64,000 bases of DNA. Origin: Alphaproteobacteria bacterium. GTDB lineage: Bacteria; Pseudomonadota; Alphaproteobacteria; JACZXZ01. The position numbers and the translations under genes were made by a program. Below are positions 1 to 64,000 of the stretch, piece by piece (the first letter of the stretch is position 1; the number at the start of each line of letters is the position of its first letter). The notes beneath the pieces were generated by a model. It did no database searches, was not told the origin of the DNA, and worked only from the letters and a program-made list of their open reading frames with translations. The DNA is taken from the NCBI GenBank assembly GCA_035509415.1, contig DATJLQ010000001.1, positions 101 through 64,100 on the forward strand, written 5' to 3'.

Positions 1-174
1 AACGTCCGCCAGGGTGTCGACCTGCACCTGGGCGTCAACAACGTCTTCGACCGCCTGCCGCCGACGCTCACCACCAACGCTCTGCCGGTCGGTCCGGGCA
101 ACGACAACACCTTCCCGGGCACCTACGACTCGCTCGGCCGCACCTTCTTCATCGGTGCGTCGATCAAATACTGA
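1..174 (+). CDS. TonB-dependent receptor, C-terminal fragment (gene continues upstream of window)
   Basis: Frame 1 from nt 1 reads ...NVFDRLPPTLTTNALPVGPGNDNTFPGTYDSLGRTFFIGASIKY then stop at 172-174. Typical TBDR C-terminal beta-barrel signature ending in an aromatic residue. Confidence 0.75.
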   Translation, partial: NVRQGVDLHLGVNNVFDRLPPTLTTNALPVGPGNDNTFPGTYDSLGRTFFIGASIKY

Positions 175-267
175 GTTTTGTGCTTGTCAAAACGCGAACG
201 GCGGCCCGGTGGGCCGCCGTTTTGCTTTTCACCTCCCCCTGCGGGGAGGGTCGGATCAATGTCGGAG

Positions 268-807
268 CTATTCTTCTCCGTCGTGGCTCATCTCGAGCAG
301 GAACCAGCTTCTGTGCTCGGTCTGATCGGCGAGCGTGTCGAGGAGATCGATCGTGTGGGCGTCCTTGTAGCGCTCGCAGAGGCTGCGGGTGTGAGCCAGC
401 GCTTCGGCCATCGCCTTGTTGTCGTCGATCAGCTCGCAGAGCATGTCCGTGGGCTGCACGAATGTCCGCTCATGATCGCGCACGCGGCGAAGCTGGCCCA
501 CTTCCGTCAAGGCGGGTTTGCGTCCGCCGATGGCACGCACGCGATCCGCAAGGCGATCCGTCGCCGCGAAAAGCTGCTCTGCGTGTTCGTCGAATTCGAG
601 GCGATAGGAAATCTGATAGGAGCGGAAACGGGGGCCGCCCACCTGCCAGTGAAAATTCTTGGTTTTGAGATAGAGCGCAAAGCTGTCCGCCAGGATGGCA
701 TTGAGCGCGCGGGAGATCGCGACGACACCGGCCGAATCGAACTCGGCAACCGGGGAAGCGTCTACACCTTTGCTTTTGATTGTACGGGAAATCTCTACTT
801 GCGCCAT
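268..807 (-). CDS. dps: Dps (DNA-binding ferritin-like protein from starved cells)
   Basis: 179 aa with Dps/ferritin-like motifs (LYLKTKNFHWQVGGPRFRSYH, ferroxidase-site His/Asp/Glu). GGGAG Shine-Dalgarno upstream of ATG. Confidence 0.9.
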   Translation of the reverse strand: MAQVEISRTIKSKGVDASPVAEFDSAGVVAISRALNAILADSFALYLKTKNFHWQVGGPRFRSYQISYRLEFDEHAEQLFAATDRLADRVRAIGGRKPALTEVGQLRRVRDHERTFVQPTDMLCELIDDNKAMAEALAHTRSLCERYKDAHTIDLLDTLADQTEHRSWFLLEMSHDGEE

Positions 808-976
808 GCCGTTTCACTCCCATGGGTAGTAGTTGGACTTTGATTTTGGTGCAGATATGGAGCCGCGCCGTACACACCCCATTTCCACCACACACCCAAA
901 CGCGCGGTCTATCTAAAGGGTTGCGACAACGAAGCCAAGTATTCCCGGCCCGCGCTTTAATTCTTCCTTGACGAAA

Positions 977-1017
977 CCCTAAAAGCCGGAAAGGGCCGGC
1001 AACCGTGCCGACCCTTT
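977..1017 (-). terminator. Putative rho-independent terminator downstream of the 1044..1382 gene
   Basis: Stem AAGGGCCGGC / GCCGACCCTT around a 6-nt loop, followed on the minus strand by a T-rich run (TTCCGGCTTTTAGGG). Confidence 0.4.
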
Positions 1018-1043
1018 GAATTCATTGCGGAATTGAGCCTCGG

Positions 1044-1382
1044 CTAAAGGTCGGATGCTGCGATGCGGCGCAATTCCTTATCGGCATCGCGTTGAAACAT
1101 CAGTCCGGTGAGGATTCCGAGGCCTGCTGCGCCGGTAAGAAAGAAGGCGAGGTTGAGAAAATTAAGCGCGCCCGCGATCGCGAAATCGGCGATGCCGCCG
1201 ATCATCATGAGCCAGAACAGGGCGGCGAGGACGAGGGCGACGCGGCGGATCTGTGCAAAGTCGGTGCTGCGTTCGCGCCGGGATTCGAGCGCCGTCAGCG
1301 ATGTAACGGTGAAGACGACGAGGGCAGTGAACACGACCGCATCGATCGCGCGCGACGACAGAAGAGTCTGCAGCGTAGTCAT
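1044..1382 (-). CDS. Small integral membrane protein (about 3 TM helices), uncharacterised
   Basis: Internal Met (MTTLQTLLSS...) of the 213-aa ORF. ATGA start/stop overlap with the upstream gene. Strongly hydrophobic segments. Confidence 0.6.
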   Translation of the reverse strand: MTTLQTLLSSRAIDAVVFTALVVFTVTSLTALESRRERSTDFAQIRRVALVLAALFWLMMIGGIADFAIAGALNFLNLAFFLTGAAGLGILTGLMFQRDADKELRRIAASDL

Positions 1383-1711
1383 TTGCTCTCTCCATCCTTG
1401 TTCGGTTGAACCGCTTTCACATCCTTGGCGCCGGCCGCGAGGAGCTTGCGCGCATCGACGAGATCGAGCGAGCCTTCCTCGACCATCTGGCGCACGATGC
1501 GTCTGAGCTCGCTCATCGGCTTCTCCTTCGTGGCGCGCCGCACCTTCTCGATCAGCGCGTCCAGGCGCAGACGAATGGTCGGATAGGACACACCATATTC
1601 TTCGGCCATCTCCTTGAGCGAACCGGACGCAAGCACGAAGCGGCGCACGAAGGCGAGATCCTCCGGCTCCAACGCATCGGTCCAACGCTGCGGCTCTTCG
1701 AATCGGGCCAT
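1379..1711 (-). CDS. Small HTH-containing protein (DUF2089-like / sigma-70 region-4-like), uncharacterised
   Basis: 110 aa, with an HTH-like segment EMAEEYGVSYPTIRLRLDALIEK. Translationally coupled to the membrane protein gene. Confidence 0.5.
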   Translation of the reverse strand: MARFEEPQRWTDALEPEDLAFVRRFVLASGSLKEMAEEYGVSYPTIRLRLDALIEKVRRATKEKPMSELRRIVRQMVEEGSLDLVDARKLLAAGAKDVKAVQPNKDGESK

Positions 1712-1784
1712 TTAATAAAGTTCAATTCACTTGAAGAAAATTAAAACGGAGCGGTCGCGCTGTCAAGCGTGACGCGCATTCCTC

Positions 1785-1905
1785 CCTCGAACGAAGTTCG
1801 GGGGAGGGGGACCGCGAAGCGGTGGAGGGGGCGAAGTCTGCCTAGATGCCCCCTCCGTCGCGCACTTCGTGCGCGCCACCTCCCCCAAACTTCGTTCGGG
1901 GGAGG
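1785..1905. repeat. REP/RIME-like mosaic of GC-rich palindromic units
   Basis: Two near-identical 27-nt self-complementary units (CCTCCCTCGAACGAAGTTCGGGGGAGG and CCTCCCCCAAACTTCGTTCGGGGGAGG) flank inner palindromes GGAGGGGGC-N15-GCCCCCTCC and GCGCAC-TTC-GTGCGC. Non-coding. Confidence 0.55.
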
Positions 1906-1915
1906 ATTATGTCGC

Positions 1916-1952
1916 GAAACAAAAAGGGCCGGAGTTTCCTCCGGCCCTTTCC
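1916..1952 (-). terminator. Rho-independent (bidirectional-type) terminator downstream of groEL
   Basis: GGGCCGGAG-tttc-CTCCGGCCC stem-loop flanked by an A-run on plus (= T-run on minus after the hairpin) and TTTCC on plus. Confidence 0.6.
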
Positions 1953-2040
1953 GTGTGATTGAGGCTGCATGGATCAGCCCTCCTACGCGCTGCGCCCTTC
2001 GGAGGGTTGATTGTTCGCGGAGCTCGCGCTCCGCGCCCAA

Positions 2041-3684
<1,644 letters not shown>

Positions 3685-3720
3685 TTACTCCTTGAATGGG
3701 ATCGTTGCGACGCGCGCGGG

Positions 3721-4035
3721 TCAGGCGGCTTTCTTGCCGGCCTTGGCTCCCTCGATCACGCCCATGATGTCGGACTCCTTCATGATCAGGAGCTCCTCGC
3801 CGTCCATCTTGACCTCGGTGCCGGACCATTTGCCGAACAGCACCCGGTCGCCCGGCTTCACGTCGAGGGGATGGATCTTGCCGTTCTCGTCGCGCGTCCC
3901 GGCACCCACCGCGATGACCTCGCCCTCCTGGGGCTTCTCCTTGGCGGTGTCGGGGATGATGATGCCGCCCGCGGTCTTGTGCTCGGCGTCGATGCGACGC
4001 AAGAGGACGCGGTCGTGCAAGGGCCGGAATTTCAT
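3721..4035 (-). CDS. groS: Co-chaperonin GroES (10 kDa)
   Basis: 104 aa [14 protein letters not shown]... with the mobile-loop motif. Immediately upstream of groL. Confidence 0.98.
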
Positions 4036-4084
4036 GGTCGGACTCCTCCGTGGAATTGGCGCAATGGTGAATTTCGGCGTGTTG

Positions 4085-4111
4085 TTAGCACTCTTGTCGT
4101 TGGAGTGCCAG
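4085..4111 (-). promoter_or_regulatory. CIRCE (HrcA operator) inverted repeat upstream of groES
   Basis: On the coding (minus) strand: CTGGCACTC-N9-GAGTGCTAA versus consensus TTAGCACTC-N9-GAGTGCTAA (2 mismatches). Lies 50-76 nt upstream of the groES start. Confidence 0.8.
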
Positions 4112-4284
4112 GGATTTAGGGAGACCGAAATATCGCTTCAAGGGTAGTAGCGAAAAATCGGCCCTCGCTGGCAGCCCTCTCGGCCGTGGGCTGCTAGAGG
4201 ATTGATAAAGGCCGCAGATTTTATTTTGCAGTTGCGAGATCGAGGCGCAGAATAGTTGCGTCGAGGGGAGCTTGGGAGGCTCGC

Positions 4285-4548
4285 ATGATCCGGATGCGAC
4301 GGGCTTTGGGCGACTGGCGGCTCACGACCGCCGAAATCCTCTACCACCTGCCGGATTTCCCGGCCCTGCTCCAAACCTACATCTGGCAAGCGCCCGACAT
4401 GTCGCCCGACTTCCCGGCCTTGAAGCGCTTCCTCGATTTCTGGGAACGCAATCTCGAGGGCCGGCTCCATTCGGTGCGTATCGCGAGCGCGCGGCTCGTC
4501 GGCCCGCGCGAGCTGCGGTATGCGGGCGTCGAGCTCCGGCTCCACTGA
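4285..4548 (+). CDS. usg: Usg family protein
   Basis: 87 aa with the Usg-like signature LTTAEILYHLPDFPALLQTYIWQ...PDFPALKRFLDFWE...LHSV. Confidence 0.7.
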   Translation: MIRMRRALGDWRLTTAEILYHLPDFPALLQTYIWQAPDMSPDFPALKRFLDFWERNLEGRLHSVRIASARLVGPRELRYAGVELRLH

Positions 4549-4633
4549 AACGGCGCGATCGAAGCGCCGAGCCCCTTGCGGCCCGGCGCTTGGAGCGGCA
4601 CTCTCCCCGCCCCATGATTTTTCCGAACGCGCG

Positions 4634-5752
4634 ATGCCTTCGCTGATCACAGACTCGCCCGCAGCGCCGACGGCGCACGCTCCCGCGACCCTGCGACCGG
4701 ACGCGCGCGCCGGCGATCGGGCGCTCGCCCTGTGGCTCCTCGCCTGCTGCGGCATGATTTTCGTCATGGTGATTCTCGGCGGCGTCACGCGCCTCACGCT
4801 TTCGGGCCTCTCGATCACCCAATGGCAGCCCTTGATGGGCGTGATCCCGCCCCTCGATCACGCGGATTGGATGCGCGAGTTCGCGCATTACAAGGCGACC
4901 ACCCAGTATCAGGTCGTGAACGAGGGCATGAGCCTCGCCGACTTCAAATCGATCTTCTGGTGGGAATACACCCATCGTCTTTGGGGCCGGCTCATCGGCA
5001 TCGCCTTCCTGGTGCCGTTCCTCTATTTCCTCGCGCGCCGGCGCATCGCGCGCCCGCTCGTGCCGCGCCTCGCGATTCTGTTCGCGCTCGGCGCCCTCCA
5101 GGGTGCGGTCGGCTGGTACATGGTGATGAGCGGGCTCGAGGGCCGCACCTCGGTGAGCCAATACCGCCTCGCGGCCCATCTCGGCTTGGCGCTTTTGATC
5201 TACGCCTACATGCTGTGGCTGGCGCTCGACCTGCTTTGGCCGCGCGCGGATTCCTTGCCGCACGACGCCGCGCGCGGCGTCGCGCGATGGGGACGCGCGC
5301 TGGCCGCGTGGATTTACCTCGTGGCCCTCTCGGGCTCGTTCGTCGCGGGGCTCCATGCCGGGCTCATCTACAACACCTTCCCGCTCATGAACGGGCATTT
5401 GATCCCGCCCGGTCTTTATCCGCTCTCGCCCTGGTTCCGAAGCGCCTTCGACGACGTGATGACGGTGCAGTTCGACCACCGCATGCTCGCGATCGCGACC
5501 GTGCTGCTCGTGGTCGCGTTCCGTCTGGCGCTCGCGCGTCTCGAGCTATCGCCGCGCGCCCGGCTCGCGGCCAATCTCATGTGCGGATGGGTGTTCGTGC
5601 AGGTGGCCCTCGGCGTCTCGACTTTGCTGCTCGTGGTGCCGGTGGCGCTCGCCGCCTGCCATCAGGCGGGAGCGCTGGTCCTGTTCAGCCTCGCCATCCT
5701 CGCCGCGCATGAGCTCCCCTCCGCGCGGCGGCGCGGCGGCGCCGAAACCTAA
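4634..5752 (+). CDS. ctaA: Heme A synthase (COX15/CtaA type 2)
   Basis: Internal ATG (MPSLITD...) of the 410-aa ORF. Eight TM segments with conserved His pairs typical of COX15/CtaA. Confidence 0.85.
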   Translation: MPSLITDSPAAPTAHAPATLRPDARAGDRALALWLLACCGMIFVMVILGGVTRLTLSGLSITQWQPLMGVIPPLDHADWMREFAHYKATTQYQVVNEGMSLADFKSIFWWEYTHRLWGRLIGIAFLVPFLYFLARRRIARPLVPRLAILFALGALQGAVGWYMVMSGLEGRTSVSQYRLAAHLGLALLIYAYMLWLALDLLWPRADSLPHDAARGVARWGRALAAWIYLVALSGSFVAGLHAGLIYNTFPLMNGHLIPPGLYPLSPWFRSAFDDVMTVQFDHRMLAIATVLLVVAFRLALARLELSPRARLAANLMCGWVFVQVALGVSTLLLVVPVALAACHQAGALVLFSLAILAAHELPSARRRGGAET

Positions 5753-6294
5753 GCCGCGCAGGCCGGGCACAGGCCGATCGCCTCGACCACCACGTTGCGG
5801 ACCTGGAAGCCGAGCGCCTTCGCATCCGCGCCGATGGCACCCTGGATGCGCCGGTCGTGGAGCTCCGACGCCGCACCGCAACGCGCGCAGATGAGGAACT
5901 GGGTCGCATGGCCGTGCTCGGGGTCGGCGCAACCCAGATAGGCGTTGAGGGACTCGATGCGATGCACGAGCCCCTGCTCGGTCAGGAATTCGAGCGCGCG
6001 ATAGACCGTGGGCGGCGCCGCCGCGCGCCGCTCGCGCCGGAGCGCCGCCAGGATCGCGTAGGCGCCCACGGGATCGTGGCTGCGCCAGACGAGCTCGAGC
6101 ACGCGCCGGCGCAACGGCGTGAGCCGCGCGCCGCGTAGCGCGCACAGGCGCTCGGCCGTGCTCAATGCCGCCGCCTGGCAGCCCGAGTGATTGTGCCGCG
6201 TCTTGCCGAACGGGTCGGCCGTGAGCGCGCCGCGCGGCGTAGCGCCGTCGGCGGATGCCGCTCCTTTGCGCGCGACTCGGGAACTGGGCTTCAT
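5749..6294 (-). CDS. zur: Fur-family transcriptional regulator, Zur-like (zinc uptake regulator)
   Basis: 181 aa with a winged-helix N-terminus and C-terminal CxxC pairs (CARC, CPAC). A canonical Zur box is present elsewhere in the window (12901-12917). 3' end overlaps ctaA convergently by 4 nt. Confidence 0.65.
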   Translation of the reverse strand: MKPSSRVARKGAASADGATPRGALTADPFGKTRHNHSGCQAAALSTAERLCALRGARLTPLRRRVLELVWRSHDPVGAYAILAALRRERRAAAPPTVYRALEFLTEQGLVHRIESLNAYLGCADPEHGHATQFLICARCGAASELHDRRIQGAIGADAKALGFQVRNVVVEAIGLCPACAA

Positions 6295-6571
6295 CGTCCG
6301 AGATTACACGAAGCGCCGCGCGCCCGGAAGCCGCGCGGCGCGCGGGCGGCATTTGACGGCGCCGAGGGGCCGTGCTAGGTCGCACGCCGCCTGGCTCGCT
6401 TCCTCGAACATGCGCGCTGCGGAGCGAATTGGGCCGGGAGGGCATTCGAGTTCGGGTGCGGCGGATTTGCCGAAAAATTGATCGGCGCTCGACGCGCCCG
6501 TAACCACAGATTTGCCACTATTCCTGCTAATCTTCCCCCCTCTAAGTTGTCGTCCCAAAATGGAGAGTAGA

Positions 6572-6913
6572 ATGACGAAGTCGACGATCCGGCTCGCGAC
6601 CCTGGCCGCGGCCCTCATGCTCGGCGCCGCGACCGTGCTGCCGGGTGCGACCCCGGCTTTTGCCCAGACCACCCCGCCCGCCGCGACCGCGCCGGCGAAG
6701 CCCATGCACATGCACAAGCCCATGCACATGGCGCACGGCAGCGCCATGGTCAAGAAGGCGCAGGAGGCTCTCAACAAGGGCGGCGCCAAGCTCGCCGTCG
6801 ACGGCAAGTACGGGCCCAAGACCAAGGCCGCCATCATGGCGTTCCAGAAGGAGCACGGCCTCAAGGCCAACGGCCATCTGGACAAGGCGACCAAGAAGGC
6901 GCTCGGCGTCTAA
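6572..6913 (+). CDS. Exported small protein: signal peptide + Met/His-rich motif + peptidoglycan-binding (PG_binding_1-like) domain
   Basis: GGAGAG Shine-Dalgarno 4 nt before ATG 6572 (alternative ATG at 6560). Signal peptide MTKSTIRLATLAAALMLGAATVLPGATPAFA. Motif PMHMHKPMHMAHGSAM. C-terminus LAVDGKYGPKTKAAIMAFQKEHGLKANGHLDKATKKALG. Confidence 0.7.
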   Translation: MTKSTIRLATLAAALMLGAATVLPGATPAFAQTTPPAATAPAKPMHMHKPMHMAHGSAMVKKAQEALNKGGAKLAVDGKYGPKTKAAIMAFQKEHGLKANGHLDKATKKALGV

Positions 6914-6933
6914 GCGGCGCATTCCCATCGCAA

Positions 6934-6973
6934 CCGGGCCGTTGCGGGCGACCGCGGCGGCCCGTTTCTTTTT
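6934..6973 (+). terminator. Rho-independent terminator after the 6572..6913 gene
   Basis: CGGGCCG...CGGCCCG stem followed by TTTCTTTTT. Confidence 0.55.
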
Positions 6974-7059
6974 CCGCCTGCGCCCAAGTCTCTCGCGCCA
7001 CCTTTTTTCGCCACGTCCCGGCTAGGCGCATCATATCCCAAGGGCTAGATTGGGCGCCG

Positions 7060-7707
7060 ATGGACGGGGCCCGCGAGACGCGCGACGAGACGGTTGGCCG
7101 CCGCGCGCGCTTTCGCGCCGCGGGGCTCGGCGCGCTCGCCTGCGCCGCGGCGTTGCTCGCGAGCCTGCCGGCCGCGCGCGCCCATCCCCATGTCTGGATC
7201 GACAATTCGGTCGTGGTGCGGTTCGAGCACGCGAAGATCGCGGCCCTCGACGTGAGCTGGGTGTTCGACGAGTTCTACAGCGCCGACACGATCCAGGATT
7301 TCGACGAAGGCCACAAAGGGACCTTGGACCAAGCCGAGCTCGGCAAGCTCGCCGCGACCGGGGTCAAGTCGCTCAAGGGCTACAACTACTTCTCCTATCT
7401 CTATCTCGACGGCAAGAAGACGCCGGTCGCCTCGGTTACCCATTTCGCCGTCGGCCTCGAGAAGAATATCCTGGTCTACCGCTTCACCATCCCGGTGAGC
7501 CCGCCCATCGACCCCAAGGCGCGCAAATTCGCCTTCGCCATCTACGACGACAGCTATTTCGTCGACATCGAGCCGGCGAAGACGAATCCGGTGACCTTCG
7601 CGGGCGACGTGCCCAAGGGCTGCGCTGCCCGGGCGGCCGAGGACAAGAACGATCCCTATTATTTCGGCCAGGTCTATCCGCTCGTGGTCTCGGTGACCTG
7701 CCCATGA
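7060..7707 (+). CDS. DUF1007-family periplasmic protein (partner of NicO-type transporter)
   Basis: 215 aa with signal peptide and HPHVWID motif. ATGA overlap with the downstream NicO gene. Confidence 0.75.
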   Translation: MDGARETRDETVGRRARFRAAGLGALACAAALLASLPAARAHPHVWIDNSVVVRFEHAKIAALDVSWVFDEFYSADTIQDFDEGHKGTLDQAELGKLAATGVKSLKGYNYFSYLYLDGKKTPVASVTHFAVGLEKNILVYRFTIPVSPPIDPKARKFAFAIYDDSYFVDIEPAKTNPVTFAGDVPKGCAARAAEDKNDPYYFGQVYPLVVSVTCP

Positions 7708-8642
7708 GCCGCGTCGCGTCCCTCGTCACCGCGTTGCTCGCGGGGCTCCTCGCACTCGCCATCTGGGCGACCCTCGAGCGCACGCCGTGGCTCGAGGTCG
7801 GCTGGATGCACGAGCTGATGCGCGCCGTGTTCCTCGCCCAGCGCGAGCTCTACCGCGACATGGCGCAGGCGGTCGGCGATTACCGCGATCGTGCCGCGCG
7901 CGCGCCGCTTCTGTGGCTCATGGGTCTCTCGTTCGTTTACGGCGTGTTCCACGCGGTCGGCCCCGGCCACGGCAAGCTCGTGATCTCGTCCTACCTGGTC
8001 GCGCGCGGGAGCCGGATGCGGCGCGGGCTTTGGATCACCCTCGCCTCGGCGCTCGCCCAGGCCGCGAGTGCGGTGGCGCTGGTGGGCACCCTCGCGATCG
8101 GCCTCCACGTCACCGGGCGGCGCATCGAGGCCCAGACCCAGACTCTCGAGATCGCGAGCTACGCGCTCATCGTCCTGGTCGGATTCTGGATGCTCTACGG
8201 CGCGTTGCGCCGCGCGCAGCCCCATGCCCACGGACCCGCGCACAGCTTCGACCCGCTCGGCGTCGGCGACGAGACGCATTACCCGCCCGGCGCGGGCTTC
8301 CTCGCCTTCGCGCGGCGCCATCATGTCGCGGCCGTGGTGCTCGCGGTCGGCATCCGGCCCTGCAGCGGCGCGATCCTGGTGCTGCTCTTCACCCTCGGCC
8401 AGGGGATTTTCGCCGTCGGCATCGCGGCCGCCGTGGTGATGGCGCTCGGCACCGCGCTCACGGTCGCGAGCTTGGCGCTCTTCACCGTCGTCTCGCGTGC
8501 GGCCGCGGTGCGCCTCGCGCGCCGGAAGTCGCGTTGGGAGGGACTGCTCGAGCGCGCGCTCGAGCTCCTGGGCTCGCTCGCCGTGCTCGCGGGCGGCTCG
8601 CTCTTCCTGCTCGTGGCATTGCAACAGCCGGTCCCGCTCTGA
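7704..8642 (+). CDS. NicO/RcnA-family metal (Ni/Co/Zn-type) transporter membrane protein
   Basis: 312 aa, multi-TM, with the RcnA/NicO signature FHAVGPGHGK and a His-rich loop HAHGPAHSFD. Lies in frame within the fused 7050..8642 ORF. Confidence 0.8.
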   Translation: MSRVASLVTALLAGLLALAIWATLERTPWLEVGWMHELMRAVFLAQRELYRDMAQAVGDYRDRAARAPLLWLMGLSFVYGVFHAVGPGHGKLVISSYLVARGSRMRRGLWITLASALAQAASAVALVGTLAIGLHVTGRRIEAQTQTLEIASYALIVLVGFWMLYGALRRAQPHAHGPAHSFDPLGVGDETHYPPGAGFLAFARRHHVAAVVLAVGIRPCSGAILVLLFTLGQGIFAVGIAAAVVMALGTALTVASLALFTVVSRAAAVRLARRKSRWEGLLERALELLGSLAVLAGGSLFLLVALQQPVPL

Positions 8643-8667
8643 GGCGTCCCCGAATGCCGGGGTCGCC

Positions 8668-9375
8668 TTATCGCACCGAGATCGGGATGCGCAGATCGAG
8701 GGTGCTTGCGACCGGCCTGCCGCTCCGAATCGCGGGAAAGAAGCGCCAGCGCCGAAGCGCATCCAGCAATAAGCGATTGACGCGCGGCTCGGCCGTCGGC
8801 TCGATCAGCTCGACGGTCGCGCTGCCGTCGGGCTCGATGTGGAAGCGCGCGACCGCGATCCATTCGACGTTGCGGCGGCGGAGGTCGTCGGGCAGCTCGG
8901 GCATCGGCTTGAAGATCGCGCGCGGCGCGACACTGTCGCCGAACGATGGGTGCGCAGGGACCGGCGTCGAAGGCGCGCGGGGTGCCGGCTCCGTATTCGC
9001 GGGCGAAGCCGGAGCCGGAGATGGGCGAGGCGGCGTGGGTCTGGGCGGCGGCGGCGCCGGTTTGGGCACGGGCATGGGTGCCAGCAGGGGGGCTCGCTCC
9101 GGCTGGGGCGCCTCCTGTGGCGGCGGCGGTTCCAGCACGGGCGGTGGCGGCGTCGCCGCTCGAGGTGCGGGGGTCGGCGTCGGCGCCTCGACCGGGTGCA
9201 GTTCGACCAATTGCACCACGAGCGGCGCCGGGCGGGGTGTCGGAGGAGCCAGGACCAGGACGCTCAGAAATGCGCCGACCGCGGCCGACGTCGCGAGCAA
9301 GGCCGCCGGCAGGAGCCAATAGAGCCGCGGCCATGGATCGTCCCGAAACGTGGACCGCAGCGGGGCCTGGCGCAC
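8668..9375 (-). CDS. tonB: Energy transducer TonB
   Basis: N-terminal TM anchor, long Pro-rich spacer (PTPRPAPL...PPPPRPTPPRPSPAP) and C-terminal TonB domain. Confidence 0.85.
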   Translation of the reverse strand: MRQAPLRSTFRDDPWPRLYWLLPAALLATSAAVGAFLSVLVLAPPTPRPAPLVVQLVELHPVEAPTPTPAPRAATPPPPVLEPPPPQEAPQPERAPLLAPMPVPKPAPPPPRPTPPRPSPAPASPANTEPAPRAPSTPVPAHPSFGDSVAPRAIFKPMPELPDDLRRRNVEWIAVARFHIEPDGSATVELIEPTAEPRVNRLLLDALRRWRFFPAIRSGRPVASTLDLRIPISVR

Positions 9376-9387
9376 GGCGCCGCAAGC

Positions 9388-9789
9388 CTATTCCGGCTTG
9401 ATCGCGAACAGGAAATGCTCGACGCCCGCCGCGCGCGCCTTGAGCATCGCCTCGACCACGATGCCGTTCGGCGCGGCGCTGTCGGCATTGACCACGAGGC
9501 TCGTGGCACCGCCGGGTGCGAGGCGCATAAGCGTCGGTCCGATCGTCTCGAGCGTCACCGGCGTGCGGTCGAGTGCCAAATCGCCCGCGCGCGTGACCGT
9601 GAGCGTCACCGACGCTTTGGGCGGCGCCGCCAGCGCCTGTCCGCGCGGGAGGTCGACCGGAAGGGAGTGGAGGTTCTCGAGCGAGAGCGAGGCGAGCATG
9701 AAGGTCGCGAGCAAAAAGAACATCACATCGATCATCGGGATGATCTCGATGCGTCCCTTGCGCCGGGCGCGCGCCCTACGCAGCTTCAT
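9388..9789 (-). CDS. exbD: ExbD/TolR biopolymer transport protein
   Basis: 133 aa, IPMIDVMFFLL TM segment plus periplasmic domain. Confidence 0.9.
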   Translation of the reverse strand: MKLRRARARRKGRIEIIPMIDVMFFLLATFMLASLSLENLHSLPVDLPRGQALAAPPKASVTLTVTRAGDLALDRTPVTLETIGPTLMRLAPGGATSLVVNADSAAPNGIVVEAMLKARAAGVEHFLFAIKPE

Positions 9790-10414
9790 CGCCCGCTCCT
9801 TCCCGGTCCAGGCGCACGCGATCGATCATGCGGGTGCCCAAGCGCTCCATCTCGTCCATGATCCGGGCCTGGCGTTGGGAGAAGTAATTGAAGGCGAACA
9901 GCGCAATAAGCGCCACGAACAGGCCGAGCGCGGTCGCGATCAACGCCTCGGCGACGCCCCCGGTGACGCCCGCGGGATCGACCAGGCCCTGGCTGCCGAA
10001 CAGGCGGAATGCGCGGATCATGCCCGTGATGGTGCCGAGGAGCCCGAGCAAGGGTGCGGCGGTGACGATGGTCTCGAGCATCCAGAGCCAGCGCCCGAGC
10101 GATTTCTCGATCAGGCTCGCCTCGTCGCCCGCGCGCGATTCGAGCCACCAGGGCGGCTGGGCGCGGCCTGCGGCGAGCGTCGACAGGAAGGCGCCGAAAT
10201 AGTTGCGCGATCCGAGCGAGGCGAGCCCGCTCTCGAGCTCGGCCCACGAATACCGGTACGTCTCGATCAGCCCGCGCAGGGGTTCGGGCAGCCGCGTGCG
10301 CGCCCAGAAGACGAATCCCTTCTCAAGCACGATGATCGCGGCCAGGAGGGCGAGCGCCAGCAAGGGGTAGACCATCGCACCCCCGGCTTGAAGCGTCGCG
10401 AGAACGTTCTGCAT
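9776..10414 (-). CDS. exbB: ExbB (MotA/TolQ/ExbB proton channel)
   Basis: 212 aa with 3 TM segments and the conserved C-terminal MotA/TolQ region. Overlaps exbD by 14 nt. Confidence 0.9.
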   Translation of the reverse strand: MQNVLATLQAGGAMVYPLLALALLAAIIVLEKGFVFWARTRLPEPLRGLIETYRYSWAELESGLASLGSRNYFGAFLSTLAAGRAQPPWWLESRAGDEASLIEKSLGRWLWMLETIVTAAPLLGLLGTITGMIRAFRLFGSQGLVDPAGVTGGVAEALIATALGLFVALIALFAFNYFSQRQARIMDEMERLGTRMIDRVRLDREGAGDEAA

Positions 10415-10470
10415 GCAAGCTCCGTTAGTCGCCGATCCCGATCCCGACCCCGATTCGTGTCGCCGCTCGG

Positions 10471-12867
10471 CTAGAATTCCTTGGTGATGCCGGCGAAGAA
10501 GGCGCGCCGAGGTCCGTACTGGGGCGCGAACACGCCGACGCCGGTGCCGCTACGGATTTGATAGGTCCGGTCGAACAGGTTGATGACGGTGAATTTGATC
10601 TCGAACGTGCCGAAGCTCTCGGTTGCGATCTTGTCCGAGGCGCCGACGTTCATCTGCCAATAGGGCGTCACGGTCGCGCCATTGGGCGTGTCGCCGTCCT
10701 CGCGCAGGCCGCTGCCGTAGAGCAAATCCGAGCTGAACCGGACCCCGTGCCATTTGTAGGCGGCGCCGCTCGAGGCGGTGATGAACTGGTCGTGGTCGAG
10801 CGGGATGAAGTGGGTCTGGATGTAGGCGAGATCGGACGCGGAGAAATTATACTGTCCCGAGACGATGTCCTTGCCCACCGCGTGGGAGAACGCGACGTTG
10901 CCGTAGGCCGAGAAATCGCCCTGGGTGTAGTTGGTCGTGAGCTCGACGCCGTATTGCCGCCCTTCGCGATAGTTGAACGGCGTGAGGATGACCGGCGCGC
11001 CGAACTGGCCCTCGTCGATCAAGTCGTGGGATTTCTTGAAGTAGGAATCGATGCCGGCGTCTAGGCCCGGCAGGATCTTCTGGGTGACGCCGCCATCGAA
11101 GTAGTGGGAGCGCTCGGCCTTGATCGACGAATCCTCCGTCACCTCGGGTGCTGCCGAAGTGTTGGCGAAGCTCGCCACGCTGGCGGCCGAGAACAGCTCG
11201 AAGGGCGGGGGCGTGAAGTAGCGCGCGTAGCCGACATGAAGCGTGGTCGCATCGATCGGCCGCCACACCACGTTGATGCGCGGGCTCAACTGATCGGCAT
11301 GGGTCACCGTGTCCACGCGGTCGGCGCGCCCGCCGTAATTGATCGTGAGGCGCGGGAACAGCCGCCATTCGTCCTGGAGATAGATGCTCTCGGTCCAGCC
11401 GGTCTTGCCTTCCTCGTCGAAGATGCTCTCGGGCGCGGTGCCGATCTGATTGCCGTTCGCGTCGGTCGGCACCACCGACGAGATCGTCTTCGAGATGCTG
11501 CGCTCGCCGGTCAGGAGGAAGCCGGAGCGCAAGGTATGGTCGTCGGCGATCCGGTAGCTGCCGTCGGTCTGGATGCCGCTCGCCTGGTCCTGGCGGTAGG
11601 CTTGCTGGGCGATGCCGTTATAGAGGAGATCGCCGACCTCGTCGGGAACGAAGTTCAGGCTGCTGTAACGGGTGAAGAAGGCGGTCTGGACGTCGACTTT
11701 GTCCCACGATTTCTGCAGCGCTGCGATGCCGAATTGCGTGATCTCGCGCTGGTTCTCGTCGAGCTGCGAGGAATCGAAGGTGGTCTGGCCGTTGACGTTC
11801 CATCCGAGGCTCGGCATCTGGCCCGGCGTGTTGGGAATCTCGAACTGGCTGCGCTCGGTGCCGAGCATCGCGCTGATGCGGCTGGTCGGATCGAGGATCG
11901 CCGAGAAATAGGCGAAGCCGTGGCCCTGCTCCGATTGGTCGTGAAGCGGGTTCGCGCCCGGCGTCGGCGATTCGATGCCGAGATCGTTCTGGAGATAGTC
12001 GCCCGTGACGTAGTAGTCGACCCGGCCGTAGGAGCCGCCATATTCGGCGCTCGGATGCAACGTCGAGCGGCTGCCGCCTTCCATGCTTACGCTGCCGCCC
12101 GGCTCGAACGCGCCGCTCTTGGTCCGGATGTCGATGATGCCGGCCGTGTCGAGGCCGTATTCGGCCGGCAAGGCGCCGGTGACGAGCTGGACCTGGTCGG
12201 CGAAGCGCGCGCTCAGCGCCTGGCCGAACACGCTCATCCCCTCGGGCAGGATGAAGCCGTTGATGCGGTACTGGAGCGCATTGTGCTCGCCCCGGATATG
12301 GAGCTGGCCGAAGGAATCCATGGCGACGCCGGGCGCTTGCAGCACGATCTGGTCCAAGGGATTGTCGGCGCCGAGCGGCTCCGCCGAAATCGCCTCCCGC
12401 GAGATCGTGTAGGTCGAAGCGCCGATCTGCGGCTCGATCCCCGCGCGCGCCTCGTCGAGGCGCTTTTCGGTGACGGCCAGATCGAGCGCTTGCTGCGCCG
12501 ACAGCACGAGCTCCACGCTTGCGACGCCGGAAGCGCTCACGGTCACGATCGTCGTCGCGGGCTCGAAGCCGGCCTTGCTGCCGACGACCGAGAGCACGCC
12601 GGGGGCGATACCGGAGACGCGGGCGGAGCCCTCCGGATCGGTCGCGGCGCGGCCCACGACCGCGCCGTCCGCCGATTGCACCTCGGTCTCGACGCCCGCA
12701 AGCGGCCGCCCGAGCGAATCCCGAGCCTCGATCTGGATCGCGCCGGTGGACCCCGGGCCGGCCGAGGCCCCGGGCGCCGCGCCGACAAGCCCCGCCGCCA
12801 AAAACACACACGCCGCGATCGTCCGCACCATCGGCATCGCGGCCACGCTCCCGCTCGTCGCTTTCAT
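10471..12867 (-). CDS. TonB-dependent outer-membrane receptor with N-terminal carboxypeptidase-regulatory-like extension (Zur-regulated, ZnuD-like candidate)
   Basis: 798 aa with signal peptide, an extra N-terminal beta-sandwich-like domain before the plug, a 22-strand barrel and C-terminal ...AGITKEF. GGGGGAG Shine-Dalgarno. Zur box 34 bp upstream. Confidence 0.9.
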   Translation of the reverse strand: MKATSGSVAAMPMVRTIAACVFLAAGLVGAAPGASAGPGSTGAIQIEARDSLGRPLAGVETEVQSADGAVVGRAATDPEGSARVSGIAPGVLSVVGSKAGFEPATTIVTVSASGVASVELVLSAQQALDLAVTEKRLDEARAGIEPQIGASTYTISREAISAEPLGADNPLDQIVLQAPGVAMDSFGQLHIRGEHNALQYRINGFILPEGMSVFGQALSARFADQVQLVTGALPAEYGLDTAGIIDIRTKSGAFEPGGSVSMEGGSRSTLHPSAEYGGSYGRVDYYVTGDYLQNDLGIESPTPGANPLHDQSEQGHGFAYFSAILDPTSRISAMLGTERSQFEIPNTPGQMPSLGWNVNGQTTFDSSQLDENQREITQFGIAALQKSWDKVDVQTAFFTRYSSLNFVPDEVGDLLYNGIAQQAYRQDQASGIQTDGSYRIADDHTLRSGFLLTGERSISKTISSVVPTDANGNQIGTAPESIFDEEGKTGWTESIYLQDEWRLFPRLTINYGGRADRVDTVTHADQLSPRINVVWRPIDATTLHVGYARYFTPPPFELFSAASVASFANTSAAPEVTEDSSIKAERSHYFDGGVTQKILPGLDAGIDSYFKKSHDLIDEGQFGAPVILTPFNYREGRQYGVELTTNYTQGDFSAYGNVAFSHAVGKDIVSGQYNFSASDLAYIQTHFIPLDHDQFITASSGAAYKWHGVRFSSDLLYGSGLREDGDTPNGATVTPYWQMNVGASDKIATESFGTFEIKFTVINLFDRTYQIRSGTGVGVFAPQYGPRRAFFAGITKEF

Positions 12868-12900
12868 GATCTCCCCCGGAAGGAATGCCCAACGACCGGG

Positions 12901-12917
12901 ATGTTATAGTATAACAT
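12901..12917. promoter_or_regulatory. Zur box (perfect 8-1-8 palindrome ATGTTATAgTATAACAT)
   Basis: Exact match to the widely conserved Zur operator ATGTTATAnTATAACAT. Lies between the divergent TBDR operon and the znuA-like operon. Confidence 0.8.
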
Positions 12918-12936
12918 TTTGCATCGGCAAGAGCTT

Positions 12937-12953
12937 TGTTATATTATTACACA
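12937..12953. promoter_or_regulatory. Possible second, degenerate Zur box
   Basis: TTGTTATATTATTACAC matches 14/17 of the Zur-box consensus. About 70 bp upstream of the znuA-like ATG. Confidence 0.4.
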
Positions 12954-13023
12954 TCAAGTCGCGCGCGCCGCTCGGAGGCGAGCGCACGGCACCAAACTTA
13001 TCGGCGTCCACAGGAGGGGCACG

Positions 13024-13935
13024 ATGCGACATTTCATCTTCGCAGCACTGGCCGGCGCGGTTATGATCGTCTCGACCGCGGTCGTCACGACGGCCGCGGC
13101 GCAGCCGGTCAACGCCGTCGGCGTGGAAAACGAATATGCCGACGTGATCGAGCAGATCGGCGGCAGTTATGTTAAGGTGAGCGCGATCGAAACCGATCCC
13201 AACACCGATCCGCACACCTTCGAGGCAAGCCCCAAGGTCGCGACCCAGATTTCGTCGGCTCAATTGATCGTCGAGAACGGCCTCGGCTACGATTCCTGGG
13301 CGGACAAGATCATCGCCGCGGCGCCCAACGCCAACCGCAAGGTGATCGTCGTCCAGCAATTGCTCGGTCTCCCCGACAGCACGCCGAACCCCCATTTGTG
13401 GTACGATCCGAAAGCGATGCCGGCCGTGGCGCAGGCAGTGGCGCAGGCCCTCGCAGCCCAACGGCCGGCGCAAGCGGCCTACTTCAAATCCAACGCGGAC
13501 AAATTCGTGGCATCGCTCAAGCCTTGGATGGCGGCCATCGCTTCGTTCAAGGCGGCGTACGGGCATACGCCGGTCGCGGTCACCGAGCCGGTTGCCGACT
13601 ACATGCTCGAAGCCATCGGCTGCGACATCCTGACGCCCTTCACGCTCCAGGCGGCGATCATGAACGGAACCGACCCCTCGCCCCAGGACGTGACCACGCA
13701 GAACGCCCTTTTCAACGAACACAAGGTCAAGGTCTTCGTCTATAATCAGCAGGTCACGGACACGCTGACCCAGGCGTTCCTCAACCTCGCCAAGAAGAAC
13801 GGCATACCCGTCGTCGGCGTCTACGAGACGATGCCGACCCCCGGCTACAACTACCAATCCTGGATGCTTGCGGAGGTCGTCGCCCTGCGCAAGGCGGTGA
13901 CCCTCAAAGCATCCACCGAGACGCTGATCAAGTGA
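13024..13935 (+). CDS. Metal ABC transporter substrate-binding protein (ZnuA/TroA/AztC cluster-9 family)
   Basis: Internal ATG (MRHFIFAALAGAVMIVS...) preceded by AGGAGG. Signal peptide and TroA-like fold motifs. No long His-rich loop. The six-frame ORF begins at a TTG at 12919 that overlaps the Zur box. Confidence 0.85.
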   Translation: MRHFIFAALAGAVMIVSTAVVTTAAAQPVNAVGVENEYADVIEQIGGSYVKVSAIETDPNTDPHTFEASPKVATQISSAQLIVENGLGYDSWADKIIAAAPNANRKVIVVQQLLGLPDSTPNPHLWYDPKAMPAVAQAVAQALAAQRPAQAAYFKSNADKFVASLKPWMAAIASFKAAYGHTPVAVTEPVADYMLEAIGCDILTPFTLQAAIMNGTDPSPQDVTTQNALFNEHKVKVFVYNQQVTDTLTQAFLNLAKKNGIPVVGVYETMPTPGYNYQSWMLAEVVALRKAVTLKASTETLIK

Positions 13936-14771
13936 AACCGGCAATCCTACATGATGGAGGCGAGATCCTCGCCGTCGACCGGGTGGGGGTCTCGCTCTCG
14001 GGGCGACAAATCCTCCAGGATGTGAGCTTCAAGTTAAGGCCCGGCGAGTTCTGCGGTCTGATCGGCATGAATGGCTCGGGCAAGACCACGCTCCTGCGCG
14101 CCATTCTCGGCTTTCTGACTCTGAGCGCGGGCAAAGTCAGGATCGACGGTCGCGGCGACGGCCCGGTCTCGGTCGGCTACGTTCCCCAGAAGATCTCGTT
14201 CGATTCCCACGTACCGCTGCGCGCGCGCGATCTGGTCGCGCTCGGCCTCGACGGTCATCGGCTCGGCATCCCGCTCCCCTCGAAGGCGCGCCGACGGCTG
14301 GTCGATGAGGCATTGCAGGAGGTGAACGCGGAGAGCTTCGCCGACCGTCGAGTCGGCAATCTCTCCGGCGGCGAGCAGCAACGGGTGCTGATCGCGCATG
14401 CCTTGATTCGCCGTCCGCGCCTGCTGTTGCTGGACGAGCCGCTCGCCAATCTCGACATTCGGGGTGTCGCCGAAATCGTCGCGGTCCTGCGCCGCCTATC
14501 CGTGGAGCACAAGATCGCGGTGCTGCTTTCCGCCCACGACATGAATCCGCTGCTCCCGGTCATGGATCGCATCGTGTATTTGGCCAGCGGCCGTGCGGCG
14601 AGCGGCCGGACGGACGAGGTCGTGCGAACCGAGGTGCTCAGCAAGCTCTACGGCTACCATATCGACGTCGTCCGCGTGCATGGCCGGGTCCTGGTGATCG
14701 CCGCCGGGGGCGCCGACGACATCCTCACGGCGGTCGCGGAAAATCCCGCGCACGTCGCCCAGATTCCGTGA
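13932..14771 (+). CDS. Metal ABC transporter ATP-binding protein (ZnuC-like)
   Basis: Walker A GMNGSGKTT, ABC signature LSGGEQQR, Walker B LLLLDEP. GTGA overlap with the SBP gene. Confidence 0.9.
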   Translation: MKPAILHDGGEILAVDRVGVSLSGRQILQDVSFKLRPGEFCGLIGMNGSGKTTLLRAILGFLTLSAGKVRIDGRGDGPVSVGYVPQKISFDSHVPLRARDLVALGLDGHRLGIPLPSKARRRLVDEALQEVNAESFADRRVGNLSGGEQQRVLIAHALIRRPRLLLLDEPLANLDIRGVAEIVAVLRRLSVEHKIAVLLSAHDMNPLLPVMDRIVYLASGRAASGRTDEVVRTEVLSKLYGYHIDVVRVHGRVLVIAAGGADDILTAVAENPAHVAQIP

Positions 14772-14777
14772 TCGGCC

Positions 14778-15689
14778 ATGAAATTCCTGCTCACGATGAT
14801 CTTCGCCCCAGGCTTCCTCACGAGCGAGCCCGTGCAAACCGCGATGATCGTCGGAGGCGGCGCCGCGCTCGTGTCGGGCGTGGTCGGCGTATTCGCGGTC
14901 ATGAGGGGTCAGTCCTTCGCCGGCCACGCGCTCGCCGACGTGACCAGCGCCGGCGGCGCGGCCTCGTTCCTCCTTGGCATCAATCCGCTGCTCGGATTCT
15001 TGTGCATGGCCGTGCTTGCCGCCGGAGGAATGGAGGCGGCCGGGGTTCGTCGCATCCGAGAGCGCGACCTCGTGACCGGCATCGTCCTGGGCGCAGGGCT
15101 CGGCGTTACCGCGCTGTTCTTGTACTTGGACGTCACCTTGGGGAGCACCACCGGAGCGGCAAACATGGTGATGTTCGGCTCGATGTTCGCCATCCCCGCC
15201 GAGACAATCCCGCTCGCCCTCGGAGTCGGCCTATGCGCGCTGGCGTCGGTCGCCGTCCTCTACCGCCCGTTGCTTCTGAGCTCGCTCAATCCGGAACTCG
15301 CCGAGGCCCGGGGGCTGCCGCTTCGGCTGATCGGATTCCTCCAGTTGCTGGCATTGGCCCTGGCCGTGTCGCTCTCCGCGATGACGATCGGCGCCATTCT
15401 GTCCACAGCGTTGTTGATCGGGCCGGCTGCGACGGCCTTGCGCGTGGCGCGGCGGCCTGGCTGGGCAATCGTGATCGCCGCCCTGGTCGGCCTCGGCGCC
15501 ACTTGGGGCGGGATTCTTCTCGCCTATGACAGTTTCTATTGGACGCCCGGGCACGGCTGGCCCGTGAGCTTCTTCGTCGTCACGCTCGTTTTCCTGGCCT
15601 ACCTGCTCGCGAGCCTCTCCGGGAGAAGGGGCGAACGGACGCGGGACGCGCCGAGCCACTCGGCACCCGGCGCGATGGGCAAGGCCTGA
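14778..15689 (+). CDS. Metal ABC transporter permease (ZnuB/TroC-like)
   Basis: 303 aa, 8-9 TM segments, ABC-3 family. Confidence 0.9.
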   Translation: MKFLLTMIFAPGFLTSEPVQTAMIVGGGAALVSGVVGVFAVMRGQSFAGHALADVTSAGGAASFLLGINPLLGFLCMAVLAAGGMEAAGVRRIRERDLVTGIVLGAGLGVTALFLYLDVTLGSTTGAANMVMFGSMFAIPAETIPLALGVGLCALASVAVLYRPLLLSSLNPELAEARGLPLRLIGFLQLLALALAVSLSAMTIGAILSTALLIGPAATALRVARRPGWAIVIAALVGLGATWGGILLAYDSFYWTPGHGWPVSFFVVTLVFLAYLLASLSGRRGERTRDAPSHSAPGAMGKA

Positions 15690-15691
15690 CC

Positions 15692-16513
15692 ATGTTCTCG
15701 GGCTTCATGATCAACACTTGGGTCGTGGCGAGCATCGTTGCGGCCGTTGCCGGCTGCGTCGGCTTCTTTGTGGTCATCCGGGGTTCCGCGTTCGCCGCTC
15801 ATGCATTGCCGCTCGGCGCCTTCCCCGGCGCAGCGGCGGCGAGCTTCATCGGCGTCAATCAATTCTTCGGGCTGATCGTGTTCGCCGGTCTCGGGATCGT
15901 CGGAATTCTCCAGCTCGGCCGCCGGGGACGGCCCGATGTCGCGACGGCACTTTCCCTGGTGACGCTCCTCGGGCTGGGAACGCTGTTCCTGAGCATGACC
16001 CGGGAATATTCTCAGGAAGTCTACGCCCTTCTCTTCGGGCAGGTCCTCGGCATCGGCGCCAAGGACTTCGCGCCGGTCGCGGCGGTGGGCGCGATCTCGG
16101 TCGCGGCCATCGTGACGCTGTTCCGGCCCCTCCTGCTCAACTCCCTATCGCCCGAGCTGGGGAATGCCAGGGGAGTGTCGGACCGCCGCTCGGAGCTCTG
16201 CTTTTTGATTATTCTGGCGCTCGCCACGACCGTGACGCTCCCGGTGGTGGGCGCACTCCTCGTTTTCAGCCTGATGGTCGGCCCGGCTTCCGCCGCGCGT
16301 TTCTTTACCGATCGGCCGCTCCACGCAATGCTCATCTCCATGGGCGTGGCGCTGGTCACTATGTGGTCTGCGATCGCCCTCTCTTACGTCTCGAACTGGC
16401 CCATAGGCTTTTTCGTCGGAAGCATGAGTGCCGTTTGCTACGGCGTCGGGCGAACCTGGGCCTGGGTCAGATTGAGCAAGCGGCAAGCGACGTTAGCGGC
16501 CGATCTGTCGTAA
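15692..16513 (+). CDS. Metal ABC transporter permease, second subunit (TroD-like)
   Basis: Internal ATG (MFSGFMINTWVVASIVAAV...) 3 nt after the previous stop. ABC-3 family, paralogous to the preceding permease. Confidence 0.85.
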   Translation: MFSGFMINTWVVASIVAAVAGCVGFFVVIRGSAFAAHALPLGAFPGAAAASFIGVNQFFGLIVFAGLGIVGILQLGRRGRPDVATALSLVTLLGLGTLFLSMTREYSQEVYALLFGQVLGIGAKDFAPVAAVGAISVAAIVTLFRPLLLNSLSPELGNARGVSDRRSELCFLIILALATTVTLPVVGALLVFSLMVGPASAARFFTDRPLHAMLISMGVALVTMWSAIALSYVSNWPIGFFVGSMSAVCYGVGRTWAWVRLSKRQATLAADLS

Positions 16514-16569
16514 ATCGAGGAAAGCGCCCGTCTAAAGACGCATGCCCGCGTCCACGCCGACGCTCGCCC

Positions 16570-17931
16570 TCACACCACCTTGGTCGCCGGCTTGCCTTGG
16601 AGATTTTCCTCCTCGGCGTAGGTGCGGCTCATGATCACGATCGCGACGCAGGCGAGCGCCAGCGGCAGCCCGCCCAGGAGGAAGATCGAGGCGGTCGGCC
16701 ATTTGAGCGAGATCAGGAACGCGGCCACGAGCGGCCCGACGATCGCACCCACGCGCCCGATGCCGAGGCACCAGCCGACCCCGGTCGAGCGCATCGCGGT
16801 CGGATAGAAGATGGCCGAGAGCGCGTTGGCGCAGTTCTGGCCGCCGATCACGCAGAAGCCGGCGCCGAAGGTGAGCAGCATCAGGACCGGCACGTCGGTG
16901 CCCGCGTGGCCGAGCACGATCACGAACACGCAGCCGAGCCCGAACATGAGCGGCAGCACGCGGAACGCGCCGTAGCGGTCCATCGGCATGCCGATAAGGA
17001 AGCTCGCGACGATGCCGCCGATCTGGAACAGCGTGCCGATGATGACCGCGGTCTGGACCGGCACGCCGGCGCCCGTGGTGATCGCGGGAATCCAGTTCTG
17101 CAGGAAGAAGAGATCGAGCAAATTCATGAAGAAGATGATCCACAGCAGGACCGTGCCGGCGCCGCGCGCGTTGCGGAACAGGTGTGCCACGGGCACGCCC
17201 GTGATGTTCGTCTCGCCGATGGTGAAGCGCGCGTCGGCGGCGAGCGCCAGGCGGGGATCGATGCGGCGCACGAGGGAGGCGATGCGCTCGCGCGCGGCGT
17301 TGGTCACCATGAGGAAGCGGATCGATTCCGGCAGTGCCGCGAATTGGAGCGGCAGCGTGATGAGCGGCAGGATTCCCCCCACGTACCAGACCACGCGCCA
17401 GCCATGCGTCGGGATCGCGTGGGCCGCGATGGCGCCCGCGGCGGCGGCGCCGAACGAGAAGCCGGTGAACATGATCATCACGAGGGTCGCGCGCCGGCGC
17501 TCGGGGCAATATTCGGCGGTGAGCGCGATGCAGTTGGGCATCGCCCCGCCGAGCCCGAAGCCGGTCAGGAGCCGGTAGATCAGGAGCTGGGTCAAATTGT
17601 CGGATGTCGCCGTGAGCAGCGTGAAGACGCCGAAGATCGCGGTGCAGATCAGGATCACCTTGCGCCGGCCGATCTTGTCGGCGACCACGCCGAACAGAAG
17701 CGCCCCCACGAGGAGACCCACCAGGCTCGCGGTGAAGACCGGCCCGAGGGTGAACTTGTCGAGGTGCCATTCCTTCGCGATCGACGGGGCGACGAAGGCG
17801 ATCGACTGGGCGTCGTACCCGTCGAGGAGCACGGTGAAGCCGCAGATGAGCACCACCCAAAGCTGGAAGCGCCCGAGCTTGCGCTCGTTGATGAAAGACG
17901 GAATGTCGATGACCGCGCCGTCGGCCGCCAT
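16570..17931 (-). CDS. MFS transporter, aromatic acid:H+ symporter (AAHS) family
   Basis: 454 aa from internal ATG (MAADGAVIDIPSF...), 12 TM segments, MFS motifs GRRKV and DRYG. Resembles PcaK/MhpT-type hydroxybenzoate transporters. Confidence 0.8.
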   Translation of the reverse strand: MAADGAVIDIPSFINERKLGRFQLWVVLICGFTVLLDGYDAQSIAFVAPSIAKEWHLDKFTLGPVFTASLVGLLVGALLFGVVADKIGRRKVILICTAIFGVFTLLTATSDNLTQLLIYRLLTGFGLGGAMPNCIALTAEYCPERRRATLVMIMFTGFSFGAAAAGAIAAHAIPTHGWRVVWYVGGILPLITLPLQFAALPESIRFLMVTNAARERIASLVRRIDPRLALAADARFTIGETNITGVPVAHLFRNARGAGTVLLWIIFFMNLLDLFFLQNWIPAITTGAGVPVQTAVIIGTLFQIGGIVASFLIGMPMDRYGAFRVLPLMFGLGCVFVIVLGHAGTDVPVLMLLTFGAGFCVIGGQNCANALSAIFYPTAMRSTGVGWCLGIGRVGAIVGPLVAAFLISLKWPTASIFLLGGLPLALACVAIVIMSRTYAEEENLQGKPATKVV

Positions 17932-18059
17932 GATCGCCTCCCCCAGTCGCGCCGGCGGCCCGTGGCCGATCCGGCTGCCATTGAGGCGCGCCTGCGCGCG
18001 CCCGTTTTGGAGCATTGTCGGCGATTAGGCGAGCGCGATCAAGCGCGCCGCGCGCACCC

Positions 18060-18977
18060 TCACGCCATCTTGTTCTCGAGCGTGCCGATGCCCTCGATCC
18101 AGAGCTTGACCGTGTCGCCGGGCTTCAGGAACTCGCGCCGCGCGGCGCCCACGCCCGACGGCGTGCCGGTCAAGATCAGGTCGCCCGGATAGAGTGTCAC
18201 GTAGGTCGAGAGCTGGGAGAGCTGCTCGGCGAGGGTGAAGATCATCTTCGCGGTGTTCGAATCCTGCTTGATCGCGCCGTTGACCCAGAGCTTGAGGTCG
18301 AGCGTCTGCGGATCGGCGATCGCGCGCGCGGGCACGATCCAGGGCCCGAGCGGGCACGCGCCGTCGAAGCATTTCTGCGCGACCCAGTCGTACTTGAAGG
18401 GCGAGCTGTCGGGGAGCGGATCGCGCTTCATCACGTCGCGCGCCGAAAGATCGTTCGCGATCGTGTAGCCCGCGACGTGGTCGAGGGCGCGCTCGAGCGG
18501 CACGCGCGTCGCGATGCGTCCGATCACCGCCACGAGCTCGACCTCCCAATCGACCGCCTTCGAGTGGGGCGGCAGCTTCACTTCCGCGCCCGGCCCGACG
18601 ATGGCGCGCGGCGACTTGATGAAATGCCAGGGCTTGAGGCCCACCTGGTGCGGATCGGGCGCCGGCGCGATCTTGTGCAGGTTCGCCATCTCCAGCATGT
18701 GGTCGGTGTAGTTGGCGCCGGCGCAATAGACGCACGAGGGGTAGAGCACGGGCGCGAGCAACGCCGCCTCGGTGAGCGGGATCGCCTTCCCCTTGGGCTT
18801 GGCGGCGGCGGCCGAAAGGCGCCCCTCGGCGCGGGCCCAATCCTCGAGGATGGCGAGCACGCTCGCGTCGGCCCCATTCCCGGTCGCGGCCGCCGCGTCG
18901 TAGACCGTGTCCCCCAGAACGAGGCCCGCGCGCGGGCCGGACGAGGTGCCGTAGGTCGCGAGCTTGTAGCTGGTCAT
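18060..18977 (-). CDS. Fumarylacetoacetate hydrolase (FAH) family protein
   Basis: 305 aa with an FAH-fold C-terminal domain and metal-binding motifs (WEVELVAVIG, FTLAEQLS...YPGDLILTGTPSGVG). Confidence 0.9.
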   Translation of the reverse strand: MTSYKLATYGTSSGPRAGLVLGDTVYDAAAATGNGADASVLAILEDWARAEGRLSAAAAKPKGKAIPLTEAALLAPVLYPSCVYCAGANYTDHMLEMANLHKIAPAPDPHQVGLKPWHFIKSPRAIVGPGAEVKLPPHSKAVDWEVELVAVIGRIATRVPLERALDHVAGYTIANDLSARDVMKRDPLPDSSPFKYDWVAQKCFDGACPLGPWIVPARAIADPQTLDLKLWVNGAIKQDSNTAKMIFTLAEQLSQLSTYVTLYPGDLILTGTPSGVGAARREFLKPGDTVKLWIEGIGTLENKMA

Positions 18978-19196
18978 GGGCGGGGCTCCTGGTTCGGGGC
19001 GGACTGGGGCGATGGGCGGAGGCGCGAGCCTATCCGCGCCCGCCGCTCCCGGTCAATCGCGCGGGGTGCCCAGCCGAACCCCCTCGAACCCGTTCCGCGG
19101 TTGGAGTAGTCTCGGCCTCCCGGGCGGCTCCCAGAACAACAACGAACGCGCCGCCTCGGAACGGACGCAAACCGCACTCGGGCGAAGGATCCTTCC

Positions 19197-20459
19197 ATGA
19201 CCATCTACGGCGGACCCGTTTTCGAGATGGCGCGCCAGCAATTCGTTGCCGTCGCCGACCATCTCGCCATTCCGGCCGACGAGCGCGACCGGCTCCTCTA
19301 TCCGAAGCGCGCGGTCGCGGTCGCGATCCCGATTCACGCCGACGACGGCTCGACGCGCGTGTTCGAAGGCTATCGCGTGCAGCACCACCTGACCCTCGGA
19401 CCGACCAAGGGCGGGACGCGCTTCGCGCCCACGCTCGACATCGGCGAGGTGGGGGCGCTCGCGATCTGGATGAGCTGGAAATGCGCGCTCGCGGGCCTGC
19501 CCTACGGCGGCGCCAAGGGCGGGGTCGCGTGCGACCCGTTGAAGCTCTCGCCGCGCGAGCTCGAGGCGGTGTCGCGCCGCTACATGCAGGAAATGATCCC
19601 CTTCGTCGGCCCGCACACCGACATCATGGCGCCGGACATGGGCACCAACGAGCAGGTCATGGCCTGGTTCATGGACACCTACTCCATGCATCACGGCCAC
19701 GCGATCACCGAGATCGTGACCGGGAAGCCGGTCTCGGTCGGCGGCACGGTCGGGCGGCGCGAGGCGACCGGGCGCGGCGTCGCCTATCTCGCCTCGCGCG
19801 CGCTCCAGAAGCTCAACCTGCGCTCGACCGACTGCACCGCGATCGTGCAGGGCTTCGGCAATGTCGGGAGCTACGCGGCCCTCATCCTCGCGCGCCAGCA
19901 CGGGCTCAAGATTCTCGGCGTGTCCGACCACACGGCCGCCTATTTCGACGCGCGCGGCCTGCCGCTCGACGACATCGAGCGCCACGTCGCGAAGAACCGC
20001 GTGCTCGCGGGCTGGTCCAAGGAGGCGCTCGCCGATCCCGCCGAGTTGCTTACGCGCGAATGCGACGTGCTGGTGCCGGCGGCGGTCGAGCAGGTGATTA
20101 CCGGCAAGAACGCCGGCCAGCTCAAATGCCGCGTGCTCGCCGAGGGAGCAAACGGACCCACCACACCCGAGGCGGACGCCGTCCTCGCCCAGCGCAACGA
20201 CGAGATCTTCGTCATCCCGGACATATTGTGCAATTCGGGCGGCGTGATCGTGTCCTATTTCGAATGGGTGCAGGATCTCCAACAGCTGTTCTGGACCGAG
20301 GTCGAGGTCAACAGCCGGCTCGAGCGTCTCCTCGAGATGGCGTTCCAGCAGGTGGTGAAGCGCGCGGCCGCCGAGCGGATCGCGAACCGCACCGCCGCGA
20401 TGTCGATCGGCGTCGAGAAGGTGTGGGCCGGGAAGCGCCTTCGGGGGCTGTTCCCGTGA
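19197..20459 (+). CDS. gdhA: Glu/Leu/Phe/Val-family glutamate dehydrogenase
   Basis: 420 aa with the catalytic Lys region KGGTRF and Rossmann motif GFGNVG. Confidence 0.92.
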   Translation: MTIYGGPVFEMARQQFVAVADHLAIPADERDRLLYPKRAVAVAIPIHADDGSTRVFEGYRVQHHLTLGPTKGGTRFAPTLDIGEVGALAIWMSWKCALAGLPYGGAKGGVACDPLKLSPRELEAVSRRYMQEMIPFVGPHTDIMAPDMGTNEQVMAWFMDTYSMHHGHAITEIVTGKPVSVGGTVGRREATGRGVAYLASRALQKLNLRSTDCTAIVQGFGNVGSYAALILARQHGLKILGVSDHTAAYFDARGLPLDDIERHVAKNRVLAGWSKEALADPAELLTRECDVLVPAAVEQVITGKNAGQLKCRVLAEGANGPTTPEADAVLAQRNDEIFVIPDILCNSGGVIVSYFEWVQDLQQLFWTEVEVNSRLERLLEMAFQQVVKRAAAERIANRTAAMSIGVEKVWAGKRLRGLFP

Positions 20460-21259
20460 GACGCGGCGCCGGGTTGCGCGCCGCTTTCGGCGCCGCGGCG
20501 GCGCTGGCGCTCGTCGCCGGCGCGGGCGCCGCGCGGGCGCAGGTGCGCACCTATTCCTTCCCCGAGACGCGCGTCGAGCAGCCGCGCGAGGAGAACGGCT
20601 GCGAGATCAAGCCCTACACCCAATGCATCAACGCCAATTTGCACGGCGTCGATTACTCGAACGCGAACCTGCAGCAGGCAAGCTTCCAGAACAGCAACCT
20701 GGAGCAAGCCAACCTGACCGGCGCCAACCTCGAGAGCGCCGATTTCCGCGGCGCGGACCTGACCGACGCCAATTTGACGCAGGCCGACCTCACCTTCGCG
20801 AGCTTCCAGGGCGCCAACCTCACCCACGCGAATTTCAACAGCGCCACGCTCGACTCGGCCAATTTCACCGGCGCCACCCTGTTCAAGACCGACTTCCGCT
20901 TCGCCCACATGCTGCGCGCGAAGCTCGCCGACCTCGATCTGCGCCAGACGCTGCTCTCGAACGTGAAGCTCGGCGCCGCCGATCTCGAGCGCGTCCGGCT
21001 CTCCGACGCGGACATCTCGTCGAGCTCGTTCGACCAGTCCGACTTCACGGACGCCGACCTGACGCGCGCCAACGCCAACGGCTCGAGCTTCCAGGGCGCC
21101 AATCTCTCGGGCGTCAAGCTGACCTCGGCCATCCTGACCGGCTGCGACTTCACCGGCGCGATCCTGGCCGGTGCCGATTTGACCAAGGCCAATCTCTCGG
21201 GCGCGACCTGGATCGACGGCCGCGTGTGCGCCGAGCAGTCGATCGGCACCTGCAAATAG
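20456..21259 (+). CDS. Secreted pentapeptide-repeat protein
   Basis: GTG start overlapping the gdhA stop (GTGA). Signal peptide (...ALALVAGAGAARA) followed by >30 consecutive A(D/N)LxX pentapeptide repeats. Confidence 0.7.
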   Translation: MRRGAGLRAAFGAAAALALVAGAGAARAQVRTYSFPETRVEQPREENGCEIKPYTQCINANLHGVDYSNANLQQASFQNSNLEQANLTGANLESADFRGADLTDANLTQADLTFASFQGANLTHANFNSATLDSANFTGATLFKTDFRFAHMLRAKLADLDLRQTLLSNVKLGAADLERVRLSDADISSSSFDQSDFTDADLTRANANGSSFQGANLSGVKLTSAILTGCDFTGAILAGADLTKANLSGATWIDGRVCAEQSIGTCK

Positions 21260-21323
21260 CCCCGCGGGCGCCGGACGCGACGGTCCGGTCCCGCCCAACA
21301 TCCGTTCCGGAAGGGAGGAGTCC

Positions 21324-22565
21324 ATGGAGCCGCATGCGCGCGGACTGACCGAGGAGCAGCGCCTGATGCGCGCGAGCTGCCGCGCCTTCGTCGACCAGGT
21401 GGTCACGCCCTTCATGCGCCGCGACTGGCAGCGCGAATGGCTCATGGATCCGGACGCGCGCCTGCCGCCCGAAATCCTCGAGGCGGCCGACAAGGTCGGC
21501 GTACGCACCCTCGGCGTGCCCGAGGCGTTCGGCGGCATCGAGCTCGAGCCCGCGACCGAGGTGCGGAGCTTCGCCGTGATCGCGGAGGAGATCGCGCGCG
21601 GCGATTCCGGCCTCGCCGACAAGCTGGTGCAGAACTGGAAGGTCGCGGTGCTGCTGCGGAACCTGGCGCCGCGCCATCTCCAGGAGCGCTGGTTCAAGCG
21701 CCTCGTGGCCGAGCCCGGGTTCCTCCTCGCCCATTGCCTCACCGAGCCGCGCGGGGCGTCGGACCGCTGGCTGCCCTACGACGTGCCCGAGGCCGCGATG
21801 CACACGCGCGCCGTCCTCGAGGGCGACGAATGGGTCATCAACGGACGGAAGCAGTTCATCAGCAACGGCTACGACGCGGGCCTGTTCGTCGTCTACGCCA
21901 ACACGAACCCGAAGACCGGCATGATGCGCGGCACCTCGAGCTTCGTGGTGCCGCGCGATACGCCGGGCCTCACGATCGCGCGTTGCAACGAGACCATCGG
22001 CTGCCGCTTCATGAACAACGGCGAGCTGGTGTTCGAGGATTGCCGCGTGCCGCGCGACCATCTCCTGGTCGAGGGCGAGGCGCTGGGGAAGGCCGCGGTC
22101 TATTTCCGGCCCGGGAAGATCATCCAGGCGGCGAAGAATCTCGGCGTCGGGGTGGCAGCGTTCGAGCGCACGGCGGACTACGTCCAGACCTACGTCCAGG
22201 GCGGGCGCATCCTGATCAAGCACCAGGCGGTCGCGTTGCGGCTCGCCGAGATGGCGACCAAGCTCGCGGCCGTGCGCGCCCTTCTCGGCGAGGCCGCGCG
22301 CGCGGTCGACGAGCAGGCGCCCGACGCCGACCAGCTCTGCAACATGGTGAAGCTGTTCGCGTCCGAGGAGGTGTTCAAGGTGAGCCAACACGCCATGGAG
22401 CTCCATGGCGGCAACGGGGCCATGCTCGATTTCGGCATCGAGAAGCTGATGCGCGACGCGTCCATCTTCCTCCACATGGACGCGACCACGGACATTTCGC
22501 GCTTCAAGATCGTGAAGGCGATGTTCCCCGCGACCGCGGGGAAATACGCAGGGCCGGAGGCGTGA
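21324..22565 (+). CDS. Acyl-CoA dehydrogenase family protein
   Basis: 413 aa with ACAD N-terminal, middle and C-terminal domain motifs. Confidence 0.9.
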   Translation: MEPHARGLTEEQRLMRASCRAFVDQVVTPFMRRDWQREWLMDPDARLPPEILEAADKVGVRTLGVPEAFGGIELEPATEVRSFAVIAEEIARGDSGLADKLVQNWKVAVLLRNLAPRHLQERWFKRLVAEPGFLLAHCLTEPRGASDRWLPYDVPEAAMHTRAVLEGDEWVINGRKQFISNGYDAGLFVVYANTNPKTGMMRGTSSFVVPRDTPGLTIARCNETIGCRFMNNGELVFEDCRVPRDHLLVEGEALGKAAVYFRPGKIIQAAKNLGVGVAAFERTADYVQTYVQGGRILIKHQAVALRLAEMATKLAAVRALLGEAARAVDEQAPDADQLCNMVKLFASEEVFKVSQHAMELHGGNGAMLDFGIEKLMRDASIFLHMDATTDISRFKIVKAMFPATAGKYAGPEA

Positions 22566-22571
22566 CGGCGC

Positions 22572-23372
22572 TCAGTCGCAGCGCGCGGCCATGCCGCCAT
22601 CGACCAGGATCTCGGCGCCGGTGACGAAGCGCGCCTCGTCGGACGCGAGATAGAGGGCGGCAAAGGCCGTGTCGCGCCCGTCGCCCATGAAGCCGAGCGG
22701 AATGCGCTTCAGGCGCTCGGCCAAGAGCGTCTCGACGTCGCCGCCGGTGCGCTCGCGCGCGAGACGCGCCTCGACCATGGGCGTATGGAGCTGGCCCGGA
22801 ATCACGCAATTCGCGCGGATGCGCTTCGGTGCGTACTGGACCGCGGTCACGCGCGTGAGCTGAAGCACGCCCGCCTTCGACGCCGCGTAGCCGACTTGGG
22901 GATTGCCCGAGAAGCGGATGCCCGAGGTCGAGGCGACGTTCACGATCGCCCCGCCGCCCGCATCGATCATCGCCGGGATGGCGTGCTTCGTCGCGAGGAA
23001 CACGCTCGTGAGGTTGAGCTCGAGCTGGGCGTGCCACGCGGCCTCGCTCAGCTCGGCGGCACCGCCGGGTGCGGAGCCGCCCACATTGTTGACCAATATG
23101 TCGACGCGGCCGAAACGCTCGCGGCAGGCCGCGACCATTTCTTCGACCGCGTCCGCATCCGTGAGGTCGGCCAGATGGCGCACGAGCGTGCCGCCCTCCG
23201 CCGCGACCAGCGAACCGGTCTCCTCCATGCGCCCGGCGTCGCGGTCGACCGCGAACACGGAGGCGCCCTCGCGCGCGAACAGCGCCGCGATCGCGCGCCC
23301 GTTGCCCCAGCCGGGCCCGACCGAGCCAGCACCGGTCACGATCGCAACCTTGCCTTGGAGCCGTCCGGCCAT
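22572..23372 (-). CDS. SDR-family oxidoreductase
   Basis: 266 aa with TGAGSGxG, the YxxxK catalytic motif and NNVG. Confidence 0.9.
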   Translation of the reverse strand: MAGRLQGKVAIVTGAGSVGPGWGNGRAIAALFAREGASVFAVDRDAGRMEETGSLVAAEGGTLVRHLADLTDADAVEEMVAACRERFGRVDILVNNVGGSAPGGAAELSEAAWHAQLELNLTSVFLATKHAIPAMIDAGGGAIVNVASTSGIRFSGNPQVGYAASKAGVLQLTRVTAVQYAPKRIRANCVIPGQLHTPMVEARLARERTGGDVETLLAERLKRIPLGFMGDGRDTAFAALYLASDEARFVTGAEILVDGGMAARCD

Positions 23373-23396
23373 GCCGTCCCTCTCTCGATGCGGGCT

Positions 23397-23945
23397 CTAG
23401 GGCTCGAGCTCGGTGGCAGCACCCTCGGGCAGCTTCACCTCGAAGACGTTGAGGGTCATCGAGACCAGCGTGTAATAGCCGAGAATGCCGACCAGCTCGA
23501 CCAGTCCCTGGTCGCCGAGAGCCGCCGCCGCGGCATCATAGAGTGCCTCGTCGACTTGGTGCCCCTCATGAAGCGATTTCGCGAAGCGATAGACGGTGCG
23601 CTCCTCGTCGGCCGCGAAGCGCGGCTCGCGGCGCGTGCGGATGGCCTCGACGATCGCGGGGTCGAGCCCGGCGGCGAGCGCCTCCTTCTTGTGCGCATGC
23701 CACTCGTAATGGGAGGTCCAATGGCGCGCGGTCACCAGGATCGCGAGCTCGGAAAGGCGTTTCGGCAGCGAGGTCTGGTAACGCGCGAACTCGCCGAGGC
23801 GCTCGGCGCGGCGCGCGAGCTCGGGCGAGGTGAGCCACAACGCCGTCGGCGCCGGCACGCGGCCGCGGCGTGCGGTAACGTCGTCATGCACCGCGCGTTG
23901 GGCGGTGCTCATGGTCTCGGGCTTGGGCGGGGTGAGACGCGGCAT
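23397..23945 (-). CDS. Carboxymuconolactone decarboxylase (CMD/AhpD-like) family protein
   Basis: About 182 aa from internal Met (MPRLTPPKPETMSTAQR...), CMD fold. Divergent from the PcaD-like hydrolase. Confidence 0.7.
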   Translation of the reverse strand: MPRLTPPKPETMSTAQRAVHDDVTARRGRVPAPTALWLTSPELARRAERLGEFARYQTSLPKRLSELAILVTARHWTSHYEWHAHKKEALAAGLDPAIVEAIRTRREPRFAADEERTVYRFAKSLHEGHQVDEALYDAAAAALGDQGLVELVGILGYYTLVSMTLNVFEVKLPEGAATELEP

Positions 23946-24092
23946 GGATCGCTCCTCGAGGCGGCGGTCCCGTCCTGTAGCGGCTTCCGCCGGGCGGCGC
24001 AACGGCCTCGCGTGGCCGGCCAGGCTCAGGCGATTGACAGGCGCTGTGCCCCCATGGCCTATACGGCGCATGAGGACGGGCGGGGCACGCGC

Positions 24093-24902
24093 ATGATGGT
24101 CGACGCCAATGGCAGCCGCTTCCATTGCCGCGTCGACGGGCCGGACCGCGTCGACGGGCCGGCGGGAGCGCCCTGGATCGCGTTCAGCAATTCGCTTGCG
24201 ACCGATCTTTCCATGTGGGACGACCAGGCGGCTTTTTTCGCGCGCCGTTACCGCGTGCTGCGTTACGACCAACGCGGCCACGGCTTGAGCGCAGCCCCCG
24301 AGGGCGATTACGATTTCGCGCTCCTGGTCGCGGACGCGCTCGCCCTTCTCGACGCGCACGGGATCGAGCGTTGCCATTTCGTCGGATTGTCCATGGGCGG
24401 CGTCACGGCCCTCGGCCTCGCCGAGCGGCATGGCGCGCGGCTTCTCTCGGTCGCGGTGTGCGACGCGAACGGCGCCTCGAGCCCCGAGGGTGCGCGTGCC
24501 TGGAGCGAGCGCTGCACCCTCGCGCGCGCCCAAGGTATCGAGGCGCTGGTCGAGCCGACGGTGAAGCGCTGGTTCCATCCCGATTATTACGCGCGCAATC
24601 CCGCGGGGCTCGAGAAGGTACGCGGGATGATCCGAACGACCCCGCTCGCGGGCTTTCTCGGCTGCGCCGCGGCGCTCTCGGATTACGACTACAAGACGGA
24701 TTTGGGCCGCATCCGCGTGCCGACGCTGTTTCTCGCAGGTGCCGAGGACGGTGCCGTGCCCCAAGGCATGCGCGCGATGGCGGCGTCCGTCCCGGGTGCG
24801 CGTTATGCCGAGGTCTCGCCCGCGGGCCATATCTCCAACATCGAGCAGCCCGAAGCCTTCACCGAGGCGCTCGGCGATTTCATCGCGAGCGTCGCGTCAT
24901 GA
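24093..24902 (+). CDS. Alpha/beta hydrolase, 3-oxoadipate enol-lactonase (PcaD)-like
   Basis: Internal Met-Met (MMVDANG...), PcaD signature AFSNSLATDLSMWD, nucleophile elbow GLSMGG. ATGA overlap with the downstream transaminase gene. Confidence 0.8.
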   Translation: MMVDANGSRFHCRVDGPDRVDGPAGAPWIAFSNSLATDLSMWDDQAAFFARRYRVLRYDQRGHGLSAAPEGDYDFALLVADALALLDAHGIERCHFVGLSMGGVTALGLAERHGARLLSVAVCDANGASSPEGARAWSERCTLARAQGIEALVEPTVKRWFHPDYYARNPAGLEKVRGMIRTTPLAGFLGCAAALSDYDYKTDLGRIRVPTLFLAGAEDGAVPQGMRAMAASVPGARYAEVSPAGHISNIEQPEAFTEALGDFIASVAS

Positions 24903-26221
24903 GCGCCGGGATCGAGCGGCCCAACGACCTCGCCGCCTATTGGATGCCGTTCACGGCCAACCGGCGCTTCAAGGCCGATCCCGTGATGCTGGTCGGAGCC
25001 GAGGGCATGTATTACCGCGCGGCCGACGGCCGCGAGATCCTCGACGGCTCGGCCGGGCTCTGGTGCGTGAACGCGGGCCATGGGCGGAAGGAAATCGTCG
25101 ACGCGGTGCATGGCGCGATGTCGACCCTCGATTACGCGCCCTCGTTCCAGGTCGGCCATCCCTTGGCCTTCACCGCCGCGAGCCGCCTCGCCGCGATCGC
25201 GCCCGCCGATTTGAGCCGCGTCTTCTTCACGAACTCCGGCTCGGAATCGGTCGATACCGCGCTCAAGATCGCCCTCGCCTATCACCGCGCGCGCGGCGAG
25301 GGGCAACGCACGCGCTTCGTCGGACGCGAGCGCGGCTATCACGGCGTCGGCTTCGGCGGCATTTCCGTGGGCGGCATTGCGGCGAACCGCAAGGCGTTCG
25401 GCACCCTCCTGCCCGGCATCGACCATCTGCCCCACACCCATTTGCCCGAGCAAAACGCCTTCGCGCGCGGCCAGCCCGCTTACGGCGCCGAGCTCGCCGA
25501 TGCGCTCGAGCGTATCGTGGCGTTGCACGATCCCTCGACCGTCGCGGCCGTGATCGTCGAGCCCGTCGCGGGCTCGACCGGCGTGCTCATCCCGCCCAAG
25601 GGCTATCTCGAGCGTCTGCGCGCGATCTGCGACAAGCACGGCATTCTCCTCATCTTCGACGAGGTGATCACCGGCTTCGGGCGTTTGGGCTCCGCCTTCG
25701 CCGCGACGCGCTTCGGCATCGCCCCCGACCTCATCGCCTGCGCCAAGGGCTTGACCAACGGCGCCATCCCCATGGGGGCCGTGCTGGTGCGCGAGCCGAT
25801 CCACGCTTCCCTCATGACCGGGCCCGAGGAGACGATCGAGCTCTTCCACGGCTACACCTATTCGGGCCATCCCGCGGCAGCGGCGGCGGCGATTGCGACC
25901 CTCGACATTTACGCCAAGGAAAAGCTGTTCGAGCGCGCGGCGTCGCTCGAGAAGACATGGGAAGACGCGGTCCACGGGCTCAAAGGCCTGCCGCACGTGA
26001 TCGACATCCGCAATCTCGGCCTCGTGGCGGGCATCGAGCTCGAGTCTGCCCCCGGAAAGCCGGGTGCGCGCGGCTATGCCGCGTTCCGGCAATGCTTCGA
26101 GCGCGGGCTGTTCCTGCGTTTCACCGGCGACATCCTCGCCCTCTCGCCGCCGCTCGTGATCTCGGCGGCCGAGATCGAGCGCATCTTCGCGATCGTCGCC
26201 CAGGTGTTGAAATCGCTCTAG
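24899..26221 (+). CDS. Class III (omega) aminotransferase, beta-alanine/omega-amino acid:pyruvate type
   Basis: 440 aa, PLP-dependent with catalytic Lys in ACAKGLTNG, and DEVITGFGR. Confidence 0.9.
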   Translation: MSAGIERPNDLAAYWMPFTANRRFKADPVMLVGAEGMYYRAADGREILDGSAGLWCVNAGHGRKEIVDAVHGAMSTLDYAPSFQVGHPLAFTAASRLAAIAPADLSRVFFTNSGSESVDTALKIALAYHRARGEGQRTRFVGRERGYHGVGFGGISVGGIAANRKAFGTLLPGIDHLPHTHLPEQNAFARGQPAYGAELADALERIVALHDPSTVAAVIVEPVAGSTGVLIPPKGYLERLRAICDKHGILLIFDEVITGFGRLGSAFAATRFGIAPDLIACAKGLTNGAIPMGAVLVREPIHASLMTGPEETIELFHGYTYSGHPAAAAAAIATLDIYAKEKLFERAASLEKTWEDAVHGLKGLPHVIDIRNLGLVAGIELESAPGKPGARGYAAFRQCFERGLFLRFTGDILALSPPLVISAAEIERIFAIVAQVLKSL

Positions 26222-26268
26222 GCTATGCGACCCAACGACGGACGCATCAACGCAAGGGAAGACGCGAC

Positions 26269-27237
26269 ATGGACGGCAAGATCGGGCTCGAGGAGCATTT
26301 CGCGACGGAGGAAACGATCGGCGATTCGGCGGGCTTCGTCGACGATGCGACCTGGGTCGATCTCAAGGCGCGTCTCCTCGATTTCCAGGAGAAGCGCGTC
26401 GCGATCATGGACCAGCTCGGCATCGAGCGCATGATCCTCTCACTCAACGCGCCCGCGATCCAGCGCATCGACGACGCCAAGAAGGCGGCCGAGGTCGCGC
26501 GTCGCGCCAACGACTTGCTCGCGCAGCAGATCGCGAAGCGGCCTCATCGATTCTCGGGCTTCGCGGCGCTTGCGATGCAGGACCCCGAGGGGGCCGCGCG
26601 CGAGCTCGAGCGCTCGGTCGAGCAATACGGCTTCAAGGGTGCCCTGGTGAACGGCTATTCCCAGCTCGGCAATCCCGAGAACTGCCTCTATTACGACGTG
26701 AAGAGCTACTGGCCGTTCTGGGCCGCGGTCGAGGAGATCGGCGTTCCCTTCTATCTCCATCCGCGCGAGCCGAGCCAGCGCCGCGCCTATGAGGGCCATC
26801 CCTGGCTGGTCGGTCCCGCCTACGGCTTCGCGGCCGAGACCGGGCTCCACGCGTTGCGCCTCATGGGCTCGGGCCTGTTCGACAAGTATCCGCGGCTCAC
26901 CATCATCCTCGGCCACATGGGCGAGAACCTGCCCTTCACGCTTCATCGCACCGATGGGCGCATCGCCTGGTCGCCCATGGGCTATCCGGCAAAGCACCCG
27001 ATCTCCCACTACTTCCGCAACAACTTCTACATCACCACCGCCGGCAATTTCCGTACCCAGTCTCTCGTCTCCTCGATGCTCGAGGTGGGTGCCGACCGCA
27101 TCCTGTTCTCGACCGACTATCCTTTCGAGCAGGCGGCGGAGGCGGCGCACTGGTTCGACGCCGCCTCGATCAGCGAGGCCGACCGGCTCAAGATCGGCCG
27201 CACCAATGCGCTGAAGCTGTTCAAGCTCGGCGCGTGA
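26269..27237 (+). CDS. Amidohydrolase-2 family non-oxidative decarboxylase (ACMSD / gamma-resorcylate decarboxylase-like)
   Basis: 322 aa MDGKIGLEEHFATEE...HPREP...HMGE...STDYPFE metal-ligand pattern of the ACMSD/RSD/LigW family. AAGGGAAG Shine-Dalgarno upstream. Confidence 0.85.
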   Translation: MDGKIGLEEHFATEETIGDSAGFVDDATWVDLKARLLDFQEKRVAIMDQLGIERMILSLNAPAIQRIDDAKKAAEVARRANDLLAQQIAKRPHRFSGFAALAMQDPEGAARELERSVEQYGFKGALVNGYSQLGNPENCLYYDVKSYWPFWAAVEEIGVPFYLHPREPSQRRAYEGHPWLVGPAYGFAAETGLHALRLMGSGLFDKYPRLTIILGHMGENLPFTLHRTDGRIAWSPMGYPAKHPISHYFRNNFYITTAGNFRTQSLVSSMLEVGADRILFSTDYPFEQAAEAAHWFDAASISEADRLKIGRTNALKLFKLGA

Positions 27238-27259
27238 CGCGCGGCGCGGGAGGACATCC

Positions 27260-28291
27260 ATGGAGCCCGTGAGATTGGCGCTCGCCGGGGCCGGGATCAT
27301 CGGCCGCGCCCATGCCGGCGTGATCGCGCGCGACCCCGGGGCGACGCTGGTCGCGATCGCGGATCCGGCACCCGCCGCCGCGGATTATGCGCGCGAGCTC
27401 GGGGTCGCCCATTTCGCCGACGTGGCGGACATGCTCGACGATGCCAAGCCCGAGGGCCTGGTGGTCGCGTCCCCCAATGCGCTTCACCTTCCCCACGCAC
27501 TCGCCGCGATCGAGCGCCGCATTCCGGCGCTCGTCGAGAAGCCGATCGCCGACACGCTCGAGGCGGCCGCGTCGCTGGTCGCGGCGTCGGATGCCGCGCG
27601 CGTCCCCGTCCTGGTCGGCCACCACCGGCGCCACAGCCCGACGATCGCCGCGGCGCGCGACGCGGTGCGCGCGGGGCGCATCGGGCGCGTGGTCTCGGTC
27701 GCAGCCCTCTGCCAGTACCTGAAGCCCGACGCCTATTTCGACATTGCCTGGCGCCGCGCCCCCGGCGGCGGGCCGGTCCTCATCAATCTCATCCACGACA
27801 TCGACAGCCTGCGCCACGTCGTGGGCGAGATCGCGAGCGTGCAGGCCGCGACCTCGAACGCGGTGCGCGGCTTTCCGGTCGAGGACACCGCCGCCCTCGT
27901 GCTGCGCTTCGCCGAGGGTGCCATCGGCACGGTCGCGATCACGGACGCGGCCGCCGCCCCCTGGAACTGGGAGCACGATTCGGGCGAGAATCCGTTCTAC
28001 CCGCATGTCGCGGAGAATTGCTATTACCTCGCGGGCACCGAGGGGGCGCTCGCGTTGCCGCGCCTCGACCTCTGGCGCTACGAAGGGGCGCGCGGCTGGA
28101 CCGAGCCCTTCGCCCGTTCGCGCCTCGAGATCGTGCGCGCCGATCCGCTCGTCGTGCAGATGCGCCATTTCTGCCGCGTCGCGCGCGGAGAAGAGGCGCC
28201 GCTCGTCTCGGCCGAGGACGCGGCGCGCACCCTTGCCGCGACGCTTGCGGCACGCCGCTCGGCCGAGACCGGCGCGCGCATCGATTTGTGA
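27260..28291 (+). CDS. Gfo/Idh/MocA-family NAD(P)-dependent oxidoreductase
   Basis: 343 aa with an N-terminal Rossmann LAGAGIIGRAH and C-terminal alpha/beta domain. Confidence 0.9.
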   Translation: MEPVRLALAGAGIIGRAHAGVIARDPGATLVAIADPAPAAADYARELGVAHFADVADMLDDAKPEGLVVASPNALHLPHALAAIERRIPALVEKPIADTLEAAASLVAASDAARVPVLVGHHRRHSPTIAAARDAVRAGRIGRVVSVAALCQYLKPDAYFDIAWRRAPGGGPVLINLIHDIDSLRHVVGEIASVQAATSNAVRGFPVEDTAALVLRFAEGAIGTVAITDAAAAPWNWEHDSGENPFYPHVAENCYYLAGTEGALALPRLDLWRYEGARGWTEPFARSRLEIVRADPLVVQMRHFCRVARGEEAPLVSAEDAARTLAATLAARRSAETGARIDL

Positions 28292-28300
28292 GAGCTGCCC

Positions 28301-29176
28301 TCAGCCGCCGAACATCGGCTCCGGCACGCCGCGCACGCCGACCTCGAGCCTGAAGAGGCTGCCCGCCTCGGGCTCGGCCGCGCGCTGGGCCGCGTCGAGG
28401 GCGAAGGATGCCGAAGTGACGTAGAGACAGTCCAGGCGCTCGCCGCCGAAAGCGCAGCAGGTGGGACAGCTCACCGGCAATTCGACCTCGCGGTCGACCC
28501 GCCCGTCGGGCGCATAGCGCACGATGCGGCCGCCGGCATATTCGGCGTTCCAGAGAAACCCCTCCGCGTCGACGCAGGAGCCATCGGGCCGGCCGCGTCG
28601 GCCCGCAAGGTCGGCGAAGACGCGCCGGTTCGAGATCGCACCCGAGGCGAGGTCGAGATCGAAGGTCCAGATCGCGAAGCGCCGCGTGTCGGCGAAGAAG
28701 AGACGCCGGTCGTCGAGGTCGAAGGCGAGGGAGTTCGGGATTGCGATGCCGCCGAGGACGCGCGCCGCGCGCCCGCTTGGCTCGACGCGATAGAGCGCTC
28801 CCGTGACACCGCGGTCCGCGGCATCCATCGAGCCGACCCAGAAGCGTCCGCGCCGGTCGCACTTCCCGTCATTGAGCCGGTTTCCCGGCCGGTCCGGCTC
28901 GAGCTCGACGAGCGGCGTCGCCTCGCCACGTCCGGGCTCGAAGCCGAGCAGTCCCCGCTCGGTCGCGAGCACGAACCCGCCCGAGGCGCGTAGCGCGATC
29001 GAGCCGAGCGTCTCAGCCGGCACGCGCTCGATCCGATGCTCGCCCGTCGCGGGATCGTAGGATTGGAGCGCCGGGCGCAGGATGTCGACCCACCAGAGGC
29101 GCTTGGTGCGCGCGCACCAGAGGGGCGATTCGCCGAGCCGATCCCGGCTCGGCACGATGCACTCGATGTCGGTCAT
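28301..29176 (-). CDS. SMP-30/gluconolactonase/LRE-family lactonase
   Basis: 291 aa from internal Met (MTDIECIV...), six-bladed beta-propeller motifs. Convergent with the preceding operon. Confidence 0.85.
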   Translation of the reverse strand: MTDIECIVPSRDRLGESPLWCARTKRLWWVDILRPALQSYDPATGEHRIERVPAETLGSIALRASGGFVLATERGLLGFEPGRGEATPLVELEPDRPGNRLNDGKCDRRGRFWVGSMDAADRGVTGALYRVEPSGRAARVLGGIAIPNSLAFDLDDRRLFFADTRRFAIWTFDLDLASGAISNRRVFADLAGRRGRPDGSCVDAEGFLWNAEYAGGRIVRYAPDGRVDREVELPVSCPTCCAFGGERLDCLYVTSASFALDAAQRAAEPEAGSLFRLEVGVRGVPEPMFGG

Positions 29177-29295
29177 GCCGCACGCGGTCCCGGGCGGCGG
29201 GCGCCCCTGCCTCTCTGTGGCCGATCGCGCGCCCGATTGCAACCGCGCGCGGCGTCAGAGCGCCGGAGCCTCCGGCGCGTCAGAGCGTCTTGGCG

Positions 29296-31212
29296 TCAGA
29301 GCGTCCGGGCGAGCACCTCGAACGAGGAGGCGGCGCGGGCATTGGCTTGGGCGGCCAAACGCACCGGCGTGTTGGCGGCGCCGAACAGGTCGTAGTTGCG
29401 CCGCTCGACGATCTCGAAGAAGAAGCGGTCCTCGAAGGTCGCGGTGTAGGCGTGGAAGAACTCGCCGCCGGCCTGGCCGCGGTCGTAGAGCACGTTGAGC
29501 TCGCGCATGCGCTCGAGCGCGGGTGCTGGAATGTCGAAGCGCGCGCCGAGGTCTTCGTAGTAGTTCTTCGGGATGTCGAGGAAGGAGACGCCGCGGTCGC
29601 GCGCGCGCTCGACGAAATCGAGCAGGTTCGCGGTTTCGAGCGCGATCTGCTGGATGCCGGCGCCGCCGAATGCGCCCATGAAGCTCACGGCCGCGGTCGA
29701 TCCGCCCTCGGCGACGTTGAGCGGGATGCGGATCTGGCCGTCGCGCGAGCGCACGACGCGGCTCGAGAGGGCGCCGTAGGGATCGGCGAGCTCGATCTGG
29801 GGCTCGCTCACGAAGCCGAACATGGCCTTGTAGAACAAGAGCCAGGTGAGGAATTCGCCGCGCCGCACGACGTTGGAGAAATGGTCGATGCGCGTGAGCG
29901 GACCCGGCACCGTGGGCCCCAGGGGCACGAAATCGCGCTCCCAGATCGACGGGCCCGAGCGCGCGCCGGGCGCGGGCACGAAATAGATCAGGCTGTTCTC
30001 GATTCCCGCGATCGCCGGGATCAGCGTCTCGCCCTGGCCGATGCGCCCGTAATAGGTGCTCGAGCCGAGCGCGTTGGCGCGCTCGAGCGCGCGCTCCGGC
30101 TCGTCGAAGCGCAGCGCCATGGCGCACACCGAGGTCCCGTGCACCAAAAAGAAGGAATGGGCGAAGCTGTCGGTCTCGCGGTTGACCACGATGTTAACGT
30201 CGTTCTGGCGGTAGAGATCGATGTCCTTGCTGCGATGATGGCCCGCGCGCGCGAAGCCGAGCCCCTCGAGAAGCTTGGCGAGCCGCCCGGCCTCCTTGCC
30301 GCCCGAGGCGAACTCGACGAACTCGATGCCGCGGACCTGGGCGGGTGGCGGCATCGGCGCCCCCGACGGCGTCGCCGGCACCGTCACGGACGGATGCGCG
30401 CGCCGCAGCGCCTCGCCGCACAGCTCGAGCGAGCGCATGCCGTCGAGGGCGATGCCCGAGACCGAGGCGCCGCGGAACTGGTCGTTGAAGATCACGAGCG
30501 AAACCGGCCCGCTGTAGCCCGTGCGCACGACCGCCTCGAGGAACGGCTCGATCGGCCAGTCGCCCTGGCCGGGAAAGCAGCGGTGATGCCGGCTCAAGGA
30601 CATCGGGTCCATCACCAGCGCCGGCGCGTCCGCGATTTGGACCAGCGCGATGCGGTCGCCCGGCAACGACGAGATCGTCTCGATCGGGCCGTTGCGCACC
30701 AAAGTGTGGAAGCTGTCGAGCACGAGGCCGAGATTGGGCCGGTCGGCGAGACGCACGATGTCCCACGCCTGGGTCCATTCGCGCACGTGGGTGCCCCAGG
30801 CGAGCGCCTGGTAGCCGATGCGCAGCCCGCGCGCCTGGGCGCGGTCGGCGAGCAGCGCCAGGTCCGCGGCGGCGCGCTCCACCCCGTCGAGCGCCTCGGG
30901 TGCGACGTTCGAGCACACGCAGAGAAGCCGCGTGCCGAGCTCGTCCATCAGGTCGAGCTTGCGGCTCGCGCGCTCGAGGTTGCGCGCGCGTTGCGGCTCG
31001 GGCATGGCCTCGAAGTCGCGCAGCGGCTGGAGGGCCACGATCTCGAGCCCGAGGCCCTCGGCCATGCGGCGCACGTCGCGCGGCGAGCCGTTGAAGAAGG
31101 TCAGGTCGTTCTCGAACAGCTCGACGGCGCGGAAGCCGGCCTTGGCGACCGCCATCAGCTTGGCCTCGAGGGTCCCGCCCAGGGACGCCGTCGAGATCGA
31201 CCATTTGAGCAT
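29296..31212 (-). CDS. quiC: 3-dehydroshikimate dehydratase, fused QuiC1 type (sugar-phosphate isomerase/TIM-barrel N-domain + HPPD/VOC-like C-domain)
   Basis: 638 aa. The N-terminal 280 aa are xylose-isomerase-like TIM barrel (AsbF-like). The C-terminal 350 aa are 4-hydroxyphenylpyruvate-dioxygenase-like. Same architecture as Pseudomonas QuiC1. Confidence 0.8.
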   Translation of the reverse strand: MLKWSISTASLGGTLEAKLMAVAKAGFRAVELFENDLTFFNGSPRDVRRMAEGLGLEIVALQPLRDFEAMPEPQRARNLERASRKLDLMDELGTRLLCVCSNVAPEALDGVERAAADLALLADRAQARGLRIGYQALAWGTHVREWTQAWDIVRLADRPNLGLVLDSFHTLVRNGPIETISSLPGDRIALVQIADAPALVMDPMSLSRHHRCFPGQGDWPIEPFLEAVVRTGYSGPVSLVIFNDQFRGASVSGIALDGMRSLELCGEALRRAHPSVTVPATPSGAPMPPPAQVRGIEFVEFASGGKEAGRLAKLLEGLGFARAGHHRSKDIDLYRQNDVNIVVNRETDSFAHSFFLVHGTSVCAMALRFDEPERALERANALGSSTYYGRIGQGETLIPAIAGIENSLIYFVPAPGARSGPSIWERDFVPLGPTVPGPLTRIDHFSNVVRRGEFLTWLLFYKAMFGFVSEPQIELADPYGALSSRVVRSRDGQIRIPLNVAEGGSTAAVSFMGAFGGAGIQQIALETANLLDFVERARDRGVSFLDIPKNYYEDLGARFDIPAPALERMRELNVLYDRGQAGGEFFHAYTATFEDRFFFEIVERRNYDLFGAANTPVRLAAQANARAASSFEVLARTL

Positions 31213-31219
31213 TGCAGTA

Positions 31220-31298
31220 ATCTCCTATATTTCGGAGATAATCATATAACTACGCAATTTGAAAATAAAGCGGATTTGACGTAGGGTCGCCGGGCGAC
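31220..31298. promoter_or_regulatory. quiC/gntR divergent control region with palindromes and AT-rich box
   Basis: ATCTCC-N8-GGAGAT (31220-31239). AT-rich AATCATATAACT (-10-like for both directions). GTCGCCgGGCGAC palindrome (31286-31298). Confidence 0.35.
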
Positions 31299-31321
31299 TC
31301 TTTCCGAGCGGATGGGCGGCA

Positions 31322-32071
31322 ATGAGCGACGGAGCGGAACGGGCTGCCGGTTCGGCGACGCTGACGGAGGCGCTCCAGGAGCGTATCCGCCAGGATATCA
31401 TCTTGGGCGCGCTCGAGCCAGGCGCCAAGCTCCGGCTCGAGCGTCTGCGCAAGATTTACGGCGCGAGCGTCAACACGCTGCGCGAGACGCTCTCGCGCCT
31501 CGCCTCGGAGGGGCTGGTCGTGGCCGAGGGCCAACGCGGCTTCGCGGTGCTGCCGGTCTCGCTCGAGGATTTGCGCGACATCACCTACATGCGCCAGCTT
31601 CTCGAGTGCCATGCGCTCCGGGTCTCGATCGAGCATGCCGACCTCGACTGGGAGGCGCGCGTGGTGGGCGCCTACCACAAGCTTTCCAAGATCGACAACC
31701 TGGTCGAGGATCGCCCCGACGAATTCGGCGACGCGTGGGAGAAGTACAATCAGGAATTCCACGAGGCGCTGATCTCGAATTGCGGCTCGCGTTGGCTCGC
31801 GTTGTTCCACCGGGCCATGTACGACCACAGCCGGCGCTACCGCATGCTCTCGCTCAAGACCAAGCCGTTCCCGCGCTCGCAATCGGCCGAGGAGCACAAG
31901 GCTATTCTCGAGGCCGCGATCGCGCGCGACGCGGACCGGGCTTGCGCGATCCTCCAGGCTCACATCCTCAAGGGTGCCGATCTCGATCAGCCCGGCGAAG
32001 TGGCGGCCAAGGCGCAAAAGCGCGGCGCCGCGCGCCGGCGCCAGGGCAACGCGAGTGCCAAGCAGAAATAG
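31322..32071 (+). CDS. GntR-family (FadR/FCD subfamily) transcriptional regulator
   Basis: 249 aa with N-terminal wHTH (LRLERLRKIYGASVNTLRETLSRLASEGLV) and C-terminal FCD domain. Divergent from quiC. Confidence 0.9.
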   Translation: MSDGAERAAGSATLTEALQERIRQDIILGALEPGAKLRLERLRKIYGASVNTLRETLSRLASEGLVVAEGQRGFAVLPVSLEDLRDITYMRQLLECHALRVSIEHADLDWEARVVGAYHKLSKIDNLVEDRPDEFGDAWEKYNQEFHEALISNCGSRWLALFHRAMYDHSRRYRMLSLKTKPFPRSQSAEEHKAILEAAIARDADRACAILQAHILKGADLDQPGEVAAKAQKRGAARRRQGNASAKQK

Positions 32072-32098
32072 CGCCGCGCCGAGGAGCGCCGTCCGCGC

Positions 32099-33859
32099 TC
32101 ACACGGTCGCGACGTGGGAAATGCCCTTTCCCGGCGAATAGATGTCCAGAATGTTCCAGTGGCCGGCGGTCGGCGTCGGGTTGTTGACCATCGCGACGTC
32201 GATCACCGAAGGCCGGCCCGAAGCGATCGCCTCCGCGAGCGCGGGCTTGAACTCGGACGCCTTGCGGATGCGGATGCCGTGGACGCCGTAGCCGCGCGCG
32301 ATCGCGGCATAGTCGGGCATGAAGGGCCCGCCCGTCTCCGGGAAGGTCGTGCCGTAGGTCAGGCCGAAATGCGCCTTCTGCAGGCCCGCGATCGTGCCGA
32401 AGGCGTTGTTGTTCATGACCACCCAGATCACCGCGAGATTTTCCTCGGCCGCGGTCGCGAGCGTCGCGGGGTTCTGGCCGAAGCCGCCGTCGCCGACGAG
32501 CGAGACCACCACCCGGTCCGGCCGCGCGATCTTGGCGCCGAGCGCCGCGGGCGGGCCGAATCCCATGGTCGCGTAGCCGCCGGGGGTCAAGATGCTGCCG
32601 GGCGTATAGATGGGGAATTGCTGGCCGACGCCGTTCTTGTTCCAGCCCACGTCGGTCGTGACGATGGCGTCGCGCGGCAGCACCTCGCGCACTTCGGCGA
32701 GGATGCGCTCGGGCATCATCGGGAACGCCTCGCTCCGCACCATCTCGAGATTGGCCCGACGCTGCTCGGCGCGATAGGCCGCGATCTCGCGCTCGAGCGC
32801 CTCGTTGCGGCGCGCGCGCGGCACGAGCTCGCGCGCGATCCGGTTGAGCGTCTTGAGCGCCTGCTTCAAGTCCGCGACCGCGCCGATCGCGGTCGGGAAA
32901 TTGCGCCCGATCTCGCTCGGCTCGATGTCGATGTGGATGAGCTTCGAGGGCGGGAAGCTGAAGGTGTATTTGGGCTCCCAGGAGCTGCTGTCGGCCTCCT
33001 TGAAGCGCGTGCCGAGGCCGAGCATCCAATCGGCGCCGAGGCACTTCGCGTTGATGAACTTGGTACCCCAGAAGCCGGTCATGCCGAGGACGAGCGGATG
33101 GTCGTCGGGCAAGGCGCCCTTGCCCATGAGGCTGTGGGCGACCGGGATCGCGAGATGGTCGACCAAGGCGCGTAGCTCCTCCGCCGCCTGGGCCAGCACG
33201 ACGCCGCCGCCGACATAGATCACCGGCCGCTTCGCCGCGGCGAGCGTGCGCACGATCTCGGCCGCGACCGCGGCGTCGATGTCCGGCTTCGCGATCGACT
33301 TCGCGTTGAGGGCCAGCCGGTCGAAGCGCTCGACGTCCACCTCGCGCGAGAAAATGTCCATCGGCACGTCGACCAGGACCGGTCCCGGCTGACCCGATTC
33401 CGCGAGCTGGAACGCCTTCTCGATGATCTCGGGGAACAGCTCCGGGCTCTCGACGCGCCAGGCGCGCTTCACGAACGGGCGATAGATCTCGAACTGGGTC
33501 GCGTCGCCGTGGAGGTTGACCTCCTGGTGCGGATGCTTGCCGTAGTAATGGCTCGGGATGTCGCCCGCGATCACCACCATGGGAATGCAGTCGAGGGCCG
33601 CGTTGGCGACCCCGGTCGCGGCGTTGGTCAGGCCCGGGCCGAGATGGGTCAGGAGCACCGAGGCCTTCCCGGTCACGCGCGCGTAGCCGTCGGCGGCGTG
33701 CGCCGCGATCTGCTCGTGCCGCACGGTGACGAACTGGATCTTGCTGTTCGCCATCGCCGAGAGCACCGCGATGTTGGTGTGGCCGCACAGCCCGAAGACG
33801 TGGGTGATGCCGCGGCCTTCGAGGTAGCGGACCAGCTGATGGGAGACGAGATCGCGCAT
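32099..33859 (-). CDS. Thiamine-diphosphate-dependent enzyme (acetolactate-synthase-like; sulfoacetaldehyde acetyltransferase / oxo-acid lyase-type candidate)
   Basis: 586 aa from internal Met (MRDLVSHQL...) of the 1101-aa fused ORF. TPP motif GDGGFGQN-X22-NNNAFG and a central FAD/ADP-like domain. Confidence 0.85.
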   Translation of the reverse strand: MRDLVSHQLVRYLEGRGITHVFGLCGHTNIAVLSAMANSKIQFVTVRHEQIAAHAADGYARVTGKASVLLTHLGPGLTNAATGVANAALDCIPMVVIAGDIPSHYYGKHPHQEVNLHGDATQFEIYRPFVKRAWRVESPELFPEIIEKAFQLAESGQPGPVLVDVPMDIFSREVDVERFDRLALNAKSIAKPDIDAAVAAEIVRTLAAAKRPVIYVGGGVVLAQAAEELRALVDHLAIPVAHSLMGKGALPDDHPLVLGMTGFWGTKFINAKCLGADWMLGLGTRFKEADSSSWEPKYTFSFPPSKLIHIDIEPSEIGRNFPTAIGAVADLKQALKTLNRIARELVPRARRNEALEREIAAYRAEQRRANLEMVRSEAFPMMPERILAEVREVLPRDAIVTTDVGWNKNGVGQQFPIYTPGSILTPGGYATMGFGPPAALGAKIARPDRVVVSLVGDGGFGQNPATLATAAEENLAVIWVVMNNNAFGTIAGLQKAHFGLTYGTTFPETGGPFMPDYAAIARGYGVHGIRIRKASEFKPALAEAIASGRPSVIDVAMVNNPTPTAGHWNILDIYSPGKGISHVATV

Positions 33860-33900
33860 GGGATCCTCGCAATCGGTGCGCGCCGAGGCGCGCCCCGCGA

Positions 33901-35307
33901 CTAAAGAGCGTCGGTGCCGAAGAACTCGCCGAACAGCTCCTGCTCCGTCGGCCGGTCCTCGGCGATCGGTCGGCTGACCCAGGTGACGTTCATGTAGTGG
34001 CGCAGGTTGATGTTCTCGTTGGTGATGTTGCCGCCCCAGATGCCGCAGCCGAGGCTCGAGGTCATCGGCATGCCGTTGTTGAAGGCGCCCGCGTTCGCCT
34101 TCGACTGGGGTTGGCGCACCATGATGCGGCTGACCGGGGCCACGCGCGCGAGCCGGTCGACATGGTCGTCGTCGAACGAGTAGATGCCGCACGAGTGGCC
34201 CTTGCCGCCGACCTCGTAGATATCGTGCACCATCTGGAGCGCTTCGTCGAAGGTCCGGTACTTGAAGACCGCGAGCACGACGCACAGCTTCTCGCTCGAG
34301 AACCGGTGCTGCTTGCCGATCGCGTCCTGGCGTACGAACAGGAACACGCGGTCGGCCGGAATCGCGAAGCCGGCGCGCTCGGCGATGCGTTGCGCGGAGA
34401 TCGCGATGGTGTCGGGCCGGCGATGGCCCTCCTCGTCCCACAGCGCCTTCTCGAGCAGCGCCTTTTCGCGCTCGTCGCAGAGGTAGCCGCCCTCCTTCTG
34501 GAGCTGCGCGATCATCGCGTCGTAGAGCTTGGCGTCGACCAGCATGTTGCCGTCCGCCGAGCAGCCCGAGCCGAAATCGGAGGTCTTGCTGATGCGCGTG
34601 TTGCGCGCCGCATCCGCCACGTCCGCGGTCTCGTCGACCAGGACGGTCGAGTTCCCGGCCCCGACCCCGAAGGCGGGCCGGCCCGAGCTGTAGGCGGCCT
34701 CGACCATGGGCCGTCCGCCGGTCGCCATGGTAAGGTCGCAGGTCGACATCAGCTCGGCCGTGAGCGGGATGCTGGGCTTCCACACGCATTGGAACAGGTC
34801 CTCGGGGGCGCCCAGGCTCTTGAGCGTCTTGCGCATCACCTCGACCATCTCGTAGGTCGTCTGCCGGCTGCGCGGGTGCGGCGAGAAGATCACCGCGTCC
34901 TTGCATTTGAGCGCGTAGATCGCGGTCACCGGCGGCGTGAGCTCGGGATTGGTGGTCGGCACCAGCGAGACGATCACGCCCGCGGGCTTCGCGTACTTGA
35001 CCAGCCCTTTGGCTTCGTCGACCTCGATCACGCCCATGCTTTTCTGGCGCAACGCGTCGCGCAGCACGCCCTGGATCTTGAAGCGCTTGGCGCCGCGGCC
35101 GGCGCGGTCGCCGATGCCGCTCTCGTCGACGCCCATCTGGGCGATGCGCAGGAAGGTCTTCTCGTTGCCGGTCGCCCAGCCGATCGCCCGGCACAGCCGG
35201 TCGATCCGGGCCTGATCGTAATCCGCGACCGCGGCCATTGCCGCGCGCGCCTTGGCGAGAAGCTCGTGCGCGAGCACCCGCTCCTCGGGCGTGATGTCCC
35301 TGGCCAT
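33901..35307 (-). CDS. Aldehyde dehydrogenase, CoA-acylating type (EutE/PduP/SauS/SucD-like)
   Basis: 468 aa, ALDH superfamily, of the short (~470 aa) acylating subclass. Catalytic Cys in SDFGSGCSADGN. Confidence 0.75.
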   Translation of the reverse strand: MARDITPEERVLAHELLAKARAAMAAVADYDQARIDRLCRAIGWATGNEKTFLRIAQMGVDESGIGDRAGRGAKRFKIQGVLRDALRQKSMGVIEVDEAKGLVKYAKPAGVIVSLVPTTNPELTPPVTAIYALKCKDAVIFSPHPRSRQTTYEMVEVMRKTLKSLGAPEDLFQCVWKPSIPLTAELMSTCDLTMATGGRPMVEAAYSSGRPAFGVGAGNSTVLVDETADVADAARNTRISKTSDFGSGCSADGNMLVDAKLYDAMIAQLQKEGGYLCDEREKALLEKALWDEEGHRRPDTIAISAQRIAERAGFAIPADRVFLFVRQDAIGKQHRFSSEKLCVVLAVFKYRTFDEALQMVHDIYEVGGKGHSCGIYSFDDDHVDRLARVAPVSRIMVRQPQSKANAGAFNNGMPMTSSLGCGIWGGNITNENINLRHYMNVTWVSRPIAEDRPTEQELFGEFFGTDAL

Positions 35308-35355
35308 GATCGACGCGTCCTCCGCTCGATGCCGCCGACGCGGCGGCGGCGCGCG

Positions 35356-35739
35356 CTAGCGGGTCGGCAGGAATCCGGGCGGCGCGTAGCACCACAGCAG
35401 CCACAACGGCTCGTTGCCGTCGTTGTAGTGGACGTGCGCGTTGCCGGCGGGGATGAAGATCCAGTCGTTCTGCTTGAAGCGCATCTCGGTGCCGGCGGTG
35501 CGGTCGTAGGCGATGCCGCCGCCGCGGATCGCGACGTTGATTTCCTCGGAGCCCGGGTGATTGTGCTCGGCGCAGCGCTCGCCGGGCTCGAACACGGTCA
35601 GGCCGGCAACCATCTGCGAAGCGCCCACGCGGTCCTTGTCGATGAGCCTGAAGACCTTGCGCCGCAACCCCTCCTCGCCGAGGCCGAGCCAGATTTCCTT
35701 GGCGTCCTTGAAGGGGTCGAGGATTTGAATCTTGTTCAT
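35356..35739 (-). CDS. Cupin-domain protein (cupin_2), small
   Basis: 127 aa with metal-binding His motif HNHPGSEE...H. First gene of the cupin-ALDH-TPP operon. Confidence 0.8.
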   Translation of the reverse strand: MNKIQILDPFKDAKEIWLGLGEEGLRRKVFRLIDKDRVGASQMVAGLTVFEPGERCAEHNHPGSEEINVAIRGGGIAYDRTAGTEMRFKQNDWIFIPAGNAHVHYNDGNEPLWLLWCYAPPGFLPTR

Positions 35740-35837
35740 CGAGGTTCCTCCCTGACGCGCGCGGCGCCTCTTCTCGGGTTCCGATCGCCGCGCGGCCGCA
35801 TTACCGCCGATCGGCCCGCGCGCCGCAATCGATGGAG

Positions 35838-35889
35838 CGTAAACATCCTATGTTTCGCGTTTACGCCAAAAATGTACCATTTTGTACAT
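35838..35889. promoter_or_regulatory. Operator-like palindromes upstream of the cupin operon
   Basis: Nested palindromes CGTAAAC-N14-GTTTACG and AAACAT-cct-ATGTTT (35838-35865). ATGTAC-N6-GTACAT with A/T flanks (35872-35889). An AT-rich ATCATATAT box follows at about 35911. Confidence 0.45.
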
Positions 35890-36019
35890 CTCGGCGCCGA
35901 ACCGTGTCAATGGCAGGAACATCATATATTTTTCGAAATATGGAAAAGCATTCGGAATCCGTCGCGTACGCGACGCGGCGCGTCGGCGCCCGGGCCAAGC
36001 CGGCCCGGAGTCGCAACCG

Positions 36020-37210
36020 CTAGCGGCCCGCGCCGAGCACGCCGATCCGCACCAGCTCGTCGATCTCGCTGCGCTCGAGACCGAGCTCCTCGGCAACCGC
36101 CTTGCTGTGCTCACCCGCGCGCGGCACGTCGAGACGCCGGCCCAAGCGCGCGCCGCCGAGCTCGAGCGGCAACGCCGGAAGCCGCGTGGATCCGCCGTCG
36201 GGCAGGCTCACCTCGATCATGGCCCCTTGCGTGTCGAGCTGCGGGTCGTCGAACAATTCGTCCGGCCGCGCGATGGGCGCGAACGGCAGCCCGACGCGCT
36301 CGCATTTCCGCGCGATCTCGGCGCGGCTCATGGTCTTGAACAGCGTGCGCAAGTGCGGGATCAGCCGCTCGCGCGCGGCGACGCGTCGATTGTTCGTGGC
36401 GAGCGCCGCGTCGGCCGCGAGGTCGGCCGCGTCGAACTCGCCGCAGAAGGCGCGCCACTGGGTGTCGGTGACGACGCCGACGAAAATCTGCAGCGCGTCC
36501 GCGGTATCGAACACGTCGTAGACGCCCCAGGCGGAGATGCGCGCGGGCATCGGCTGGGCCGGCTGGCCGGTCACGGCATATTGCGCCATCGAGGTCGAGA
36601 CCAGGAACGCGACGTTCTCGAACAACGCGCTCCTGACGCATTGGCCGCGCCCGGTCCGGTCGCGCTCGCGCAACGCCGCGAGCACGCCGATCGCGGCGAA
36701 CAGGCCGCCCATCATGTCGTTGACCGGCGCACCGGCGCGTAGCGGCCGGCCCGGCGGCCCGGTCATGTAGGCGAGGCCGCCCATCATCTGCACCACCTCG
36801 TCGAGGGCGGCGCGATGCTCGTAGGGGCCGGAGAGGAATCCCTTGAGCGAGCAATAGACGAGGCGCGGGTTGAGCGGCTCGAGGGTCTCATAGCCCAGGC
36901 CCATCGCGTCCATCGCCCCGGGCCGGAAATTCTCGATCAGCACGTCGGCGCGCGCGATCAGCCGGCGCGCGAGATCGAGCCCGCGCGGCGCTTTCATGTC
37001 GAGCGCCAAGCTGCGCTTGTTGCGGTTGAAGCTGATGAAGAATCCGGCACCCGAGCCCGGGAGATTCCGCGTGTTGTCGCCGCCCTTGGCGGGCTCGACC
37101 TTGACCACGTCGGCACCCAGGTCCGCGAGGACCAGGCCGCAGCTCGGGCCCATCACCATATGGGAGAATTCCACCACGCGCACGCCGTCGAGGGGAAGGC
37201 GCGTCGTCAT
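36020..37210 (-). CDS. CaiB/BaiF-family (class III) CoA-transferase
   Basis: 396 aa from internal Met (MTTRLPLDGVRVVEFSHMVMGP...) with the class III CoA-transferase signature. Confidence 0.9.
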   Translation of the reverse strand: MTTRLPLDGVRVVEFSHMVMGPSCGLVLADLGADVVKVEPAKGGDNTRNLPGSGAGFFISFNRNKRSLALDMKAPRGLDLARRLIARADVLIENFRPGAMDAMGLGYETLEPLNPRLVYCSLKGFLSGPYEHRAALDEVVQMMGGLAYMTGPPGRPLRAGAPVNDMMGGLFAAIGVLAALRERDRTGRGQCVRSALFENVAFLVSTSMAQYAVTGQPAQPMPARISAWGVYDVFDTADALQIFVGVVTDTQWRAFCGEFDAADLAADAALATNNRRVAARERLIPHLRTLFKTMSRAEIARKCERVGLPFAPIARPDELFDDPQLDTQGAMIEVSLPDGGSTRLPALPLELGGARLGRRLDVPRAGEHSKAVAEELGLERSEIDELVRIGVLGAGR

Positions 37211-37253
37211 GCGGGTCGCTTCGTCATGCCGGGCGCGTTCCCATGCCGGCGCG

Positions 37254-38201
37254 TTACGCCGGGTGCGGAGTCGTATGGGCGAATCCCTTCGGCAGGCCCG
37301 CGTCGGAGACGAAGCCGTAGATCGGCTCGTCCGGCAGCGACGCGGCGAGCAGCCTGCGCGCGGCGAACAGCGCGTCGAAGTCGATGCCGGTCCTGAGCCC
37401 CATGGATTCGAGGAGGAAGACGAGATCCTCGGTGACGATGTTGCCGCTCGCCCCCGGCGCATAGGGGCAGCCGCCGATCCCGCCTTGGGACGAATCGAAG
37501 GTCCGCACGCCGACCTCGAGCGCCGCCACGACGTTGGCGAGCCCTTGGCCGCGCGTGTTGTGGAGATGGGCACCCCCGGTCCGCTCGCCGATCGCGGCGC
37601 GCACCGCGGTGAACAGGCGCCGCACCTGGACCGGGTTGGCATAGCCCACCGTGTCCGCGAGATTGACCGAATCGACGCCCGCCTCGGCCATGGCGAGTGC
37701 GAGGCGCACGGTGTCGCTTTCCGGCACCACGCCCTGGATGGTGCAGCCGAACGCGGTCGAGAGCCCGGTTTCGACCTTGACGCTCGGGTAGCGCTCGTTG
37801 CGCAAGGCGACGATCGCCTTCACCTCGGCCAGCATCTGCTCGTGGGTCATGCGCACGTTGCGCATGAGATGCGCGGCACTCACCGAGACCGGGATCGTGA
37901 TCATGTGCGCGCCGGCCTCGAGCGCGAGGCGCGCATATTTGAGGTTCGGCACCAGGACCGCGACGCGCAGGCGCGGGATGGTCAGCGCATGGGCCACGAC
38001 CGCGCCGATATCGGCCATCTGCGGCAAGATCTTGGGCGAGACGAACGAGCCGACTTCGATTTCGCGGAGGCCGGCCGCCGCGAGCGCCGAGATCCAGCGA
38101 TTCTTGTCCTCGGTCCGCATGGCGTGCTTGGCGCTTTGCAGGCCGTCGCGCGGGCCGACCTCGCTCACCAGGACGTCGATGTCGCTGTCGCTGCCGGTCA
38201 T
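37254..38201 (-). CDS. HMG-CoA-lyase-like (DRE-TIM metallolyase) family protein
   Basis: 316 aa from internal Met (MTGSDSDIDVLVSEVGPRDGLQS...). DRE-TIM motifs PRDGLQ and GGCPYAPGASGN. Confidence 0.85.
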   Translation of the reverse strand: MTGSDSDIDVLVSEVGPRDGLQSAKHAMRTEDKNRWISALAAAGLREIEVGSFVSPKILPQMADIGAVVAHALTIPRLRVAVLVPNLKYARLALEAGAHMITIPVSVSAAHLMRNVRMTHEQMLAEVKAIVALRNERYPSVKVETGLSTAFGCTIQGVVPESDTVRLALAMAEAGVDSVNLADTVGYANPVQVRRLFTAVRAAIGERTGGAHLHNTRGQGLANVVAALEVGVRTFDSSQGGIGGCPYAPGASGNIVTEDLVFLLESMGLRTGIDFDALFAARRLLAASLPDEPIYGFVSDAGLPKGFAHTTPHPA

Positions 38202-38351
38202 GGCCGATCTCCTCGCGCTCGCGCCGGCCGCGCGCGGCCGACGCCGCCTTGCCATGTCGCGCCGAAATCGCGCGCGGCGCCGCGTGCGGAGCCGTGATTG
38301 ATAATCTCGGGTCGGTTGACTGTCAACTCGCGGCCAAGTGCGCGCGGCTCC

Positions 38352-38807
38352 TCAGGCCGATGGCGCGCGCGCGGCGATGAGGCGCGCGATCGCGTCGACG
38401 GCGAGGACGTAGCCCTGCGGCCCGAAGCCCGCGAGCACGGCGGTCGCCGCCTGCGACACCAGCGAATGACGACGGAACGCGTCGCGCCGGTGGATGTTGG
38501 TGACGTGGATCTCGACGATCGGCCCGCCGAACGCGAGCAGCGCGTCGAGCACCGCGACCGAGGTCGTCGTCCAGCCCGCCGGGTTGATGACGATGCCGGC
38601 CGCGCGCTTCGACGCCTCCTGGATCCAGTCGACCAGCTTGCCCTCGCTGTTGGTCTGGCGGAACACGGCCGTGAGGCCGTGCTCCGCCGCGCGCCGCGCG
38701 CACTGCGCCGCCACCTCGGGCAGCGTGGTCGAGCCGTAGAGATGGGGCTCGCGCGTCCCGAGCAGGTTGAGGTTCGATCCGTTCAGGATATAGAGGCGCT
38801 TCGGCAT
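38352..38807 (-). CDS. aroQ: Type II 3-dehydroquinate dehydratase
   Basis: 151 aa MPKRLYILNGSNLNLLGTREP...NPAGWTTTS...IEIHVTNIHRRDAFR, the canonical type II DHQase. Confidence 0.9.
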   Translation of the reverse strand: MPKRLYILNGSNLNLLGTREPHLYGSTTLPEVAAQCARRAAEHGLTAVFRQTNSEGKLVDWIQEASKRAAGIVINPAGWTTTSVAVLDALLAFGGPIVEIHVTNIHRRDAFRRHSLVSQAATAVLAGFGPQGYVLAVDAIARLIAARAPSA

Positions 38808-39072
38808 GTTCGCTCTCCCTCGGATTCGGGCGCCCGGCGCCGGCACGCTCGGCGCTCGCGGCCGCCGGCCATCCCTAGGCCCGACGGCCCCGCTTGTCAA
38901 TTCGAGGCGGCCGGTTCGCCGGTGCCGCGACCGCTCGAAGCTTGGCGTGCCATGATTTGCATTTCGCGCCCGCACAGAGCATCCTGTGCCTCGGTCCATG
39001 GCGCTTCCCGCCTGCGTCGCGCGCGCCTCGGCGCCCCGCGACCGCCCGGGCCGCCCGCCGGAGATTTCCCCC

Positions 39073-39729
39073 ATGAGCCGCACGCACGCCGAGAAACACA
39101 AGCCGCGCCGGCGGCGCGTCAACGATCCCGAGGGGACCAAGCGCAACATCATCGAGGTCGCGACGCGCGAGTTCGCCGACAAGGGCTATGGCGGCGCCCG
39201 CGTCGACCAGATCGCGGCGCGCACCCGGACCAGCAAGCGCATGATCTATTACTATTTCGGCGGCAAGGAGGGCCTCTACATCGCCGTGCTCGAGGAGGCC
39301 TACCGCAGCATCCGCAGCATCGAATCGACCCTCGATCTCGGCCGGCGCGGACCCGAGGAGGCGCTCCGCAAGCTGGTCGCCTTCACCTTCGACTACCAGA
39401 ATGCGCACCCCAAGTTCGTGCGCCTGGTGATGAACGAGAACATCCTCAACGGCGCCCACGTCGCGCGCTCGACCGCGATCCAGCGCCTCAACACCGTCGT
39501 CATCGACACGTTGCGCGAGCTGCTCGCCCGGGGCCGGGCCGAGGGCGTGTTCCGGCGCGACATCGACCCGGTCGAGCTTCATATGTCGATCAGCGCGCTG
39601 TGCATCTTCAACGTCGCGAACCGCGCCACCTTCTCGACCATCTTCAAGCGCGACATGACGTCCGCCGCGGCCCTGGCCGCGCGCCGCACCCAGGTCGTCG
39701 ACCTGATCATCCGGTACGTGATGCGCTGA
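39073..39729 (+). CDS. TetR/AcrR-family transcriptional regulator
   Basis: 218 aa with N-terminal HTH (TKRNIIEVATREFADKGYGGARVDQIAARTRTSKRMIYYYFGGKEGLY). Located between aroQ and the TRAP operon. Confidence 0.9.
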   Translation: MSRTHAEKHKPRRRRVNDPEGTKRNIIEVATREFADKGYGGARVDQIAARTRTSKRMIYYYFGGKEGLYIAVLEEAYRSIRSIESTLDLGRRGPEEALRKLVAFTFDYQNAHPKFVRLVMNENILNGAHVARSTAIQRLNTVVIDTLRELLARGRAEGVFRRDIDPVELHMSISALCIFNVANRATFSTIFKRDMTSAAALAARRTQVVDLIIRYVMR

Positions 39730-39779
39730 GCGGCGCGGACCGCGGTCTCCCTCCGGGGCGGCGCCGCTGTTTTGGCTCG

Positions 39780-39809
39780 TTGACAAAATGAACCAACTGG
39801 TACATTTTG
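39780..39809 (+). promoter_or_regulatory. Promoter (-35 TTGACA) overlapping a 26-bp palindromic operator upstream of the TRAP operon
   Basis: TTGACA, then CAAAATGAACCAACTGGTACATTTTG (22/26 self-complementary; core ATGAAC-N6-GTACAT). Lies 80 nt upstream of the dctP ATG. Confidence 0.55.
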
Positions 39810-39891
39810 GCGCCCGATAAAGAGCCGCAAGAGCCCCTGCCGACGGGCGCGCCGCGCGACCCGGGCAGAATCGATCATGGGAGGATGAAAA

Positions 39892-40878
39892 ATGAAGTCG
39901 ATCAAACGTCGCACCGTTTTGGCCGCCGGCGCCTCGATCGTCGCGCTCGGCATGGCGGGCGTGCCGCGCGCGCGCGCCAAGACCAAGCTTCGCTTCTCCG
40001 GCGCGTTCACCGAGCAGGACCCTCGGGCCGACGCCTACAAGGCGCTCGCGCAGGCGGTCAAGGACGAGTTCGAGATCGAGCTTTACTTCAACAACACGCT
40101 CTTCAAGCAGGGCACCGAGCTCGTCGCCATGGAGCGCGGCAATCTCGAGATGTGCAACCTCGCCCCGCAGGACATCGCGAAGCAGGTGCCGGCCTGGACG
40201 CTCATGACCTCGGCCTATCTCTTCCGCGGCATCGACCACCTCGAGAAGACGTACAAGAGCGCTCCCGGCAAGGAGATGATCAAGCTCGCCAAGGACAAGC
40301 TCGGCGTCCAGGTCATCACGCCGGTCTATTTCGGCACGCGCCAGGTGAACCTGAAGCCCGACCGCAAGATCGAGACGCCGAAGGACATGGCGGGGATCAA
40401 GCTGCGCATGCCGCCGGGCGAGGTGTGGCAATTCCTCGGCGAGGCGATCGGCGCCAACCCGACGCCGGTTGCGTTCTCCGAGGTCTACACCGCGCTCCAG
40501 ACCGGCGCCATCGACGGCCAGGACAATCCGCTGGTGCTGAGCAAGCTGATGAAGTTCTACGAGGTCACCACCCAGTTCGTGCTCACCAGCCACCTGGTCG
40601 GCCACGACGTGATGGCGATGGATTCCAAGGTCTGGAACGCCATGACGCCGGCGCAGCAGGCGCGCTTCCAGTCGGCGGCGGAGAAGTCGATCAAGATCTC
40701 CACCTCGGCGTTCAACGGCCAGGAGCAGGACGCGGCGGCCTTCTTCAAGGCGCAAGGCCTGAAGCTCTACAAGCCCGACGTGGCCGCGTTCCGCACCTAC
40801 GCCCAGAAGAAGTACCTCGACAAGTACGGCGCGGATTGGCCCAAGGGCATGCTCGAGCGCATCAACGCGATCGCCTGA
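39892..40878 (+). CDS. TRAP transporter substrate-binding protein (DctP family)
   Basis: 328 aa with signal peptide and DctP-family fold motifs. Confidence 0.9.
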   Translation: MKSIKRRTVLAAGASIVALGMAGVPRARAKTKLRFSGAFTEQDPRADAYKALAQAVKDEFEIELYFNNTLFKQGTELVAMERGNLEMCNLAPQDIAKQVPAWTLMTSAYLFRGIDHLEKTYKSAPGKEMIKLAKDKLGVQVITPVYFGTRQVNLKPDRKIETPKDMAGIKLRMPPGEVWQFLGEAIGANPTPVAFSEVYTALQTGAIDGQDNPLVLSKLMKFYEVTTQFVLTSHLVGHDVMAMDSKVWNAMTPAQQARFQSAAEKSIKISTSAFNGQEQDAAAFFKAQGLKLYKPDVAAFRTYAQKKYLDKYGADWPKGMLERINAIA

Positions 40879-40998
40879 GCCGCACCCGCCGATTGCGGCA
40901 CGCAAGCGAATCCAGGCGGCCGTCCGCGGACGGTCGCCTGGACGCACGAACGGGATAGCGGCGCGCCGCCTTCGGCGCGCTGCGAGGGGATCCTGCCG

Positions 40999-41517
40999 AT
41001 GAGAGGGGAATCCGCCTTGACGCACTGGGGCCGGTGGCTGCGGCGGCGCGCGGAGAACGTCGCGGTGGCCCTCCTCGCGACCATGTTCGTCGCCTTCATC
41101 GTCCAGATCGTCTTCCGCTACGTGTTCGATTACCCGGTCGGCTGGACCGTCGAGGTCAGCACCGTCACGTGGCTCTGGACCGTGCTGTGGGGGGCCGCGT
41201 TCGTGCTCTCCGAGCGCGACGAGATCCGCTTCGACATCGTCTACGGCAGCGTGCCCGAGCGCTGGCGGCGCCGCTTCACGATCGTCACCGGGATCGCGCT
41301 CGTGGCACTCTACGGCGCGTCGCTGCCGGCCGCCTACCGCTACGTCGCCTTCATGAAGATCGAGACCTCGACCTATCTCCACATTCCGATCGATTACCTC
41401 TACTCGATCTACATCATCTTCGCCGTCGCCTGCATTTGCCGCTACGGCTGGCTGGTCTGGCGCGCGCTCCATAGGGCGAAGTCGCCGGTCACCGACCCCG
41501 CCAGGCTGGCGGACTGA
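40999..41517 (+). CDS. TRAP transporter small permease (DctQ family)
   Basis: 172 aa, 4 TM. Confidence 0.8.
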   Translation: MRGESALTHWGRWLRRRAENVAVALLATMFVAFIVQIVFRYVFDYPVGWTVEVSTVTWLWTVLWGAAFVLSERDEIRFDIVYGSVPERWRRRFTIVTGIALVALYGASLPAAYRYVAFMKIETSTYLHIPIDYLYSIYIIFAVACICRYGWLVWRALHRAKSPVTDPARLAD

Positions 41518-41519
41518 CC

Positions 41520-42818
41520 ATGACGATCACGCCCTTCGAGGTCTGCGTCGGCACCATCGTCGGCCTGGGCATCCTCGGCCTCCCGATCGGCCATTCGATG
41601 ATCGCCGCCTCGATCCTCTACCTGTTCCTCGCCCATCTCGATCCGGGCACCGCGGCCGAGCAGATCCTGAACGGCATCAACGACAGCTACGTGCTGATCG
41701 CGGTGCCGTTGTTCATCGTCGCGGCCGACATCATGAACGCCGGCAGCCTGACCGACCGGCTGCTCAATTTCTGCCTCGCCCTGGTCGGCCGGTTCCGCGG
41801 CGGCCTCGGCCACGTGAACGTCGTGGCCAACGTGATTTTCGCCGGCATGTCGGGCTCGGCGATCGCGGACGCGGTCGGCATCGGCCGCATCATCATCGGC
41901 ATGATGACCAAGGAGAACCGCTACCCCGCCGCGTATGCGGGCGCCATTACCGCCGCCTCCGCCGTGATCGGGCCGATCATCCCGCCCTCGATCCCGATGG
42001 TGGTTTACGCGCTCATCTCGGACGCCTCGATCGGCTACCTCTTCCTCGGCGGCGTGGTGCCCGGCCTGCTCTTGGGCGTCGCCTACATGGTGACCAACGC
42101 CGTCATCTCCCGCCGCCGGCGCTATCCCGTCGAGGCGCCGGTGCCGCTGCGCGAATTCCCCAAGATCACGATGCGCGCGTTCCCCGCGCTGATGCTGCCG
42201 GTGATCCTGCTGTTCGGCATCTATGGCGGGGTCACGACGCCGACCGAGGGTGCCGCGCTCGCCGCCGCCTACGCGCTCTTCGCCTCGACCGTGATCTACC
42301 GCGCGGTCACTTGGAAGCAGCTCTACGCCGCGTTCCTCACGAGCTTCAAGTCGGCCTCCTCGGTCGGCATCCTGATCGCCGGCGCCCTCGCCTTCAATTA
42401 CGTCGTAACGATCGAGAACGTGCCGACCGGGCTCCAGCATTTCATGAGCGGCTTCCATCTCTCGGCCTGGGGCTTCCTGCTGCTGGTGAACATCCTGCTC
42501 CTGATTCTCGGCTGCCTGCTCGAGGGCACCACCATCCTGCTCGTCATCGTTCCGATCTTCATTCCGACCGCGAAGTCGCTCGGCATCGATCTCGTCTATT
42601 TCGGCGTCGTGGTCGTGGTCAACATCATGATCGGCCTGGTGACGCCGCCCTACGGCCTGCTGCTGTTCGTCATCGCCAACATGACCAAAGAGCCGCTGGC
42701 CAAGATCGTGCGCGAGGCAGCACCCTTCATCGTCGCGGCGGTCGTGGTCCTGATCCTGATCACGGCCGTACCCGACCTGGTGCTCTGGCTGCCGCGCGAA
42801 ATCGGCTACAAGGGATAG
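41520..42818 (+). CDS. TRAP transporter large permease (DctM family)
   Basis: 432 aa, 12+ TM, DctM motifs. Confidence 0.92.
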   Translation: MTITPFEVCVGTIVGLGILGLPIGHSMIAASILYLFLAHLDPGTAAEQILNGINDSYVLIAVPLFIVAADIMNAGSLTDRLLNFCLALVGRFRGGLGHVNVVANVIFAGMSGSAIADAVGIGRIIIGMMTKENRYPAAYAGAITAASAVIGPIIPPSIPMVVYALISDASIGYLFLGGVVPGLLLGVAYMVTNAVISRRRRYPVEAPVPLREFPKITMRAFPALMLPVILLFGIYGGVTTPTEGAALAAAYALFASTVIYRAVTWKQLYAAFLTSFKSASSVGILIAGALAFNYVVTIENVPTGLQHFMSGFHLSAWGFLLLVNILLLILGCLLEGTTILLVIVPIFIPTAKSLGIDLVYFGVVVVVNIMIGLVTPPYGLLLFVIANMTKEPLAKIVREAAPFIVAAVVVLILITAVPDLVLWLPREIGYKG

Positions 42819-42822
42819 CGCC

Positions 42823-43755
42823 GTGAACGGACCCTTCCCCGCGCAGCACGGCACGCCGTCCGGCAGGACAGCCGCGACGGGGAGCGCGCTCGTGGGCCTC
42901 ATCGGCGCCAATATCAAGAGCTCGCTCTCGCCAGCGCTCCACGAGGATGCGTTCGCGGCGGCGGGCCTGCGCGGCCATTACCATCTCATGGATCTCGATC
43001 TTCTCCCCGGCCGCACGCTCGCCGAGCTGCTCGCTTCCGTGCGCGCCGCGGGCTTCGCCGGCGTCAACGTCACCTATCCCTGCAAGGAGGCGGTGCTACC
43101 GCTGCTCGACGCGGTGTCGGCGGAGGCGCGCGACATCGGCGCCGTCAACACGGTCACGATCGCGCCCGACCGCTCGACCGTGGGCTACAACACCGACCGG
43201 ATCGGATTTCGGCGCGCCTTCGAGGAGACGTTCGGGCGCGGCCCGGTCGAGGGGGCGACGGCGCTTCTCATCGGCGCGGGCGGCGCCGGCCGCGCGGTCG
43301 CGTTCTCGCTCTTCGATCTCGGCGTCGCGACCCTCCTGGTCCACGACCTCGCTCGGACGCGCGCGGTCGCCCTTGCCGACGAGCTCGCGCAGCGCTTCGG
43401 CCCGGGCCGCGCGCGCGCGGCGAGCGATGCCGCCGCCGCTCTCGCCGAGGCCGCTGGCGTGGTGAACGCGACGCCGGTGGGCATGCTCGGCATCCCCGGC
43501 AACCCCGTGCCCATGGCGGCGCTCGAGCCGCGCCACTGGGTCGCGGACGTGATCTACACGCCGCTCGAGACCCAGCTCGTCACGGGTGCCCGCGCGATCG
43601 GCGCCCGCGCCATGGGCGGGTCCGCGATGTGCGTGCACCAGGCGGCGGAATCGTTCCGCCTCTTCACCGGCCTCGTCCCCGACATCGCGCGTATGCGCCG
43701 CACCTTCGCCGACGCCGCCGCCGCGCGCGAAGCCACGCTCGCGCGCGCGGGCTGA
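42823..43755 (+). CDS. Shikimate/quinate 5-dehydrogenase family protein (AroE-like paralog)
   Basis: GTG start 4 nt after the dctM stop. Substrate-binding N-domain (SLSPALHE) and Rossmann GAGGAGRAV. Confidence 0.85.
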   Translation: MNGPFPAQHGTPSGRTAATGSALVGLIGANIKSSLSPALHEDAFAAAGLRGHYHLMDLDLLPGRTLAELLASVRAAGFAGVNVTYPCKEAVLPLLDAVSAEARDIGAVNTVTIAPDRSTVGYNTDRIGFRRAFEETFGRGPVEGATALLIGAGGAGRAVAFSLFDLGVATLLVHDLARTRAVALADELAQRFGPGRARAASDAAAALAEAAGVVNATPVGMLGIPGNPVPMAALEPRHWVADVIYTPLETQLVTGARAIGARAMGGSAMCVHQAAESFRLFTGLVPDIARMRRTFADAAAAREATLARAG

Positions 43756-44113
43756 GCGCGGCCCCGGCACGTTTTCAGCGTTTCCGCGTTATGGAGCGTC
43801 GGGCGGCCGCGCGACCGCGCACGGCGTTGCGCGCAGCCTTGCCCGCGCATCGTCCCGCCCGCGCGCGCCCCGGCTTGGGCGCCGCAAGGCCTGAAGCCCC
43901 GCTTTCCCAATGAAATAGGAGATTTTCTTGAATATCATATAATCGCGTTGATTTCTCCGCGCGTGCCACTTAGGCTCCGATGCCGAGCCCGGCGGAACGG
44001 GCGGGCGCTTCGGCGCCTTCCGCCCGCCGGGCCCGGATGCTACAAAAGCTGCCCGGGTCGCGGGCCACCGCCGGTTCCGGGCAACAACGACAACGAGACC
44101 CAAACGGGAGGAA

Positions 44114-45265
44114 ATGATCATGAAATCGTTCGTCGCGGGCGTCGCCATCGCGGGCGCCGCCCTCATCCTGTCGCCCATCGCCGCGCGCGCCGCGGATACG
44201 GTGCTCATCCCCTATGTGGGCGAGCTGTCCGGGCCCGGCGCCGTCTCCGGCACCAACTTCCGCGACGGCATCGTCCTGGCCGAAGAGGAGATCAACGCCA
44301 AGGGCGGCATTCTCGGCAAGAAGATCGACACGCCGATGTACGACACCCAGAGCGACGCGAGCGTCTCGCGCGCCCAGATCCAGAAGGTGCTCGACGAGCA
44401 TCCCTACGTGATCCTGGGCCCGGTCTATTCCGGCTCGGTCGTGGTCGACATGAAGCTGACCCAGGCGGCCGAAATCCCCGAGATCGTCGGCGGCGAGGCG
44501 GGCAACATCACGACCCAGGGCGACCCCTACGTGTTCCGCACCTCGTTCGGCCAGCAGTTCAGCATGCCGATCATCGCGAACTACATGGCCGACCAGCTCA
44601 AGATCAAGTCGGTCGCGGTGGTGTGGGTCAACAACGATTTCGGCAAGGGCGGGCGCGACGCCTTCGACAAGGAGATGGCCAAGCGCGGCATCAAGGTGGT
44701 CGTCGACGATTCGACCGAATCGGGCCAGACCGACTTCTCGGCCGACGTGGTCAAGGTCAAGGCGGCCAACCCGGACGCGGTGTTCGTCTATCTCAACGAG
44801 GAGGAAAGCGCGCGCTTCCTGCGTGAGGCCAAGAAGCAGGGCCTCCATAAGCCGCTCATCGGCGAGACCACGCTCCTGGGCCAGATCGTGATCAAGCTCG
44901 CCGGCGACGCCGCCAACGGCGTGCGCGGACATGTCGGCCTCACGATCGACGCGCCGATTCCGGCGGTCAAGGCGTTCGCCGAGCGCTTCCACAAGCGCTT
45001 CGGCTATTACTGCGATCATAACGGCATCAAGGGCTATACGGCCGTCTACATGATCAAGTACGTGACCGAGAAGATGGGCAAGTTCGATTCGAAGCTGTTT
45101 GCCACCACCCTCCATGGGCTCACCATCACGCCCAAGGAGGAGCCGAACATCCTGATGACGGCGACCTGGGACAAGAACGGCGACATCTACCGCGAGAGCT
45201 TCCTCGGCGAGGTCGTCGACGGCAAGCAGAAGATCGTGCAGATTCTGCCCGCGCTCAAGCCCTAG
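44114..45265 (+). CDS. ABC transporter substrate-binding protein, Liv (branched-chain amino acid / aromatic acid) family
   Basis: 383 aa with signal peptide and periplasmic binding protein type I fold. Confidence 0.9.
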   Translation: MIMKSFVAGVAIAGAALILSPIAARAADTVLIPYVGELSGPGAVSGTNFRDGIVLAEEEINAKGGILGKKIDTPMYDTQSDASVSRAQIQKVLDEHPYVILGPVYSGSVVVDMKLTQAAEIPEIVGGEAGNITTQGDPYVFRTSFGQQFSMPIIANYMADQLKIKSVAVVWVNNDFGKGGRDAFDKEMAKRGIKVVVDDSTESGQTDFSADVVKVKAANPDAVFVYLNEEESARFLREAKKQGLHKPLIGETTLLGQIVIKLAGDAANGVRGHVGLTIDAPIPAVKAFAERFHKRFGYYCDHNGIKGYTAVYMIKYVTEKMGKFDSKLFATTLHGLTITPKEEPNILMTATWDKNGDIYRESFLGEVVDGKQKIVQILPALKP

Positions 45266-45329
45266 GCACGGCCCGACCGCTCAAGGGCCCGGCGTCCTCG
45301 CAGGGGCGCCGGGCCGCCGAGGGATAATA

Positions 45330-46208
45330 ATGGTCGCGCTCATTCAGCTTCTGGTCTCCGGGCTCGCGACGGGCGCCATCTACGCGCTCGCCGCGGTCGG
45401 CTTCACCCTGCTTTGGCAGACCTCGCAGACGATCAACTTCGCCCAGGGCGAGTTCGTCATGCTGCCCGCCTTCTTCGTGCTCGCGGCGATGAAGTTCCTC
45501 GGCCTCGGCTTCTGGCCGGCGTCCCTCCTGGGCGTGCTGCTCTCGGTCCTGGTGCTCGGCCTCCTGTTCAAGCGCCTGGTGGTCGACCCGATGCTGCGCC
45601 ACGGCCTCCTGCCGCTCGTGATCTCGACCATCGCGCTCTCGCTCCTTCTCAAGGAGTCGGTCAAGGATTTCTACAGCCCGCAGGCCCAATCCTTCCCCTC
45701 GATGGTCGAGGCGCGCGACCTCCATGTGCTGGGGGCGGCGATCTCGACCCAGAGTATCGCCGTGATCGGCGCCGCGGTCATTGCGATCGCGGCGTTGCAC
45801 GTCTTCCTCCACTCGACGCGCGTCGGCCGCGCGATGCAGGCGACGGCGCAGAACCCGACGGTCGCGCGCATTCTCGGGATTCCGGTCGAGCGCATGATCC
45901 TCTACACCTTCCTGATCAACGCGGTCCTCGTGGCTCTCGCCTCGCTCCTGGTGAGCCCGATCTATCTCGCAAAATTCACCAACGGCGAGACGCTCGGCCT
46001 CGCGGCCTTCATCGCCGCCATCGTGGGCGGCTTCAACCAGGTGCGCGGCGCCATCCTCGGCGGCGTCATCCTCGGCATCCTCGACAACCTGACCGCGGCC
46101 TATCTCTCGGCCCAGTATCGCGGCGCGATTCCGCTCGTGCTGCTCATCGTCGTGATCCTGTTCCGGCCCCAGGGCATCTTGGGCCGGGTCGAGGAGCGCA
46201 CGGTATGA
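45330..46208 (+). CDS. ABC transporter permease (LivH-like)
   Basis: 292 aa, 8 TM. Confidence 0.9.
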   Translation: MVALIQLLVSGLATGAIYALAAVGFTLLWQTSQTINFAQGEFVMLPAFFVLAAMKFLGLGFWPASLLGVLLSVLVLGLLFKRLVVDPMLRHGLLPLVISTIALSLLLKESVKDFYSPQAQSFPSMVEARDLHVLGAAISTQSIAVIGAAVIAIAALHVFLHSTRVGRAMQATAQNPTVARILGIPVERMILYTFLINAVLVALASLLVSPIYLAKFTNGETLGLAAFIAAIVGGFNQVRGAILGGVILGILDNLTAAYLSAQYRGAIPLVLLIVVILFRPQGILGRVEERTV

Positions 46209-47191
46209 CGCGCCTCGGCGTGCTGTGCGCGGCCCTCGTCCTTGGGGCCGCCTGCGTGCTCCCCTTCTTCCTCGAGCCCTACGGCATCTATCTCCTGAGT
46301 GTCTGGGCGGTGACCTCGATCGCGGCCCTCGGGCTCAATCTCACCCTCGGCTATGCGGGCCAAATCTCGCTCGCCCAAGGTGCGTTCGTCGGCATCGGCG
46401 CCTATGTGGTGGCGCTCCTGACCAAGGGTGGGGTGCCGTTTCCGATCGCCTTCGCGGCCGCGGGTGCGGCCGCCTTCGCGGTCGGCTGGTGCTTGGGATA
46501 TCCGGCCCTCCGGGTCCAGCACCACTATCTCGCCTTCGTGACCCTCGCCTTCACCACCCTCGTGTTCCTGGTTTTGCGCAACGAGGAATGGCTCACGGGC
46601 GGCACCTACGGAATCAACGGCATCGCGCGGCCCGACGTCCTCGGCTGGTCGACCGAGCCCGCGCGCGCCTATTACTTTTTTTGCCTGGCGCTCATGGTGG
46701 TCGCGGCGGCGGCGTTCTGGGCCATGCTGCGCTCGCCCTGGGGCCGCGCCTTCGTCGCCTTGCGCGAGAACCCGGTGCGGGCACTCTCGCTCGGCGTCGA
46801 CACGCGGCGCTACACGCTCATGGCGTTCGCGATCGGCTCGGCCTTCGGCGGCATCGCGGGCGCGCTCGACGCGCCGCTGGTCCAGTTCATCGAGCCCAAC
46901 TCCTTCGCGCTCGGCCTCTCCTTCAACCTGCTGCTGATGGTGATCGTGGGCGGCGCCGGCACCTTCTTCGGGCCGTTCGTCGGCGCCATGGTCGCGGTAT
47001 TGCTGCCGGAATGGTTGCGCATCGCCCAGGCCTATTACCTGATCCTCTACGCGCTCGCGGTGATGGTGCTGATGGCGTTCTGTCCGTCGGGCATCCTGGG
47101 CCTGGTACGGCGCATCGGCGACGCGGCGCGCGCCCGGCGCACCGCGCTCGCGCGCGCGGCGGCGGCGAACGCGGCCGGGGGCTCGAAATGA
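46205..47191 (+). CDS. ABC transporter permease (LivM-like)
   Basis: Internal ATG overlapping the previous stop (ATGA). MTRLGVLCAALVLGAAC..., multi-TM. Confidence 0.88.
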   Translation: MTRLGVLCAALVLGAACVLPFFLEPYGIYLLSVWAVTSIAALGLNLTLGYAGQISLAQGAFVGIGAYVVALLTKGGVPFPIAFAAAGAAAFAVGWCLGYPALRVQHHYLAFVTLAFTTLVFLVLRNEEWLTGGTYGINGIARPDVLGWSTEPARAYYFFCLALMVVAAAAFWAMLRSPWGRAFVALRENPVRALSLGVDTRRYTLMAFAIGSAFGGIAGALDAPLVQFIEPNSFALGLSFNLLLMVIVGGAGTFFGPFVGAMVAVLLPEWLRIAQAYYLILYALAVMVLMAFCPSGILGLVRRIGDAARARRTALARAAAANAAGGSK

Positions 47192-47931
47192 GCGCGGTGC
47201 TCGAGGTCTCGGCGCTCAAGAAATCCTTCGGCGGCATCCTCGCGGTCGACGGCGTCTCCTTCTCGGTCGAGGAAGGCGAAATCCTCGGCATCATCGGCCC
47301 GAACGGCTCGGGGAAATCGACGCTCTTCAACTGCGTCCTCGGCCAGATGCGCCCCAGTGCCGGCGAGGTGCGGGTCGACGGGCGCCGGGTCACGGGCATG
47401 CGTCCCTGCGATCTCAACCGGCTCGGGGTCAGCCGCACCTTCCAGCTCTTGCAGGTGTTCCCCGAGCTCTCGGTGCGCGATAATCTGATCCTCGCGGGCC
47501 AGGAGCATCGCGGCACCATGCTCTCGCGCCTCCTCGGCCACCCCGACGCGGGCCTCGGCGCGGCGGCGGAGCGCATGATCGCGTTCTTCGCCCTCGGCCA
47601 CCTCGAAAACGAGAAGGCGGGCCGCTTGAGCTACGGCCAGCAGAAGCTGCTCGATGCCGCGATGGCGTTCATGGCGGGCCCGCGCCTGGTGCTCCTCGAC
47701 GAGCCCGCGGGCGGCGTCAATCCGAGCATGCTCGGCCAGCTGGCCGAGCGCTTGCGCGCGATCAACGCGGAGCAAGGGGCGACTTTCGTCGTGATCGAGC
47801 ACAACATGGACTTCGTCATGTCGCTGTGCAGCCGGATCCTGGTGCTCGCCGAAGGGAAGATCATCGCCGAGGGGACGCCCGAAGCGGTGCGCCGCGATGC
47901 CCTCGTGATGGAGGCCTATCTTGGCCGCTGA
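47188..47931 (+). CDS. ABC transporter ATP-binding protein (LivG-like)
   Basis: Walker A GPNGSGKST and signature LSYGQQK. ATGA overlap. Confidence 0.9.
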   Translation: MSAVLEVSALKKSFGGILAVDGVSFSVEEGEILGIIGPNGSGKSTLFNCVLGQMRPSAGEVRVDGRRVTGMRPCDLNRLGVSRTFQLLQVFPELSVRDNLILAGQEHRGTMLSRLLGHPDAGLGAAAERMIAFFALGHLENEKAGRLSYGQQKLLDAAMAFMAGPRLVLLDEPAGGVNPSMLGQLAERLRAINAEQGATFVVIEHNMDFVMSLCSRILVLAEGKIIAEGTPEAVRRDALVMEAYLGR

Positions 47932-48679
47932 CGCCGCAGCGCCCGACGCTACGCCGATCCTCGAGCTCGACGGGATCGTCGCGGGCTACGGGGCCATGAC
48001 CATCCTCCACGGCACCTCGTTCAAGGTGCGGCGCGGCGCGATCACCACCGTGATCGGGCCCAACGGCGCGGGGAAGTCGACCGTATTCAAGACCGTGTTC
48101 GGCCTGCTCAAGGCGCGCGCGGGGCGCGTGCTGTTCGACGGCGCCGACGTCACCAACGCGAGCCCGCGCCGCCTTCTCGATCTCGGCATGTGCTACGTGC
48201 CCCAGGGACGCAACATCTTCCCCGAGCTCAGCGTGCGTCATAACATCGAGCTCGGCGCGGTGTCGGCGCGCCGCGACGTCGACGTGGGCGCGCGCGTCGA
48301 CGCGGCGATGGAGCGGTTTCCGGTCTTGAAGCGCAAGGCGGGCCACCAGGCGTCGACCTTGAGCGGCGGCGAGCAGAAGCTGCTCGAGATCGCGCGCGGC
48401 CTGTTGCTCGATCCGAAGCTCATCCTGATCGACGAGCCCTCGATCGGCCTCTCGCCCATCATGGCGGCGGAGACTTTCGCGATCCTCAAGGAGCTGCGCG
48501 CCCAGGGTCGCTCGATCCTCATGGTCGAGCAGAACGCGAAGAGTGCCCTCGGCATTTCGGACGACGGGCTGGTGCTCGAGCTCGGGCGCGCGCGCCTGGC
48601 GGCACCCGCCGCCGCCATGCTCGCCGACCCGCGGGTCGGCCATCTGTTCCTGGGCGGCGCCATGGAGGGGACGGCGTGA
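47921..48679 (+). CDS. ABC transporter ATP-binding protein (LivF-like)
   Basis: Walker A GPNGAGKST and signature LSGGEQK. Confidence 0.9.
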   Translation: MAADAAAPDATPILELDGIVAGYGAMTILHGTSFKVRRGAITTVIGPNGAGKSTVFKTVFGLLKARAGRVLFDGADVTNASPRRLLDLGMCYVPQGRNIFPELSVRHNIELGAVSARRDVDVGARVDAAMERFPVLKRKAGHQASTLSGGEQKLLEIARGLLLDPKLILIDEPSIGLSPIMAAETFAILKELRAQGRSILMVEQNAKSALGISDDGLVLELGRARLAAPAAAMLADPRVGHLFLGGAMEGTA

Positions 48680-49428
48680 GCGGGACCGGCCCGGCATCGG
48701 GGGGAATGGCGGGCCAGGTCGCGATCGTGACCGGCGGAGCGCGCGGCATCGGGCTCGGCATCGCGCGGCGGCTCGCGGCCGAGGGATGCAAGGTCGCGGT
48801 GTGGGACTGGAACCTCGAGCCGCTCGCGGCGGGGGGATACGCGCCCGAGGGCGCGTGGCAGGTCGACGTCACGGACTATGCCGCGGTCGAGCGCGCGGCG
48901 GGCGAGGTTGCGGCGCGGTTCGGCGCCATCCAGATCCTGATCAACAATGCGGGCGTGAACGGGCCGGTCCTGCCGGCCTGGGAATACCCGCTCGGGGAAT
49001 GGCAACGCGTGCTCGCGGTCGACCTGACGGGCGTGTTCCATTGCTGCCGCGCGGTGGTGCCCCATATGCGGAGGAAAGGCTACGGCCGCATCGTCAACAT
49101 CGCCTCCATCGCGGGGAAGGAGGGCATGCCCGGCATTGCCGCCTACTCCGCGGCCAAGGCGGGTGTCATCGGCTTCGCCAAGGCGCTCGCGCGCGAGCTC
49201 GTGACCGCCGGCATCACGGTCAATTGCCTGACGCCGGGGATCACCGAGACCGAGCTGTTCCGCGAGATGACCGAGGAGCACATCGCGAGCGCCAAGAGCC
49301 GCATCCCCATGGGCCGCTTCTGCACGGTTGACGAAATCGCGGCGATGACGGCCTATGTCGCGAGCCCGGAATGCAGCTTTACCACGGGTGCCGTGTTTGA
49401 TCTTTCGGGCGGGCGCGCGACGTATTAA
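48676..49428 (+). CDS. SDR-family oxidoreductase (FabG-like)
   Basis: 250 aa with TGGARGIG and the YSAAK catalytic motif. Translationally coupled to the ABC operon. Confidence 0.9.
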   Translation: MSGTGPASGGMAGQVAIVTGGARGIGLGIARRLAAEGCKVAVWDWNLEPLAAGGYAPEGAWQVDVTDYAAVERAAGEVAARFGAIQILINNAGVNGPVLPAWEYPLGEWQRVLAVDLTGVFHCCRAVVPHMRRKGYGRIVNIASIAGKEGMPGIAAYSAAKAGVIGFAKALARELVTAGITVNCLTPGITETELFREMTEEHIASAKSRIPMGRFCTVDEIAAMTAYVASPECSFTTGAVFDLSGGRATY

Positions 49429-49490
49429 ATAGGCGCTCGGCCGCTCGGCCGTCCCGCCTGTCCGCCGCCCCGCCCCAAGGAGACCCGTGC

Positions 49491-50333
49491 ATGTCCCACC
49501 CCGATCGCTTTCTGCTCGCCGGCGTCATGGGCTGGCCGGTGATGCATTCGCGTTCGCCGAAGCTCCATAATTTCTGGCTTGCCGAGCACAATCTCGCGGG
49601 CGCGTACCTGCCGCTCGCGATCAAGGTCGAGCGGCTCGGGCCCGCGTTGCGCGCCTTGCCGGCGCTCGGCTTTTCCGGCTGCAACCTCACCATCCCCCAC
49701 AAGGTCGCGGCCCTCGACATCGTCGATCGGATCGACCCCGCGGCGAAGCACATGGGCGCGATCAATTGCGTCGTGGTGGAAGCGGACGGCTCGCTCTCCG
49801 GGTTCAACTACGACAGCTTCGGCTACACCCAATGCCTCCGCGAGGCGCACCCCGAGTGGCGCGCGGATGCGGGCCCGATCGCCGTCATGGGCGCCGGCGG
49901 CGGGGCGCGCGCGGTGCTCACCAGCCTCATCGAGCGCGGCGCCAGGGAGATCCGCCTCGCGAACCGCACGCCGTCGCATGCCGAAGCGCTCGCGCGCGAT
50001 CTCGGCGGGCCGATCCGCATCGTCCCATGGTCCGAACGTCACGCAGCACTCGACGGCGCAACGCTCCTGGTCAACGCGACGAGCCAGGGCATGGTCGGAA
50101 ACCCGCCTCTCGATCTCAAGCTCGACAAGCTGCCGAAGGCGGCGCTCGTCTCCGACATCATCTACATTCCGCTCGAGACGCCGCTCCTCGCCGCCGCGCG
50201 CGCGCGCGGCAACATGACGGTCAACGGACTCGGCATGCTGCTCAATCAGGCGCGGCCCGCGTTCAACGCCTGGTTCGGCGTGATGCCCGAGGTGACGCCT
50301 GCGTTGCGCAAGATGATCGAAGCCACGATCTGA
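49491..50333 (+). CDS. aroE: Shikimate dehydrogenase
   Basis: 280 aa with MHSRSPKLHN, NLTIPHK and GAGGGARAV, the classic AroE. Confidence 0.88.
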   Translation: MSHPDRFLLAGVMGWPVMHSRSPKLHNFWLAEHNLAGAYLPLAIKVERLGPALRALPALGFSGCNLTIPHKVAALDIVDRIDPAAKHMGAINCVVVEADGSLSGFNYDSFGYTQCLREAHPEWRADAGPIAVMGAGGGARAVLTSLIERGAREIRLANRTPSHAEALARDLGGPIRIVPWSERHAALDGATLLVNATSQGMVGNPPLDLKLDKLPKAALVSDIIYIPLETPLLAAARARGNMTVNGLGMLLNQARPAFNAWFGVMPEVTPALRKMIEATI

Positions 50334-50357
50334 AGCCCGCGATCTGATGCTCGCGCG

Positions 50358-51983
50358 CTAATGCGCGTCCCGCGGCGGGCCCGCCGTGGACGCCACCTTG
50401 CGTAGGAGCGGCACGAGCGCGGTCGCGAGCGCGAAACAGAGGGCGAGCGCGAAGAACGCGTCGGCATAAGTCTGGGTCTGGGCCTCGCGCCACGTTATTT
50501 GCCAGAGCTGGGCGAGCGCGGCATGGTGCGCGCGCACCGGATCGCCGCCGAGGAACGTCGCATCGTGCGCGGCAAGCGTCGCGAGATAGCGCGCGAGCGC
50601 CGCGTTGGTCGCGTTCAGATGCTCGGCCAGGCGGAGGAAATGGAGGTTGGCGCGGTCGTTGAGGATGGTGCCCGAAAGCGCGATCCCGATCGCACCGCCC
50701 AAATTGCGCATCAGGTTGAACAGGCCCGAGGCGAGCCTCAGGCGCTCGGGCGCCAGGCCGCCGAGCGTCAACGTCACCGCGGGCGCCACCGCGAAGAGCT
50801 GGGCGAAGCCGCGGAACGCCTGGGGCAAAAGCAGCTCGTGCCAGCCCCATTGGCTGGTGATCGAGGTGAAGTCCCACATGCCGATGCCGAAACAGGCAAG
50901 GCCGAACATCATCAGCCATCGGAGATCGACGTAGCGCGTGAGCGTCGTGTAGACCGGGATCGCGACGACCTGGAACAAGCCGGTCGAGAACACGGCGAAG
51001 CCGATGTCGAGGGCGCTCATGCCGCGCACGCGGCCAAGGAAGAGCGGCGTCAGATAGATGGTCGCGAAGATGCCGATGCCGGTCACGAACGAGAAGAAGC
51101 AGCCGAGCGCGAAGTTGCGGCTCTTGAGCGCCCGGAGATCGACCACGGGCTGCGCGTAGGAGAGGCTTCGCAGCACGAACGCGACGCCCGCGATGCCCGA
51201 GATCCACGCGGTCGTCAGGATGGTTCGGTCGCCGAACCAGCCCCAACGCGGCCCTTCTTCCAACGTGTATTCGAGGCAGCCGAGGAAAAGCGCCATGAGC
51301 GCCATGCCGGGATAGTCGGCGCCGCGCAGCAGCCCCCAATTGGGCCGGTCGACGCGCACCAGCGCCGGCACCGCGAAGGTCACGAACAGCCCCGGCACGA
51401 GGTTCACGTAGAACAGCCAGTGCCAGGAATAATGGTCGGTGATCCAGCCGCCGATCGTGGGGCCGAGGGTCGGGGCCAGGGACGCGATGCAGCCGATGAC
51501 CGCGGCCGAAATCACGCGCTGCGGCCCGCGGAAATAGAGGAACGAGGTGGTGAACACGGTCGGGATCATCGAGCCGCCGAGGAAGCCCTGCAACGCGCGG
51601 AACAGGATCATGCTCTCGATGTTCCAGGCCCAGCCGCACAACATGCTGGTCGCCGTGAAGCCCGCGGCCGAAACCGCGAACAGCCAACGCGTGGACATGA
51701 CGCGGCTGAGCCAGCCCGAAAGCGGAATCACCACGATCTCGGCGATGAGATAGCTGGTCTGGACCCAGGCGATTTCGTCGGGCCCGGCCGAGAGGCCGCC
51801 CGCGATGTCGGACAGCGAGGCAGCGACGATCTGGATGTCGAGGAGGGCGATGAAGAAGCCCACGCACATGGCCGAGAAGGCGAATATCTTGGCCGCGGTC
51901 GAAAGCTCGGGCTCGGCCGCGGGCTCGACGCCCACGGGCGCGCGCGGCGCCGCGAGCTTCCCGGCGAGGGTCGCGGCAGTCAT
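50358..51983 (-). CDS. MFS multidrug efflux transporter, DHA2 (EmrB/QacA) family, 14 TM
   Basis: 541 aa with DHA2 motifs. Translationally coupled to the HlyD-family gene. Confidence 0.88.
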   Translation of the reverse strand: MTAATLAGKLAAPRAPVGVEPAAEPELSTAAKIFAFSAMCVGFFIALLDIQIVAASLSDIAGGLSAGPDEIAWVQTSYLIAEIVVIPLSGWLSRVMSTRWLFAVSAAGFTATSMLCGWAWNIESMILFRALQGFLGGSMIPTVFTTSFLYFRGPQRVISAAVIGCIASLAPTLGPTIGGWITDHYSWHWLFYVNLVPGLFVTFAVPALVRVDRPNWGLLRGADYPGMALMALFLGCLEYTLEEGPRWGWFGDRTILTTAWISGIAGVAFVLRSLSYAQPVVDLRALKSRNFALGCFFSFVTGIGIFATIYLTPLFLGRVRGMSALDIGFAVFSTGLFQVVAIPVYTTLTRYVDLRWLMMFGLACFGIGMWDFTSITSQWGWHELLLPQAFRGFAQLFAVAPAVTLTLGGLAPERLRLASGLFNLMRNLGGAIGIALSGTILNDRANLHFLRLAEHLNATNAALARYLATLAAHDATFLGGDPVRAHHAALAQLWQITWREAQTQTYADAFFALALCFALATALVPLLRKVASTAGPPRDAH

Positions 51984-53038
51984 TGCGCCGTGCCTTGGTC
52001 GGCGCGCGGCCGCGTATCGACCTCGACCGTGACCGAGAGCCCCGGGCGCAAAGCGCCCAAGAGCGCGCCCTCGCCGGTCAAGCGGATGCGTACCGGCACG
52101 CGCTGCACGATCTTGGTGAAGTTGCCGGTGGCATTCTCCGGCGGCAGCAAGCTGAAGAGAGCACCGCTCGCCGGCGCGAAGCTCTCGACATAGCCGCGCA
52201 GCGTCTTGCCCGGCAAAGCATCGACGGTGACGCTGACCGGCTGCCCCGGCCGGATGCCGGCGAGCTGCGTCTCCTTGAAGTTGGCGACGACATAGACGTT
52301 GGGCAGCGGCACCAGCGCCAGCAGCAAGGTGCCGGGCTTGACCAGCTGGCCGATCTCGACGCCCTTATTGCCGACGACGCCGTCGATCGGCGCGCGGATC
52401 ACGGTGTCGTCGAGATCGTTCTTCGCCAGCTGCAACGCCGCCTCCGCCTGCTTTACCTTCGCCTGATCCTGCACGCGCTCGGCATCCAGCACGGCGAGCT
52501 GATCGCGCTCGGCGGCGAGCGCGGCGCGGGCGCGATTCATGCCGGCATCGGCCTTCTCGGCATCGGCCTCGGCGGATTCGAATTTCTGCCGGCTCGCCAC
52601 ATCCATCTTGCTGAGATTGCGCTGGCGCGTCAGCTCGAGCTGAGAGCGGTGCAGCTCCGCCTCGGCGCTCGCCACCGCGGCAGCGGCCTGCTCGATCACC
52701 GCCTTTTGCCAGTTGCGGCGGGTTTCGAGCATGGCGAGCGCGGCGTGCGCGGCATCGCGGCTGCCGCGCGCCTGATCGGCGCGCGCGGTGAAATCGCGAT
52801 CGTCGATCACCACCAGGACATCGCCGGCCTTCACCTGCTGATTGTCGGTGACGTGCACCTCGCGCACATAGCCTTCGACCTTGGGGCTGATGGCAGAGAT
52901 ATCGGCCTGCACGAAAGCGTCGTCGGTCGATTCGATGAAGCGCCCCACGCGCCACCAATAGGCGGCGCCCGCCGTGCCGGCGGCGATGAGCGCGACCAGG
53001 ACCAGAATCCCCCAGGGCTTCCGCATGTGCGACTTCAA
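51980..53038 (-). CDS. HlyD/EmrA-family membrane fusion protein
   Basis: 352 aa with N-terminal TM, coiled-coil and lipoyl/beta-barrel domains. Confidence 0.88.
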   Translation of the reverse strand: MKSHMRKPWGILVLVALIAAGTAGAAYWWRVGRFIESTDDAFVQADISAISPKVEGYVREVHVTDNQQVKAGDVLVVIDDRDFTARADQARGSRDAAHAALAMLETRRNWQKAVIEQAAAAVASAEAELHRSQLELTRQRNLSKMDVASRQKFESAEADAEKADAGMNRARAALAAERDQLAVLDAERVQDQAKVKQAEAALQLAKNDLDDTVIRAPIDGVVGNKGVEIGQLVKPGTLLLALVPLPNVYVVANFKETQLAGIRPGQPVSVTVDALPGKTLRGYVESFAPASGALFSLLPPENATGNFTKIVQRVPVRIRLTGEGALLGALRPGLSVTVEVDTRPRADQGTAQ

Positions 53039-53206
53039 CCTCCCGCCGATGCCCGGCCGCTGTCCGCGGCTCTTGGACCCACGTCACAATGGGGCACGGG
53101 ATGAAATCCCGTCAAGGTAGTGTGGCGAAAGACTGACTCCCGATTTATAGCTTTCGAGATATCGGCCGAAACACCTCAACCCTTACGCGCTAAAGGCGAC
53201 CGCAGA

Positions 53207-54082
53207 TCAATCGGCGTCGCCCTGCGTCGCGCTGCGGCGGAAGGGATGGCCGGGATAAACCCCGAGAATGCGCACCTCGCGCGAGAAGAAGCGCAGCTCC
53301 TCGAGTGCGAGCTTCAGCGGCCGATCCTCCGGATGCGCTTCGACATCGGCGTAGAACTGCGTGGCGGTGAAGCGGCCGCCCAGCATGTAGCTTTCGAGCT
53401 TGGTCATGTTGACGCCGTTGGTGGCGAAGCCGCCCAACGCCTTGTAGAGCGCCGCCGGCACGTTGCGCACGCGAAAGACGAAGGTGGTGACGATGAGGCC
53501 GCTGCCGGGCTTCGCCAGCTTCGGCGCGCGCGACATGACCAGAAAGCGGGTGGTGTTGTGCTCGGCATCCTCGATATTCGCCTTGAGCGAAACCAGGCCA
53601 TAGATCTTGCCGGCCAGCGCCGAGGCGATCGCGGCTTCGCTGGGATCGCCGCGCTCGGCCACCTCGGCGGCAGCGCCGGCCGTATCGGCGGCGACCACCG
53701 CTTTGATCCCGAGCTCGCGGATGAGCTTGCGACATTGCGACAGCGCGTGGACATGGCTGCGCACCACCTTCAGTCCTTTGAGCGTCGCGCCCTTCGGCGC
53801 CAGCAGGTGATGGTTCACGCGCTGGAAATGCTCGCCGATGATGTGCAGGCCCGATTCCGGCATCAGGTGATGGATGTCGGCGACGCGCCCAGCCACCGAG
53901 TTCTCGATCGGCAGCATGCCGTAGCGCGCGCGGCCGCGCCGCACCGCCGCGATCGCCGCTTCGAAATCGACGCAAGGCAGCGTCGTGAGGCGCGGAAAGA
54001 CCTCGCGGCAGGCGAGATCGGAATAAGCGCCCCACGCACCTTGAAAGGCGATCAGCGAAGCCGGGTTCTGGCGAGAGGTCAT
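53207..54082 (-). CDS. pheA: Prephenate dehydratase
   Basis: 291 aa with a PDT domain (TRF, ESRP-like motifs) and C-terminal ACT domain. Confidence 0.9.
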   Translation of the reverse strand: MTSRQNPASLIAFQGAWGAYSDLACREVFPRLTTLPCVDFEAAIAAVRRGRARYGMLPIENSVAGRVADIHHLMPESGLHIIGEHFQRVNHHLLAPKGATLKGLKVVRSHVHALSQCRKLIRELGIKAVVAADTAGAAAEVAERGDPSEAAIASALAGKIYGLVSLKANIEDAEHNTTRFLVMSRAPKLAKPGSGLIVTTFVFRVRNVPAALYKALGGFATNGVNMTKLESYMLGGRFTATQFYADVEAHPEDRPLKLALEELRFFSREVRILGVYPGHPFRRSATQGDAD

Positions 54083-54882
54083 TCTGGACGAGGCGGGAAG
54101 CCGACCGGCGCGAGCAGCTCACGCGCGCGGGCAAGCTCGGCCGGAGTATCGACACCGAAGGGAAAGGTGTCAACGAGCGCGAGGTCGATGCGCATGCCCG
54201 CCTGCAGCGCACGCAGCTGCTCGAGGTTCTCGCGCTGCTCCAGCAGCGCGGCCGGCAGCGCAACGAAGCGCTCGAGCGCGGCACGGCGATAGGCGTAGAT
54301 GCCGATATGGTGGTAGTGGTCGCCCGCGCCCGAGGGCACCGGCAGTCGGCTGAAATAGAGCGCGCGGGCGATGCGCTGCCCGGCGGCGAAACCGGCGGCG
54401 GCCTTCACCGCATTCGGGTTGTCGCGCTCATCCGCGTCGCGAATCCGGCAGGCGAGCGTGGCGATATCGACCTCGGGATCGGCAAGCGGCGCCAGCACGG
54501 CGCGGATCGCCGCGGGATCGATCATGGGAAAATCACCCTGGAGATTGACGACGACGTCGTGGCGGCGGTCGGGGTCGCTCTGCGCCAGCGCTTCGAAAAT
54601 CCGGTCGGAGCCCGAGGCGTGATCGGGCCGAGTCAGCACCGCCCTGCCGCCGGCGCGCTCGACCGCGGCCTTGATCTCGGCCTCGGCGCAAGCGACCAGC
54701 ACCGGACCGATCGCCGCCGCCTCGGCGCGACGCAACACATGGACGATCATCGGCTGCCCAGCGATATCGGCGAGCGGCTTGCCCGGAAGCCGCTTCGCGG
54801 CCATGCGCGCGGGGATCACCACGATCGGTCGAAAGCTCGGCACGGGAAGGCTCAAAGGGCTCCTTTTCTCGGCCCGACCCAA
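54079..54882 (-). CDS. kdsB: 3-deoxy-manno-octulosonate cytidylyltransferase (CMP-KDO synthetase)
   Basis: 267 aa with IVVIPARMAAKRLPGKPL. ATGA overlap with pheA. Confidence 0.9.
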   Translation of the reverse strand: MGRAEKRSPLSLPVPSFRPIVVIPARMAAKRLPGKPLADIAGQPMIVHVLRRAEAAAIGPVLVACAEAEIKAAVERAGGRAVLTRPDHASGSDRIFEALAQSDPDRRHDVVVNLQGDFPMIDPAAIRAVLAPLADPEVDIATLACRIRDADERDNPNAVKAAAGFAAGQRIARALYFSRLPVPSGAGDHYHHIGIYAYRRAALERFVALPAALLEQRENLEQLRALQAGMRIDLALVDTFPFGVDTPAELARARELLAPVGFPPRPE

Positions 54883-54941
54883 CGCCTCGTTGCGGCGTTA
54901 TGCCGCACGAAAACCGGGGCGGGCAGCGCATCGGGCAAGCT

Positions 54942-54977
54942 ATTGTCCGGCCGCTTCAATTGTCCCGCCGCTTCAAT
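54942..54977 (+). repeat. Tandem direct repeat (2 x about 17-18 bp) upstream of the cytochrome c gene
   Basis: ATTGTCCGGCCGCTTCAAT followed by ATTGTCCCGCCGCTTCAAT (1 mismatch). Lies 75-110 nt upstream of ATG 55053. Confidence 0.45.
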
Positions 54978-55052
54978 CACATTTCGTTTGAGTTGTCAGC
55001 GAAATTCCGTTTTTCTCCGCCGCTGGAACAGCTTGCCCGAGGGATAGGGGGA

Positions 55053-55601
55053 ATGTCGTCTTTCGATTGGAACAAAGTCATCGGTGCGGTCCTCGCCTCG
55101 ATGATCCTGGCCATGGTCTCGGGCATCATTGCCGGCAATCTGGTCAAGCCGACCATTCCGGCAAAGCCCGCCTATGTCGTCGCCGGCGCGGCGCAGCCGG
55201 CTGAGACGCAGGCCGCCGCTCCCGCGGAAGCCGGACCCGAGCCGATCGCGCCGCTGCTGGCCAAGGCCGATCCCAAGCAGGGTGAGGCGGAGACGAAGCC
55301 GTGCCAGGTCTGCCATACCTTCAACAAGGGCGGCCCCAACCGCATCGGCCCCAACCTCTACGCGGTTTTCGACCAGCCGATCGCCGAGGACCGCAATGGC
55401 TACGAGTTCTCGGAAGCGCTCTCCAAGCACAAGGGCGACAAATGGACGGTCGACAACCTGAACAAGTGGCTGTTTAAACCGTCGGGCTTCGCTCCGGGGA
55501 CCAAGATGACCTTCGTCGGCCTGCCCAAGGCGCAGGACCGTGCGGACGTCGTCGCCTATCTCAATACGCTGAGCGACAAGCCAGAGACTCTCGGCAAGTA
55601 G
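55053..55601 (+). CDS. Membrane-anchored cytochrome c (CycM-like, class I)
   Basis: N-terminal TM anchor, heme-binding CQVCH, and distal Met in MTFVGL. Confidence 0.8.
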   Translation: MSSFDWNKVIGAVLASMILAMVSGIIAGNLVKPTIPAKPAYVVAGAAQPAETQAAAPAEAGPEPIAPLLAKADPKQGEAETKPCQVCHTFNKGGPNRIGPNLYAVFDQPIAEDRNGYEFSEALSKHKGDKWTVDNLNKWLFKPSGFAPGTKMTFVGLPKAQDRADVVAYLNTLSDKPETLGK

Positions 55602-55615
55602 CGCGGACGGGCGGC

Positions 55616-56401
55616 ATGACGGAAGAGGTCAGCGCCGCCCATATCGCCCTCGCCGAGGCGCTGGCAGACGCGGCGGGCGCGATCATCCGCGGCCATTTCC
55701 GCCAGCCGATCGCGGTCGACGAAAAGAGCGACCAAACCCCCGTCACCATCGCCGACCGCGCGGCGGAAGCGGCGATGCGCGCGCTCATCGAGCAGCGCTT
55801 CCCCGAGCACGGCATCATCGGCGAGGAGCATGGCAGCACGCGCGCAGAAGCCGAGCATGTCTGGGTGCTCGATCCCATCGACGGCACCAAATCCTTCATC
55901 AGCGGCATCCCGCTGTTCGGCACGCTTATCGCCTTGACCCGCCGCGGGCGGCCGGTGCTCGGCGTCATCGACCAGCCGATCCTGCGCGAGCGTTGGCTCG
56001 GCGCCGAAGGGCGCGCGACCACGCTGAACGGCGCCCCGGTGCGCGCGCGCGCCTGCGCCGCGCTCGACCGGGCGACGCTGTTCTCGACCGCGCCCGAGCT
56101 CATGTTCCAGGGCGCCGACGCGGCGGGGTTCGCGCGGCTGCGCGCCGCGGTGAAGCTGGTCCGCGCCGGCGGCGATTGCTACGCCTACGCGCAGCTCGCG
56201 AGCGGCTTCATCGATCTCGTCGTCGAGGCGCAGCTCAAGCCATACGATTATTGCGCGCTGGCGCCGGTGATTGCCGGCGCGGGCGGCACGATCACCGATT
56301 GGCAGGGGCGCACGCTCGATCTTGCCGCCGATGGCCGCGTGATCGCCTGCGGCGACCCTGCCCTCGCCGCGCCGGCGCGGGCGCTGCTCGCCGGCGGTTG
56401 A
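55616..56401 (+). CDS. Inositol-monophosphatase-family protein (histidinol-phosphatase HisN-like)
   Basis: 261 aa with IMPase motifs (WVLDPIDGT, GGDCYAY). Confidence 0.8.
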   Translation: MTEEVSAAHIALAEALADAAGAIIRGHFRQPIAVDEKSDQTPVTIADRAAEAAMRALIEQRFPEHGIIGEEHGSTRAEAEHVWVLDPIDGTKSFISGIPLFGTLIALTRRGRPVLGVIDQPILRERWLGAEGRATTLNGAPVRARACAALDRATLFSTAPELMFQGADAAGFARLRAAVKLVRAGGDCYAYAQLASGFIDLVVEAQLKPYDYCALAPVIAGAGGTITDWQGRTLDLAADGRVIACGDPALAAPARALLAGG

Positions 56402-56482
56402 ACGACCGCGCCTCGCAATCGCGCTGTCGCGGCCGGCGCTTTCCACTAAAGTGTCACGCAACGAGATTCGAAGGAACGCTTC

Positions 56483-58357
56483 ATGCGCGTCGTGCTCGCC
56501 GCTCTCATCGCCTTGATCTTTGCCCTGCCGGCCGCCGCGGCCGATCCCGGTGGGCCCAGCTACGGCATGTCGCTCTTCGGCGACCCGCTCAAATATCCGC
56601 CCAACTTCACCCATTTCGACTACGTCAACCCCGACGCGCCCAAGGGCGGCAGCGTGCGCTTCGGCGATCTCGGCACCTTCGACAATCTCAACCCCTTCAT
56701 CCTGCGCGGCGTTTCTTATATTCGCTTTGCCGATTCCATGGTCGGCGTCGGCGCAATGTACGACAGCCTGATGGCCGGCGCTTTGGACGAGCCCAACGCC
56801 GCTTACGGCCTCATCGCCGAGACCGTCGAGCTGGCGCCGGACCGCAGCTCGATCATCTTCAACCTGCGCCCTGAGGCTCGCTTCCAGGACGGCAGCCCGA
56901 TCACCGCCGCGGATGTCTGCTGGACCTACGACACGCTGATCAGCAAAGGCGCGCCGGTGTTTCGCATCGAATTCGCCAATGTCGACAAATGCCAGGTGCA
57001 GGGCCCGCACCGCGTCGAATTCTTGTTCAAGAACGGCAGTGACCGCGATCTGCCGATGCAGGTCGCGGGGCTTCCCGTGCTGCCGCAGAAATGGTGGCAG
57101 GGGCGCGATTTCAGCCAGCCGACGCTCGACATCCCGCTCGGCAGCGGCGCCTACCGCATCACGGCCGTCGATCCCGGCCGCTCCATCACCTATGAGCGGG
57201 TGAAGGATTACTGGGCCAAGGATCTGCCGGTGAACAAGGGCTCGAACAATTTCGACACCATCCGCGTCGACTACTACCGCGACATGTCGGTGATGTTCGA
57301 GGCTCTGAAAGCCGGGCAGATCGACGTGCGCGGCGAGTACACGGCCAAGGATTGGGAGACGCTCTACGATTTCCCGGCGGTCAAGGACGGCATGGTGATC
57401 AAGGCGCAGGTGCATCACGAAGTACCGCAGGGCATGCAAGGCTTCATCTTCAACACCAGGCGGCCGATCTTCAGCGACCGCCGCGTGCGCCGCGCCATCG
57501 GCTATCTCTTCGATTTCGAATGGACCAACAAGAACATCCTCTACGACGCCTATAAGCGCACCAAGAGCTATTGGGAGAATTCCGATCTCGCCGCGCGGGG
57601 CCTGCCGCAGGGCGAGGAGCTGAAGCTGCTCGAGGGCTATCGCGGCCGGATTCCGGACGAGATCTTCACCACCGCCTACGAGCCGCCCGTCTATGACGGC
57701 AGCGGCGACATCCGCCCCGGCATCCGCGAGGCGCTGAAGCTCTTCCAGGAGGCGGGCTGGAGCATCAAGAACGGCAGGCTGGTCAACGACAAGACCGGGC
57801 AGCCCTTCACCTTCGAGTTCCTGAGCGACGAGCCGCGGATGGAGAAGGTGGTTCTGCCCTTCCTCGACAATTTGAAGCGCGTCGGCATCTTCGCGCAGCT
57901 GCGCAACATCGACGCGGCGCAGTACGAGAACCGCCGACGCAACTACGATTTCGACATGATCAGCGTGCGCTACAACGCGTCGCTGTCGCCCGGCACCGAG
58001 CTGCGCGAGTTTTTCGGCAGCGCGGCCGCCGACGAGCCGGACAGCGCCAATACCTCAGGCATCAAGGATCCCGTCGTCGACGACCTCGTCGAGCGGGCGA
58101 TCAAGGCGAAGTCGCGCGCCGCGCTGGTGCCGATCATCCACGCGCTCGACCGCGTCCTGCTGTTCGGCTACTACGTCGTGCCGAACTGGTATTCGGATTA
58201 TTACCGCGTCGCCTATTGGAACAAGTTCGGCATGCCCAAGGTGCAGCCGAAATATGCCAGCTCCGCCGCCGCGGTGATCAACGACTGGTGGATCGACCCG
58301 AGCAAGGAGCAGCAGGTCTCCGCGCGCCAGGCGCACGCCGGACCCGCGGCGCATTAG
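56483..58357 (+). CDS. yejA: ABC transporter substrate-binding protein, family 5 (YejA-like peptide/microcin C binding protein)
   Basis: 624 aa with signal peptide and SBP_bac_5 architecture. Confidence 0.8.
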
Positions 58358-58370
58358 GCGCGACGGGCCG

Positions 58371-59444
58371 ATGCTCGCCTATATCGTCAGGCGCCTGCTG
58401 CTGGTGATACCGACGCTGTTCGGCATCATGCTGGTCAATTTCGTCATCGTGCAAGCGGCGCCGGGCGGCCCGATCGACCAGGTCATCGCCCAGATCCGCG
58501 GCGCGCAGGGCGGTGCTTTGGCACGGATCAGCGGCGGCGGCCAGGGCGAGGCCGGCACGCCGCAGACGCGCGCCGGGCGCGGCATCGATCCCAAGCTCAT
58601 CGCCGATCTGCAGCATCAATTCGGCTTCGACAAGCCGCCGGGCGAACGCTTCCTGCTGATGATGGGCAACTATCTCCGCTTCGATTTCGGCAACAGCTTC
58701 TTCGAGAACGGCACCGTCGCCCAGCTCGTCGCCCAGCGCCTGCCGGTGTCGATCTCGCTCGGCATCTGGACGACGCTGCTGGGCTATCTCATCTCGATTC
58801 CGCTCGGCATCCGCAAGGCGGTGCGCGACGGCTCGAGCTTCGACGTCTGGACCAGCGCCGTGATCATCATCGGCTATGCCATACCGTCGTTCCTCTTCGC
58901 CATCCTGCTGATCGTGGTGTTCGCCGGCGGCAGCTACGTTCAGTGGTTCCCGCTGCGCGGCCTCGTCTCGGATAATTGGGCGAGCCTCGCCTGGCCGCAG
59001 CGCATCCTCGATTACTTCTGGCATCTGGCGCTGCCGGTCACGGCGATGATCATCGGCAGCTTCGCCAACCTCACCATGCTGACCAAGAATTCCTTCCTCG
59101 ACGAGATCAACAAGCAATACGTGGTCACCGCGCGCGCCAAGGGGCTGGGCGCGCGGCGCGTGCTCTACCGCCACGTCTTCCGCAACGCCATGCTGATCAT
59201 CGTCGCCAATTTCCCCGCCGCCTTCGTCAGCGTCCTGTTCACCAGCGCGTTGCTGATCGAGGTGATCTTCTCGCTGAACGGCCTCGGCCTCCTGGGATTC
59301 GAGGCCGTGCTCAACCGCGACTACCCCATCATCTTCGGCACGCTCTACATCTATACGCTGGTCGGCATCGCGCTCAACCTGGTGCGGGACATCACCTACA
59401 TGCTGGTCGATCCCCGCATCGATTTCGCGACGCGCCAGGCATGA
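58371..59444 (+). CDS. yejB: ABC transporter permease (YejB-like)
   Basis: 357 aa, DppB/OppB-type permease. Confidence 0.85.
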
Positions 59445-60514
59445 GCGCCGCCGAGACGATTGGCGCGCGCCGGGCCGACCGCGTGCTGGGCCTGCGCGTG
59501 AGCCCGCTCACGCGCCGGCGCCTCGCCAATTTCCGCGCCAACCGCCGCGGCTTCTGGTCGCTGTGGATTTTTCTCGCGCTCTTCGTCGTGAGCCTCTTCG
59601 CCGAGTTCATTGCCAACGACCGGCCGATCGTCGTCTCCTATGCCGGTCATCTCTATTTCCCGATCTTCGCCAACTATCCCGAGACCACCTTCGGCGGCGA
59701 GTTTCCGACCGAGGCGGATTATCGCGACCCCTACGTCAAAAAGCGCATCGAGGCGAAGGGCTGGATCGTCTGGCCGCCGATCCCGTTCCACTACGATACG
59801 ATCAACTACGCGCTGAAGACGCCGGCGCCCTCGCCGCCCGATTCCGTCGATTGGCTCGGCACCGACGATCAGGGGCGCGATGTGCTGGCGCGGCTCATCT
59901 ACGGCTTCCGCATCTCGACGCTGTTCGGGCTGACACTCACCATCCTGAGCTCGATCATCGGCATCGCCGCCGGCGCCATCCAGGGCTATTACGGCGGCCT
60001 CGTCGACCTCTCCTTCCAGCGCTTCATCGAGCTCTGGTCGAACATCCCGACCCTTTTCCTGCTCATCATCCTGTCGAGCTTCGTCCAGCCGAACTTCTGG
60101 TGGCTCCTCGGCATCATGCTCGCCCTCTCCTGGATGCAGCTCGTCGATCTCGTGCGCGCCGAGTTCCTGCGCGCGCGGAACTTCGACTATGTCCGGGCGG
60201 CGCGCGCGCTCGGCGTGCGCAATCCCGTGATCATCGTCCGCCATGTCCTGCCCAACGCCATGGTCTCGACGCTGACCTTCATGCCGTTCATCCTGAACGG
60301 CTCCATCACCACCCTCACCTCGCTCGACTTTCTCGGTTTCGGGCTGCCGCCGGGCTCGCCGTCGCTCGGCGAATTGCTGCTGCAAGGCAAGAACAACATC
60401 ACCGCCCCCTGGCTCGGCCTCACCGGCTTCTTCGTCCTCGCCCTGATGCTGAGCCTCCTTACTTTTATCGGCGAAGCCGTTCGCGATGCGTTCGATCCGA
60501 GGAAGGTAAGATAA
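59441..60514 (+). CDS. yejE: ABC transporter permease (YejE-like)
   Basis: Internal ATG, ATGA overlap with yejB. DppC/OppC-type permease. Confidence 0.85.
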
Positions 60515-60517
60515 GGG

Positions 60518-60554
60518 AGTTGTCAGTTGTCAGTTCTCAGCTATCAGTCGTCAG
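60518..60554 (+). repeat. Left array of 5 tandem heptamers (TTGTCAG-like), inverted relative to the right array
   Basis: TTGTCAG TTGTCAG TTCTCAG CTATCAG TCGTCAG, immediately after the yejE stop. Confidence 0.6.
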
Positions 60555-60567
60555 ACTGGAGCCGGCC

Positions 60568-60933
60568 ATGCAGAACTTTCGGGATCTCAGAGTTTGGCGC
60601 AAGGCACATGACGTGGCGCTTTCCGTCTACAAAATGTCCGACGGCTTCCCGTCCGCTGAACGTTATGGCATCACCAGCCAAATGCGGCGCGCCGCTTTCT
60701 CGGTGCCATCGAATATCGCAGAAGGTTGTGGCAGATCGAGCGGTGCCGACTTTGCCCGATTTCTCGACATCGCCTTCGGGTCGGCCAGCGAGCTCGAATA
60801 CCTGCTCCTCCTCGCCGTCGACCTGGGCATTCTCGAATCTGCGACATATGACGCTATGCTCGCCGAGCTGCAGGAGGTCAAGCGCATGCTGACCGCGCTG
60901 ATTGGCCGCGTGAGGTCAGGCACTGAGAACTGA
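60568..60933 (+). CDS. Four-helix-bundle protein (23S rRNA intervening-sequence / IVS protein family)
   Basis: 121 aa MQNFRDLRVWRKAHDVALSVYKMSDGFPSAERYGITSQMRRAAFSVPSNIAEGCGR..., the hallmark of the PF05635/TIGR02436 family. Nested between yejE and yejF. Confidence 0.8.
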   Translation: MQNFRDLRVWRKAHDVALSVYKMSDGFPSAERYGITSQMRRAAFSVPSNIAEGCGRSSGADFARFLDIAFGSASELEYLLLLAVDLGILESATYDAMLAELQEVKRMLTALIGRVRSGTEN

Positions 60934-60978
60934 GAACTGACGACTGAGAACTGACAACTCACAACTGAGAACTGACAA
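60923..60978 (+). repeat. Right array of 8 tandem heptamers (CTGAVAA), reverse complement of the left array
   Basis: CTGAGAA CTGAGAA CTGACGA CTGAGAA CTGACAA CTCACAA CTGAGAA CTGACAA. Overlaps the last 4 codons of the IVS gene and ends 11 nt before the yejF ATG. Confidence 0.6.
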
Positions 60979-60989
60979 CCAACCCCGCC

Positions 60990-62615
60990 ATGCCCCTCCT
61001 CTCCGTCCGCAATCTCCACGTCACCTTTGCCGTTCCCGGCGGCGCGGTCGAGGCGGTGAAAGGGGTTTCGTTCGATCTCGACAAGGGCGGCACGCTGGCG
61101 CTGGTCGGTGAATCCGGCTCGGGCAAGTCGGTCACCGCGCTCTCGGTTCTGCAGCTCCTGCCCTATCCCATGGCGCGTCACGCGGCGGGCAGCAGCATCG
61201 TTTTCGACGGCGCCGAGCTGGTCGGCGCGCCCGAATCGCAGCTGCGCGACATTCGCGGCAACCGCATCGCGATGGTGTTCCAGGAGCCGATGACCTCGCT
61301 GAACCCGCTCCATACCATCGAAAAACAAATCGCCGAAACGCTTTATCTGCACAAGCACATGGCGCCCAGCGCGGCGCGCGCCCGGGTACTCGAGCTGCTG
61401 CGGCTGGTCGGGCTGTCCGAGGCCGAGAAGCGGCTCGGCGCCTATCCGCACCAGCTCTCCGGCGGGCAGCGCCAGCGCGTGATGATCGCCATGGCGCTCG
61501 CCAACGAGCCCGACATCCTCATCGCCGACGAGCCGACGACGGCGCTCGACGTCACCATCCAGGCCCAGATCCTGAAGCTGCTGAAGGAGCTGCAGGCGCG
61601 CTTCGGCATGGCGCTGCTGCTCATCACCCACGATCTCGGCGTCGTCCGCAAGATGGCCGACACGGTGCTGGTGATGACCAAGGGCGAGGTCGTCGAGGCG
61701 GGTCCGGTCGGCGATGTGTTCGCCCGGCCGCAGCATGCCTATACGCGTCATCTGCTGGCGGCCGAGCCCAAGGGCGCGCCGCCGCCGGCTGATCCCGCGG
61801 CGCCGGTGCTCGTCGCCGCCGACGGCCTCAAAGTGTGGTTCCCGATCCGCAGCGGCGTGCTCCGCCGCGTCACCGACCATGTCAAGGCGGTGGACGGCGT
61901 CGGCTTCGAGCTGCGCCAGGGCGAGACGCTCGGCGTCGTCGGCGAGAGCGGCTCGGGCAAGACGACGCTCGGCCTGGCCCTGCTTCGGCTCATCGCCAGC
62001 GAAGGCGCGATCTCCTTCGACGGCAAGCGGCTCGACGACCTCTCCGAGGGCCGCATGCGGCCGCTCCGCCGCGCGCTGCAGATCGTCTTCCAGGACCCCT
62101 TCTCCAGCCTTTCGCCGCGTCTCTCGGTGGCGCAGATCGTCGAGGAAGGGCTCAAGGTGCATCGCATCGGACGAAACGCGCAGGAGCGCCGCGCCATCAT
62201 CGACCAGGCGCTCGTCGAGGTCGGGCTCGATCCCGACTCCGCCGAGCGCTACCCGCATGAATTCTCGGGCGGGCAGCGCCAGCGTGTCGCCATTGCCCGC
62301 GCCACGGTGCTGAAGCCGCGCTTCGTCGTGCTGGACGAGCCGACCTCGGCGCTCGACATGTCGGTGCAGGCGCAAGTGGTCGAGCTGCTGCGCGAGCTGC
62401 AGCGGCGCCACGGCCTCTCCTATCTCTTCATCAGCCATGATTTGCGCGTGGTGCGCGCGCTCGCGCATCAGGTGATGGTGATGAAGGACGGCAAGATCGT
62501 CGAGGCCGGCCCGGCGCAGGAGCTGTTCCAGCGGCCGCGCCATCCCTATACGCGCGCGCTGATGGCCGCGGCCTTCGAACTCGAGGTGGTGGAGGGCGCC
62601 GCGACGACGCAGTAG
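60990..62615 (+). CDS. yejF: ABC transporter ATP-binding protein with duplicated ATPase domains (YejF-like)
   Basis: 541 aa with two Walker A motifs (GESGSGKS twice) and two LSGGQRQR signatures. Confidence 0.9.
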
Positions 62616-62626
62616 AGTGGCCGAGT

Positions 62627-63556
62627 ATGGCTCTTCTCTTCCTCTCCGACGTTGACAGCGCCCGTGACTGGCGGAAGGAGCTGGCAAAGCACCTCCCCGG
62701 TCTGGAGATGCGCGTCTGGCCTGAGCTCGGCGATCCCGGCGAGATCGACGCGGCGCTGGTCTGGCGCCCGCCGGCGGGACTCTGGGACCGGCTGCCCAAT
62801 CTGAAGCTGATCGCGTCGCTCGGCGCCGGCGTCGATCACATCTTTGCCGATCCGTCGCTGCCGCCCGGCGTCCCGATCGTGCGTCTCGTCGATCCCTACC
62901 TGACGACGGCGATGAGCGAATATGTGCAGCTTCAGGTGCTGCGCCTCCATCGCAACGATCCCGTCTATCGCGCCCAGCAGCAAGCGCGGGTATGGCGGCC
63001 ATGGCCGCAGCCGAATGCCGCCGAGCGCCGCGTCGGCGTGCTCGGGTTGGGCGTGCTCGGCCGCGACGCGGCCTCGAAACTCGAAGTGCTGGGCTTCGAC
63101 GTTGCCGGCTGGAGCCGCCGCGAGAAGCGGCTGCCGGGAATTCCAAGCTTCCACGGCGCCCAGGGTCTCGAGGCGCTGCTCCAGCGCTCGGAGATCCTGG
63201 TCTGTCTGCTACCGCTGACGCCGGCGACGGAGAACATCCTCGACACCAGGCTCTTCACCCGGTTACCGCGCGGCGCCGCGATCATCAATTGCGGGCGCGG
63301 CCGGCATCTCGTCGAAGCCGATCTCCTCGCCGCGCTCGACAGCGGCACGCTCTCCGCCGCGGCGCTCGACGTGTTCCGCGACGAGCCGCTGCCGCCGCAG
63401 CATCCGTTCTGGCGCCATGAGCGTATCCTGGTGACGCCGCATGTCGCGGCCGCAACCAATCCGCCGACCGCCGCCTTGGCGGTGGTGGACAATCTCCGCC
63501 GGCTGCGCGACGGCAGGCCGCTGCGCAACCGCGTCGACGGTTCAGAGCGCTATTGA
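62627..63556 (+). CDS. D-isomer-specific 2-hydroxyacid dehydrogenase (glyoxylate/hydroxypyruvate reductase A-like)
   Basis: 309 aa with NAD-binding GVLGLGVLG and the catalytic His in VTPHVAA. Confidence 0.88.
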   Translation: MALLFLSDVDSARDWRKELAKHLPGLEMRVWPELGDPGEIDAALVWRPPAGLWDRLPNLKLIASLGAGVDHIFADPSLPPGVPIVRLVDPYLTTAMSEYVQLQVLRLHRNDPVYRAQQQARVWRPWPQPNAAERRVGVLGLGVLGRDAASKLEVLGFDVAGWSRREKRLPGIPSFHGAQGLEALLQRSEILVCLLPLTPATENILDTRLFTRLPRGAAIINCGRGRHLVEADLLAALDSGTLSAAALDVFRDEPLPPQHPFWRHERILVTPHVAAATNPPTAALAVVDNLRRLRDGRPLRNRVDGSERY

Positions 63557-63931
63557 CCGCTCGTAAGGGATGAGGGTGTCGCGCTGCTGCTCGAGCCGGC
63601 GGCTCGCCGCCGCGACGCTTTCGGCGAAATCGCTCAGGAACACCGAGCCCTTCACCGTACGCTGCACCAACACCGAGCGGCGATCCTGATCATCGCGCCG
63701 GCGCCGCGCCAGGCCGAGCATGCCGAGCCGGTCGAGCGCGCGGGTGACGGCAGGCTTCGAGATGCGCAACAGGGCCGCAAGCCCGCGCACCGTGTGCGGC
63801 GGCGGCGTCAGATAGACGGTGAGGACGATGGCGAGCTGGCGTGCCGAGAGGTCGGGTCCGGCGCTGCGCACGGTCTCGATCAACACGTCCCGCCAGAGAT
63901 CCAGCGCCTGGGTCGGCTTAAGCTCGGCCAT
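63542..63931 (-). CDS. MarR-family transcriptional regulator
   Basis: 129 aa with wHTH (LAALLRISKPAVTRALDRLGMLGLARRRRDDQDRR). Convergent 15-nt overlap with the dehydrogenase gene. Confidence 0.88.
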   Translation of the reverse strand: MAELKPTQALDLWRDVLIETVRSAGPDLSARQLAIVLTVYLTPPPHTVRGLAALLRISKPAVTRALDRLGMLGLARRRRDDQDRRSVLVQRTVKGSVFLSDFAESVAAASRRLEQQRDTLIPYERSIAL

Positions 63932-64000
63932 CCCCGTCCTCGCCTTGGGCTGCCATAGCCGCCCATTCTCGGCGACGCAGGGTTGAGGAAACGTAAAGGG

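Follow-up and report, generated by a model that had tools for sequence, protein, structure and literature searches.

Canonical quinate and shikimate catabolism, encoded by the qui or qsu genes, runs through QuiA or QsuD, QuiB/QsuC and QuiC1/QsuB to protocatechuate and the beta-ketoadipate pathway, and serves here as the comparison system. A second point of reference is the myo-inositol pathway, where the IolE dehydratase and the IolD dione hydrolase provide a precedent (PMC9430895). In strain 22Lin, cyclohexane-1,2-dione is cleaved physiologically by CDH (PDB 2PGN; PMC12247030).

The locus described here lies within a 64 kb stretch of alphaproteobacterial DNA, the whole of which we call the window; the island genes occupy 29296-50333. 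Like the qui/qsu systems, it has AroE-family dehydrogenases, a type II dehydroquinase, a QuiC1-type fused dehydratase, and dedicated transporters and regulators. Unlike them, it lacks pcaGH and ligAB within the 64 kb, and genes for a cupin, a thiamine-diphosphate (TPP) enzyme, an acylating aldehyde dehydrogenase (ALDH), a CoA-transferase and an HMG-CoA-lyase-like (HMGL-like) protein are inserted between QuiC1 and aroQ. In other phyla, these five inserted genes are conserved partners of dehydroquinase genes.

Gene content of the island

Genes were called from GC3 frame bias and their identities were checked with Pfam and NCBIfam. Linkage was counted in the best 80 loci carrying the TPP gene (50 of them full-length), for genes within 10 kb of it. 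The island and its flank comprise the following features:

27260-28291, + strand: GFO/IDH/MocA oxidoreductase, IolG-like (Pfam GFO_IDH_MocA domains)
28301-29176, - strand: SMP-30/gluconolactonase-like lactonase (Pfam SGL, 278 bits)
29296-31212, - strand: QuiC1-type 3-dehydroshikimate dehydratase fused to an HPPD-like domain (Pfam AP_endonuc_2 and Glyoxalase_5)
31322-32071, + strand: GntR/FCD regulator (Pfam GntR and FCD)
32099-33859, - strand: acetolactate synthase (ALS)-like TPP enzyme, the signature gene of the module (three TPP domains, Pfam)
33901-35307, - strand: CoA-acylating ALDH (best NCBIfam matches all acylating: SauS, AdhE, EutE)
35356-35739, - strand: small metal cupin of 127 aa, between the CoA-transferase and ALDH genes (Pfam Cupin_2; H59, H61, E65, H102)
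36020-37210, - strand: family III CoA-transferase (Pfam CoA_transf_3, 377 bits)
37254-38201, - strand: HMGL-like (DRE-TIM) lyase (Pfam HMGL-like; NCBIfam PRK05692, 273 against a cut-off of 246)
38352-38807, - strand: type II 3-dehydroquinate dehydratase, catabolic copy (Pfam DHquinase_II; NCBIfam NF003806, 205 against a cut-off of 171)
39073-39729, + strand: TetR regulator at the head of the TRAP-SDH operon (Pfam TetR_C_29)
39892-42818, + strand: TRAP transporter (DctP 39892-40878, DctQ 40999-41517, DctM 41520-42818; Pfam)
42823-43755, + strand: shikimate/quinate dehydrogenase (SDH) paralog 1 (NCBIfam PRK12549, 317 against a cut-off of 235)
44114-48679, + strand: Liv-type ABC transporter (LivK 44114-45265, LivH 45330-46208, LivM 46205-47191, LivG 47188-47931, LivF 47921-48679; Pfam)
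48676-49428, + strand: SDR oxidoreductase, translationally coupled to LivF (NCBIfam SDR/FabG-like subfamily)
49491-50333, + strand: shikimate dehydrogenase paralog 2, AroE class (NCBIfam NF001312, 336 against a cut-off of 295)

A quinate/shikimate gene island is thus confirmed as real. The original prediction had named the QuiC1-type fusion, aroQ, the TetR and GntR regulators, the CoA-transferase, HMGL-like, acylating ALDH and TPP genes, and two AroE-family paralogs each joined to a different transporter (TRAP-SDH, 39892-43755; Liv-SDR-AroE, 44114-50333); every one of these was recovered at its stated position. It had also claimed that the window encodes no pcaGH/ligAB-type dioxygenase, and neither Dioxygenase_C (PcaGH) nor LigB domains were found in the genes scanned across the 64 kb, a set that leaves aside a few short or flanking ORFs. 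The cupin gene had been missed. An identical QuiC1 protein in the same gene order was located on two metagenome contigs, which rules out an assembly artefact; a 218-aa TetR gene was called on the identical contigs.

The two AroE-family paralogs share 33% identity. The first starts 4 bp past the end of DctM; in the second operon the Liv genes overlap one another, and the SDR gene overlaps LivF by 4 bp. From its family, the type II dehydroquinase is predicted to interconvert dehydroquinate and dehydroshikimate. The GntR/FCD gene points away from QuiC1 and towards the TPP gene.

Two flanking genes are less certain members. The GFO oxidoreductase closes a different operon (24054-28291), and its best NCBIfam match, IolG, reached 140 bits, under the cut-off of 355; 8 of the 80 loci carry a homolog (38-56% identity) no more than 10 kb from the TPP gene. 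It is possibly an accessory ring dehydrogenase, with uncertain membership in the island. Membership is likewise uncertain for the lactonase gene, which follows QuiC1 on the same strand after 119 bp and has homologs in 2 of 80 loci. About 5 kb upstream is a gene for a PcaD-like enol-lactonase (255.3 bits against a cut-off of 255.85), which together with a CMD-family gene occupies 23397-24902.

The TPP enzyme and its gene neighbours

The TPP enzyme scored under every NCBIfam cut-off (ALS, 435 against 538; Xsc, 314 against 620), and IolD was absent from its 25 best NCBIfam matches; the family has no specific NCBIfam model and is named 'thiamine pyrophosphate-binding protein' in RefSeq. Against PDB sequences it is closer to acetolactate synthases (plant ALS, 277 bits) than to CDH (177 bits). 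Relatives are encoded in at least 576 stretches of species-representative genomes, and the family is highly conserved, its members from Alpha-, Beta- and Deltaproteobacteria, Bacillota and Chloroflexia being 70-86% identical. The family motif C25-G-H27-T-N is invariant, where plant ALS has G-G-A-S. We propose that this protein is a hydrolytic, C-C ring-cleaving enzyme.

Across the 80 loci, the TPP gene keeps company with dehydroquinase, AroE-family or Zn dehydrogenases, an aldehyde oxidiser, a retro-Claisen-type lyase and organic-acid transporters. An AroE-family dehydrogenase was present in 41 loci and a dehydroquinase of either type in 39 (type I in 25, type II in 16; 30 of the 50 full-length loci). 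Dehydroquinase and/or SDH accompanied the gene in 39 of the 50 full-length loci; in five, none of SDH, dehydroquinase and Zn-ADH lay within 10 kb. TRAP genes were common neighbours (DctP in 37 loci, DctM in 32), and the Liv module adjoined the TPP gene in nine other loci, two of which carry homologs of SDH paralog 2 (56-60% identity) next to the Liv genes. Homologs of the SDR (54-64% identity) occurred in two loci, of the GntR/FCD regulator (48-50%) in four, and the TetR cluster in 11 of 80. The original prediction had suspected that the CoA-transferase, HMGL-like, ALDH and TPP genes belong with the hydroaromatic genes; linkage in the 80 loci bears this out, and by this comparative reading the genes that separate QuiC1 from aroQ only look foreign and are functionally tied to the island.

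Several of the partners replace one another. Of the 80 loci, 56 have the acylating ALDH (57-82% identity) beside the TPP gene; this ALDH and an NAD-ALDH were found together in one locus, the first alone in 55 and the second alone in 13 (Fisher p = 9e-8, kinship ignored), and the NAD-ALDH co-occurs with a CoA-transferase (odds ratio 11 over the 80 loci). The HMGL-like protein (38 loci) and a citrate-synthase-like lyase (19 loci; 'citryl-CoA lyase' in RefSeq) shared one locus and stood alone in 37 and 18 (p = 1e-5, kinship ignored), while SDH and Zn-ADH shared two (p = 3e-6, kinship ignored). Shared ancestry among the 80 loci makes these p values overstate significance. One Thermodesulfobacteriota locus has a gene for a tungsten-type aldehyde:ferredoxin oxidoreductase (AFOR) directly 3' of the TPP gene. 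The most conserved partner of all, an IolI-like TIM barrel (best PDB match IolI, 52 bits), occurs no farther than 10 kb from the TPP gene in 56 loci and was not found in the window. Cupin homologs adjoin the TPP gene in four other loci and share its cluster in a fifth, all five with a dehydroquinase; the IolI/IolE-like C2 TIM barrel is absent from all six cupin loci, the window included.

Four roles are therefore filled by non-homologous enzymes: acylating ALDH or NAD-ALDH with CoA-transferase (or AFOR), HMGL-like or citryl-CoA-lyase-like protein, SDH or Zn-ADH, and IolI-like TIM barrel or cupin. Such swaps of non-orthologous enzymes define the roles, and the three unrelated aldehyde oxidisers suggest an aldehyde product. 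A Priestia megaterium locus consists of NAD-ALDH, TPP gene and aroD only, with no lyase found nearby. The CoA-transferase of the window, which scored under all NCBIfam equivalog cut-offs, has a homolog in the same position in one other locus (77% identity). Elsewhere, CoA-transferases go with non-acylating ALDHs; the pairing with an acylating ALDH occurs in just 4 of 80 loci, and the simplest scheme does not account for it.

Two possible exits from the hydroaromatic pool

From gene identities, linkage and substitution patterns, it is likely that the conserved module degrades hydroaromatics. As the best overall explanation, we somewhat favor a second exit beside that of QuiC1, in which the ring would be opened without oxygen in a manner resembling the inositol pathway. 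The ring is probably opened without an aromatic being made first, because the module adjoins dehydroquinase or SDH genes in most of the 80 loci, anaerobes included. The hosts include Sporomusa, Pelosinus, Desulfobacteraceae and Ca. Formimonas, known as obligate anaerobes, where dehydroquinase genes accompany the module of TPP enzyme, ALDH and lyase, as well as Anaerospora and Geobacteraceae, known as anaerobes too; QuiC1 was not found within 10 kb of the TPP gene in those loci. No description of a route of this kind was found in literature searches or in NCBIfam.

The intermediates below are set out tentatively. Quinate and shikimate would be taken up by the two transporters and converted by the two AroE-family dehydrogenases and the type II dehydroquinase to 3-dehydroquinate and 3-dehydroshikimate. 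One exit would be the known one, through the QuiC1 dehydratase to protocatechuate. The other, new exit would employ the cupin, TPP enzyme, acylating ALDH, CoA-transferase and HMGL-like lyase. First, a metal-dependent dehydratase (the cupin in the window, the IolI/IolE-like TIM barrel in most relatives) would take the C5 hydroxyl off 3-dehydroquinate to give 1-hydroxy-3,4-dioxocyclohexane-1-carboxylate. Next, the TPP enzyme, like IolD and cyclohexane-1,2-dione hydrolase, would cleave C3-C4 hydrolytically to homocitrate semialdehyde. The acylating ALDH is proposed to convert this ring-opened aldehyde to its CoA thioester, homocitryl-CoA, and the HMGL-like lyase to split the latter into acetyl-CoA and 2-oxoglutarate. 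Opening at either C3-C4 or C4-C5 would yield the homocitrate skeleton, with seven carbons divided into two and five. Both lyase types, which cleave 3-hydroxy-3-substituted acyl-CoAs, would need a tertiary 3-hydroxy-acyl-CoA; the C1(OH)(COOH) centre that supplies this group would be offered only by quinate or dehydroquinate, and not by protocatechuate.

It is improbable that the classical route alone explains the island, with SDH, AroQ and QuiC1 forming protocatechuate, pcaGH, ligAB or praA outside the window encoding its cleavage, and the TPP, ALDH, CoA-transferase and HMGL genes being chance neighbours that serve an unrelated substrate. QuiC1 matches the characterised enzyme structure 5HMQ over its full length (606.6 bits, residues 3-629) and is a clear ortholog of the characterised Pseudomonas putida enzyme, with an NCBIfam QuiC score of 684 under the equivalog cut-off of 1200; its transcription unit is separate from the TPP operon, pca and qui genes often lie apart, and the PcaD-like and CMD-family genes point the same way. 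Chance, however, cannot give the linkage of TPP gene to dehydroquinase or SDH that is seen across many phyla, in 39 of the 50 full-length loci, nor the recurrence of the module in typically anaerobic lineages whose loci lack QuiC1. The contradiction extends solely to the TPP operon being unrelated, and a functioning protocatechuate branch would fit the favored explanation. With a clear QuiC1 ortholog and a PcaD-like gene near, the classical route, with pcaGH elsewhere, may run too. We infer that QuiC1 opens an aromatising branch running in parallel, for which any dioxygenase would be encoded outside the window. The predicted conversion of quinate and shikimate to protocatechuate would be one branch but probably not the sole exit, the comparative evidence pointing to another at 3-dehydroquinate.

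The original prediction also offered a non-canonical fate for protocatechuate, whereas the comparative evidence favors departure at 3-dehydroquinate, with protocatechuate never made. If protocatechuate were the substrate, either the cupin would serve as a small dioxygenase that cleaves the ring or a keto tautomer would be attacked by the TPP enzyme, with ALDH, CoA-transferase and lyase processing the product; we consider this very unlikely. The best PDB profile match of the cupin is the cupin domain of gentisate 1,2-dioxygenase (53.9 bits), some JGI records call its homologs 'gentisate 1,2-dioxygenase' or 'putative monooxygenase', and fused or split QuiC1 occurs in 20 of the 80 loci. Set against this, 60 of 80 loci have no QuiC1-type gene, the cupin is confined to six loci while the TIM barrel serves in 56, and protocatechuate would be without the tertiary hydroxyl that HMGL- and citryl-CoA-lyase-type enzymes need. 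An oxygen requirement of the cupin is unlikely, because its loci include the Thermodesulfobacteriota operon with AFOR, a Clostridia MAG and a UASB-reactor bacterium, and we know of no precedent for thiamine attack on a catechol keto tautomer. Sequence and fold searches with the cupin returned generic matches only, and its structure model (pLDDT 94) has a generic cupin fold. We propose instead that the cupin replaces the IolI/IolE-like TIM barrel in the six loci, as a putative dehydroquinate dehydratase or isomerase.

We give almost no credence to a sulfoacetaldehyde/sulfoacetate module (Xsc-like, SauS-like) or biosynthetic acetolactate synthase placed in the island by chance: although the ALDH has SauS as its top NCBIfam match (459 bits), the TPP enzyme shows matches to Xsc and ALS, and a TauE/SafE-family exporter lies 3' of aroD in Azoarcus KH32C, all three scores fall under the curated cut-offs (600 for SauS), ilvN, ilvC, pta and sulfite-handling genes were not found in the window, and linkage to dehydroquinase, SDH and retro-Claisen lyases would go unexplained.

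Relation to known ring-opening and acyl-CoA systems

The sulfoacetate pathway shares with the island its SauS-like ALDH and, distantly, its Xsc-like TPP enzyme, and in both the substrate would be a 2-substituted acetaldehyde with an anionic group; it differs in the scores below cut-offs, the absence of sulfonate-related genes and the hydroaromatic gene company. With HMG-CoA lyase the island has in common a protein above the NCBIfam subfamily cut-off, for which 'citryl-CoA lyase' stands in at 19 loci. Leucine and isoprenoid degradation genes are absent nearby, and the proposed substrate, homocitryl-CoA, is not one established for either family.

The likeness to the myo-inositol pathway extends to the sequence in which enzyme types would act on a hydroxylated cyclohexane ring: a dehydrogenase, a metal TIM barrel or cupin, an ALS-like TPP enzyme, and then an ALDH yielding a CoA ester. 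However, no island protein reaches an Iol family cut-off, and the kinase and aldolase (IolC, IolJ) are absent, with a retro-Claisen lyase (HMGL-like or citryl-CoA-lyase-like) instead; the dehydroquinase and AroE-family genes imply a carboxylated substrate, unlike that of the inositol pathway.

The TPP enzyme differs from CDH in matching plant ALS better, and is a paralog distinct from it, since a separate ortholog of the window enzyme, 72% identical to it, is encoded beside SDH and aroD in Aromatoleum diolicum 22Lin. The invariant His27 falls about where CDH has His28, as placed by HMMER coordinates rather than by residue alignment. CDH is likewise an ALS-like TPP enzyme; it belongs to an anaerobic pathway, where its hydrolytic cleavage of an alicyclic 1,2-dione yields an aldehyde-acid.

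The island and its upper pathway

Because the window has a G+C content of 65–70%, raw ORF lists were crowded with spurious frames; genes were called by third-position GC, and each call was then checked with Pfam and NCBIfam. The original prediction, made from the sequence alone, had described a quinate/shikimate island here, and all of the genes it named were found in place, along with a small cupin that it had overlooked. Features assigned by Pfam/NCBIfam are as follows:

29296–31212, −, QuiC1-type fusion
31322–32071, +, GntR regulator
32099–33859, −, acetolactate synthase (ALS)-like thiamine-diphosphate (TPP) enzyme
33901–35307, −, CoA-acylating aldehyde dehydrogenase (ALDH)
35356–35739, −, cupin, 127 aa
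36020–37210, −, family III CoA-transferase
37254–38201, −, HMGL-like lyase
38352–38807, −, type II dehydroquinase (aroQ)
39073–39729, +, TetR regulator
39892–43755, +, DctP, DctQ, DctM, then a shikimate/quinate dehydrogenase (SDH)-family gene
44114–50333, +, LivK, LivH, LivM, LivG, LivF, then SDR, then AroE

Gene spacing suggests as transcription units QuiC1 with a lactonase, cupin-ALDH-TPP, CoA-transferase-HMGL (aroQ perhaps included), TetR-TRAP-SDH, and Liv-SDR-AroE. A scan of 28200–44200 for sigma-70 promoters and terminators gave counts equal to those in shuffled sequence; the intergenic inverted repeats of this region are GC-rich, and no operator could be proposed from them. An identical QuiC1 in the same gene order was present on two metagenome contigs.

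The fused QuiC1 consists of an N-terminal AP_endonuc_2 TIM barrel and a C-terminal HPPD-like domain (Pfam, residues 21–260 and 290–557). It matched the P. putida QuiC1 structure (PDB 5HMQ) full-length, with 606.6 bits over residues 3–629, and scored 683.8 bits against the NCBIfam equivalog NF042435, below the cut-off of 1200. That cut-off is very strict, and the QuiC1-type assignment, as judged from architecture and the structure-sequence match, still stands. The aroQ product carries a DHquinase_II domain (Pfam, 176 bits) and scored 204.9 against NF003806 (cut-off 171). Membership of the AroE family was defined by a Shikimate_dh_N domain plus an NAD(P) domain and a score over the curated cut-off, as found in both paralogs: the SDH at 42823–43755 (PRK12549, 317; cut-off 235) and the AroE at 49491–50333 (NF001312, 336; cut-off 295). 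The second of these passes a "shikimate dehydrogenase" equivalog cut-off and could double as the biosynthetic enzyme.

The two QuiC1 domains are not always fused. Separate adjacent genes encode them at 7964–9667 of our excerpt (L083) from the Azoarcus sp. KH32C plasmid pAZKH and in four further loci (L030, L047, L069 and L076); in several Betaproteobacteria these split genes, one for an HPPD-like protein and the other for a "sugar phosphate isomerase/epimerase", lie inside the TPP operon. A separate HPPD-like gene within that operon suggests that the HPPD-like domain has its own role in hydroaromatic catabolism.

Quinate and shikimate are abundant plant acids, and their textbook bacterial catabolism passes through protocatechuate, with oxygen needed for ring cleavage. 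The absence of a ring-cleavage dioxygenase, also part of the original prediction, was borne out: none of the genes scanned across the 64 kb has a PcaGH Dioxygenase_C, LigAB or PraA domain. A protocatechuate branch of the classical kind, with its dioxygenase elsewhere in the genome, may nonetheless coexist with the genes around the TPP enzyme, since QuiC1 is clearly orthologous to the P. putida enzyme and a PcaD-like hydrolase, borderline by TIGR02427 (255.3 bits; cut-off 255.85), is encoded 5 kb upstream. A tight four-gene operon at 24054–28291 (+) encodes this PcaD-like enol-lactonase, an AptA-type omega-aminotransferase (724 bits), an Amidohydro_2 protein that by eye resembles gamma-resorcylate or 2,3-dihydroxybenzoate decarboxylases, and an IolG-like GFO oxidoreductase. 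Divergent from it is a CMD-family gene (23397–23945, −); the combination of genes is unusual.

Genes elsewhere in the window include groESL and those for metal uptake, an efflux pump and an Opp transporter, as well as pheA and kdsB. The metal-uptake neighbourhood (5749–16513) comprises a Fur-family regulator, a DUF1007 protein, TonB-ExbB-ExbD, a TonB-dependent receptor with a CarboxypepD_reg domain, and a ZnuA/ABC-3 type transporter with two permease genes. At 18060–22565 an FAA-hydrolase-family protein is encoded beside an MFS transporter, together with a Glu/Leu/Phe/Val dehydrogenase, an acyl-CoA dehydrogenase with homologs (29% identity; cluster C37) in a few TPP loci, and a 267-aa gene with no Pfam match that was also called on an identical metagenome contig (L001). 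The pheA gene (prephenate dehydratase, 53207–54082, −) is 3 kb away from AroE paralog 2, on the far side of an EmrAB-like efflux pair (50358–53038).

The TPP enzyme and its neighbours in other genomes

The TPP enzyme scored under each curated NCBIfam cut-off, yet homologs at 75–86% identity occur across many lineages, the closest named one belonging to a Pseudorhodoplanes MAG (83% identity). A profile of the family, run against species-representative genomes, identified at least 576 stretches encoding a relative. The best 80 of these are 70–85% identical and come from Alpha-, Beta- and Deltaproteobacteria, Bacillaceae, Sporomusa, Pelosinus, Anaerospora, Ca. Formimonas, Phycisphaerales and Chloroflexia. 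In the plasmid collection the single ortholog is that of Azoarcus KH32C pAZKH, the remaining matches being paralogs of 35–54% identity. Carriers of the module that are in culture include Priestia megaterium, Azoarcus sp. KH32C, Aromatoleum tolulyticum, Rhodobacter aestuarii and Castellaniella hirudinis. RefSeq names a protein of this family "thiamine pyrophosphate-binding protein", and NCBIfam (June 2026) holds no model specific to it.

The solved structure of cyclohexane-1,2-dione hydrolase (PDB 2PGN; abbreviated CDH) scored 177 bits with the TPP enzyme and ALS 277 bits, which counts against a dione-hydrolase reading and led us to reject membership of the IolD/CDH family; IolD is also missing from the 25 best NCBIfam matches. 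The idea that the enzyme is CDH itself, which was also dropped, came from a 72% match in Aromatoleum diolicum 22Lin, which the low score of the solved CDH marks as a paralog. Biosynthetic ALS was rejected on its score against TIGR00118 (435; cut-off 538), with other ALS models also below cut-off, and neither ilvN nor ilvC occurred among the genes scanned in the window. Xsc (314; cut-off 620) and, for the acylating ALDH, SauS (459; cut-off 600) were dismissed.

Loci were compared by tblastn with the window proteins; all ORFs in 10-kb flanks were clustered, and cluster representatives were checked by Pfam.

Gene families flanking the TPP gene in the best 80 of at least 576 loci
Acylating ALDH: 56/80
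TIM barrel (286 aa, AP_endonuc_2; best PDB match IolI): 56/80
AroE-family dehydrogenase: 41/80
HMGL-like lyase: 38/80
TRAP DctP: 37/80
Type I dehydroquinase: 25/80
Zn-ADH: 22/80
Citrate-synthase-like lyase: 19/80
CoA-transferase: 18/80
Type II dehydroquinase: 16/80
NAD-ALDH: 14/80
Fused QuiC1: 12/80
Standalone HPPD-like protein (a split QuiC1 in several loci, where a separate TIM barrel adjoins it): 8/80

A dehydroquinase and/or SDH is present in 39 of the 50 loci with full flanks, an ALDH in 44 and a lyase in 37. Since biosynthetic aroD, aroQ and aroE are normally single-copy, the linkage of the TPP gene to dehydroquinase and SDH genes is not due to chance. Operons include SDH-HMGL-ALDH-aroD-TPP-TIM in Ca. 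Formimonas; LacI, Zn-ADH, DctPQM, HMGL, TPP, TIM and ALDH with aroD in Sporomusa and Pelosinus; IclR followed by HPPD-like, TIM, CoA-transferase, "citryl-CoA lyase", TPP, shikimate dehydrogenase and aroD on the Azoarcus KH32C plasmid; and LacI, NAD-ALDH, TPP and aroD in Priestia megaterium. The P. megaterium and Bacillus sp. RC loci (L024 and L025) represent a minimal module: lyase, TIM barrel and cupin are all lacking within 10 kb. In these bacilli either genes elsewhere supply the other steps or the pathway leads to another end product.

We defined the module as a TPP ortholog (≥70% identical), an enzyme that oxidises an aldehyde, a lyase of the retro-Claisen type, a dehydroquinase, either an SDH or a Zn-ADH, and either a TIM barrel or a cupin. 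The window carries the TPP enzyme, acylating ALDH, HMGL-like lyase, aroQ, two SDH genes and the cupin, and equal sets were observed among the 80 loci (L003–L082) and in the KH32C plasmid and extra cupin contigs (L083–L086).

Several families substitute for one another across the 80 loci. Acylating ALDH and NAD-ALDH occur together in 1 locus and alone in 55 and 13, respectively; HMGL-like and citrate-synthase-like lyases together in 1 and alone in 37 and 18; SDH and Zn-ADH together in 2. NAD-ALDH co-occurs with CoA-transferase (odds ratio 11), which acylating ALDH avoids (both in 4 loci). The p values for these patterns (1e-5 to 1e-7) are merely indicative because the loci are not phylogenetically independent. 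This alternation of non-homologous enzymes nonetheless defines functional roles: an initial dehydrogenase, a dehydroquinase, a TIM barrel, the TPP enzyme, an aldehyde to acyl-CoA conversion and a retro-Claisen lyase.

A search of the window for the conserved IolI-like TIM barrel found none; the single signal, at E = 1e-4, was a weak match in the N-terminal domain of QuiC1. For the cupin 96 homologs were found, and in two of the 80 loci (L015 and L064) a homolog adjoins the TPP gene. Of three further cupin contigs, one from a Thermodesulfobacteriota MAG has an operon of dehydroquinase II, cupin, TPP, aldehyde:ferredoxin oxidoreductase and SDR; one from a Clostridia MAG has citrate-synthase-like lyase, IclR, CoA-transferase, ALDH, Zn-ADH, TPP, cupin, Liv and dehydroquinase II; and the third, from a metagenome, has a similar gene set. 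The TPP genes of the first two are 51–54% identical to the window enzyme. The TIM barrel is absent from all 6 of 6 cupin loci, and the cupin thus appears to take its place. Its metal site comprises His59, His61, Glu65 and His102, and its predicted structure (pLDDT 94) has a generic small cupin fold; a Foldseek search of the PDB pointed to no specific function, its matches all being generic small metal cupins (TM1459, DddK, ectoine synthase, putative sugar-phosphate isomerases). On one of the cupin contigs (L085), an ORF of >971 aa beside the cluster (16124–18378) combines NB-ARC/AAA domains with those of shikimate kinase and dehydroquinate synthase, an AROM-like fusion that includes a STAND-type NTPase region; the TPP gene there is broken into three ORFs, probably by frameshift errors in a long-read assembly.

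In the Thermodesulfobacteriota MAG (GCA_040755515.1; L084 11338–13191), the gene immediately downstream of the TPP gene encodes an aldehyde:ferredoxin oxidoreductase of the tungsten type (AFOR_N/AFOR_C), in the position of ALDH at other loci, and a multihaem cytochrome gene is nearby. With it, a third kind of aldehyde oxidiser, unrelated to the others, stands immediately behind the TPP gene, and this points to an aldehyde as the TPP product. We propose that the TPP enzyme would hydrolytically cleave an alicyclic 1,2-dione to an aldehyde-acid, the support being indirect, in the three unrelated aldehyde oxidisers that alternate beside its gene.

A proposed oxygen-independent route

Both HMGL-type and citryl-CoA-lyase-type lyases cleave 3-hydroxy-3-substituted acyl-CoAs. 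The window's HMGL-like protein has an HMGL-like domain and scored 273.4 against PRK05692 (cut-off 246), a subfamily model that does not fix the substrate. We infer that the tertiary C1(OH)(COOH) centre needed by these lyases is kept, among hydroaromatic intermediates, in quinate and 3-dehydroquinate only, and that ring opening between C3 and C4 would yield exactly the homocitrate skeleton. From these two considerations we arrived at a five-step route. First, quinate or shikimate would be converted to 3-dehydroquinate, dehydroquinase returning shikimate-derived dehydroshikimate to dehydroquinate. Second, the cupin or TIM barrel would eliminate the C5 hydroxyl, giving 1-hydroxy-3,4-dioxocyclohexane-1-carboxylate; the chemistry would be that of dehydroshikimate dehydratase on a saturated ring. 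Third, TPP-dependent hydrolysis would yield homocitrate semialdehyde, which, fourth, the acylating ALDH would convert to homocitryl-CoA. Fifth, the lyase would release acetyl-CoA and 2-oxoglutarate. So written, the route would balance in atoms and call for no additional enzyme.

Two further observations count against this scheme. Some TPP loci have no lyase or dehydrogenase within 10 kb, and the window pairs acylating ALDH with CoA-transferase, a rare combination that speaks against the simplest version; the CoA-transferase might shift CoA from one carboxyl to another, or else activate free acids resembling homocitrate. Judging from gene content, we consider it likely that the module serves hydroaromatic catabolism. 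The exact intermediates are offered tentatively and are rather doubtful. The hosts include obligate anaerobes, and the tungsten-type aldehyde:ferredoxin oxidoreductase is oxygen-sensitive; an oxygen-free route would fit both occurrences. It is a serious possibility, though somewhat short of probable, that the TPP enzyme, aldehyde oxidiser, retro-Claisen lyase and TIM barrel or cupin form a widespread, undescribed, oxygen-independent and non-aromatising pathway from quinate/shikimate through 3-dehydroquinate to acetyl-CoA and 2-oxoglutarate, which would lie behind anaerobic fermentation of hydroaromatic plant acids, as by Ilyobacter insuetus, which specialises in quinate and shikimate.

Significance and relation to known systems

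If this proposal is true, a thiamine-dependent, hydrolytic opening of the ring would account for the use of quinate and shikimate by anaerobes, and an "acetolactate synthase-like" family and its neighbours would gain a function in at least several hundred species-level genomes. Some aerobes would carry both aromatising and non-aromatising branches, and a C7 plant acid would reach acetyl-CoA and 2-oxoglutarate by a short path, of interest for pathway engineering. No description of this route was found in the full-text literature, subscription journals being outside the search. That quinate and shikimate are fermented anaerobically is a long-standing physiological finding, for example in Ilyobacter insuetus (as cited in PMC10512730). 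Thiamine-dependent alicyclic ring opening is likewise already known; what we propose as new is its application to hydroaromatic acids.

The upper pathway of the island belongs to the canonical qui/qsu system. The enzyme order of the module mirrors that of myo-inositol catabolism, where the IolE dehydratase acts after a dehydrogenase and the IolD dione hydrolase acts after IolE (PMC9430895). In its proposed role the TPP enzyme mirrors CDH, itself a TPP enzyme for which cleavage of cyclohexane-1,2-dione is physiological (PMC12247030). The TPP enzyme is thus proposed to work like IolD and CDH without being a member of their family; as proposed, the lower module would operate as the Iol and CDH systems do, but it fails their membership tests.

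Follow-up and report, generated by a model that had tools for sequence, protein, structure and literature searches.

Which pathway is served by six minus-strand genes that lie inside an island of hydroaromatic catabolism in an alphaproteobacterial genome? The window, the whole 64-kb stretch of DNA analysed here, contains genes for a type II 3-dehydroquinate dehydratase (aroQ), an HMG-CoA-lyase-like protein (HMGL), a class III CoA-transferase (CaiB), a cupin, a CoA-acylating aldehyde dehydrogenase (ALDHa) and an ALS-like ThDP enzyme (TPP). These genes fill positions 32099-38807 exactly, from the TPP stop at 32099 to the aroQ start at 38807, and are separated, going from TPP to aroQ, by spacers of 41, 48, 280, 43 and 150 bp; the preliminary description had called all six correctly, with exact coordinates. 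The HMGL start was placed at the ATG at 38201, which has a GGAG ribosome-binding site, unlike the longer 333-aa reading. Six proteins were looked up (TPP, ALDH, cupin, CaiB, aroQ and the flanking QuiC-like protein), and all match entries in the range HUC60347-HUC60354 exactly as called. These are MAG proteins of an 'Alphaproteobacteria bacterium', and the matched entries bear generic names only. None of the six enzymes belongs to the beta-ketoadipate route, as previously stated, and no protocatechuate ring-cleavage (pca) gene was found among the ORFs scanned across the 64-kb window.

Table 1. Positions of the six genes, the palindromes and neighbouring features in the window.
Feature	Position	Strand	Length, family or context
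ThDP (TPP) enzyme	32099..33859	-	586 aa; TPP_enzyme_N, _M, _C (Pfam)
CoA-acylating aldehyde dehydrogenase	33901..35307	-	468 aa; NCBIfam SauS, AdhE N-terminus, EutE
Metal-binding cupin	35356..35739	-	127 aa; Cupin_2 (Pfam)
Class III (CaiB/BaiF) CoA-transferase	36020..37210	-	396 aa; CoA_transf_3, 377 bits (Pfam)
HMG-CoA-lyase-like DRE-TIM lyase	37254..38201	-	315 aa; HMGL-like (Pfam)
Type II 3-dehydroquinate dehydratase aroQ	38352..38807	-	151 aa; DHquinase_II, 176 bits (Pfam)
Operator-like palindrome ATGTACCATTTTGTACAT	35872..35889	.	280-bp gap 5' of cupin-ALDH-TPP operon
Palindrome copy 2 ATGAACCAACTGGTACAT	39788..39805	.	upstream of dctP
TetR-family regulator	38986..39729	+	divergent from aroQ, upstream of TRAP operon
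TRAP transporter DctPQM	39892..42818	+	DctP 39892-40878, DctQ 40999-41517, DctM 41520-42818
Quinate/shikimate dehydrogenase	42823..43755	+	310 aa; PRK12549, 317 bits vs cut-off 235
QuiC-like two-domain protein	29296..31212	-	638 aa; xylose-isomerase-like TIM barrel + HPPD-like domain
GntR (FadR/CsiR-like) regulator	31322..32071	+	between QuiC-like gene and TPP operon
Gfo/Idh/MocA (IolG-like) oxidoreductase	27260..28291	+	homologues 28-53% identical near TPP in 12 loci
Liv-type ABC transporter	44114..49428	+	island's second uptake system

The ThDP enzyme scores below every NCBIfam cut-off (ALS, 435 of 538 bits; Gcl, 327 of 791; Xsc, 314 of 620), and its nearest PDB entries are plant AHAS (277 bits) and CDH (177 bits). 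IolD is not among its top NCBIfam matches. It belongs to a tight clade, with relatives at 71% (991 bits) and 59% (725 bits) and then at 45% or less. Orthologues with 70-86% identity span at least six phyla, their hosts being Alpha-, Beta- and Gammaproteobacteria, Desulfobacterota, Bacillota including Negativicutes, Chloroflexota and Planctomycetota, with sulfate reducers among them. Sister ThDP clades (42-45% identity) likewise adjoin an AP_endonuc_2 gene or a cupin. The top NCBIfam model of the ALDH is SauS, at 459 bits against a cut-off of 600, followed by the AdhE N-terminus and EutE, and its nearest PDB entry is SucD, an acylating succinate-semialdehyde dehydrogenase (285 bits). CaiB lies far under all NCBIfam equivalog cut-offs and has 4ed9, SUGCT (204 bits) and Frc (197 bits) as nearest PDB entries; with their closest solved structures, CaiB and the ThDP enzyme score only ~200-280 bits. 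Two of the enzymes pass an NCBIfam cut-off: aroQ (NF003806, 205 bits against 171) and the HMGL-like protein (PRK05692 subfamily, 273 bits against 246), the latter scoring 211 bits with HMG-CoA lyases in the PDB and 51 bits with homocitrate synthase.

Neighbourhoods were counted within 10 kb of the TPP gene in 80 species/loci. In the conserved module, the starting dehydrogenase is either shikimate DH or Zn-ADH, and the other members are a TIM protein resembling xylose isomerase or else the cupin, the ThDP enzyme, either an acylating ALDH or an ordinary ALDH with CaiB, and a lyase of the HMGL-like or the citryl-CoA-lyase-like (CitSL) type, with a dehydroquinase and a carboxylate transporter as frequent neighbours. 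ALDHa is found in 53 loci, the 286-aa TIM protein (XylTIM286) in 56 and a lyase in 54; shikimate DH and dehydroquinase (type I or II) occur in 41 loci each, and one or the other in 56. The ALDHa orthologues adjoin the TPP gene in these 53 loci, on the same strand in 50/50 and at a median distance of -7 bp. Loci rarely have both alternatives for a given step: ALDHa alone occurs in 49 loci, CaiB alone in 16 and both in 4; HMGL alone in 37, CitSL alone in 16 and both in 1; the shikimate-DH family in 41, Zn-ADH in 22 and both in 2. All four combinations of ALDHa or CaiB with HMGL or CitSL are seen. Class III transferases are present in 20 loci, mostly those without an acylating ALDH, and CitSL passes the cut-off of the NCBIfam equivalog for citryl-CoA lyase (429 bits against 261). 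Minimal operons contain just five predicted enzymes and a transporter, as in L034 (HMGL-XylTIM-ZnADH-TPP-ALDHa) and, similarly, L066. An aldehyde:ferredoxin oxidoreductase takes the place of the ALDH in L083, no ALDH lies within 10 kb of TPP in KH32C, and Priestia megaterium exemplifies loci with a partial set only. The window itself has both ALDHa and CaiB, which a simple either/or scheme leaves unexplained.

The preliminary description had split the six genes into two modules, likening CaiB and the lyase to itaconate/citramalyl-CoA C5-dicarboxylate cleavage and ALDH and TPP to SauS/Xsc sulfoacetaldehyde or to Frc/Oxc or HACL chemistry. The separation does not hold in other genomes. In the closest relative, L003, HMGL-CaiB-ALDH-TPP form a single co-directional run, in which a 77% CaiB orthologue sits between HMGL and ALDH. 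Moreover, HMGL orthologues (60-82% identity) adjoin TPP/ALDH in L003, L014, L067, L072 and L076, directly so in the last four (60-63%). The analogies to Xsc, Oxc, HACL, Frc and SauS fail because none of the enzymes groups with a characterised clade. The outcome that the preliminary description had named as its own refutation, firm placement in such clades, did not come about: the ThDP enzyme and CaiB stay under all curated cut-offs (Xsc, Oxc, ALS, Gcl, Frc, YfdE and the glutarate and mesaconate transferases). The itaconate analogy lacks a hydratase, and the lyase alternates with the citryl-CoA-lyase-like protein. In line with this, it is highly improbable that the two operons have nothing to do with quinate catabolism and are merely its neighbours, with CaiB and HMGL handling an itaconate-, citramalate- or HMG-type dicarboxylate and ALDH and TPP handling sulfoacetaldehyde or oxalyl-/2-hydroxyacyl-CoA. 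This explanation would draw on SauS as the best model of the ALDH, on the TauE/SafE gene flanking the KH32C cluster and on the weak similarity of CaiB to Frc and SUGCT, but every curated cut-off is missed by a wide margin and the island yielded no genes of the pta, sulfite-handling, itaconyl-CoA hydratase, oxalate antiporter or liu kinds. In addition, the dehydroquinase/shikimate DH association recurs in 56 of the 80 species, across at least six phyla, and the cupin and TRAP-SDH operons are tied by a common operator. The cut-offs, the neighbourhood counts and the substitution pattern already largely refute it. The earlier suggestion that the six genes form a linked acyl-CoA route, tied to hydroaromatic catabolism and as yet without annotation, has strong support, as quinate/shikimate genes recur near TPP across the set of 80 species.

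We favour, at a probability of about 60%, the reading that the six genes are the local version of a conserved O2-independent degradation of quinate/shikimate that bypasses protocatechuate. The route type looks widespread, strict anaerobes included, and apparently undescribed; it would form no aromatic ring, the ring being cut by a ThDP (vitamin-B1) enzyme. No description of it was found in the searchable literature, which takes in few of the subscription journals, and an existing one may have been missed. We assign the step functions by family and context, and infer the substrates, the dione and 2-oxoglutarate from gene content and chemical parsimony. The substrate would be imported by the TRAP transporter. 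The quinate/shikimate dehydrogenase is proposed to catalyse the first step, yielding 3-dehydroquinate or 3-dehydroshikimate, and AroQ, predicted from its sequence to interconvert the two, would return 3-dehydroshikimate to 3-dehydroquinate. An enediolate-forming metal enzyme would then dehydrate 3-dehydroquinate across C4/C5 to 1-hydroxy-3,4-dioxocyclohexane-1-carboxylate, resembling IolE acting on inosose.

The cupin is the candidate for this second step here, and XylTIM286 in most genomes. The cupin carries invariant H59/H61/E65/H102 and an RRKVF motif, and its family is small (98 homologues). Its gene abuts the TPP gene in L013, L064, L083 and L085 and lies ~5 kb off in the same cluster in L084, and none of these five loci has an AP_endonuc_2 gene. 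No XylTIM286 homologue was found in the 64-kb window, and XylTIM is absent from 6/6 cupin loci. We propose that the cupin takes the place of the TIM enzyme and acts on 3-dehydroquinate by way of an enediolate, either as a dehydratase or as an isomerase.

In the third step, the ThDP enzyme would cut the dione between C3 and C4 to give OHC-CH2-C(OH)(COOH)-CH2CH2-COOH ('homocitrate semialdehyde'), following the logic of IolD and cyclohexane-1,2-dione-hydrolase. Keto-cyclitol dehydration followed by ThDP-dependent ring hydrolysis has a precedent in IolE and IolD. The ThDP enzyme is the invariant signature enzyme of the proposed pathway and would be responsible for C-C cleavage of an alicyclic keto compound that stems from 3-dehydroquinate, although its sequence resembles AHAS and glyoxylate carboligase more than CDH (277 vs 177 bits). 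ALDHa would convert the resulting aldehyde to a CoA thioester; elsewhere an ordinary ALDH would form the free acid, to be activated by CaiB. For CaiB we propose either activation of a free ring-derived acid or a CoA shift between its carboxylates. Finally, the HMGL-like lyase, or elsewhere the citryl-CoA-lyase-like protein, is proposed to split the tertiary-alcohol 3-hydroxy-3-carboxy-acyl-CoA into acetyl-CoA and a 2-oxo acid. C1 of quinate is a tertiary alcohol bearing a carboxylate, the same motif that citryl-CoA and HMG-CoA lyases cleave. Of the acetyl-CoA/pyruvate-level products suggested earlier, acetyl-CoA is likely to stand, and the pyruvate-level product would give way to a 2-oxo acid, probably 2-oxoglutarate. 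The nearest characterised relatives suit the proposed chemistry: IolI for XylTIM286, SucD and SauS (anionic aldehydes) for the ALDH, and SUGCT, a dicarboxylate transferase, for CaiB.

The same relatives leave room for other chemistry within the same hydroaromatic pathway. The nearest solved relative of XylTIM286, the inosose isomerase IolI, is an isomerase and not a dehydratase, and both the cupin and the xylose-isomerase folds include many isomerases. The ThDP enzyme has an AHAS-like carboligase/lyase fold, the HMGL-like protein is nearer to true HMG-CoA lyases than to homocitrate synthase, and CitSL meets the citryl-CoA lyase model. The ThDP enzyme might accordingly cut the alpha-hydroxy-ketone of 3-dehydroquinate directly, as an acyloin/transketolase-type lyase, with XylTIM or the cupin as an aldose-ketose or keto-cyclitol isomerase; the products would be acetyl-CoA and a hydroxylated C5 oxo-acid, or oxaloacetate via citryl-CoA-like chemistry, rather than 2-oxoglutarate. 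We regard this as unlikely, since extra dedicated enzymes would be needed for these products but the minimal operons have five only, and isomerisation of 3-dehydroquinate to a 4-keto form would bring no obvious gain for cleavage.

A further possibility arises from the similarity of the ALDH to SucD, from the known AHAS-like 2-oxoglutarate decarboxylases and from the use of succinyl-CoA by CaiB relatives: the ThDP enzyme could decarboxylate a 2-oxo acid such as 2-oxoglutarate and the ALDH form succinyl-CoA, a bypass supplying the CoA donor of CaiB, with the ring opened by another enzyme. This is improbable, because ALDHa occurs without CaiB in 49 of the 80 loci, the ALDH beside CaiB is usually non-acylating and would yield succinate instead of succinyl-CoA, and the minimal operons hold no other ring-opening candidate.

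The QuiC-like protein, named 'TIM barrel protein' by PGAP, bears on whether protocatechuate is formed at all. Its homologues adjoin TPP in 14 loci, and in Aromatoleum and KH32C a split form lies within the co-directional run of TPP. Dehydratases of the AsbF and QuiC types share the xylose-isomerase-like fold, and the QuiC-like and XylTIM proteins could be ordinary dehydroshikimate dehydratases, the ThDP enzyme, ALDH and lyase then processing an aromatic-ring product downstream of protocatechuate. We consider this very improbable: a ThDP enzyme requires a carbonyl substrate and protocatechuate has none, ring-reducing or ring-cleaving dioxygenase genes are not conserved across the loci, a QuiC-like gene is missing from both the cupin-type and the minimal operons, and the protein scores 684 bits with the QuiC equivalog, whose cut-off is 1200. 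Its role may be that of a dehydroshikimate dehydratase or, in the favoured ring-cleavage route, of an alternative dehydratase. The QuiC-like protein of the window could also divert carbon to protocatechuate.

The operator motif previously noted at both the cupin and the TRAP operons was confirmed. It is an 18-bp palindrome, ATGTAC-N6-GTACAT, with 0 mismatches 5' of the cupin and 1 mismatch upstream of dctP, each copy adjoined by a TTGACA hexamer. By chance, 0.21 matches per window are expected, and 3 matches were reached in 0/100 shuffles; no copy was found in the promoter region of aroQ. L067 and L010, which both have a TetR homologue, contain related palindromes. In L067 a related copy precedes the SDH-ALDHa-TPP-HMGL run, and in L076 one precedes SDH. 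TetR homologues (42-59% identity) are found near TPP in 15 loci, and the TetR regulator is a candidate for binding the palindrome, which would subject the TRAP-SDH and cupin-ALDH-TPP operons to a common repressor. In 34-41 of the 80 loci, TRAP genes are found close to TPP, and DctPQM is the probable quinate/shikimate importer. The Gfo/Idh/MocA oxidoreductase is a possible accessory dehydrogenase. GntR homologues occur near TPP in 8 loci, and the LivK/LivH families recur beside TPP in 8 loci.

All six genes of the cluster lie on the minus strand between 32099 and 38807, as the preliminary description stated, with intergenic spacers of 41, 48, 280, 43 and 150 bp. Reading frames were picked by third-position GC because the G+C content of the window is about 68%, and the family of each of the six products is backed by both Pfam and NCBIfam. 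The sixth product is an HMG-CoA-lyase-like (HMGL-like) protein; the other five, namely the ThDP enzyme (TPP gene), the aldehyde dehydrogenase (ALDH), the cupin, the class III CoA-transferase (CaiB) and the dehydroquinase AroQ, were looked up by sequence together with the flanking QuiC-like protein, and all of these are found among the public MAG entries of "Alphaproteobacteria bacterium" (HUC60347–HUC60354) under generic names only. The cluster is surrounded by genes for a quinate/shikimate dehydrogenase (SDH), transporters and regulators, together forming a hydroaromatic island. Apart from these, the ORFs scanned have housekeeping or other unrelated functions, and pcaGH, pcaB, pcaC, pcaD, pcaIJ and pcaF are all missing from the ORFs scanned in the 64 kb, although they may be encoded in another part of the genome.

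Features of the catabolic island and its candidate operator sites
Feature	Length	Position	Strand	Remark
ThDP enzyme	586 aa	32099-33859	-	Pfam and NCBIfam
Aldehyde dehydrogenase	468 aa	33901-35307	-	Pfam and NCBIfam
Cupin	127 aa	35356-35739	-	Pfam and NCBIfam
Palindrome copy, perfect		35872-35889		upstream of cupin; adjoins TTGACA hexamer
Class III CoA-transferase (CaiB)	396 aa	36020-37210	-	Pfam and NCBIfam
HMG-CoA-lyase-like protein	315 aa	37254-38201	-	Pfam and NCBIfam
Type II dehydroquinase (aroQ)	151 aa	38352-38807	-	Pfam and NCBIfam
Palindrome copy, one mismatch		39788-39805		upstream of dctP; adjoins TTGACA hexamer
TRAP DctPQM		39892-42818		island flank
SDH		42823-43755		island flank
QuiC-like two-domain protein				island flank; NCBIfam QuiC 684 bits, cut-off 1200
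GntR regulator and TetR regulator				island flanks
Liv-type ABC transporter				island flank

Genes for a Gfo/Idh/MocA (IolG-like) oxidoreductase and an SMP-30/gluconolactonase-like protein are located at the edge of the island (27260-29242); near the TPP gene of the comparison loci, Gfo homologues recur in 12 cases and the SMP-30 protein in one only (L076, Ramlibacter). The stretch 23397-27384 contains overlapping long ORFs on both strands, with third-position GC of 0.66-0.77 against 0.88-0.94 in the neighbouring genes; three minus-strand candidates within it have no NCBIfam match, and their codon bias is ambiguous. A second shikimate dehydrogenase (49491-50333, plus strand) exceeds the cut-off of the biosynthetic aroE equivalog NF001312 (336 against 295 bits) and is followed at 50358-54882 (minus strand) by an MFS/HlyD efflux pair, a prephenate dehydratase and kdsB. 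It is probably the housekeeping aroE, marking the end of the catabolic island.

A recurrent module around the TPP gene is found both by tblastn with the window proteins and by de novo clustering of all ORFs of the comparison loci. Within 10 kb of the gene in the 80 best-scoring orthologue loci, the acylating ALDH (ALDHa) occurs in 53 (same strand in 50/50, median distance -7 bp) and XylTIM286, a 286-aa xylose-isomerase-like TIM protein, in 56. Shikimate dehydrogenase and dehydroquinase are each present in 41 loci (the latter as type I in 27 and type II in 15), and at least one of them in 56; by a rough estimate, a random 20-kb stretch carries either gene in about 2% of cases. A lyase is found in 54 loci, either the HMGL-like protein (38) or CitSL, a citrate-synthase-C-terminal-like protein resembling citryl-CoA lyase (17). 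In addition, Zn-ADH (22 loci), CaiB (20) and a non-acylating ALDH (15) accompany the gene, and further frequent neighbours are transporters of the TRAP, TTT or Liv type and regulators of the IclR or LacI family. That the genes are merely unrelated operons lying side by side fits this co-occurrence pattern poorly. The proposal that the hydroaromatic island includes an undescribed acyl-CoA route linked to it is strongly supported, and we regard a functional link of the cluster to quinate/shikimate catabolism as very likely.

The preliminary description divided the six genes into two separate modules, a division that the comparison does not sustain. In the closest relative (L003, ThDP identity 85%), HMGL, CaiB, ALDH and TPP form one co-directional run, and in four further loci (L014, L067, L072 and L076) the TPP/ALDH genes have as immediate neighbour an HMGL orthologue of the type seen in the window (60-63% identity). 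The aroQ-HMGL-CaiB and cupin-ALDH-TPP units are halves of one pathway. Minimal operons consist of exactly five enzymes and a transporter, as represented by HMGL-XylTIM-ZnADH-TPP-ALDHa in Bacillus coreaensis (L034) and ZnADH-DctPQM-HMGL-TPP-XylTIM-ALDHa in Pelosinus (L066). A reduced set is present in Priestia megaterium (L023-L025, about 7400-12600), comprising LacI, a non-acylating ALDH, the TPP gene, aroD and, on the opposite strand, a shikimate-kinase-like gene, whereas genes for a lyase, a transferase and a TIM protein or cupin are all missing from the surrounding 10 kb; in this species the pathway genes may be dispersed over the genome or put to a different use.

A megablast search of plasmids gave partial matches only and no close relative, yielding the lead to Azoarcus sp. 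KH32C and a Roseomonas fusion gene. The KH32C plasmid pAZKH carries a relative of the TPP gene (78% nucleotide identity) in a co-directional run that encodes CoA-transferase, CitSL, ThDP enzyme, shikimate dehydrogenase and type I dehydroquinase and follows a QuiC-like pair of split genes; the annotation shows no ALDH within 10 kb. This cluster is bordered by an IS3 transposase and a TauE/SafE gene of the "sulfite exporter family" (L001, locus 5830-8149). On the Roseomonas gilardii plasmid pRo-1 (L002, NZ_CP095555.1 345068-347335), a single gene annotated "hydroxymethylglutaryl-CoA lyase" encodes a 755-aa CaiB-HMGL fusion, which matches CaiB (57%) and HMGL (52%) of the window and adjoins an aconitase-family gene and a LysR regulator. 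This context hints that the CaiB/HMGL subtype acts on a citrate-like tricarboxylate.

The alternatives for each step of the module are nearly mutually exclusive. For acyl-CoA formation, 49 loci have only the acylating ALDH, 16 only CaiB and 4 both, the non-acylating ALDH tending to accompany CaiB; for the lyase step, 37 have only the HMGL-like protein, 16 only the citryl-CoA-lyase-like protein and one both. Shikimate DH and Zn-ADH, the two starting dehydrogenases, occur together in just 2 loci (their totals of 41 and 22 are not exclusive counts). All four combinations of ALDHa or CaiB with HMGL or CitSL are seen (33, 6, 7 and 10 loci). The same holds for the cupin, whose context was examined at five other places: L013, L064, L083 (a Thermodesulfobacteriota MAG), L084 (a metagenome contig) and L085 (a Clostridia MAG). 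Its gene abuts the TPP gene in four of them and lies in the same cluster about 5 kb off in L084; all five carry a dehydroquinase or Zn-ADH, plus ALDH, CaiB or CitSL. Neither these loci nor the window contain a xylose-isomerase-like gene, from which we conclude that cupin and TIM protein replace each other at a single step. The cupin-TPP pair of L083 is directly followed, in the usual place of the ALDH, by an aldehyde:ferredoxin oxidoreductase of the tungsten type (AFOR_N/AFOR_C, 10338-12191). This replacement again indicates that the product of the ThDP enzyme is an aldehyde, for whose oxidation the oxidoreductase would be a third solution. Such mix-and-match at nearly every step makes the module a clear case of non-orthologous displacement within a single pathway.

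The ThDP enzyme stays below all NCBIfam cut-offs, including those of the acetolactate synthase (ALS) large-subunit equivalog TIGR00118 (435 against 538 bits), Gcl (327/791) and the Xsc model NF005713 (314/620), and all other models are missed by far. Among PDB structures it is closest to plant AHAS (277 bits), followed by Gcl (250), Oxc (213), CDH (177) and HACL (157-197). Oxc and HACL are absent from its top 25 NCBIfam matches, IolD is absent from the top matches, and no ilvN-like small-subunit gene adjoins the TPP gene. Orthology to IolD or CDH is thus not found, and only by analogy do we infer that the enzyme works like them. Its homologues number in the thousands, the top 120 being 75-86% identical. 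In a library clustered at 50% identity, the orthologous group has essentially one representative (71%, 991 bits); a second stands at 59%, and all further ones have at most 45%. With each species represented by a single genome, a scan gave 589 relatives, of which the best 80 (70-85% identity) include Alpha-, Beta- and Gammaproteobacteria, Desulfobacterota (Desulfobacteraceae, Desulfobulbaceae, Desulfocapsaceae, Geobacteraceae and Geopsychrobacteraceae), Bacillota (Priestia, Bacillus, Robertmurraya, Sporomusa, Pelosinus and Anaerospora), Chloroflexia and Phycisphaerales. Current annotation names this family only "thiamine pyrophosphate-binding protein" or "acetolactate synthase".

The other enzymes of the cluster show a similar picture. 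The ALDH is CoA-acylating by family, with SauS, the AdhE N-terminus and EutE as best NCBIfam models; the SauS equivalog NF047625 is its best match, yet below threshold (459 against 600 bits), and the closest structure is the acylating succinate-semialdehyde dehydrogenase SucD. CaiB is far from the Frc, YfdE, glutarate and mesaconate transferases of NCBIfam, matching formyl-CoA transferase TIGR03253 in two split stretches (242 bits, cut-off 504) and the mesaconate-/itaconate-type model NF041294 with 204 bits (cut-off 700); its closest structures are the uncharacterised CaiB 4ed9 and SUGCT. The HMGL-like protein reaches the cut-off of the broad subfamily PRK05692 only (273 against 246 bits) and scores 211 bits against HMG-CoA lyases in the PDB. 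Its conserved partners are the ThDP enzyme, the ALDH and the dehydroquinase, and no methylcrotonyl-CoA carboxylase or methylglutaconyl-CoA hydratase of a leucine-type context is found in the island. Outside the window, the nearest solved relative of XylTIM286 is IolI, and CitSL exceeds the cut-off of the NCBIfam citryl-CoA lyase equivalog (429 against 261 bits). The cupin belongs to a small family (98 homologues) and retains a His/His/Glu/His metal site and an invariant RRKVF motif. Judged by these scores, none of the cluster enzymes of the window belongs to a characterised clade.

These placements also bear on the pathways with which the cluster had been compared. In the SauS/Xsc sulfoacetaldehyde and Frc/Oxc oxalate systems, too, the partner of an ALS-like ThDP enzyme is either an acylating ALDH or a CoA-transferase of class III, but the NCBIfam cut-offs for SauS, Xsc and Frc are all missed. 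No pta, SauT ligase, sulfite exporter or oxalate-transport gene is present among the scanned island genes, a TauE-like gene occurring in KH32C only. The sulfonate reading was rejected on the cut-offs and the missing pta and sulfite genes, and the oxalate and HACL readings on the cut-offs and the low PDB scores of Oxc and HACL relative to AHAS. The itaconate/citramalyl-CoA analogy fails as well: no hydratase, and hence no itaconyl-CoA hydratase (MaoC/ECH-type), is found among the six genes or the scanned island flanks, CaiB falls far short of NF041294, and in other loci a citryl-CoA-lyase-like protein takes the place of the lyase. We also asked whether the enzymes belong firmly to some known pathway of unrelated function, for instance frc/oxc, which would have spoken against a linked route; no such placement was found.

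We assign the step roles from family membership and context and infer the intermediates. Quinate or shikimate would be imported and oxidised to 3-dehydroquinate (DHQ) or 3-dehydroshikimate, which AroQ would interconvert. The route must pass through DHQ because only this compound keeps the C1 tertiary alcohol and carboxylate, the motif that citryl-CoA- and HMG-CoA-type lyases cleave. The cupin or TIM enzyme, kin to enediolate-forming enzymes acting on keto-cyclitols, would most plausibly remove water across C4/C5 in an IolE-like manner to give a 3,4-dione. The ThDP enzyme would then break the C3-C4 bond in the manner of IolD and CDH, C3 becoming an aldehyde and C4 a carboxylate. The acylating ALDH would form the thioester, a task that ALDH and CaiB would accomplish via the free acid in other genomes, and the lyase, whose substrate is probably a C7 tricarboxylate derivative, would release acetyl-CoA and 2-oxoglutarate. 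This scheme is favoured because it uses exactly the five conserved enzymes, ends in central metabolites without orphan steps and needs no oxygen, fitting the taxa that bear the cluster.

The most far-reaching reading, to which we give a probability of roughly 0.35, is a widespread and undescribed anaerobic pathway from quinate/shikimate to acetyl-CoA and 2-oxoglutarate in five enzyme steps, its key step being ThDP-dependent hydrolytic opening of a DHQ-derived 1,2-dione and its last step a "homocitryl-CoA" lyase, the reverse of homocitrate synthase chemistry. The general mechanism, in which ThDP-dependent ring cleavage yields an aldehyde that is converted to an acyl-CoA and cleaved by a lyase, is rather more probable than its opposite, while the specific course through the dione and homocitryl-CoA to 2-oxoglutarate is tentative. 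The main rival keeps the pathway with different chemistry, namely acyloin cleavage, an isomerase step and other oxo-acid products. By sequence the ThDP enzyme is nearer to carboligases than to IolD or CDH, the nearest structure of the TIM protein is an isomerase, the HMGL-like proteins resemble true HMG-CoA lyases, the window has ALDHa and CaiB together, and its QuiC-like protein may draw carbon off to protocatechuate; these are the weak points of the dione scheme. As for the joint presence of ALDHa and CaiB, the latter might, speculatively, recover free acid or transfer CoA from one carboxylate to another, like intramolecular class III transferases. A bypass by 2-oxoglutarate decarboxylase, as another role for the genes, matches the co-occurrence pattern poorly.

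The proposed dione route follows the same reaction order as the myo-inositol pathway, where a dehydrogenase forms a keto-cyclitol that is the substrate of a xylose-isomerase-like TIM enzyme, ThDP-dependent ring opening gives an aldehyde-acid, and an acylating ALDH works later; a cupin, IolB, is part of the iol set too. However, the ThDP enzyme of the window is not an IolD orthologue, falling below all cut-offs, the cluster lacks a kinase and an aldolase (IolC, IolJ), and its cupin stands in for the TIM enzyme whereas IolB acts after ring opening. Unlike myo-inositol, the substrate bears a C1 carboxylate and a tertiary alcohol, and the ending is therefore a CoA-ester lyase (HMGL-like or citryl-CoA-lyase-like) instead of a phospho-sugar aldolase. 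The pathway may thus be viewed as following the logic of IolE and IolD up to an ending of the citryl-CoA-lyase type. The reaction type proposed here is known from CDH of Aromatoleum diolicum 22Lin, a ThDP enzyme by which an alicyclic 1,2-dione is hydrolysed anoxically to an omega-oxo acid, although it is only distantly related to the window enzyme. The same strain (L030) has a separate ThDP orthologue, 72% identical, in a CaiB-CitSL-TPP-SDH-aroD run; that this match is CDH itself was considered and rejected, given the low score of CDH and this gene context.

Citryl-CoA lyase (CCL) and HMG-CoA lyase likewise catalyse the retro-Claisen cleavage of a 3-hydroxy-3-substituted acyl-CoA with release of acetyl-CoA, as proposed for the last step. 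Their context is the reductive TCA cycle or leucine/ketone-body metabolism, whereas that of the cluster is hydroaromatic, and the CCL system pairs with citryl-CoA synthetase whereas the acyl-CoA of the cluster would come from the acylating ALDH or the class III transferase. Classical quinate/shikimate catabolism (QuiA/QsuD, QuiB/AroQ, QuiC/QsuB) has the uptake, SDH and dehydroquinase steps in common with the window, where a QuiC-like gene is present and may divert carbon to protocatechuate. In contrast to the protocatechuate/beta-ketoadipate route, no pca genes were found in the window, and the conserved partners are the ThDP enzyme, ALDH and lyase. A role of the cluster downstream of protocatechuate is a poor match to the co-occurrence pattern. 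Moreover, carriers of the cluster include strict anaerobes, for which ring-cleavage dioxygenases are not an option because they depend on oxygen.

Shared operator motifs had been proposed for the operons of the island. The longest meaningful inverted repeat of the region has one arm in the 280-bp gap that precedes the cupin and the other upstream of dctP, and resolves to an 18-bp palindrome, ATGTAC-N6-GTACAT, for which 0.21 matches per window are expected by chance. The proposal thus holds for the cupin and TRAP operons; upstream of aroQ no copy was found. Related copies are located 31 bp upstream of the SDH-ALDH-TPP-HMGL run of L067 (a Steroidobacteraceae MAG) and upstream of the SDH gene in L076. 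A weaker site with 2 mismatches (57520-57537), within an SBP_bac_5 gene, is probably a chance match. A scan of 31100-40000 gave no consensus sigma-70 promoter, although TTGACA hexamers are visible, and terminator-like sites at chance level. Between 27000 and 50500 no Rfam family, and therefore no riboswitch, is found, and a generic repeat search added only GC-rich chance repeats to the palindrome pair.

Of the acids that plants contribute to soil, litter and gut, quinate and shikimate rank among the most abundant. To our knowledge, the only well-described bacterial route for them leads via protocatechuate, whose ring is cleaved with oxygen in aerobes. In the early 1990s, Brune and Schink reportedly isolated fermenting bacteria that use quinate/shikimate without aromatic intermediates, the enzymology being left unsolved. 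The searchable full text, outside which most subscription journals lie, describes no ThDP-dependent or non-aromatic route for these acids, and none of the NCBIfam equivalogs (June 2026) covers the ThDP enzyme, ALDH, CaiB or XylTIM286. Together with the generic database names, this suggests that the route is undescribed. The cluster is carried by sulfate reducers, Geobacter relatives, Negativicutes and denitrifiers, and the pathway, if true, would explain hydroaromatic turnover in anoxic habitats without aromatic intermediates, by a compact, oxygen-free set of five enzymes leading to acetyl-CoA and a TCA-cycle oxo acid. It would also give a function to a highly conserved ThDP-enzyme family, a new functional family of ALS-like ThDP enzymes with the cupin and the TIM barrel as a pair of interchangeable partners, and would represent the third example of ThDP-dependent alicyclic ring opening after IolD and CDH. 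The enzymes could in that case serve the biocatalytic conversion of shikimate-pathway intermediates.

In other catabolic clusters, sister clades of the ThDP enzyme (42-45% identity) likewise have a cupin or an AP_endonuc_2 gene as neighbour, and TIM protein or cupin plus ThDP enzyme is therefore a general two-enzyme unit. Such sister enzymes are found on metagenome and MAG contigs (L086/L087, L089, L090 and L091) in quite different clusters, one with P450s, a CoA ligase, MaoC and TauD, others with class III aminotransferases, BNR proteins, 2-hydroxyacid dehydrogenases and an HpcH aldolase. Their role may be to cleave the rings of further substrates, alicyclic compounds or aminocyclitols.

Follow-up and report, generated by a model that had tools for sequence, protein, structure and literature searches.

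Genes of the locus

The window is the whole stretch of alphaproteobacterial DNA that was analysed, 64 kb in length. Two of its transcription units, a TRAP transporter operon and a divergently oriented cupin operon, are considered here together with the regulator genes near them:

31322-32071: regulator of the GntR/FCD type
32099..33859, minus strand: acetolactate-synthase-like TPP enzyme, 586 aa (ATG at 33859, GAGGA ribosome-binding site)
33901..35307, minus strand: CoA-acylating aldehyde dehydrogenase (ALDH), SauS/SucD-like, 468 aa
35356..35739, minus strand: Cupin_2 protein, 127 aa, the first gene after operator 2
38352-38807: aroQ (DHquinase_II, 176 bits)
39073..39729, plus strand: TetR-family regulator, 218 aa, TetR_N and TetR_C_29 domains, recognition helix TSKRMIYYYF
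39892-40878, plus strand: dctP, TRAP transporter gene
40999-41517, plus strand: dctQ, TRAP transporter gene
41520-42818, plus strand: dctM, TRAP transporter gene
42823..43755, plus strand: shikimate/quinate dehydrogenase (SDH), the last gene of the TRAP operon (NF009201, 317 bits, cut-off 235)

The TRAP genes together span 39892..42818, and the nearest solved relatives of DctP are 4pf6 and the SiaP sialic-acid binders. The window also encodes a two-domain QuiC-like protein whose score of 684 bits is under the equivalog cut-off of 1200, which makes it a relative but no certified equivalog. The gene content is that of a quinate/shikimate catabolic cluster, with a transporter, SDH, a type II dehydroquinase and this QuiC-type (QuiC-like) dehydroshikimate dehydratase all present. 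An earlier reading of the DNA from its sequence alone had omitted aroQ, the GntR/FCD regulator and a second candidate motif on the cupin promoter.

Orthologues of the cupin protein, with 73-91% identity, head cupin-ALDH operons in three other loci (L088-L090). The ALDH was rejected as SauS (NF047625, 459.4 bits against 600), its context being quinate and not sulfoacetate genes. Likewise, the TPP enzyme was rejected as a biosynthetic acetolactate synthase (TIGR00118, 435 bits against 538) and as glyoxylate carboligase (Gcl, 327 bits against 791); it reached none of the ALS, Gcl and Xsc cut-offs, and its 25 best families did not include IolD.

The regulator encoded between the two promoters has the domains of the TetR family (PF00440 TetR_N, 52.6 bits; PF17938 TetR_C_29, 163.8 bits) and 48 TetR-family matches in the PDB, the closest of which, 3npi (95 bits), was deposited merely as a 'TetR family regulatory protein'. 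As the sequence-only reading had held, this was the only TetR gene found in the window, in a scan that was not exhaustive. Identity with RutR was rejected (TIGR03613, 50.3 bits against a cut-off of 368; NF011584, 42.7 against 230).

Two related palindromes at two promoters

The following promoter features, all predicted, are used below:

35837..35866, no strand: nested palindrome GCGTAAAC-N14-GTTTACGC in the predicted 5' UTR of the cupin operon
35868..35890, no strand: operator 2, AAAAATGTACCATTTTGTACATC, core 35872-35889
35905..35910, minus strand: -35 hexamer of the cupin-ALDH-TPP operon, a perfect TTGACA (promoter TTGACA-N18-TACAAA)
35921..35932, minus strand: candidate GntR/FCD box TATATGATGTTC, 10 nt upstream of that -35 box
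39780..39785, plus strand: -35 hexamer of the dctPQM-SDH promoter, a perfect TTGACA that runs into the left edge of operator 1
39784..39809, no strand: operator 1, a 26-bp palindrome CAAAATGAACCA-AC-TGGTACATTTTG in the tetR/dctP spacer

Operator 1, which begins 55 nt beyond the tetR stop codon, reads CAAAATGAACCAACTGGTACATTTTG, a 12+2+12 inverted repeat that is complementary at 11 of 12 positions. Both its coordinates and the overlap with TTGACA agree with the earlier reading; like the operators of TetR-family repressors, it is an inverted repeat on a promoter that neighbours the regulator gene. In an alignment of tetR-downstream spacers from the window and loci L001-L004 (alignment A1), the -35 box and the operator are the sole conserved block, and TTGACA is invariant.

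Operator 2 had been placed at 35870-35890; it is present, with a true span of 35868-35890, so that only the stated start was off, by two bases. Its core, ATGTAC-N6-GTACAT at 35872-35889, has its centre 141 nt before the cupin ATG and lies 3.2 kb from tetR. In the TTGACA-N18-TACAAA promoter it covers the -10 box and the region of the predicted start. Direct comparison reproduced the reported identity of the two sites at 17 of 21 positions over AAAATG...GTACAT, and the downstream half-site and flank, TGGTACATTTT(T)GGCG, are common to both in the same orientation to transcription. The distance from the -35 box to the operator is 2 nt at site 1 versus 15 nt at site 2. There are only 10 TTGACA hexamers on both strands of the window, and one of them precedes each operator on the operon's own strand.

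The inverted repeat ATGWAC-N6-GTACAT described earlier does occur at both sites but is better represented as an 18-22 bp palindrome, ATGWACCA-N2-TGGTWCAT. A scan of the 64-kb window with ATGWAC-N6-GTWCAT, allowing at most one mismatch, returned only these two places against 0.07 expected, a test that is partly circular since the pattern was taken from the same two sites. The nested palindrome beside operator 2 (arms GCGTAAAC at 35837-35844 and GTTTACGC at 35859-35866, enclosing AAACAT at 35841-35846 and ATGTTT at 35850-35855) likewise exists as reported, but a function for it was supported neither by the fold of the 141-nt leader (z = -0.74) nor by comparison with L088-L090, from which it is absent.

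Conservation of the regulator and its operator

For the comparison across genomes we kept 80 loci, out of 582 confirmed relatives, that encode TetR orthologues with 52-79% identity in Alpha- and Betaproteobacteria. Within 10 kb of tetR, these loci contain TRAP genes in 59 cases, SDH in 38, aroQ in 36, quiC in 17 and any of these in 68. The motif (at least 18 bits) was found beside tetR in 71 of the 80 loci, at most 300 nt upstream of the gene in 57 and at most 450 nt downstream in 51, a phylogenetic footprint in which operator and regulator are inherited together. Elsewhere in the same loci the motif lies in front of genes for TRAP transporters or shikimate/quinate dehydrogenase, or of quiC or aroQ. 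In 1.38 Mb, 131 sites reached 18 bits, of which only about 12 do not flank any of tetR, TRAP, SDH, quiC and aroQ; the majority of these 12 are located upstream of TRAP genes. The residues predicted to read the DNA vary with the operator: loci with an ATGTAC-type site have (T/S)S-KRMIYYYF and loci with TAACTC-N6-GAGTTA have VN-KRMIYYYF.

Because the motif occurs beside tetR in so many loci and before quinate genes elsewhere, we predict that this TetR is a repressor of quinate/shikimate utilisation. The proposal that quinate or shikimate represents the substrate class fits this conserved regulon. In most orthologous loci the operator is also found upstream of tetR itself, whereas no such autoregulatory site was detected in the window or in L001-L004. 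A matrix scan of the window identified no operator upstream of aroQ, quiC or tetR, and the regulon therefore looks incomplete here relative to other genomes.

To score the window we used a matrix built from 93 sites in the orthologous loci, which had been seeded by the consensus of the two window sites. Operator 1 scored 36.2 bits. For operator 2 the minus strand gave 24.5 bits, 12 fewer than operator 1, and the plus strand gave 20.6; the high score of operator 2 is partly built in because of the seeding. The next best match in the 64 kb had 6.1 bits, and the maximum in 30 shuffles was 15.2. Operator 2 agrees with all near-invariant positions of the 93 training sites, and at one central position it has a T that occurs in 0 of the 93. 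It combines an unusually strong match to the matrix of the regulator with a position on a promoter.

No equivalent of operator 2 was found in any other genome examined, a sample that includes none with both the orthologous regulator and the orthologous operon. The closest cupin-ALDH relative, L088 (cupin 91% identical), has a wholly different upstream spacer with no site of at least 10 bits, and no such site precedes the ALDH-TPP or cupin operons of L081-L085, L087 and L089-L090; across L081-L091, none of these operons has the motif in front of it. None of L001-L080 has an ALDH or cupin gene within 10 kb, and L009, in which a TPP orthologue is present, has a site upstream of SDH only and none before its TPP operon. 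Operator 2 looks lineage-specific.

The ALDH-TPP module in other genomes

Of the 12 contexts of the ALDH-TPP pair, 11 place it within a quinate cluster, where its usual companions are a CoA-transferase, an HMG-CoA-lyase-like gene and either a cupin or an AP_endonuc_2 gene. In L086, the position of the lyase is held by a short citrate-synthase-like protein of the citryl-CoA-lyase type. Regulators of the LysR, GntR and AraC types occur at the module in other genomes, and four loci (L081, L084, L087 and L091) have a paralogous TetR_C_29 regulator whose operator lies both after its own gene and before the ALDH gene, each time beside a TTGACA. The family and the two-site layout are the same as in the window, and the ALDH-TPP genes under its predicted control are orthologous (82-84% identity). 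The paralogue differs in being only 46-48% identical to the window TetR, in its recognition helix (VNKRMIYYYF) and in its operator (TAACTC-N6-GAGTTA), which is absent from the window. The HMGL promoter of the window has kept -35 and -10 boxes of the paralogue type, but its palindrome has decayed (alignment A2). Operator 2 looks like a lineage-specific recruitment that would replace the paralogous TetR, or the LysR, GntR or AraC regulators, found at the module elsewhere.

A probable common regulon and its alternatives

The TetR whose gene lies between the two palindromes very probably binds both of them, which would be an ordinary type of switch. We further consider it likely that this one regulator represses the quinate/shikimate uptake-oxidation operon and the cupin-ALDH-TPP operon through the predicted operators 1 and 2. 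The common TetR regulon that had been proposed earlier is supported computationally by motif conservation, the matrix match, promoter overlap and the clustering of ALDH-TPP with quinate genes. A TetR dimer, or possibly a pair of dimers, would bind ATGWACCA-N2-TGGTWCAT at the two promoters, at operator 1 within the spacer and -10 region of the promoter for dctPQM-SDH (uptake and the first oxidation step), and at operator 2 over the -10 and start of the promoter for the cupin, acylating-ALDH and TPP-enzyme genes. Both positions would block RNA polymerase, and a pathway inducer, for which quinate, shikimate, 3-dehydroshikimate and protocatechuate are candidates, would release the repressor and turn on both units together. 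Binding, repression and effector are what we infer from these patterns.

The alternative that survives best, although we regard it as unlikely, is that only site 1 works, site 2 being a fortuitous or decaying look-alike, and that the GntR/FCD regulator controls the cupin-ALDH-TPP operon through a ATCATATA/TATATGAT box. The motif ATCATATA occurs in 3 copies in the window against 0.16 expected, all of them in promoter regions, and TATGATnnTC-like boxes are present in the gntR-linked spacers of L081, L084, L087, L089 and L091, which suggests co-control of the cupin promoter by the GntR/FCD regulator. This second candidate motif could explain the regulation without TetR: beside the cupin operon of L089 lie a divergent gntR and a TTTATGATTTC box but no TetR site, site 2 is missing from L088-L090 and all other ALDH-TPP loci, and it is the weaker of the two window sites by 12 bits. 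However, apart from site 1 it is the sole match at 24.5 bits in 64 kb and lies exactly over the -10 of a perfect-TTGACA promoter. In related DNA, unexplained sites of at least 18 bits occur about 3 times in 1.38 Mb, equivalent to about 0.14 in 64 kb, which makes a chance origin of site 2 unlikely, and the half-site and flank that the two sites have in a common orientation to transcription point the same way. A GntR box is moreover compatible with control by TetR, since dual control is common.

That TetR occupies both sites and yet works in another way at site 2, as a roadblock, as an activator or by tuning aroQ-HMGL-CoAT read-through, is rather improbable. The unequal distance between operator and TTGACA would be consistent with such a difference, and the search for a strict terminator behind the CoA-transferase gene found none, so that read-through is possible. 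On the other hand, the -10/+1 position is the classical placement of a repressor, GC-rich hairpins follow the CoA-transferase stop codon at 35960-35975 and 35990-36008, and activators are rare in the TetR family.

That the palindromes are bound by another protein, the GntR/FCD regulator or a global factor, with TetR a mere neighbour, is very improbable: a second regulator is present in the window and LysR, GntR and AraC regulators occur at the module in other genomes, but the association of the motif with tetR spans Alpha- and Betaproteobacteria, a GntR homologue is present in only 2 of the 80 TetR-orthologue loci, GntR loci without the orthologous TetR (L081, L082, L084, L087, L089 and L090) lack the motif, and changes in the recognition helix accompany changes in the operator.

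The cupin-ALDH-TPP operon might, as a tentative suggestion, constitute a new branch of quinate/shikimate or related hydroaromatic catabolism, together with the upstream HMG-CoA-lyase-like and family III CoA-transferase genes and, in other genomes, the companion AP_endonuc_2 gene. A possible route would be a ring-opening or 2-oxo-acid step made up of decarboxylation by the TPP enzyme, oxidation of the aldehyde to an acyl-CoA and, at the end, cleavage of a 3-hydroxy-3-carboxy/methyl-acyl-CoA by the lyase. Different lineages may have wired the module to their own quinate regulator, here the TRAP-linked TetR plus GntR/FCD, which would place two signals on one promoter. Plants supply soil and rhizosphere with quinate, shikimate and their esters, among them chlorogenate, as major carbon sources, and operator 2 and the conserved clustering would tie an uncharacterised module of five to six enzymes to the breakdown of plant hydroaromatic acids. 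The operator motif could be used in motif scans for regulon annotation and, should the ligand be identified, the repressor-operator pair could become a part for biosensors that respond to quinate/shikimate.

Comparison with known systems

The sulfoacetaldehyde module (SauS and Xsc) and the inositol module (IolE/IolD/IolB/IolA) each contain a CoA-acylating ALDH and an ALS-like TPP enzyme, and the inositol route uses an AP_endonuc_2 dehydratase and a cupin-like isomerase on a carbocyclic polyol. The pairing of ALDH and TPP enzyme is the same in the window operon, but the partners differ, being quinate genes, an HMG-CoA-lyase-like gene and a family III CoA-transferase.

Classical repressor/operator pairs of the TetR family include TetR-tetO, QacR-IR1 and RutR with its box TTGACCAnnTGGTCAA. 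Like these, the window regulator has an N-terminal HTH and a C-terminal ligand domain, and its predicted operator is a palindrome in the 18-26 bp range that overlaps the promoter beside the gene for the regulator. The operator is similar to the RutR box in its ACCA-N2-TGGT core. A difference is the C-terminal domain, which is TetR_C_29.

Known quinate/shikimate regulators are the LysR-type QsuR of Corynebacterium glutamicum and QuiR of Listeria, and the IclR-type PcaU/LigR2. They have the same kinds of targets, namely transporter, quinate/shikimate dehydrogenase, dehydroquinase and dehydroshikimate dehydratase, but the regulator in the window belongs to the TetR family and probably works by ligand-relieved repression and not by LysR-type activation. 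The preprints that we found on such regulators concern the LysR and IclR types, and a quinate regulator of the TetR type (TetR_C_29) was not found in the literature searched. A TetR_C_29-type quinate regulator with a recognisable operator appears, from the loci compared here, to be widespread in Alpha- and Betaproteobacteria.

A quinate/shikimate gene cluster

The genes around the two putative operators form a quinate/shikimate cluster, in a window with a G+C content of 67.5%. The sequence-only reading had not seen two of them, aroQ and the GntR/FCD gene.

Genes of the cluster and of a Liv-type ABC unit (coordinates, strand where noted, product)
29296-31212, minus, QuiC-like dehydroshikimate dehydratase
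31322-32071, plus, CsiR-like GntR/FCD regulator
32099-33859, minus, ALS-like TPP enzyme
33901-35307, minus, CoA-acylating ALDH
35356-35739, minus, cupin
36020-37210, minus, family III CoA-transferase (CoAT)
37254-38255, minus, HMG-CoA-lyase-like gene (HMGL)
38352-38807, minus, type II dehydroquinase, aroQ
39073-39729, plus, TetR (TetR_N + TetR_C_29)
39892-42818, plus, dctP, dctQ and dctM (TRAP transporter)
42823-43755, plus, shikimate/quinate dehydrogenase (SDH)
44114-45265, Liv-type ABC transporter, solute-binding protein
45330-47191, Liv-type ABC transporter, permeases
47909-48679, Liv-type ABC transporter, ATPase
49401-50333, second shikimate-dehydrogenase-like gene, at the end of the Liv-type ABC operon

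The ALDH, the TPP enzyme and QuiC each score under their equivalog cut-offs, and their names are therefore family-level only. An identity of the TPP enzyme with IolD was rejected, IolD falling outside its best 25 families. A GGAGG ribosome-binding site and full-length orthologues of 127 aa confirm the cupin start at 35739. The Liv-type ABC unit (44114-50333) appears to be a second uptake unit for hydroaromatics.

The probable operator upstream of the TRAP operon

The palindrome CAAAATGAACCAACTGGTACATTTTG that had been reported upstream of dctP was found exactly at 39784-39809 (site 1), where it forms a 12+2+12 inverted repeat with complementarity at 11 of 12 positions. Scanning a single genome from each species yielded at least 582 confirmed relatives of the window TetR, and the best 80 of these were kept, with identities of 52-79% and origins in the Alpha- and Betaproteobacteria. 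Among these best 80 of at least 582 loci, the neighbours within 10 kb of tetR included TRAP genes in 59, SDH in 38, aroQ in 36 and quiC in 17.

Searching the 80 loci with the consensus ATGTACCANNTGGTACAT placed the motif consistently in two positions, 15-200 nt ahead of tetR and in the short spacer downstream of it, giving a collection of 93 sites (45 upstream, 48 downstream). Their consensus is A-Y-K-W-A-C-S-A-N2-Y-N-G-T-W-C-R-W, in which the AC, A, GT and C are nearly invariant. From these 93 sites at orthologous loci we made a 22-nt matrix, which holds no window sequence and whose seed consensus came from the window. In 71 of the 80 loci (best 80 of at least 582), tetR is adjoined by a site scoring 18 bits or more, and 131 such sites occur across the 1.38 Mb of TetR loci. 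All except about 12 flank one of tetR, TRAP, SDH, quiC and aroQ; of those 12, most lie upstream of TRAP genes missed by the labelling. The conserved regulon is tetR, the TRAP transporter, SDH, aroQ and quiC, which therefore marks the window TetR as a repressor of quinate/shikimate utilisation. When the tetR-downstream spacer of the window was aligned with those of its four closest relatives among those listed, the sole conserved block was the TTGACA together with the operator. We regard site 1 as very likely to be the operator of the window TetR.

No score above 6.1 bits was obtained with the matrix before aroQ, quiC or tetR in the window. The divergent aroQ/tetR spacer (38808-39072, 265 bp), with a TTGACA toward aroQ at 38895-38900, contains neither a TetR operator nor the ATCATATA box described below. 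In contrast, an operator lies upstream of tetR in most of the orthologous loci. A variant arrangement was seen in Bradyrhizobium (L049 5241-9868, with similar loci in L057, L062, L063 and L069), where a TetR orthologue of 55% identity has the same operator upstream and faces away from genes for an MFS transporter and two carboxylesterase/BD-FAE proteins, in place of the TRAP-SDH genes. It may be speculated that the two carboxylesterase/BD-FAE proteins act on esters of quinate, chlorogenate for example.

The putative operator upstream of the cupin operon

The second palindrome, AAAAATGTACCATTTTGTACATC, is present as reported except that it starts two bases further to the left, spanning 35868-35890 rather than beginning at 35870; its core, ATGTAC-N6-GTACAT, occupies 35872-35889 (site 2). 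We obtained the same count of 17 identities in 21 positions between the two sites over AAAATG...GTACAT. With at most one mismatch, the previously proposed pattern matches only sites 1 and 2 in the 64 kb, against 0.07 matches expected, a test that is partly circular since the pattern was derived from the same two sites. With the matrix, site 1 scores 36.2 bits and site 2 scores 24.5 bits on the minus strand and 20.6 bits on the plus strand, while the next-best score anywhere in the window is 6.1 bits and the maximum in 30 shuffles of the window is 15.2 bits. Site 2 fits every near-invariant position of the 93 sites; its one oddity is a T, seen in none of the 93, at a central position that is variable among them. 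The related DNA holds about 3 unexplained sites per 1.38 Mb that reach 18 bits, so that about 0.14 would be expected by chance anywhere in 64 kb, and far less than this at a promoter lying 3.2 kb from tetR.

None of the other genomes examined was found to carry site 2. The locus L088 encodes a cupin 91% identical to that of the window, yet its spacer is unrelated and without the site. No equivalent was found at the other ALDH-TPP loci for which there was DNA (P0018 being a gene table alone), and neither ALDH nor cupin genes occur within 10 kb of tetR in any of the 80 TetR-orthologue loci (best 80 of at least 582). On balance, site 2 likely works as an operator for the window TetR as well.

The nested palindrome noted beside site 2 does exist, with GCGTAAAC/GTTTACGC and AAACAT/ATGTTT at 35837-35866; functional support for it was not obtained, and it is absent from L088-L090. 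A leader hairpin or riboswitch gained no support: although the minimum-energy fold contains the hairpin, the stability of the 141-nt leader does not exceed that of its shuffles (z = -0.74).

Promoter geometry and a second motif

TTGACA boxes, spotted by eye and then counted, occur only 10 times on both strands of the window. Four of the 10 are intergenic in the quinate cluster, each facing a downstream gene.

TTGACA boxes in the cluster (coordinates, strand, position)
35905-35910, minus, before the cupin gene
38321-38326, minus, before the HMGL gene
38895-38900, minus, before aroQ
39780-39785, plus, before dctP

Operator 1 begins 2 nt past its -35 box and spans the spacer and -10 region, whereas operator 2 begins 15 nt past its -35 box (TTGACA-N18-TACAAA) and spans the -10 and start region; repressors classically act from positions of both kinds. 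A consensus promoter scan with strict thresholds returned no promoter in either site region, and a terminator scan of both regions gave no terminator near site 2. Past the stop codon of the CoA-transferase gene we observed a perfect 16-bp GC palindrome, CGTCGCGTACGCGACG, at 35960-35975 and a hairpin, CCGGGCC-N5-GGCCCGG, at 35990-36008. These may constitute a terminator without a T-run that separates the cupin operon from the aroQ-HMGL-CoAT unit. Because of these GC-rich hairpins, the cupin operon probably has its own promoter.

The motif ATCATATA occurs exactly 3 times in the 64 kb, where 0.16 occurrences would be expected, and each copy falls in a promoter region.

Copies of ATCATATA (coordinates, position)
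31241-31248, quiC/gntR spacer
35921-35928, 10 nt upstream of the cupin -35 box
43934-43941, upstream of the Liv-type ABC operon

Read on the opposite strand, TATATGATnnTC resembles the TATGAT(N2)TC boxes of gntR-linked spacers in L081, L084, L087 and L091, as well as the TTTATGATTTC box that precedes the cupin gene in L089, where gntR is divergent. This makes ATCATATA a candidate operator of the GntR/FCD regulator (31322-32071), and the Liv-type ABC unit is apparently under this box, not a TetR operator. The main rival explanation for the cupin operon is that GntR alone matters; the copy on the cupin promoter and its likeness to gntR-linked boxes elsewhere speak for it, and the matrix score and promoter position of site 2 speak for TetR. 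Given the likeness of the boxes, control of the cupin operon by TetR and GntR/FCD together is probable.

The two-site finding is real, and the proposal that the TRAP and cupin operons would form a common TetR regulon is supported computationally by motif conservation, matrix scores and promoter geometry.

The ALDH-TPP module in other genomes

Orthologues of the ALDH (73-85% identity) and of the cupin (73-91%) provided 12 contexts in all, on which the following ALDH association counts rest. The ALDH-TPP pair lies within a quinate cluster in 11 of the 12, one of which (L088, a contig of 2.6 kb) is included solely by its CoA-transferase-cupin-ALDH order, as in the window. These clusters carry DHquinase_II, SDH, either QuiC or a standalone HPPD-like protein, and a transporter of the TRAP or TctABC type. 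In the twelfth context, HMGL-cupin-ALDH-TPP is accompanied by an AraC regulator. The usual partners of the pair are an HMGL, a family III CoA-transferase, and an AP_endonuc_2 protein or cupin; in L086 the lyase position is held by a citrate-synthase-like protein of 275 aa. We found no description of this module of HMGL, CoAT, ALDH, TPP and cupin/AP_endonuc_2 in the searched literature. The HPPD-like C-terminal domain of QuiC was also observed standing alone beside an SDH-like gene (L089 6174-8206; L090 3064-4963) and fused to a Shikimate_dh_N domain (L086 6625-8523), which suggests that it has its own role in quinate clusters.

Regulators at the ALDH-TPP module (type, loci)
LysR, L082, L083, L085 and L086
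GntR/FCD, L089 and L090
TetR_C_29 paralogue, L081, L084, L087 and L091

The paralogous TetR is 46-48% identical to that of the window. Each locus has two copies of its operator, TAACTC-N6-GAGTTA, one following the paralogue gene and the other preceding ALDH, both behind a TTGACA. The two-site layout is the same as that of the window, whereas the parts differ. Loci of the ATGTAC type have the recognition helix (T/S)S-KRMIYYYF with GAR(V/I)D, and those of the TAACTC type have VN-KRMIYYYF with NAFVD; in these sequences, the recognition helix tracks the operator type. The paralogous TetR was not found in the window, where TAACTC-N6-GAGTTA has just chance-level matches with 3 mismatches. The window HMGL-CoAT promoter (38290-38326, minus; TTGACA-N17-TATCAA) aligns with those promoters of L081, L084 and L091 that bear the operator of the paralogue, and its own palindrome has decayed to TCAACC...GAGATTA, possibly a relic of a lost regulator. 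We infer that in the window lineage the dedicated paralogue was lost and the TRAP-linked TetR took over the ALDH operon. The main value of these results is the regulatory and syntenic tie of quinate uptake to an uncharacterised enzyme module.

Comparison with known systems

Known quinate regulators are of the LysR or IclR types. Neither a TetR-type quinate regulator nor a quinate TRAP system was found in the searched literature; the preprints found concern LysR or IclR types, and the text matches to 'TetR' in a preprint on P. putida LigR were to the word 'tetramer'. The closest solved structure to the window TetR is 3npi, deposited as 'TetR family regulatory protein' and no more. The ACCA-N2-TGGT core of the window operators resembles the RutR box; identity of the window TetR with RutR was rejected on NCBIfam scores far under the cut-offs. 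Overall, the window system is like a textbook TetR repressor-operator pair and shows all the family features tested.
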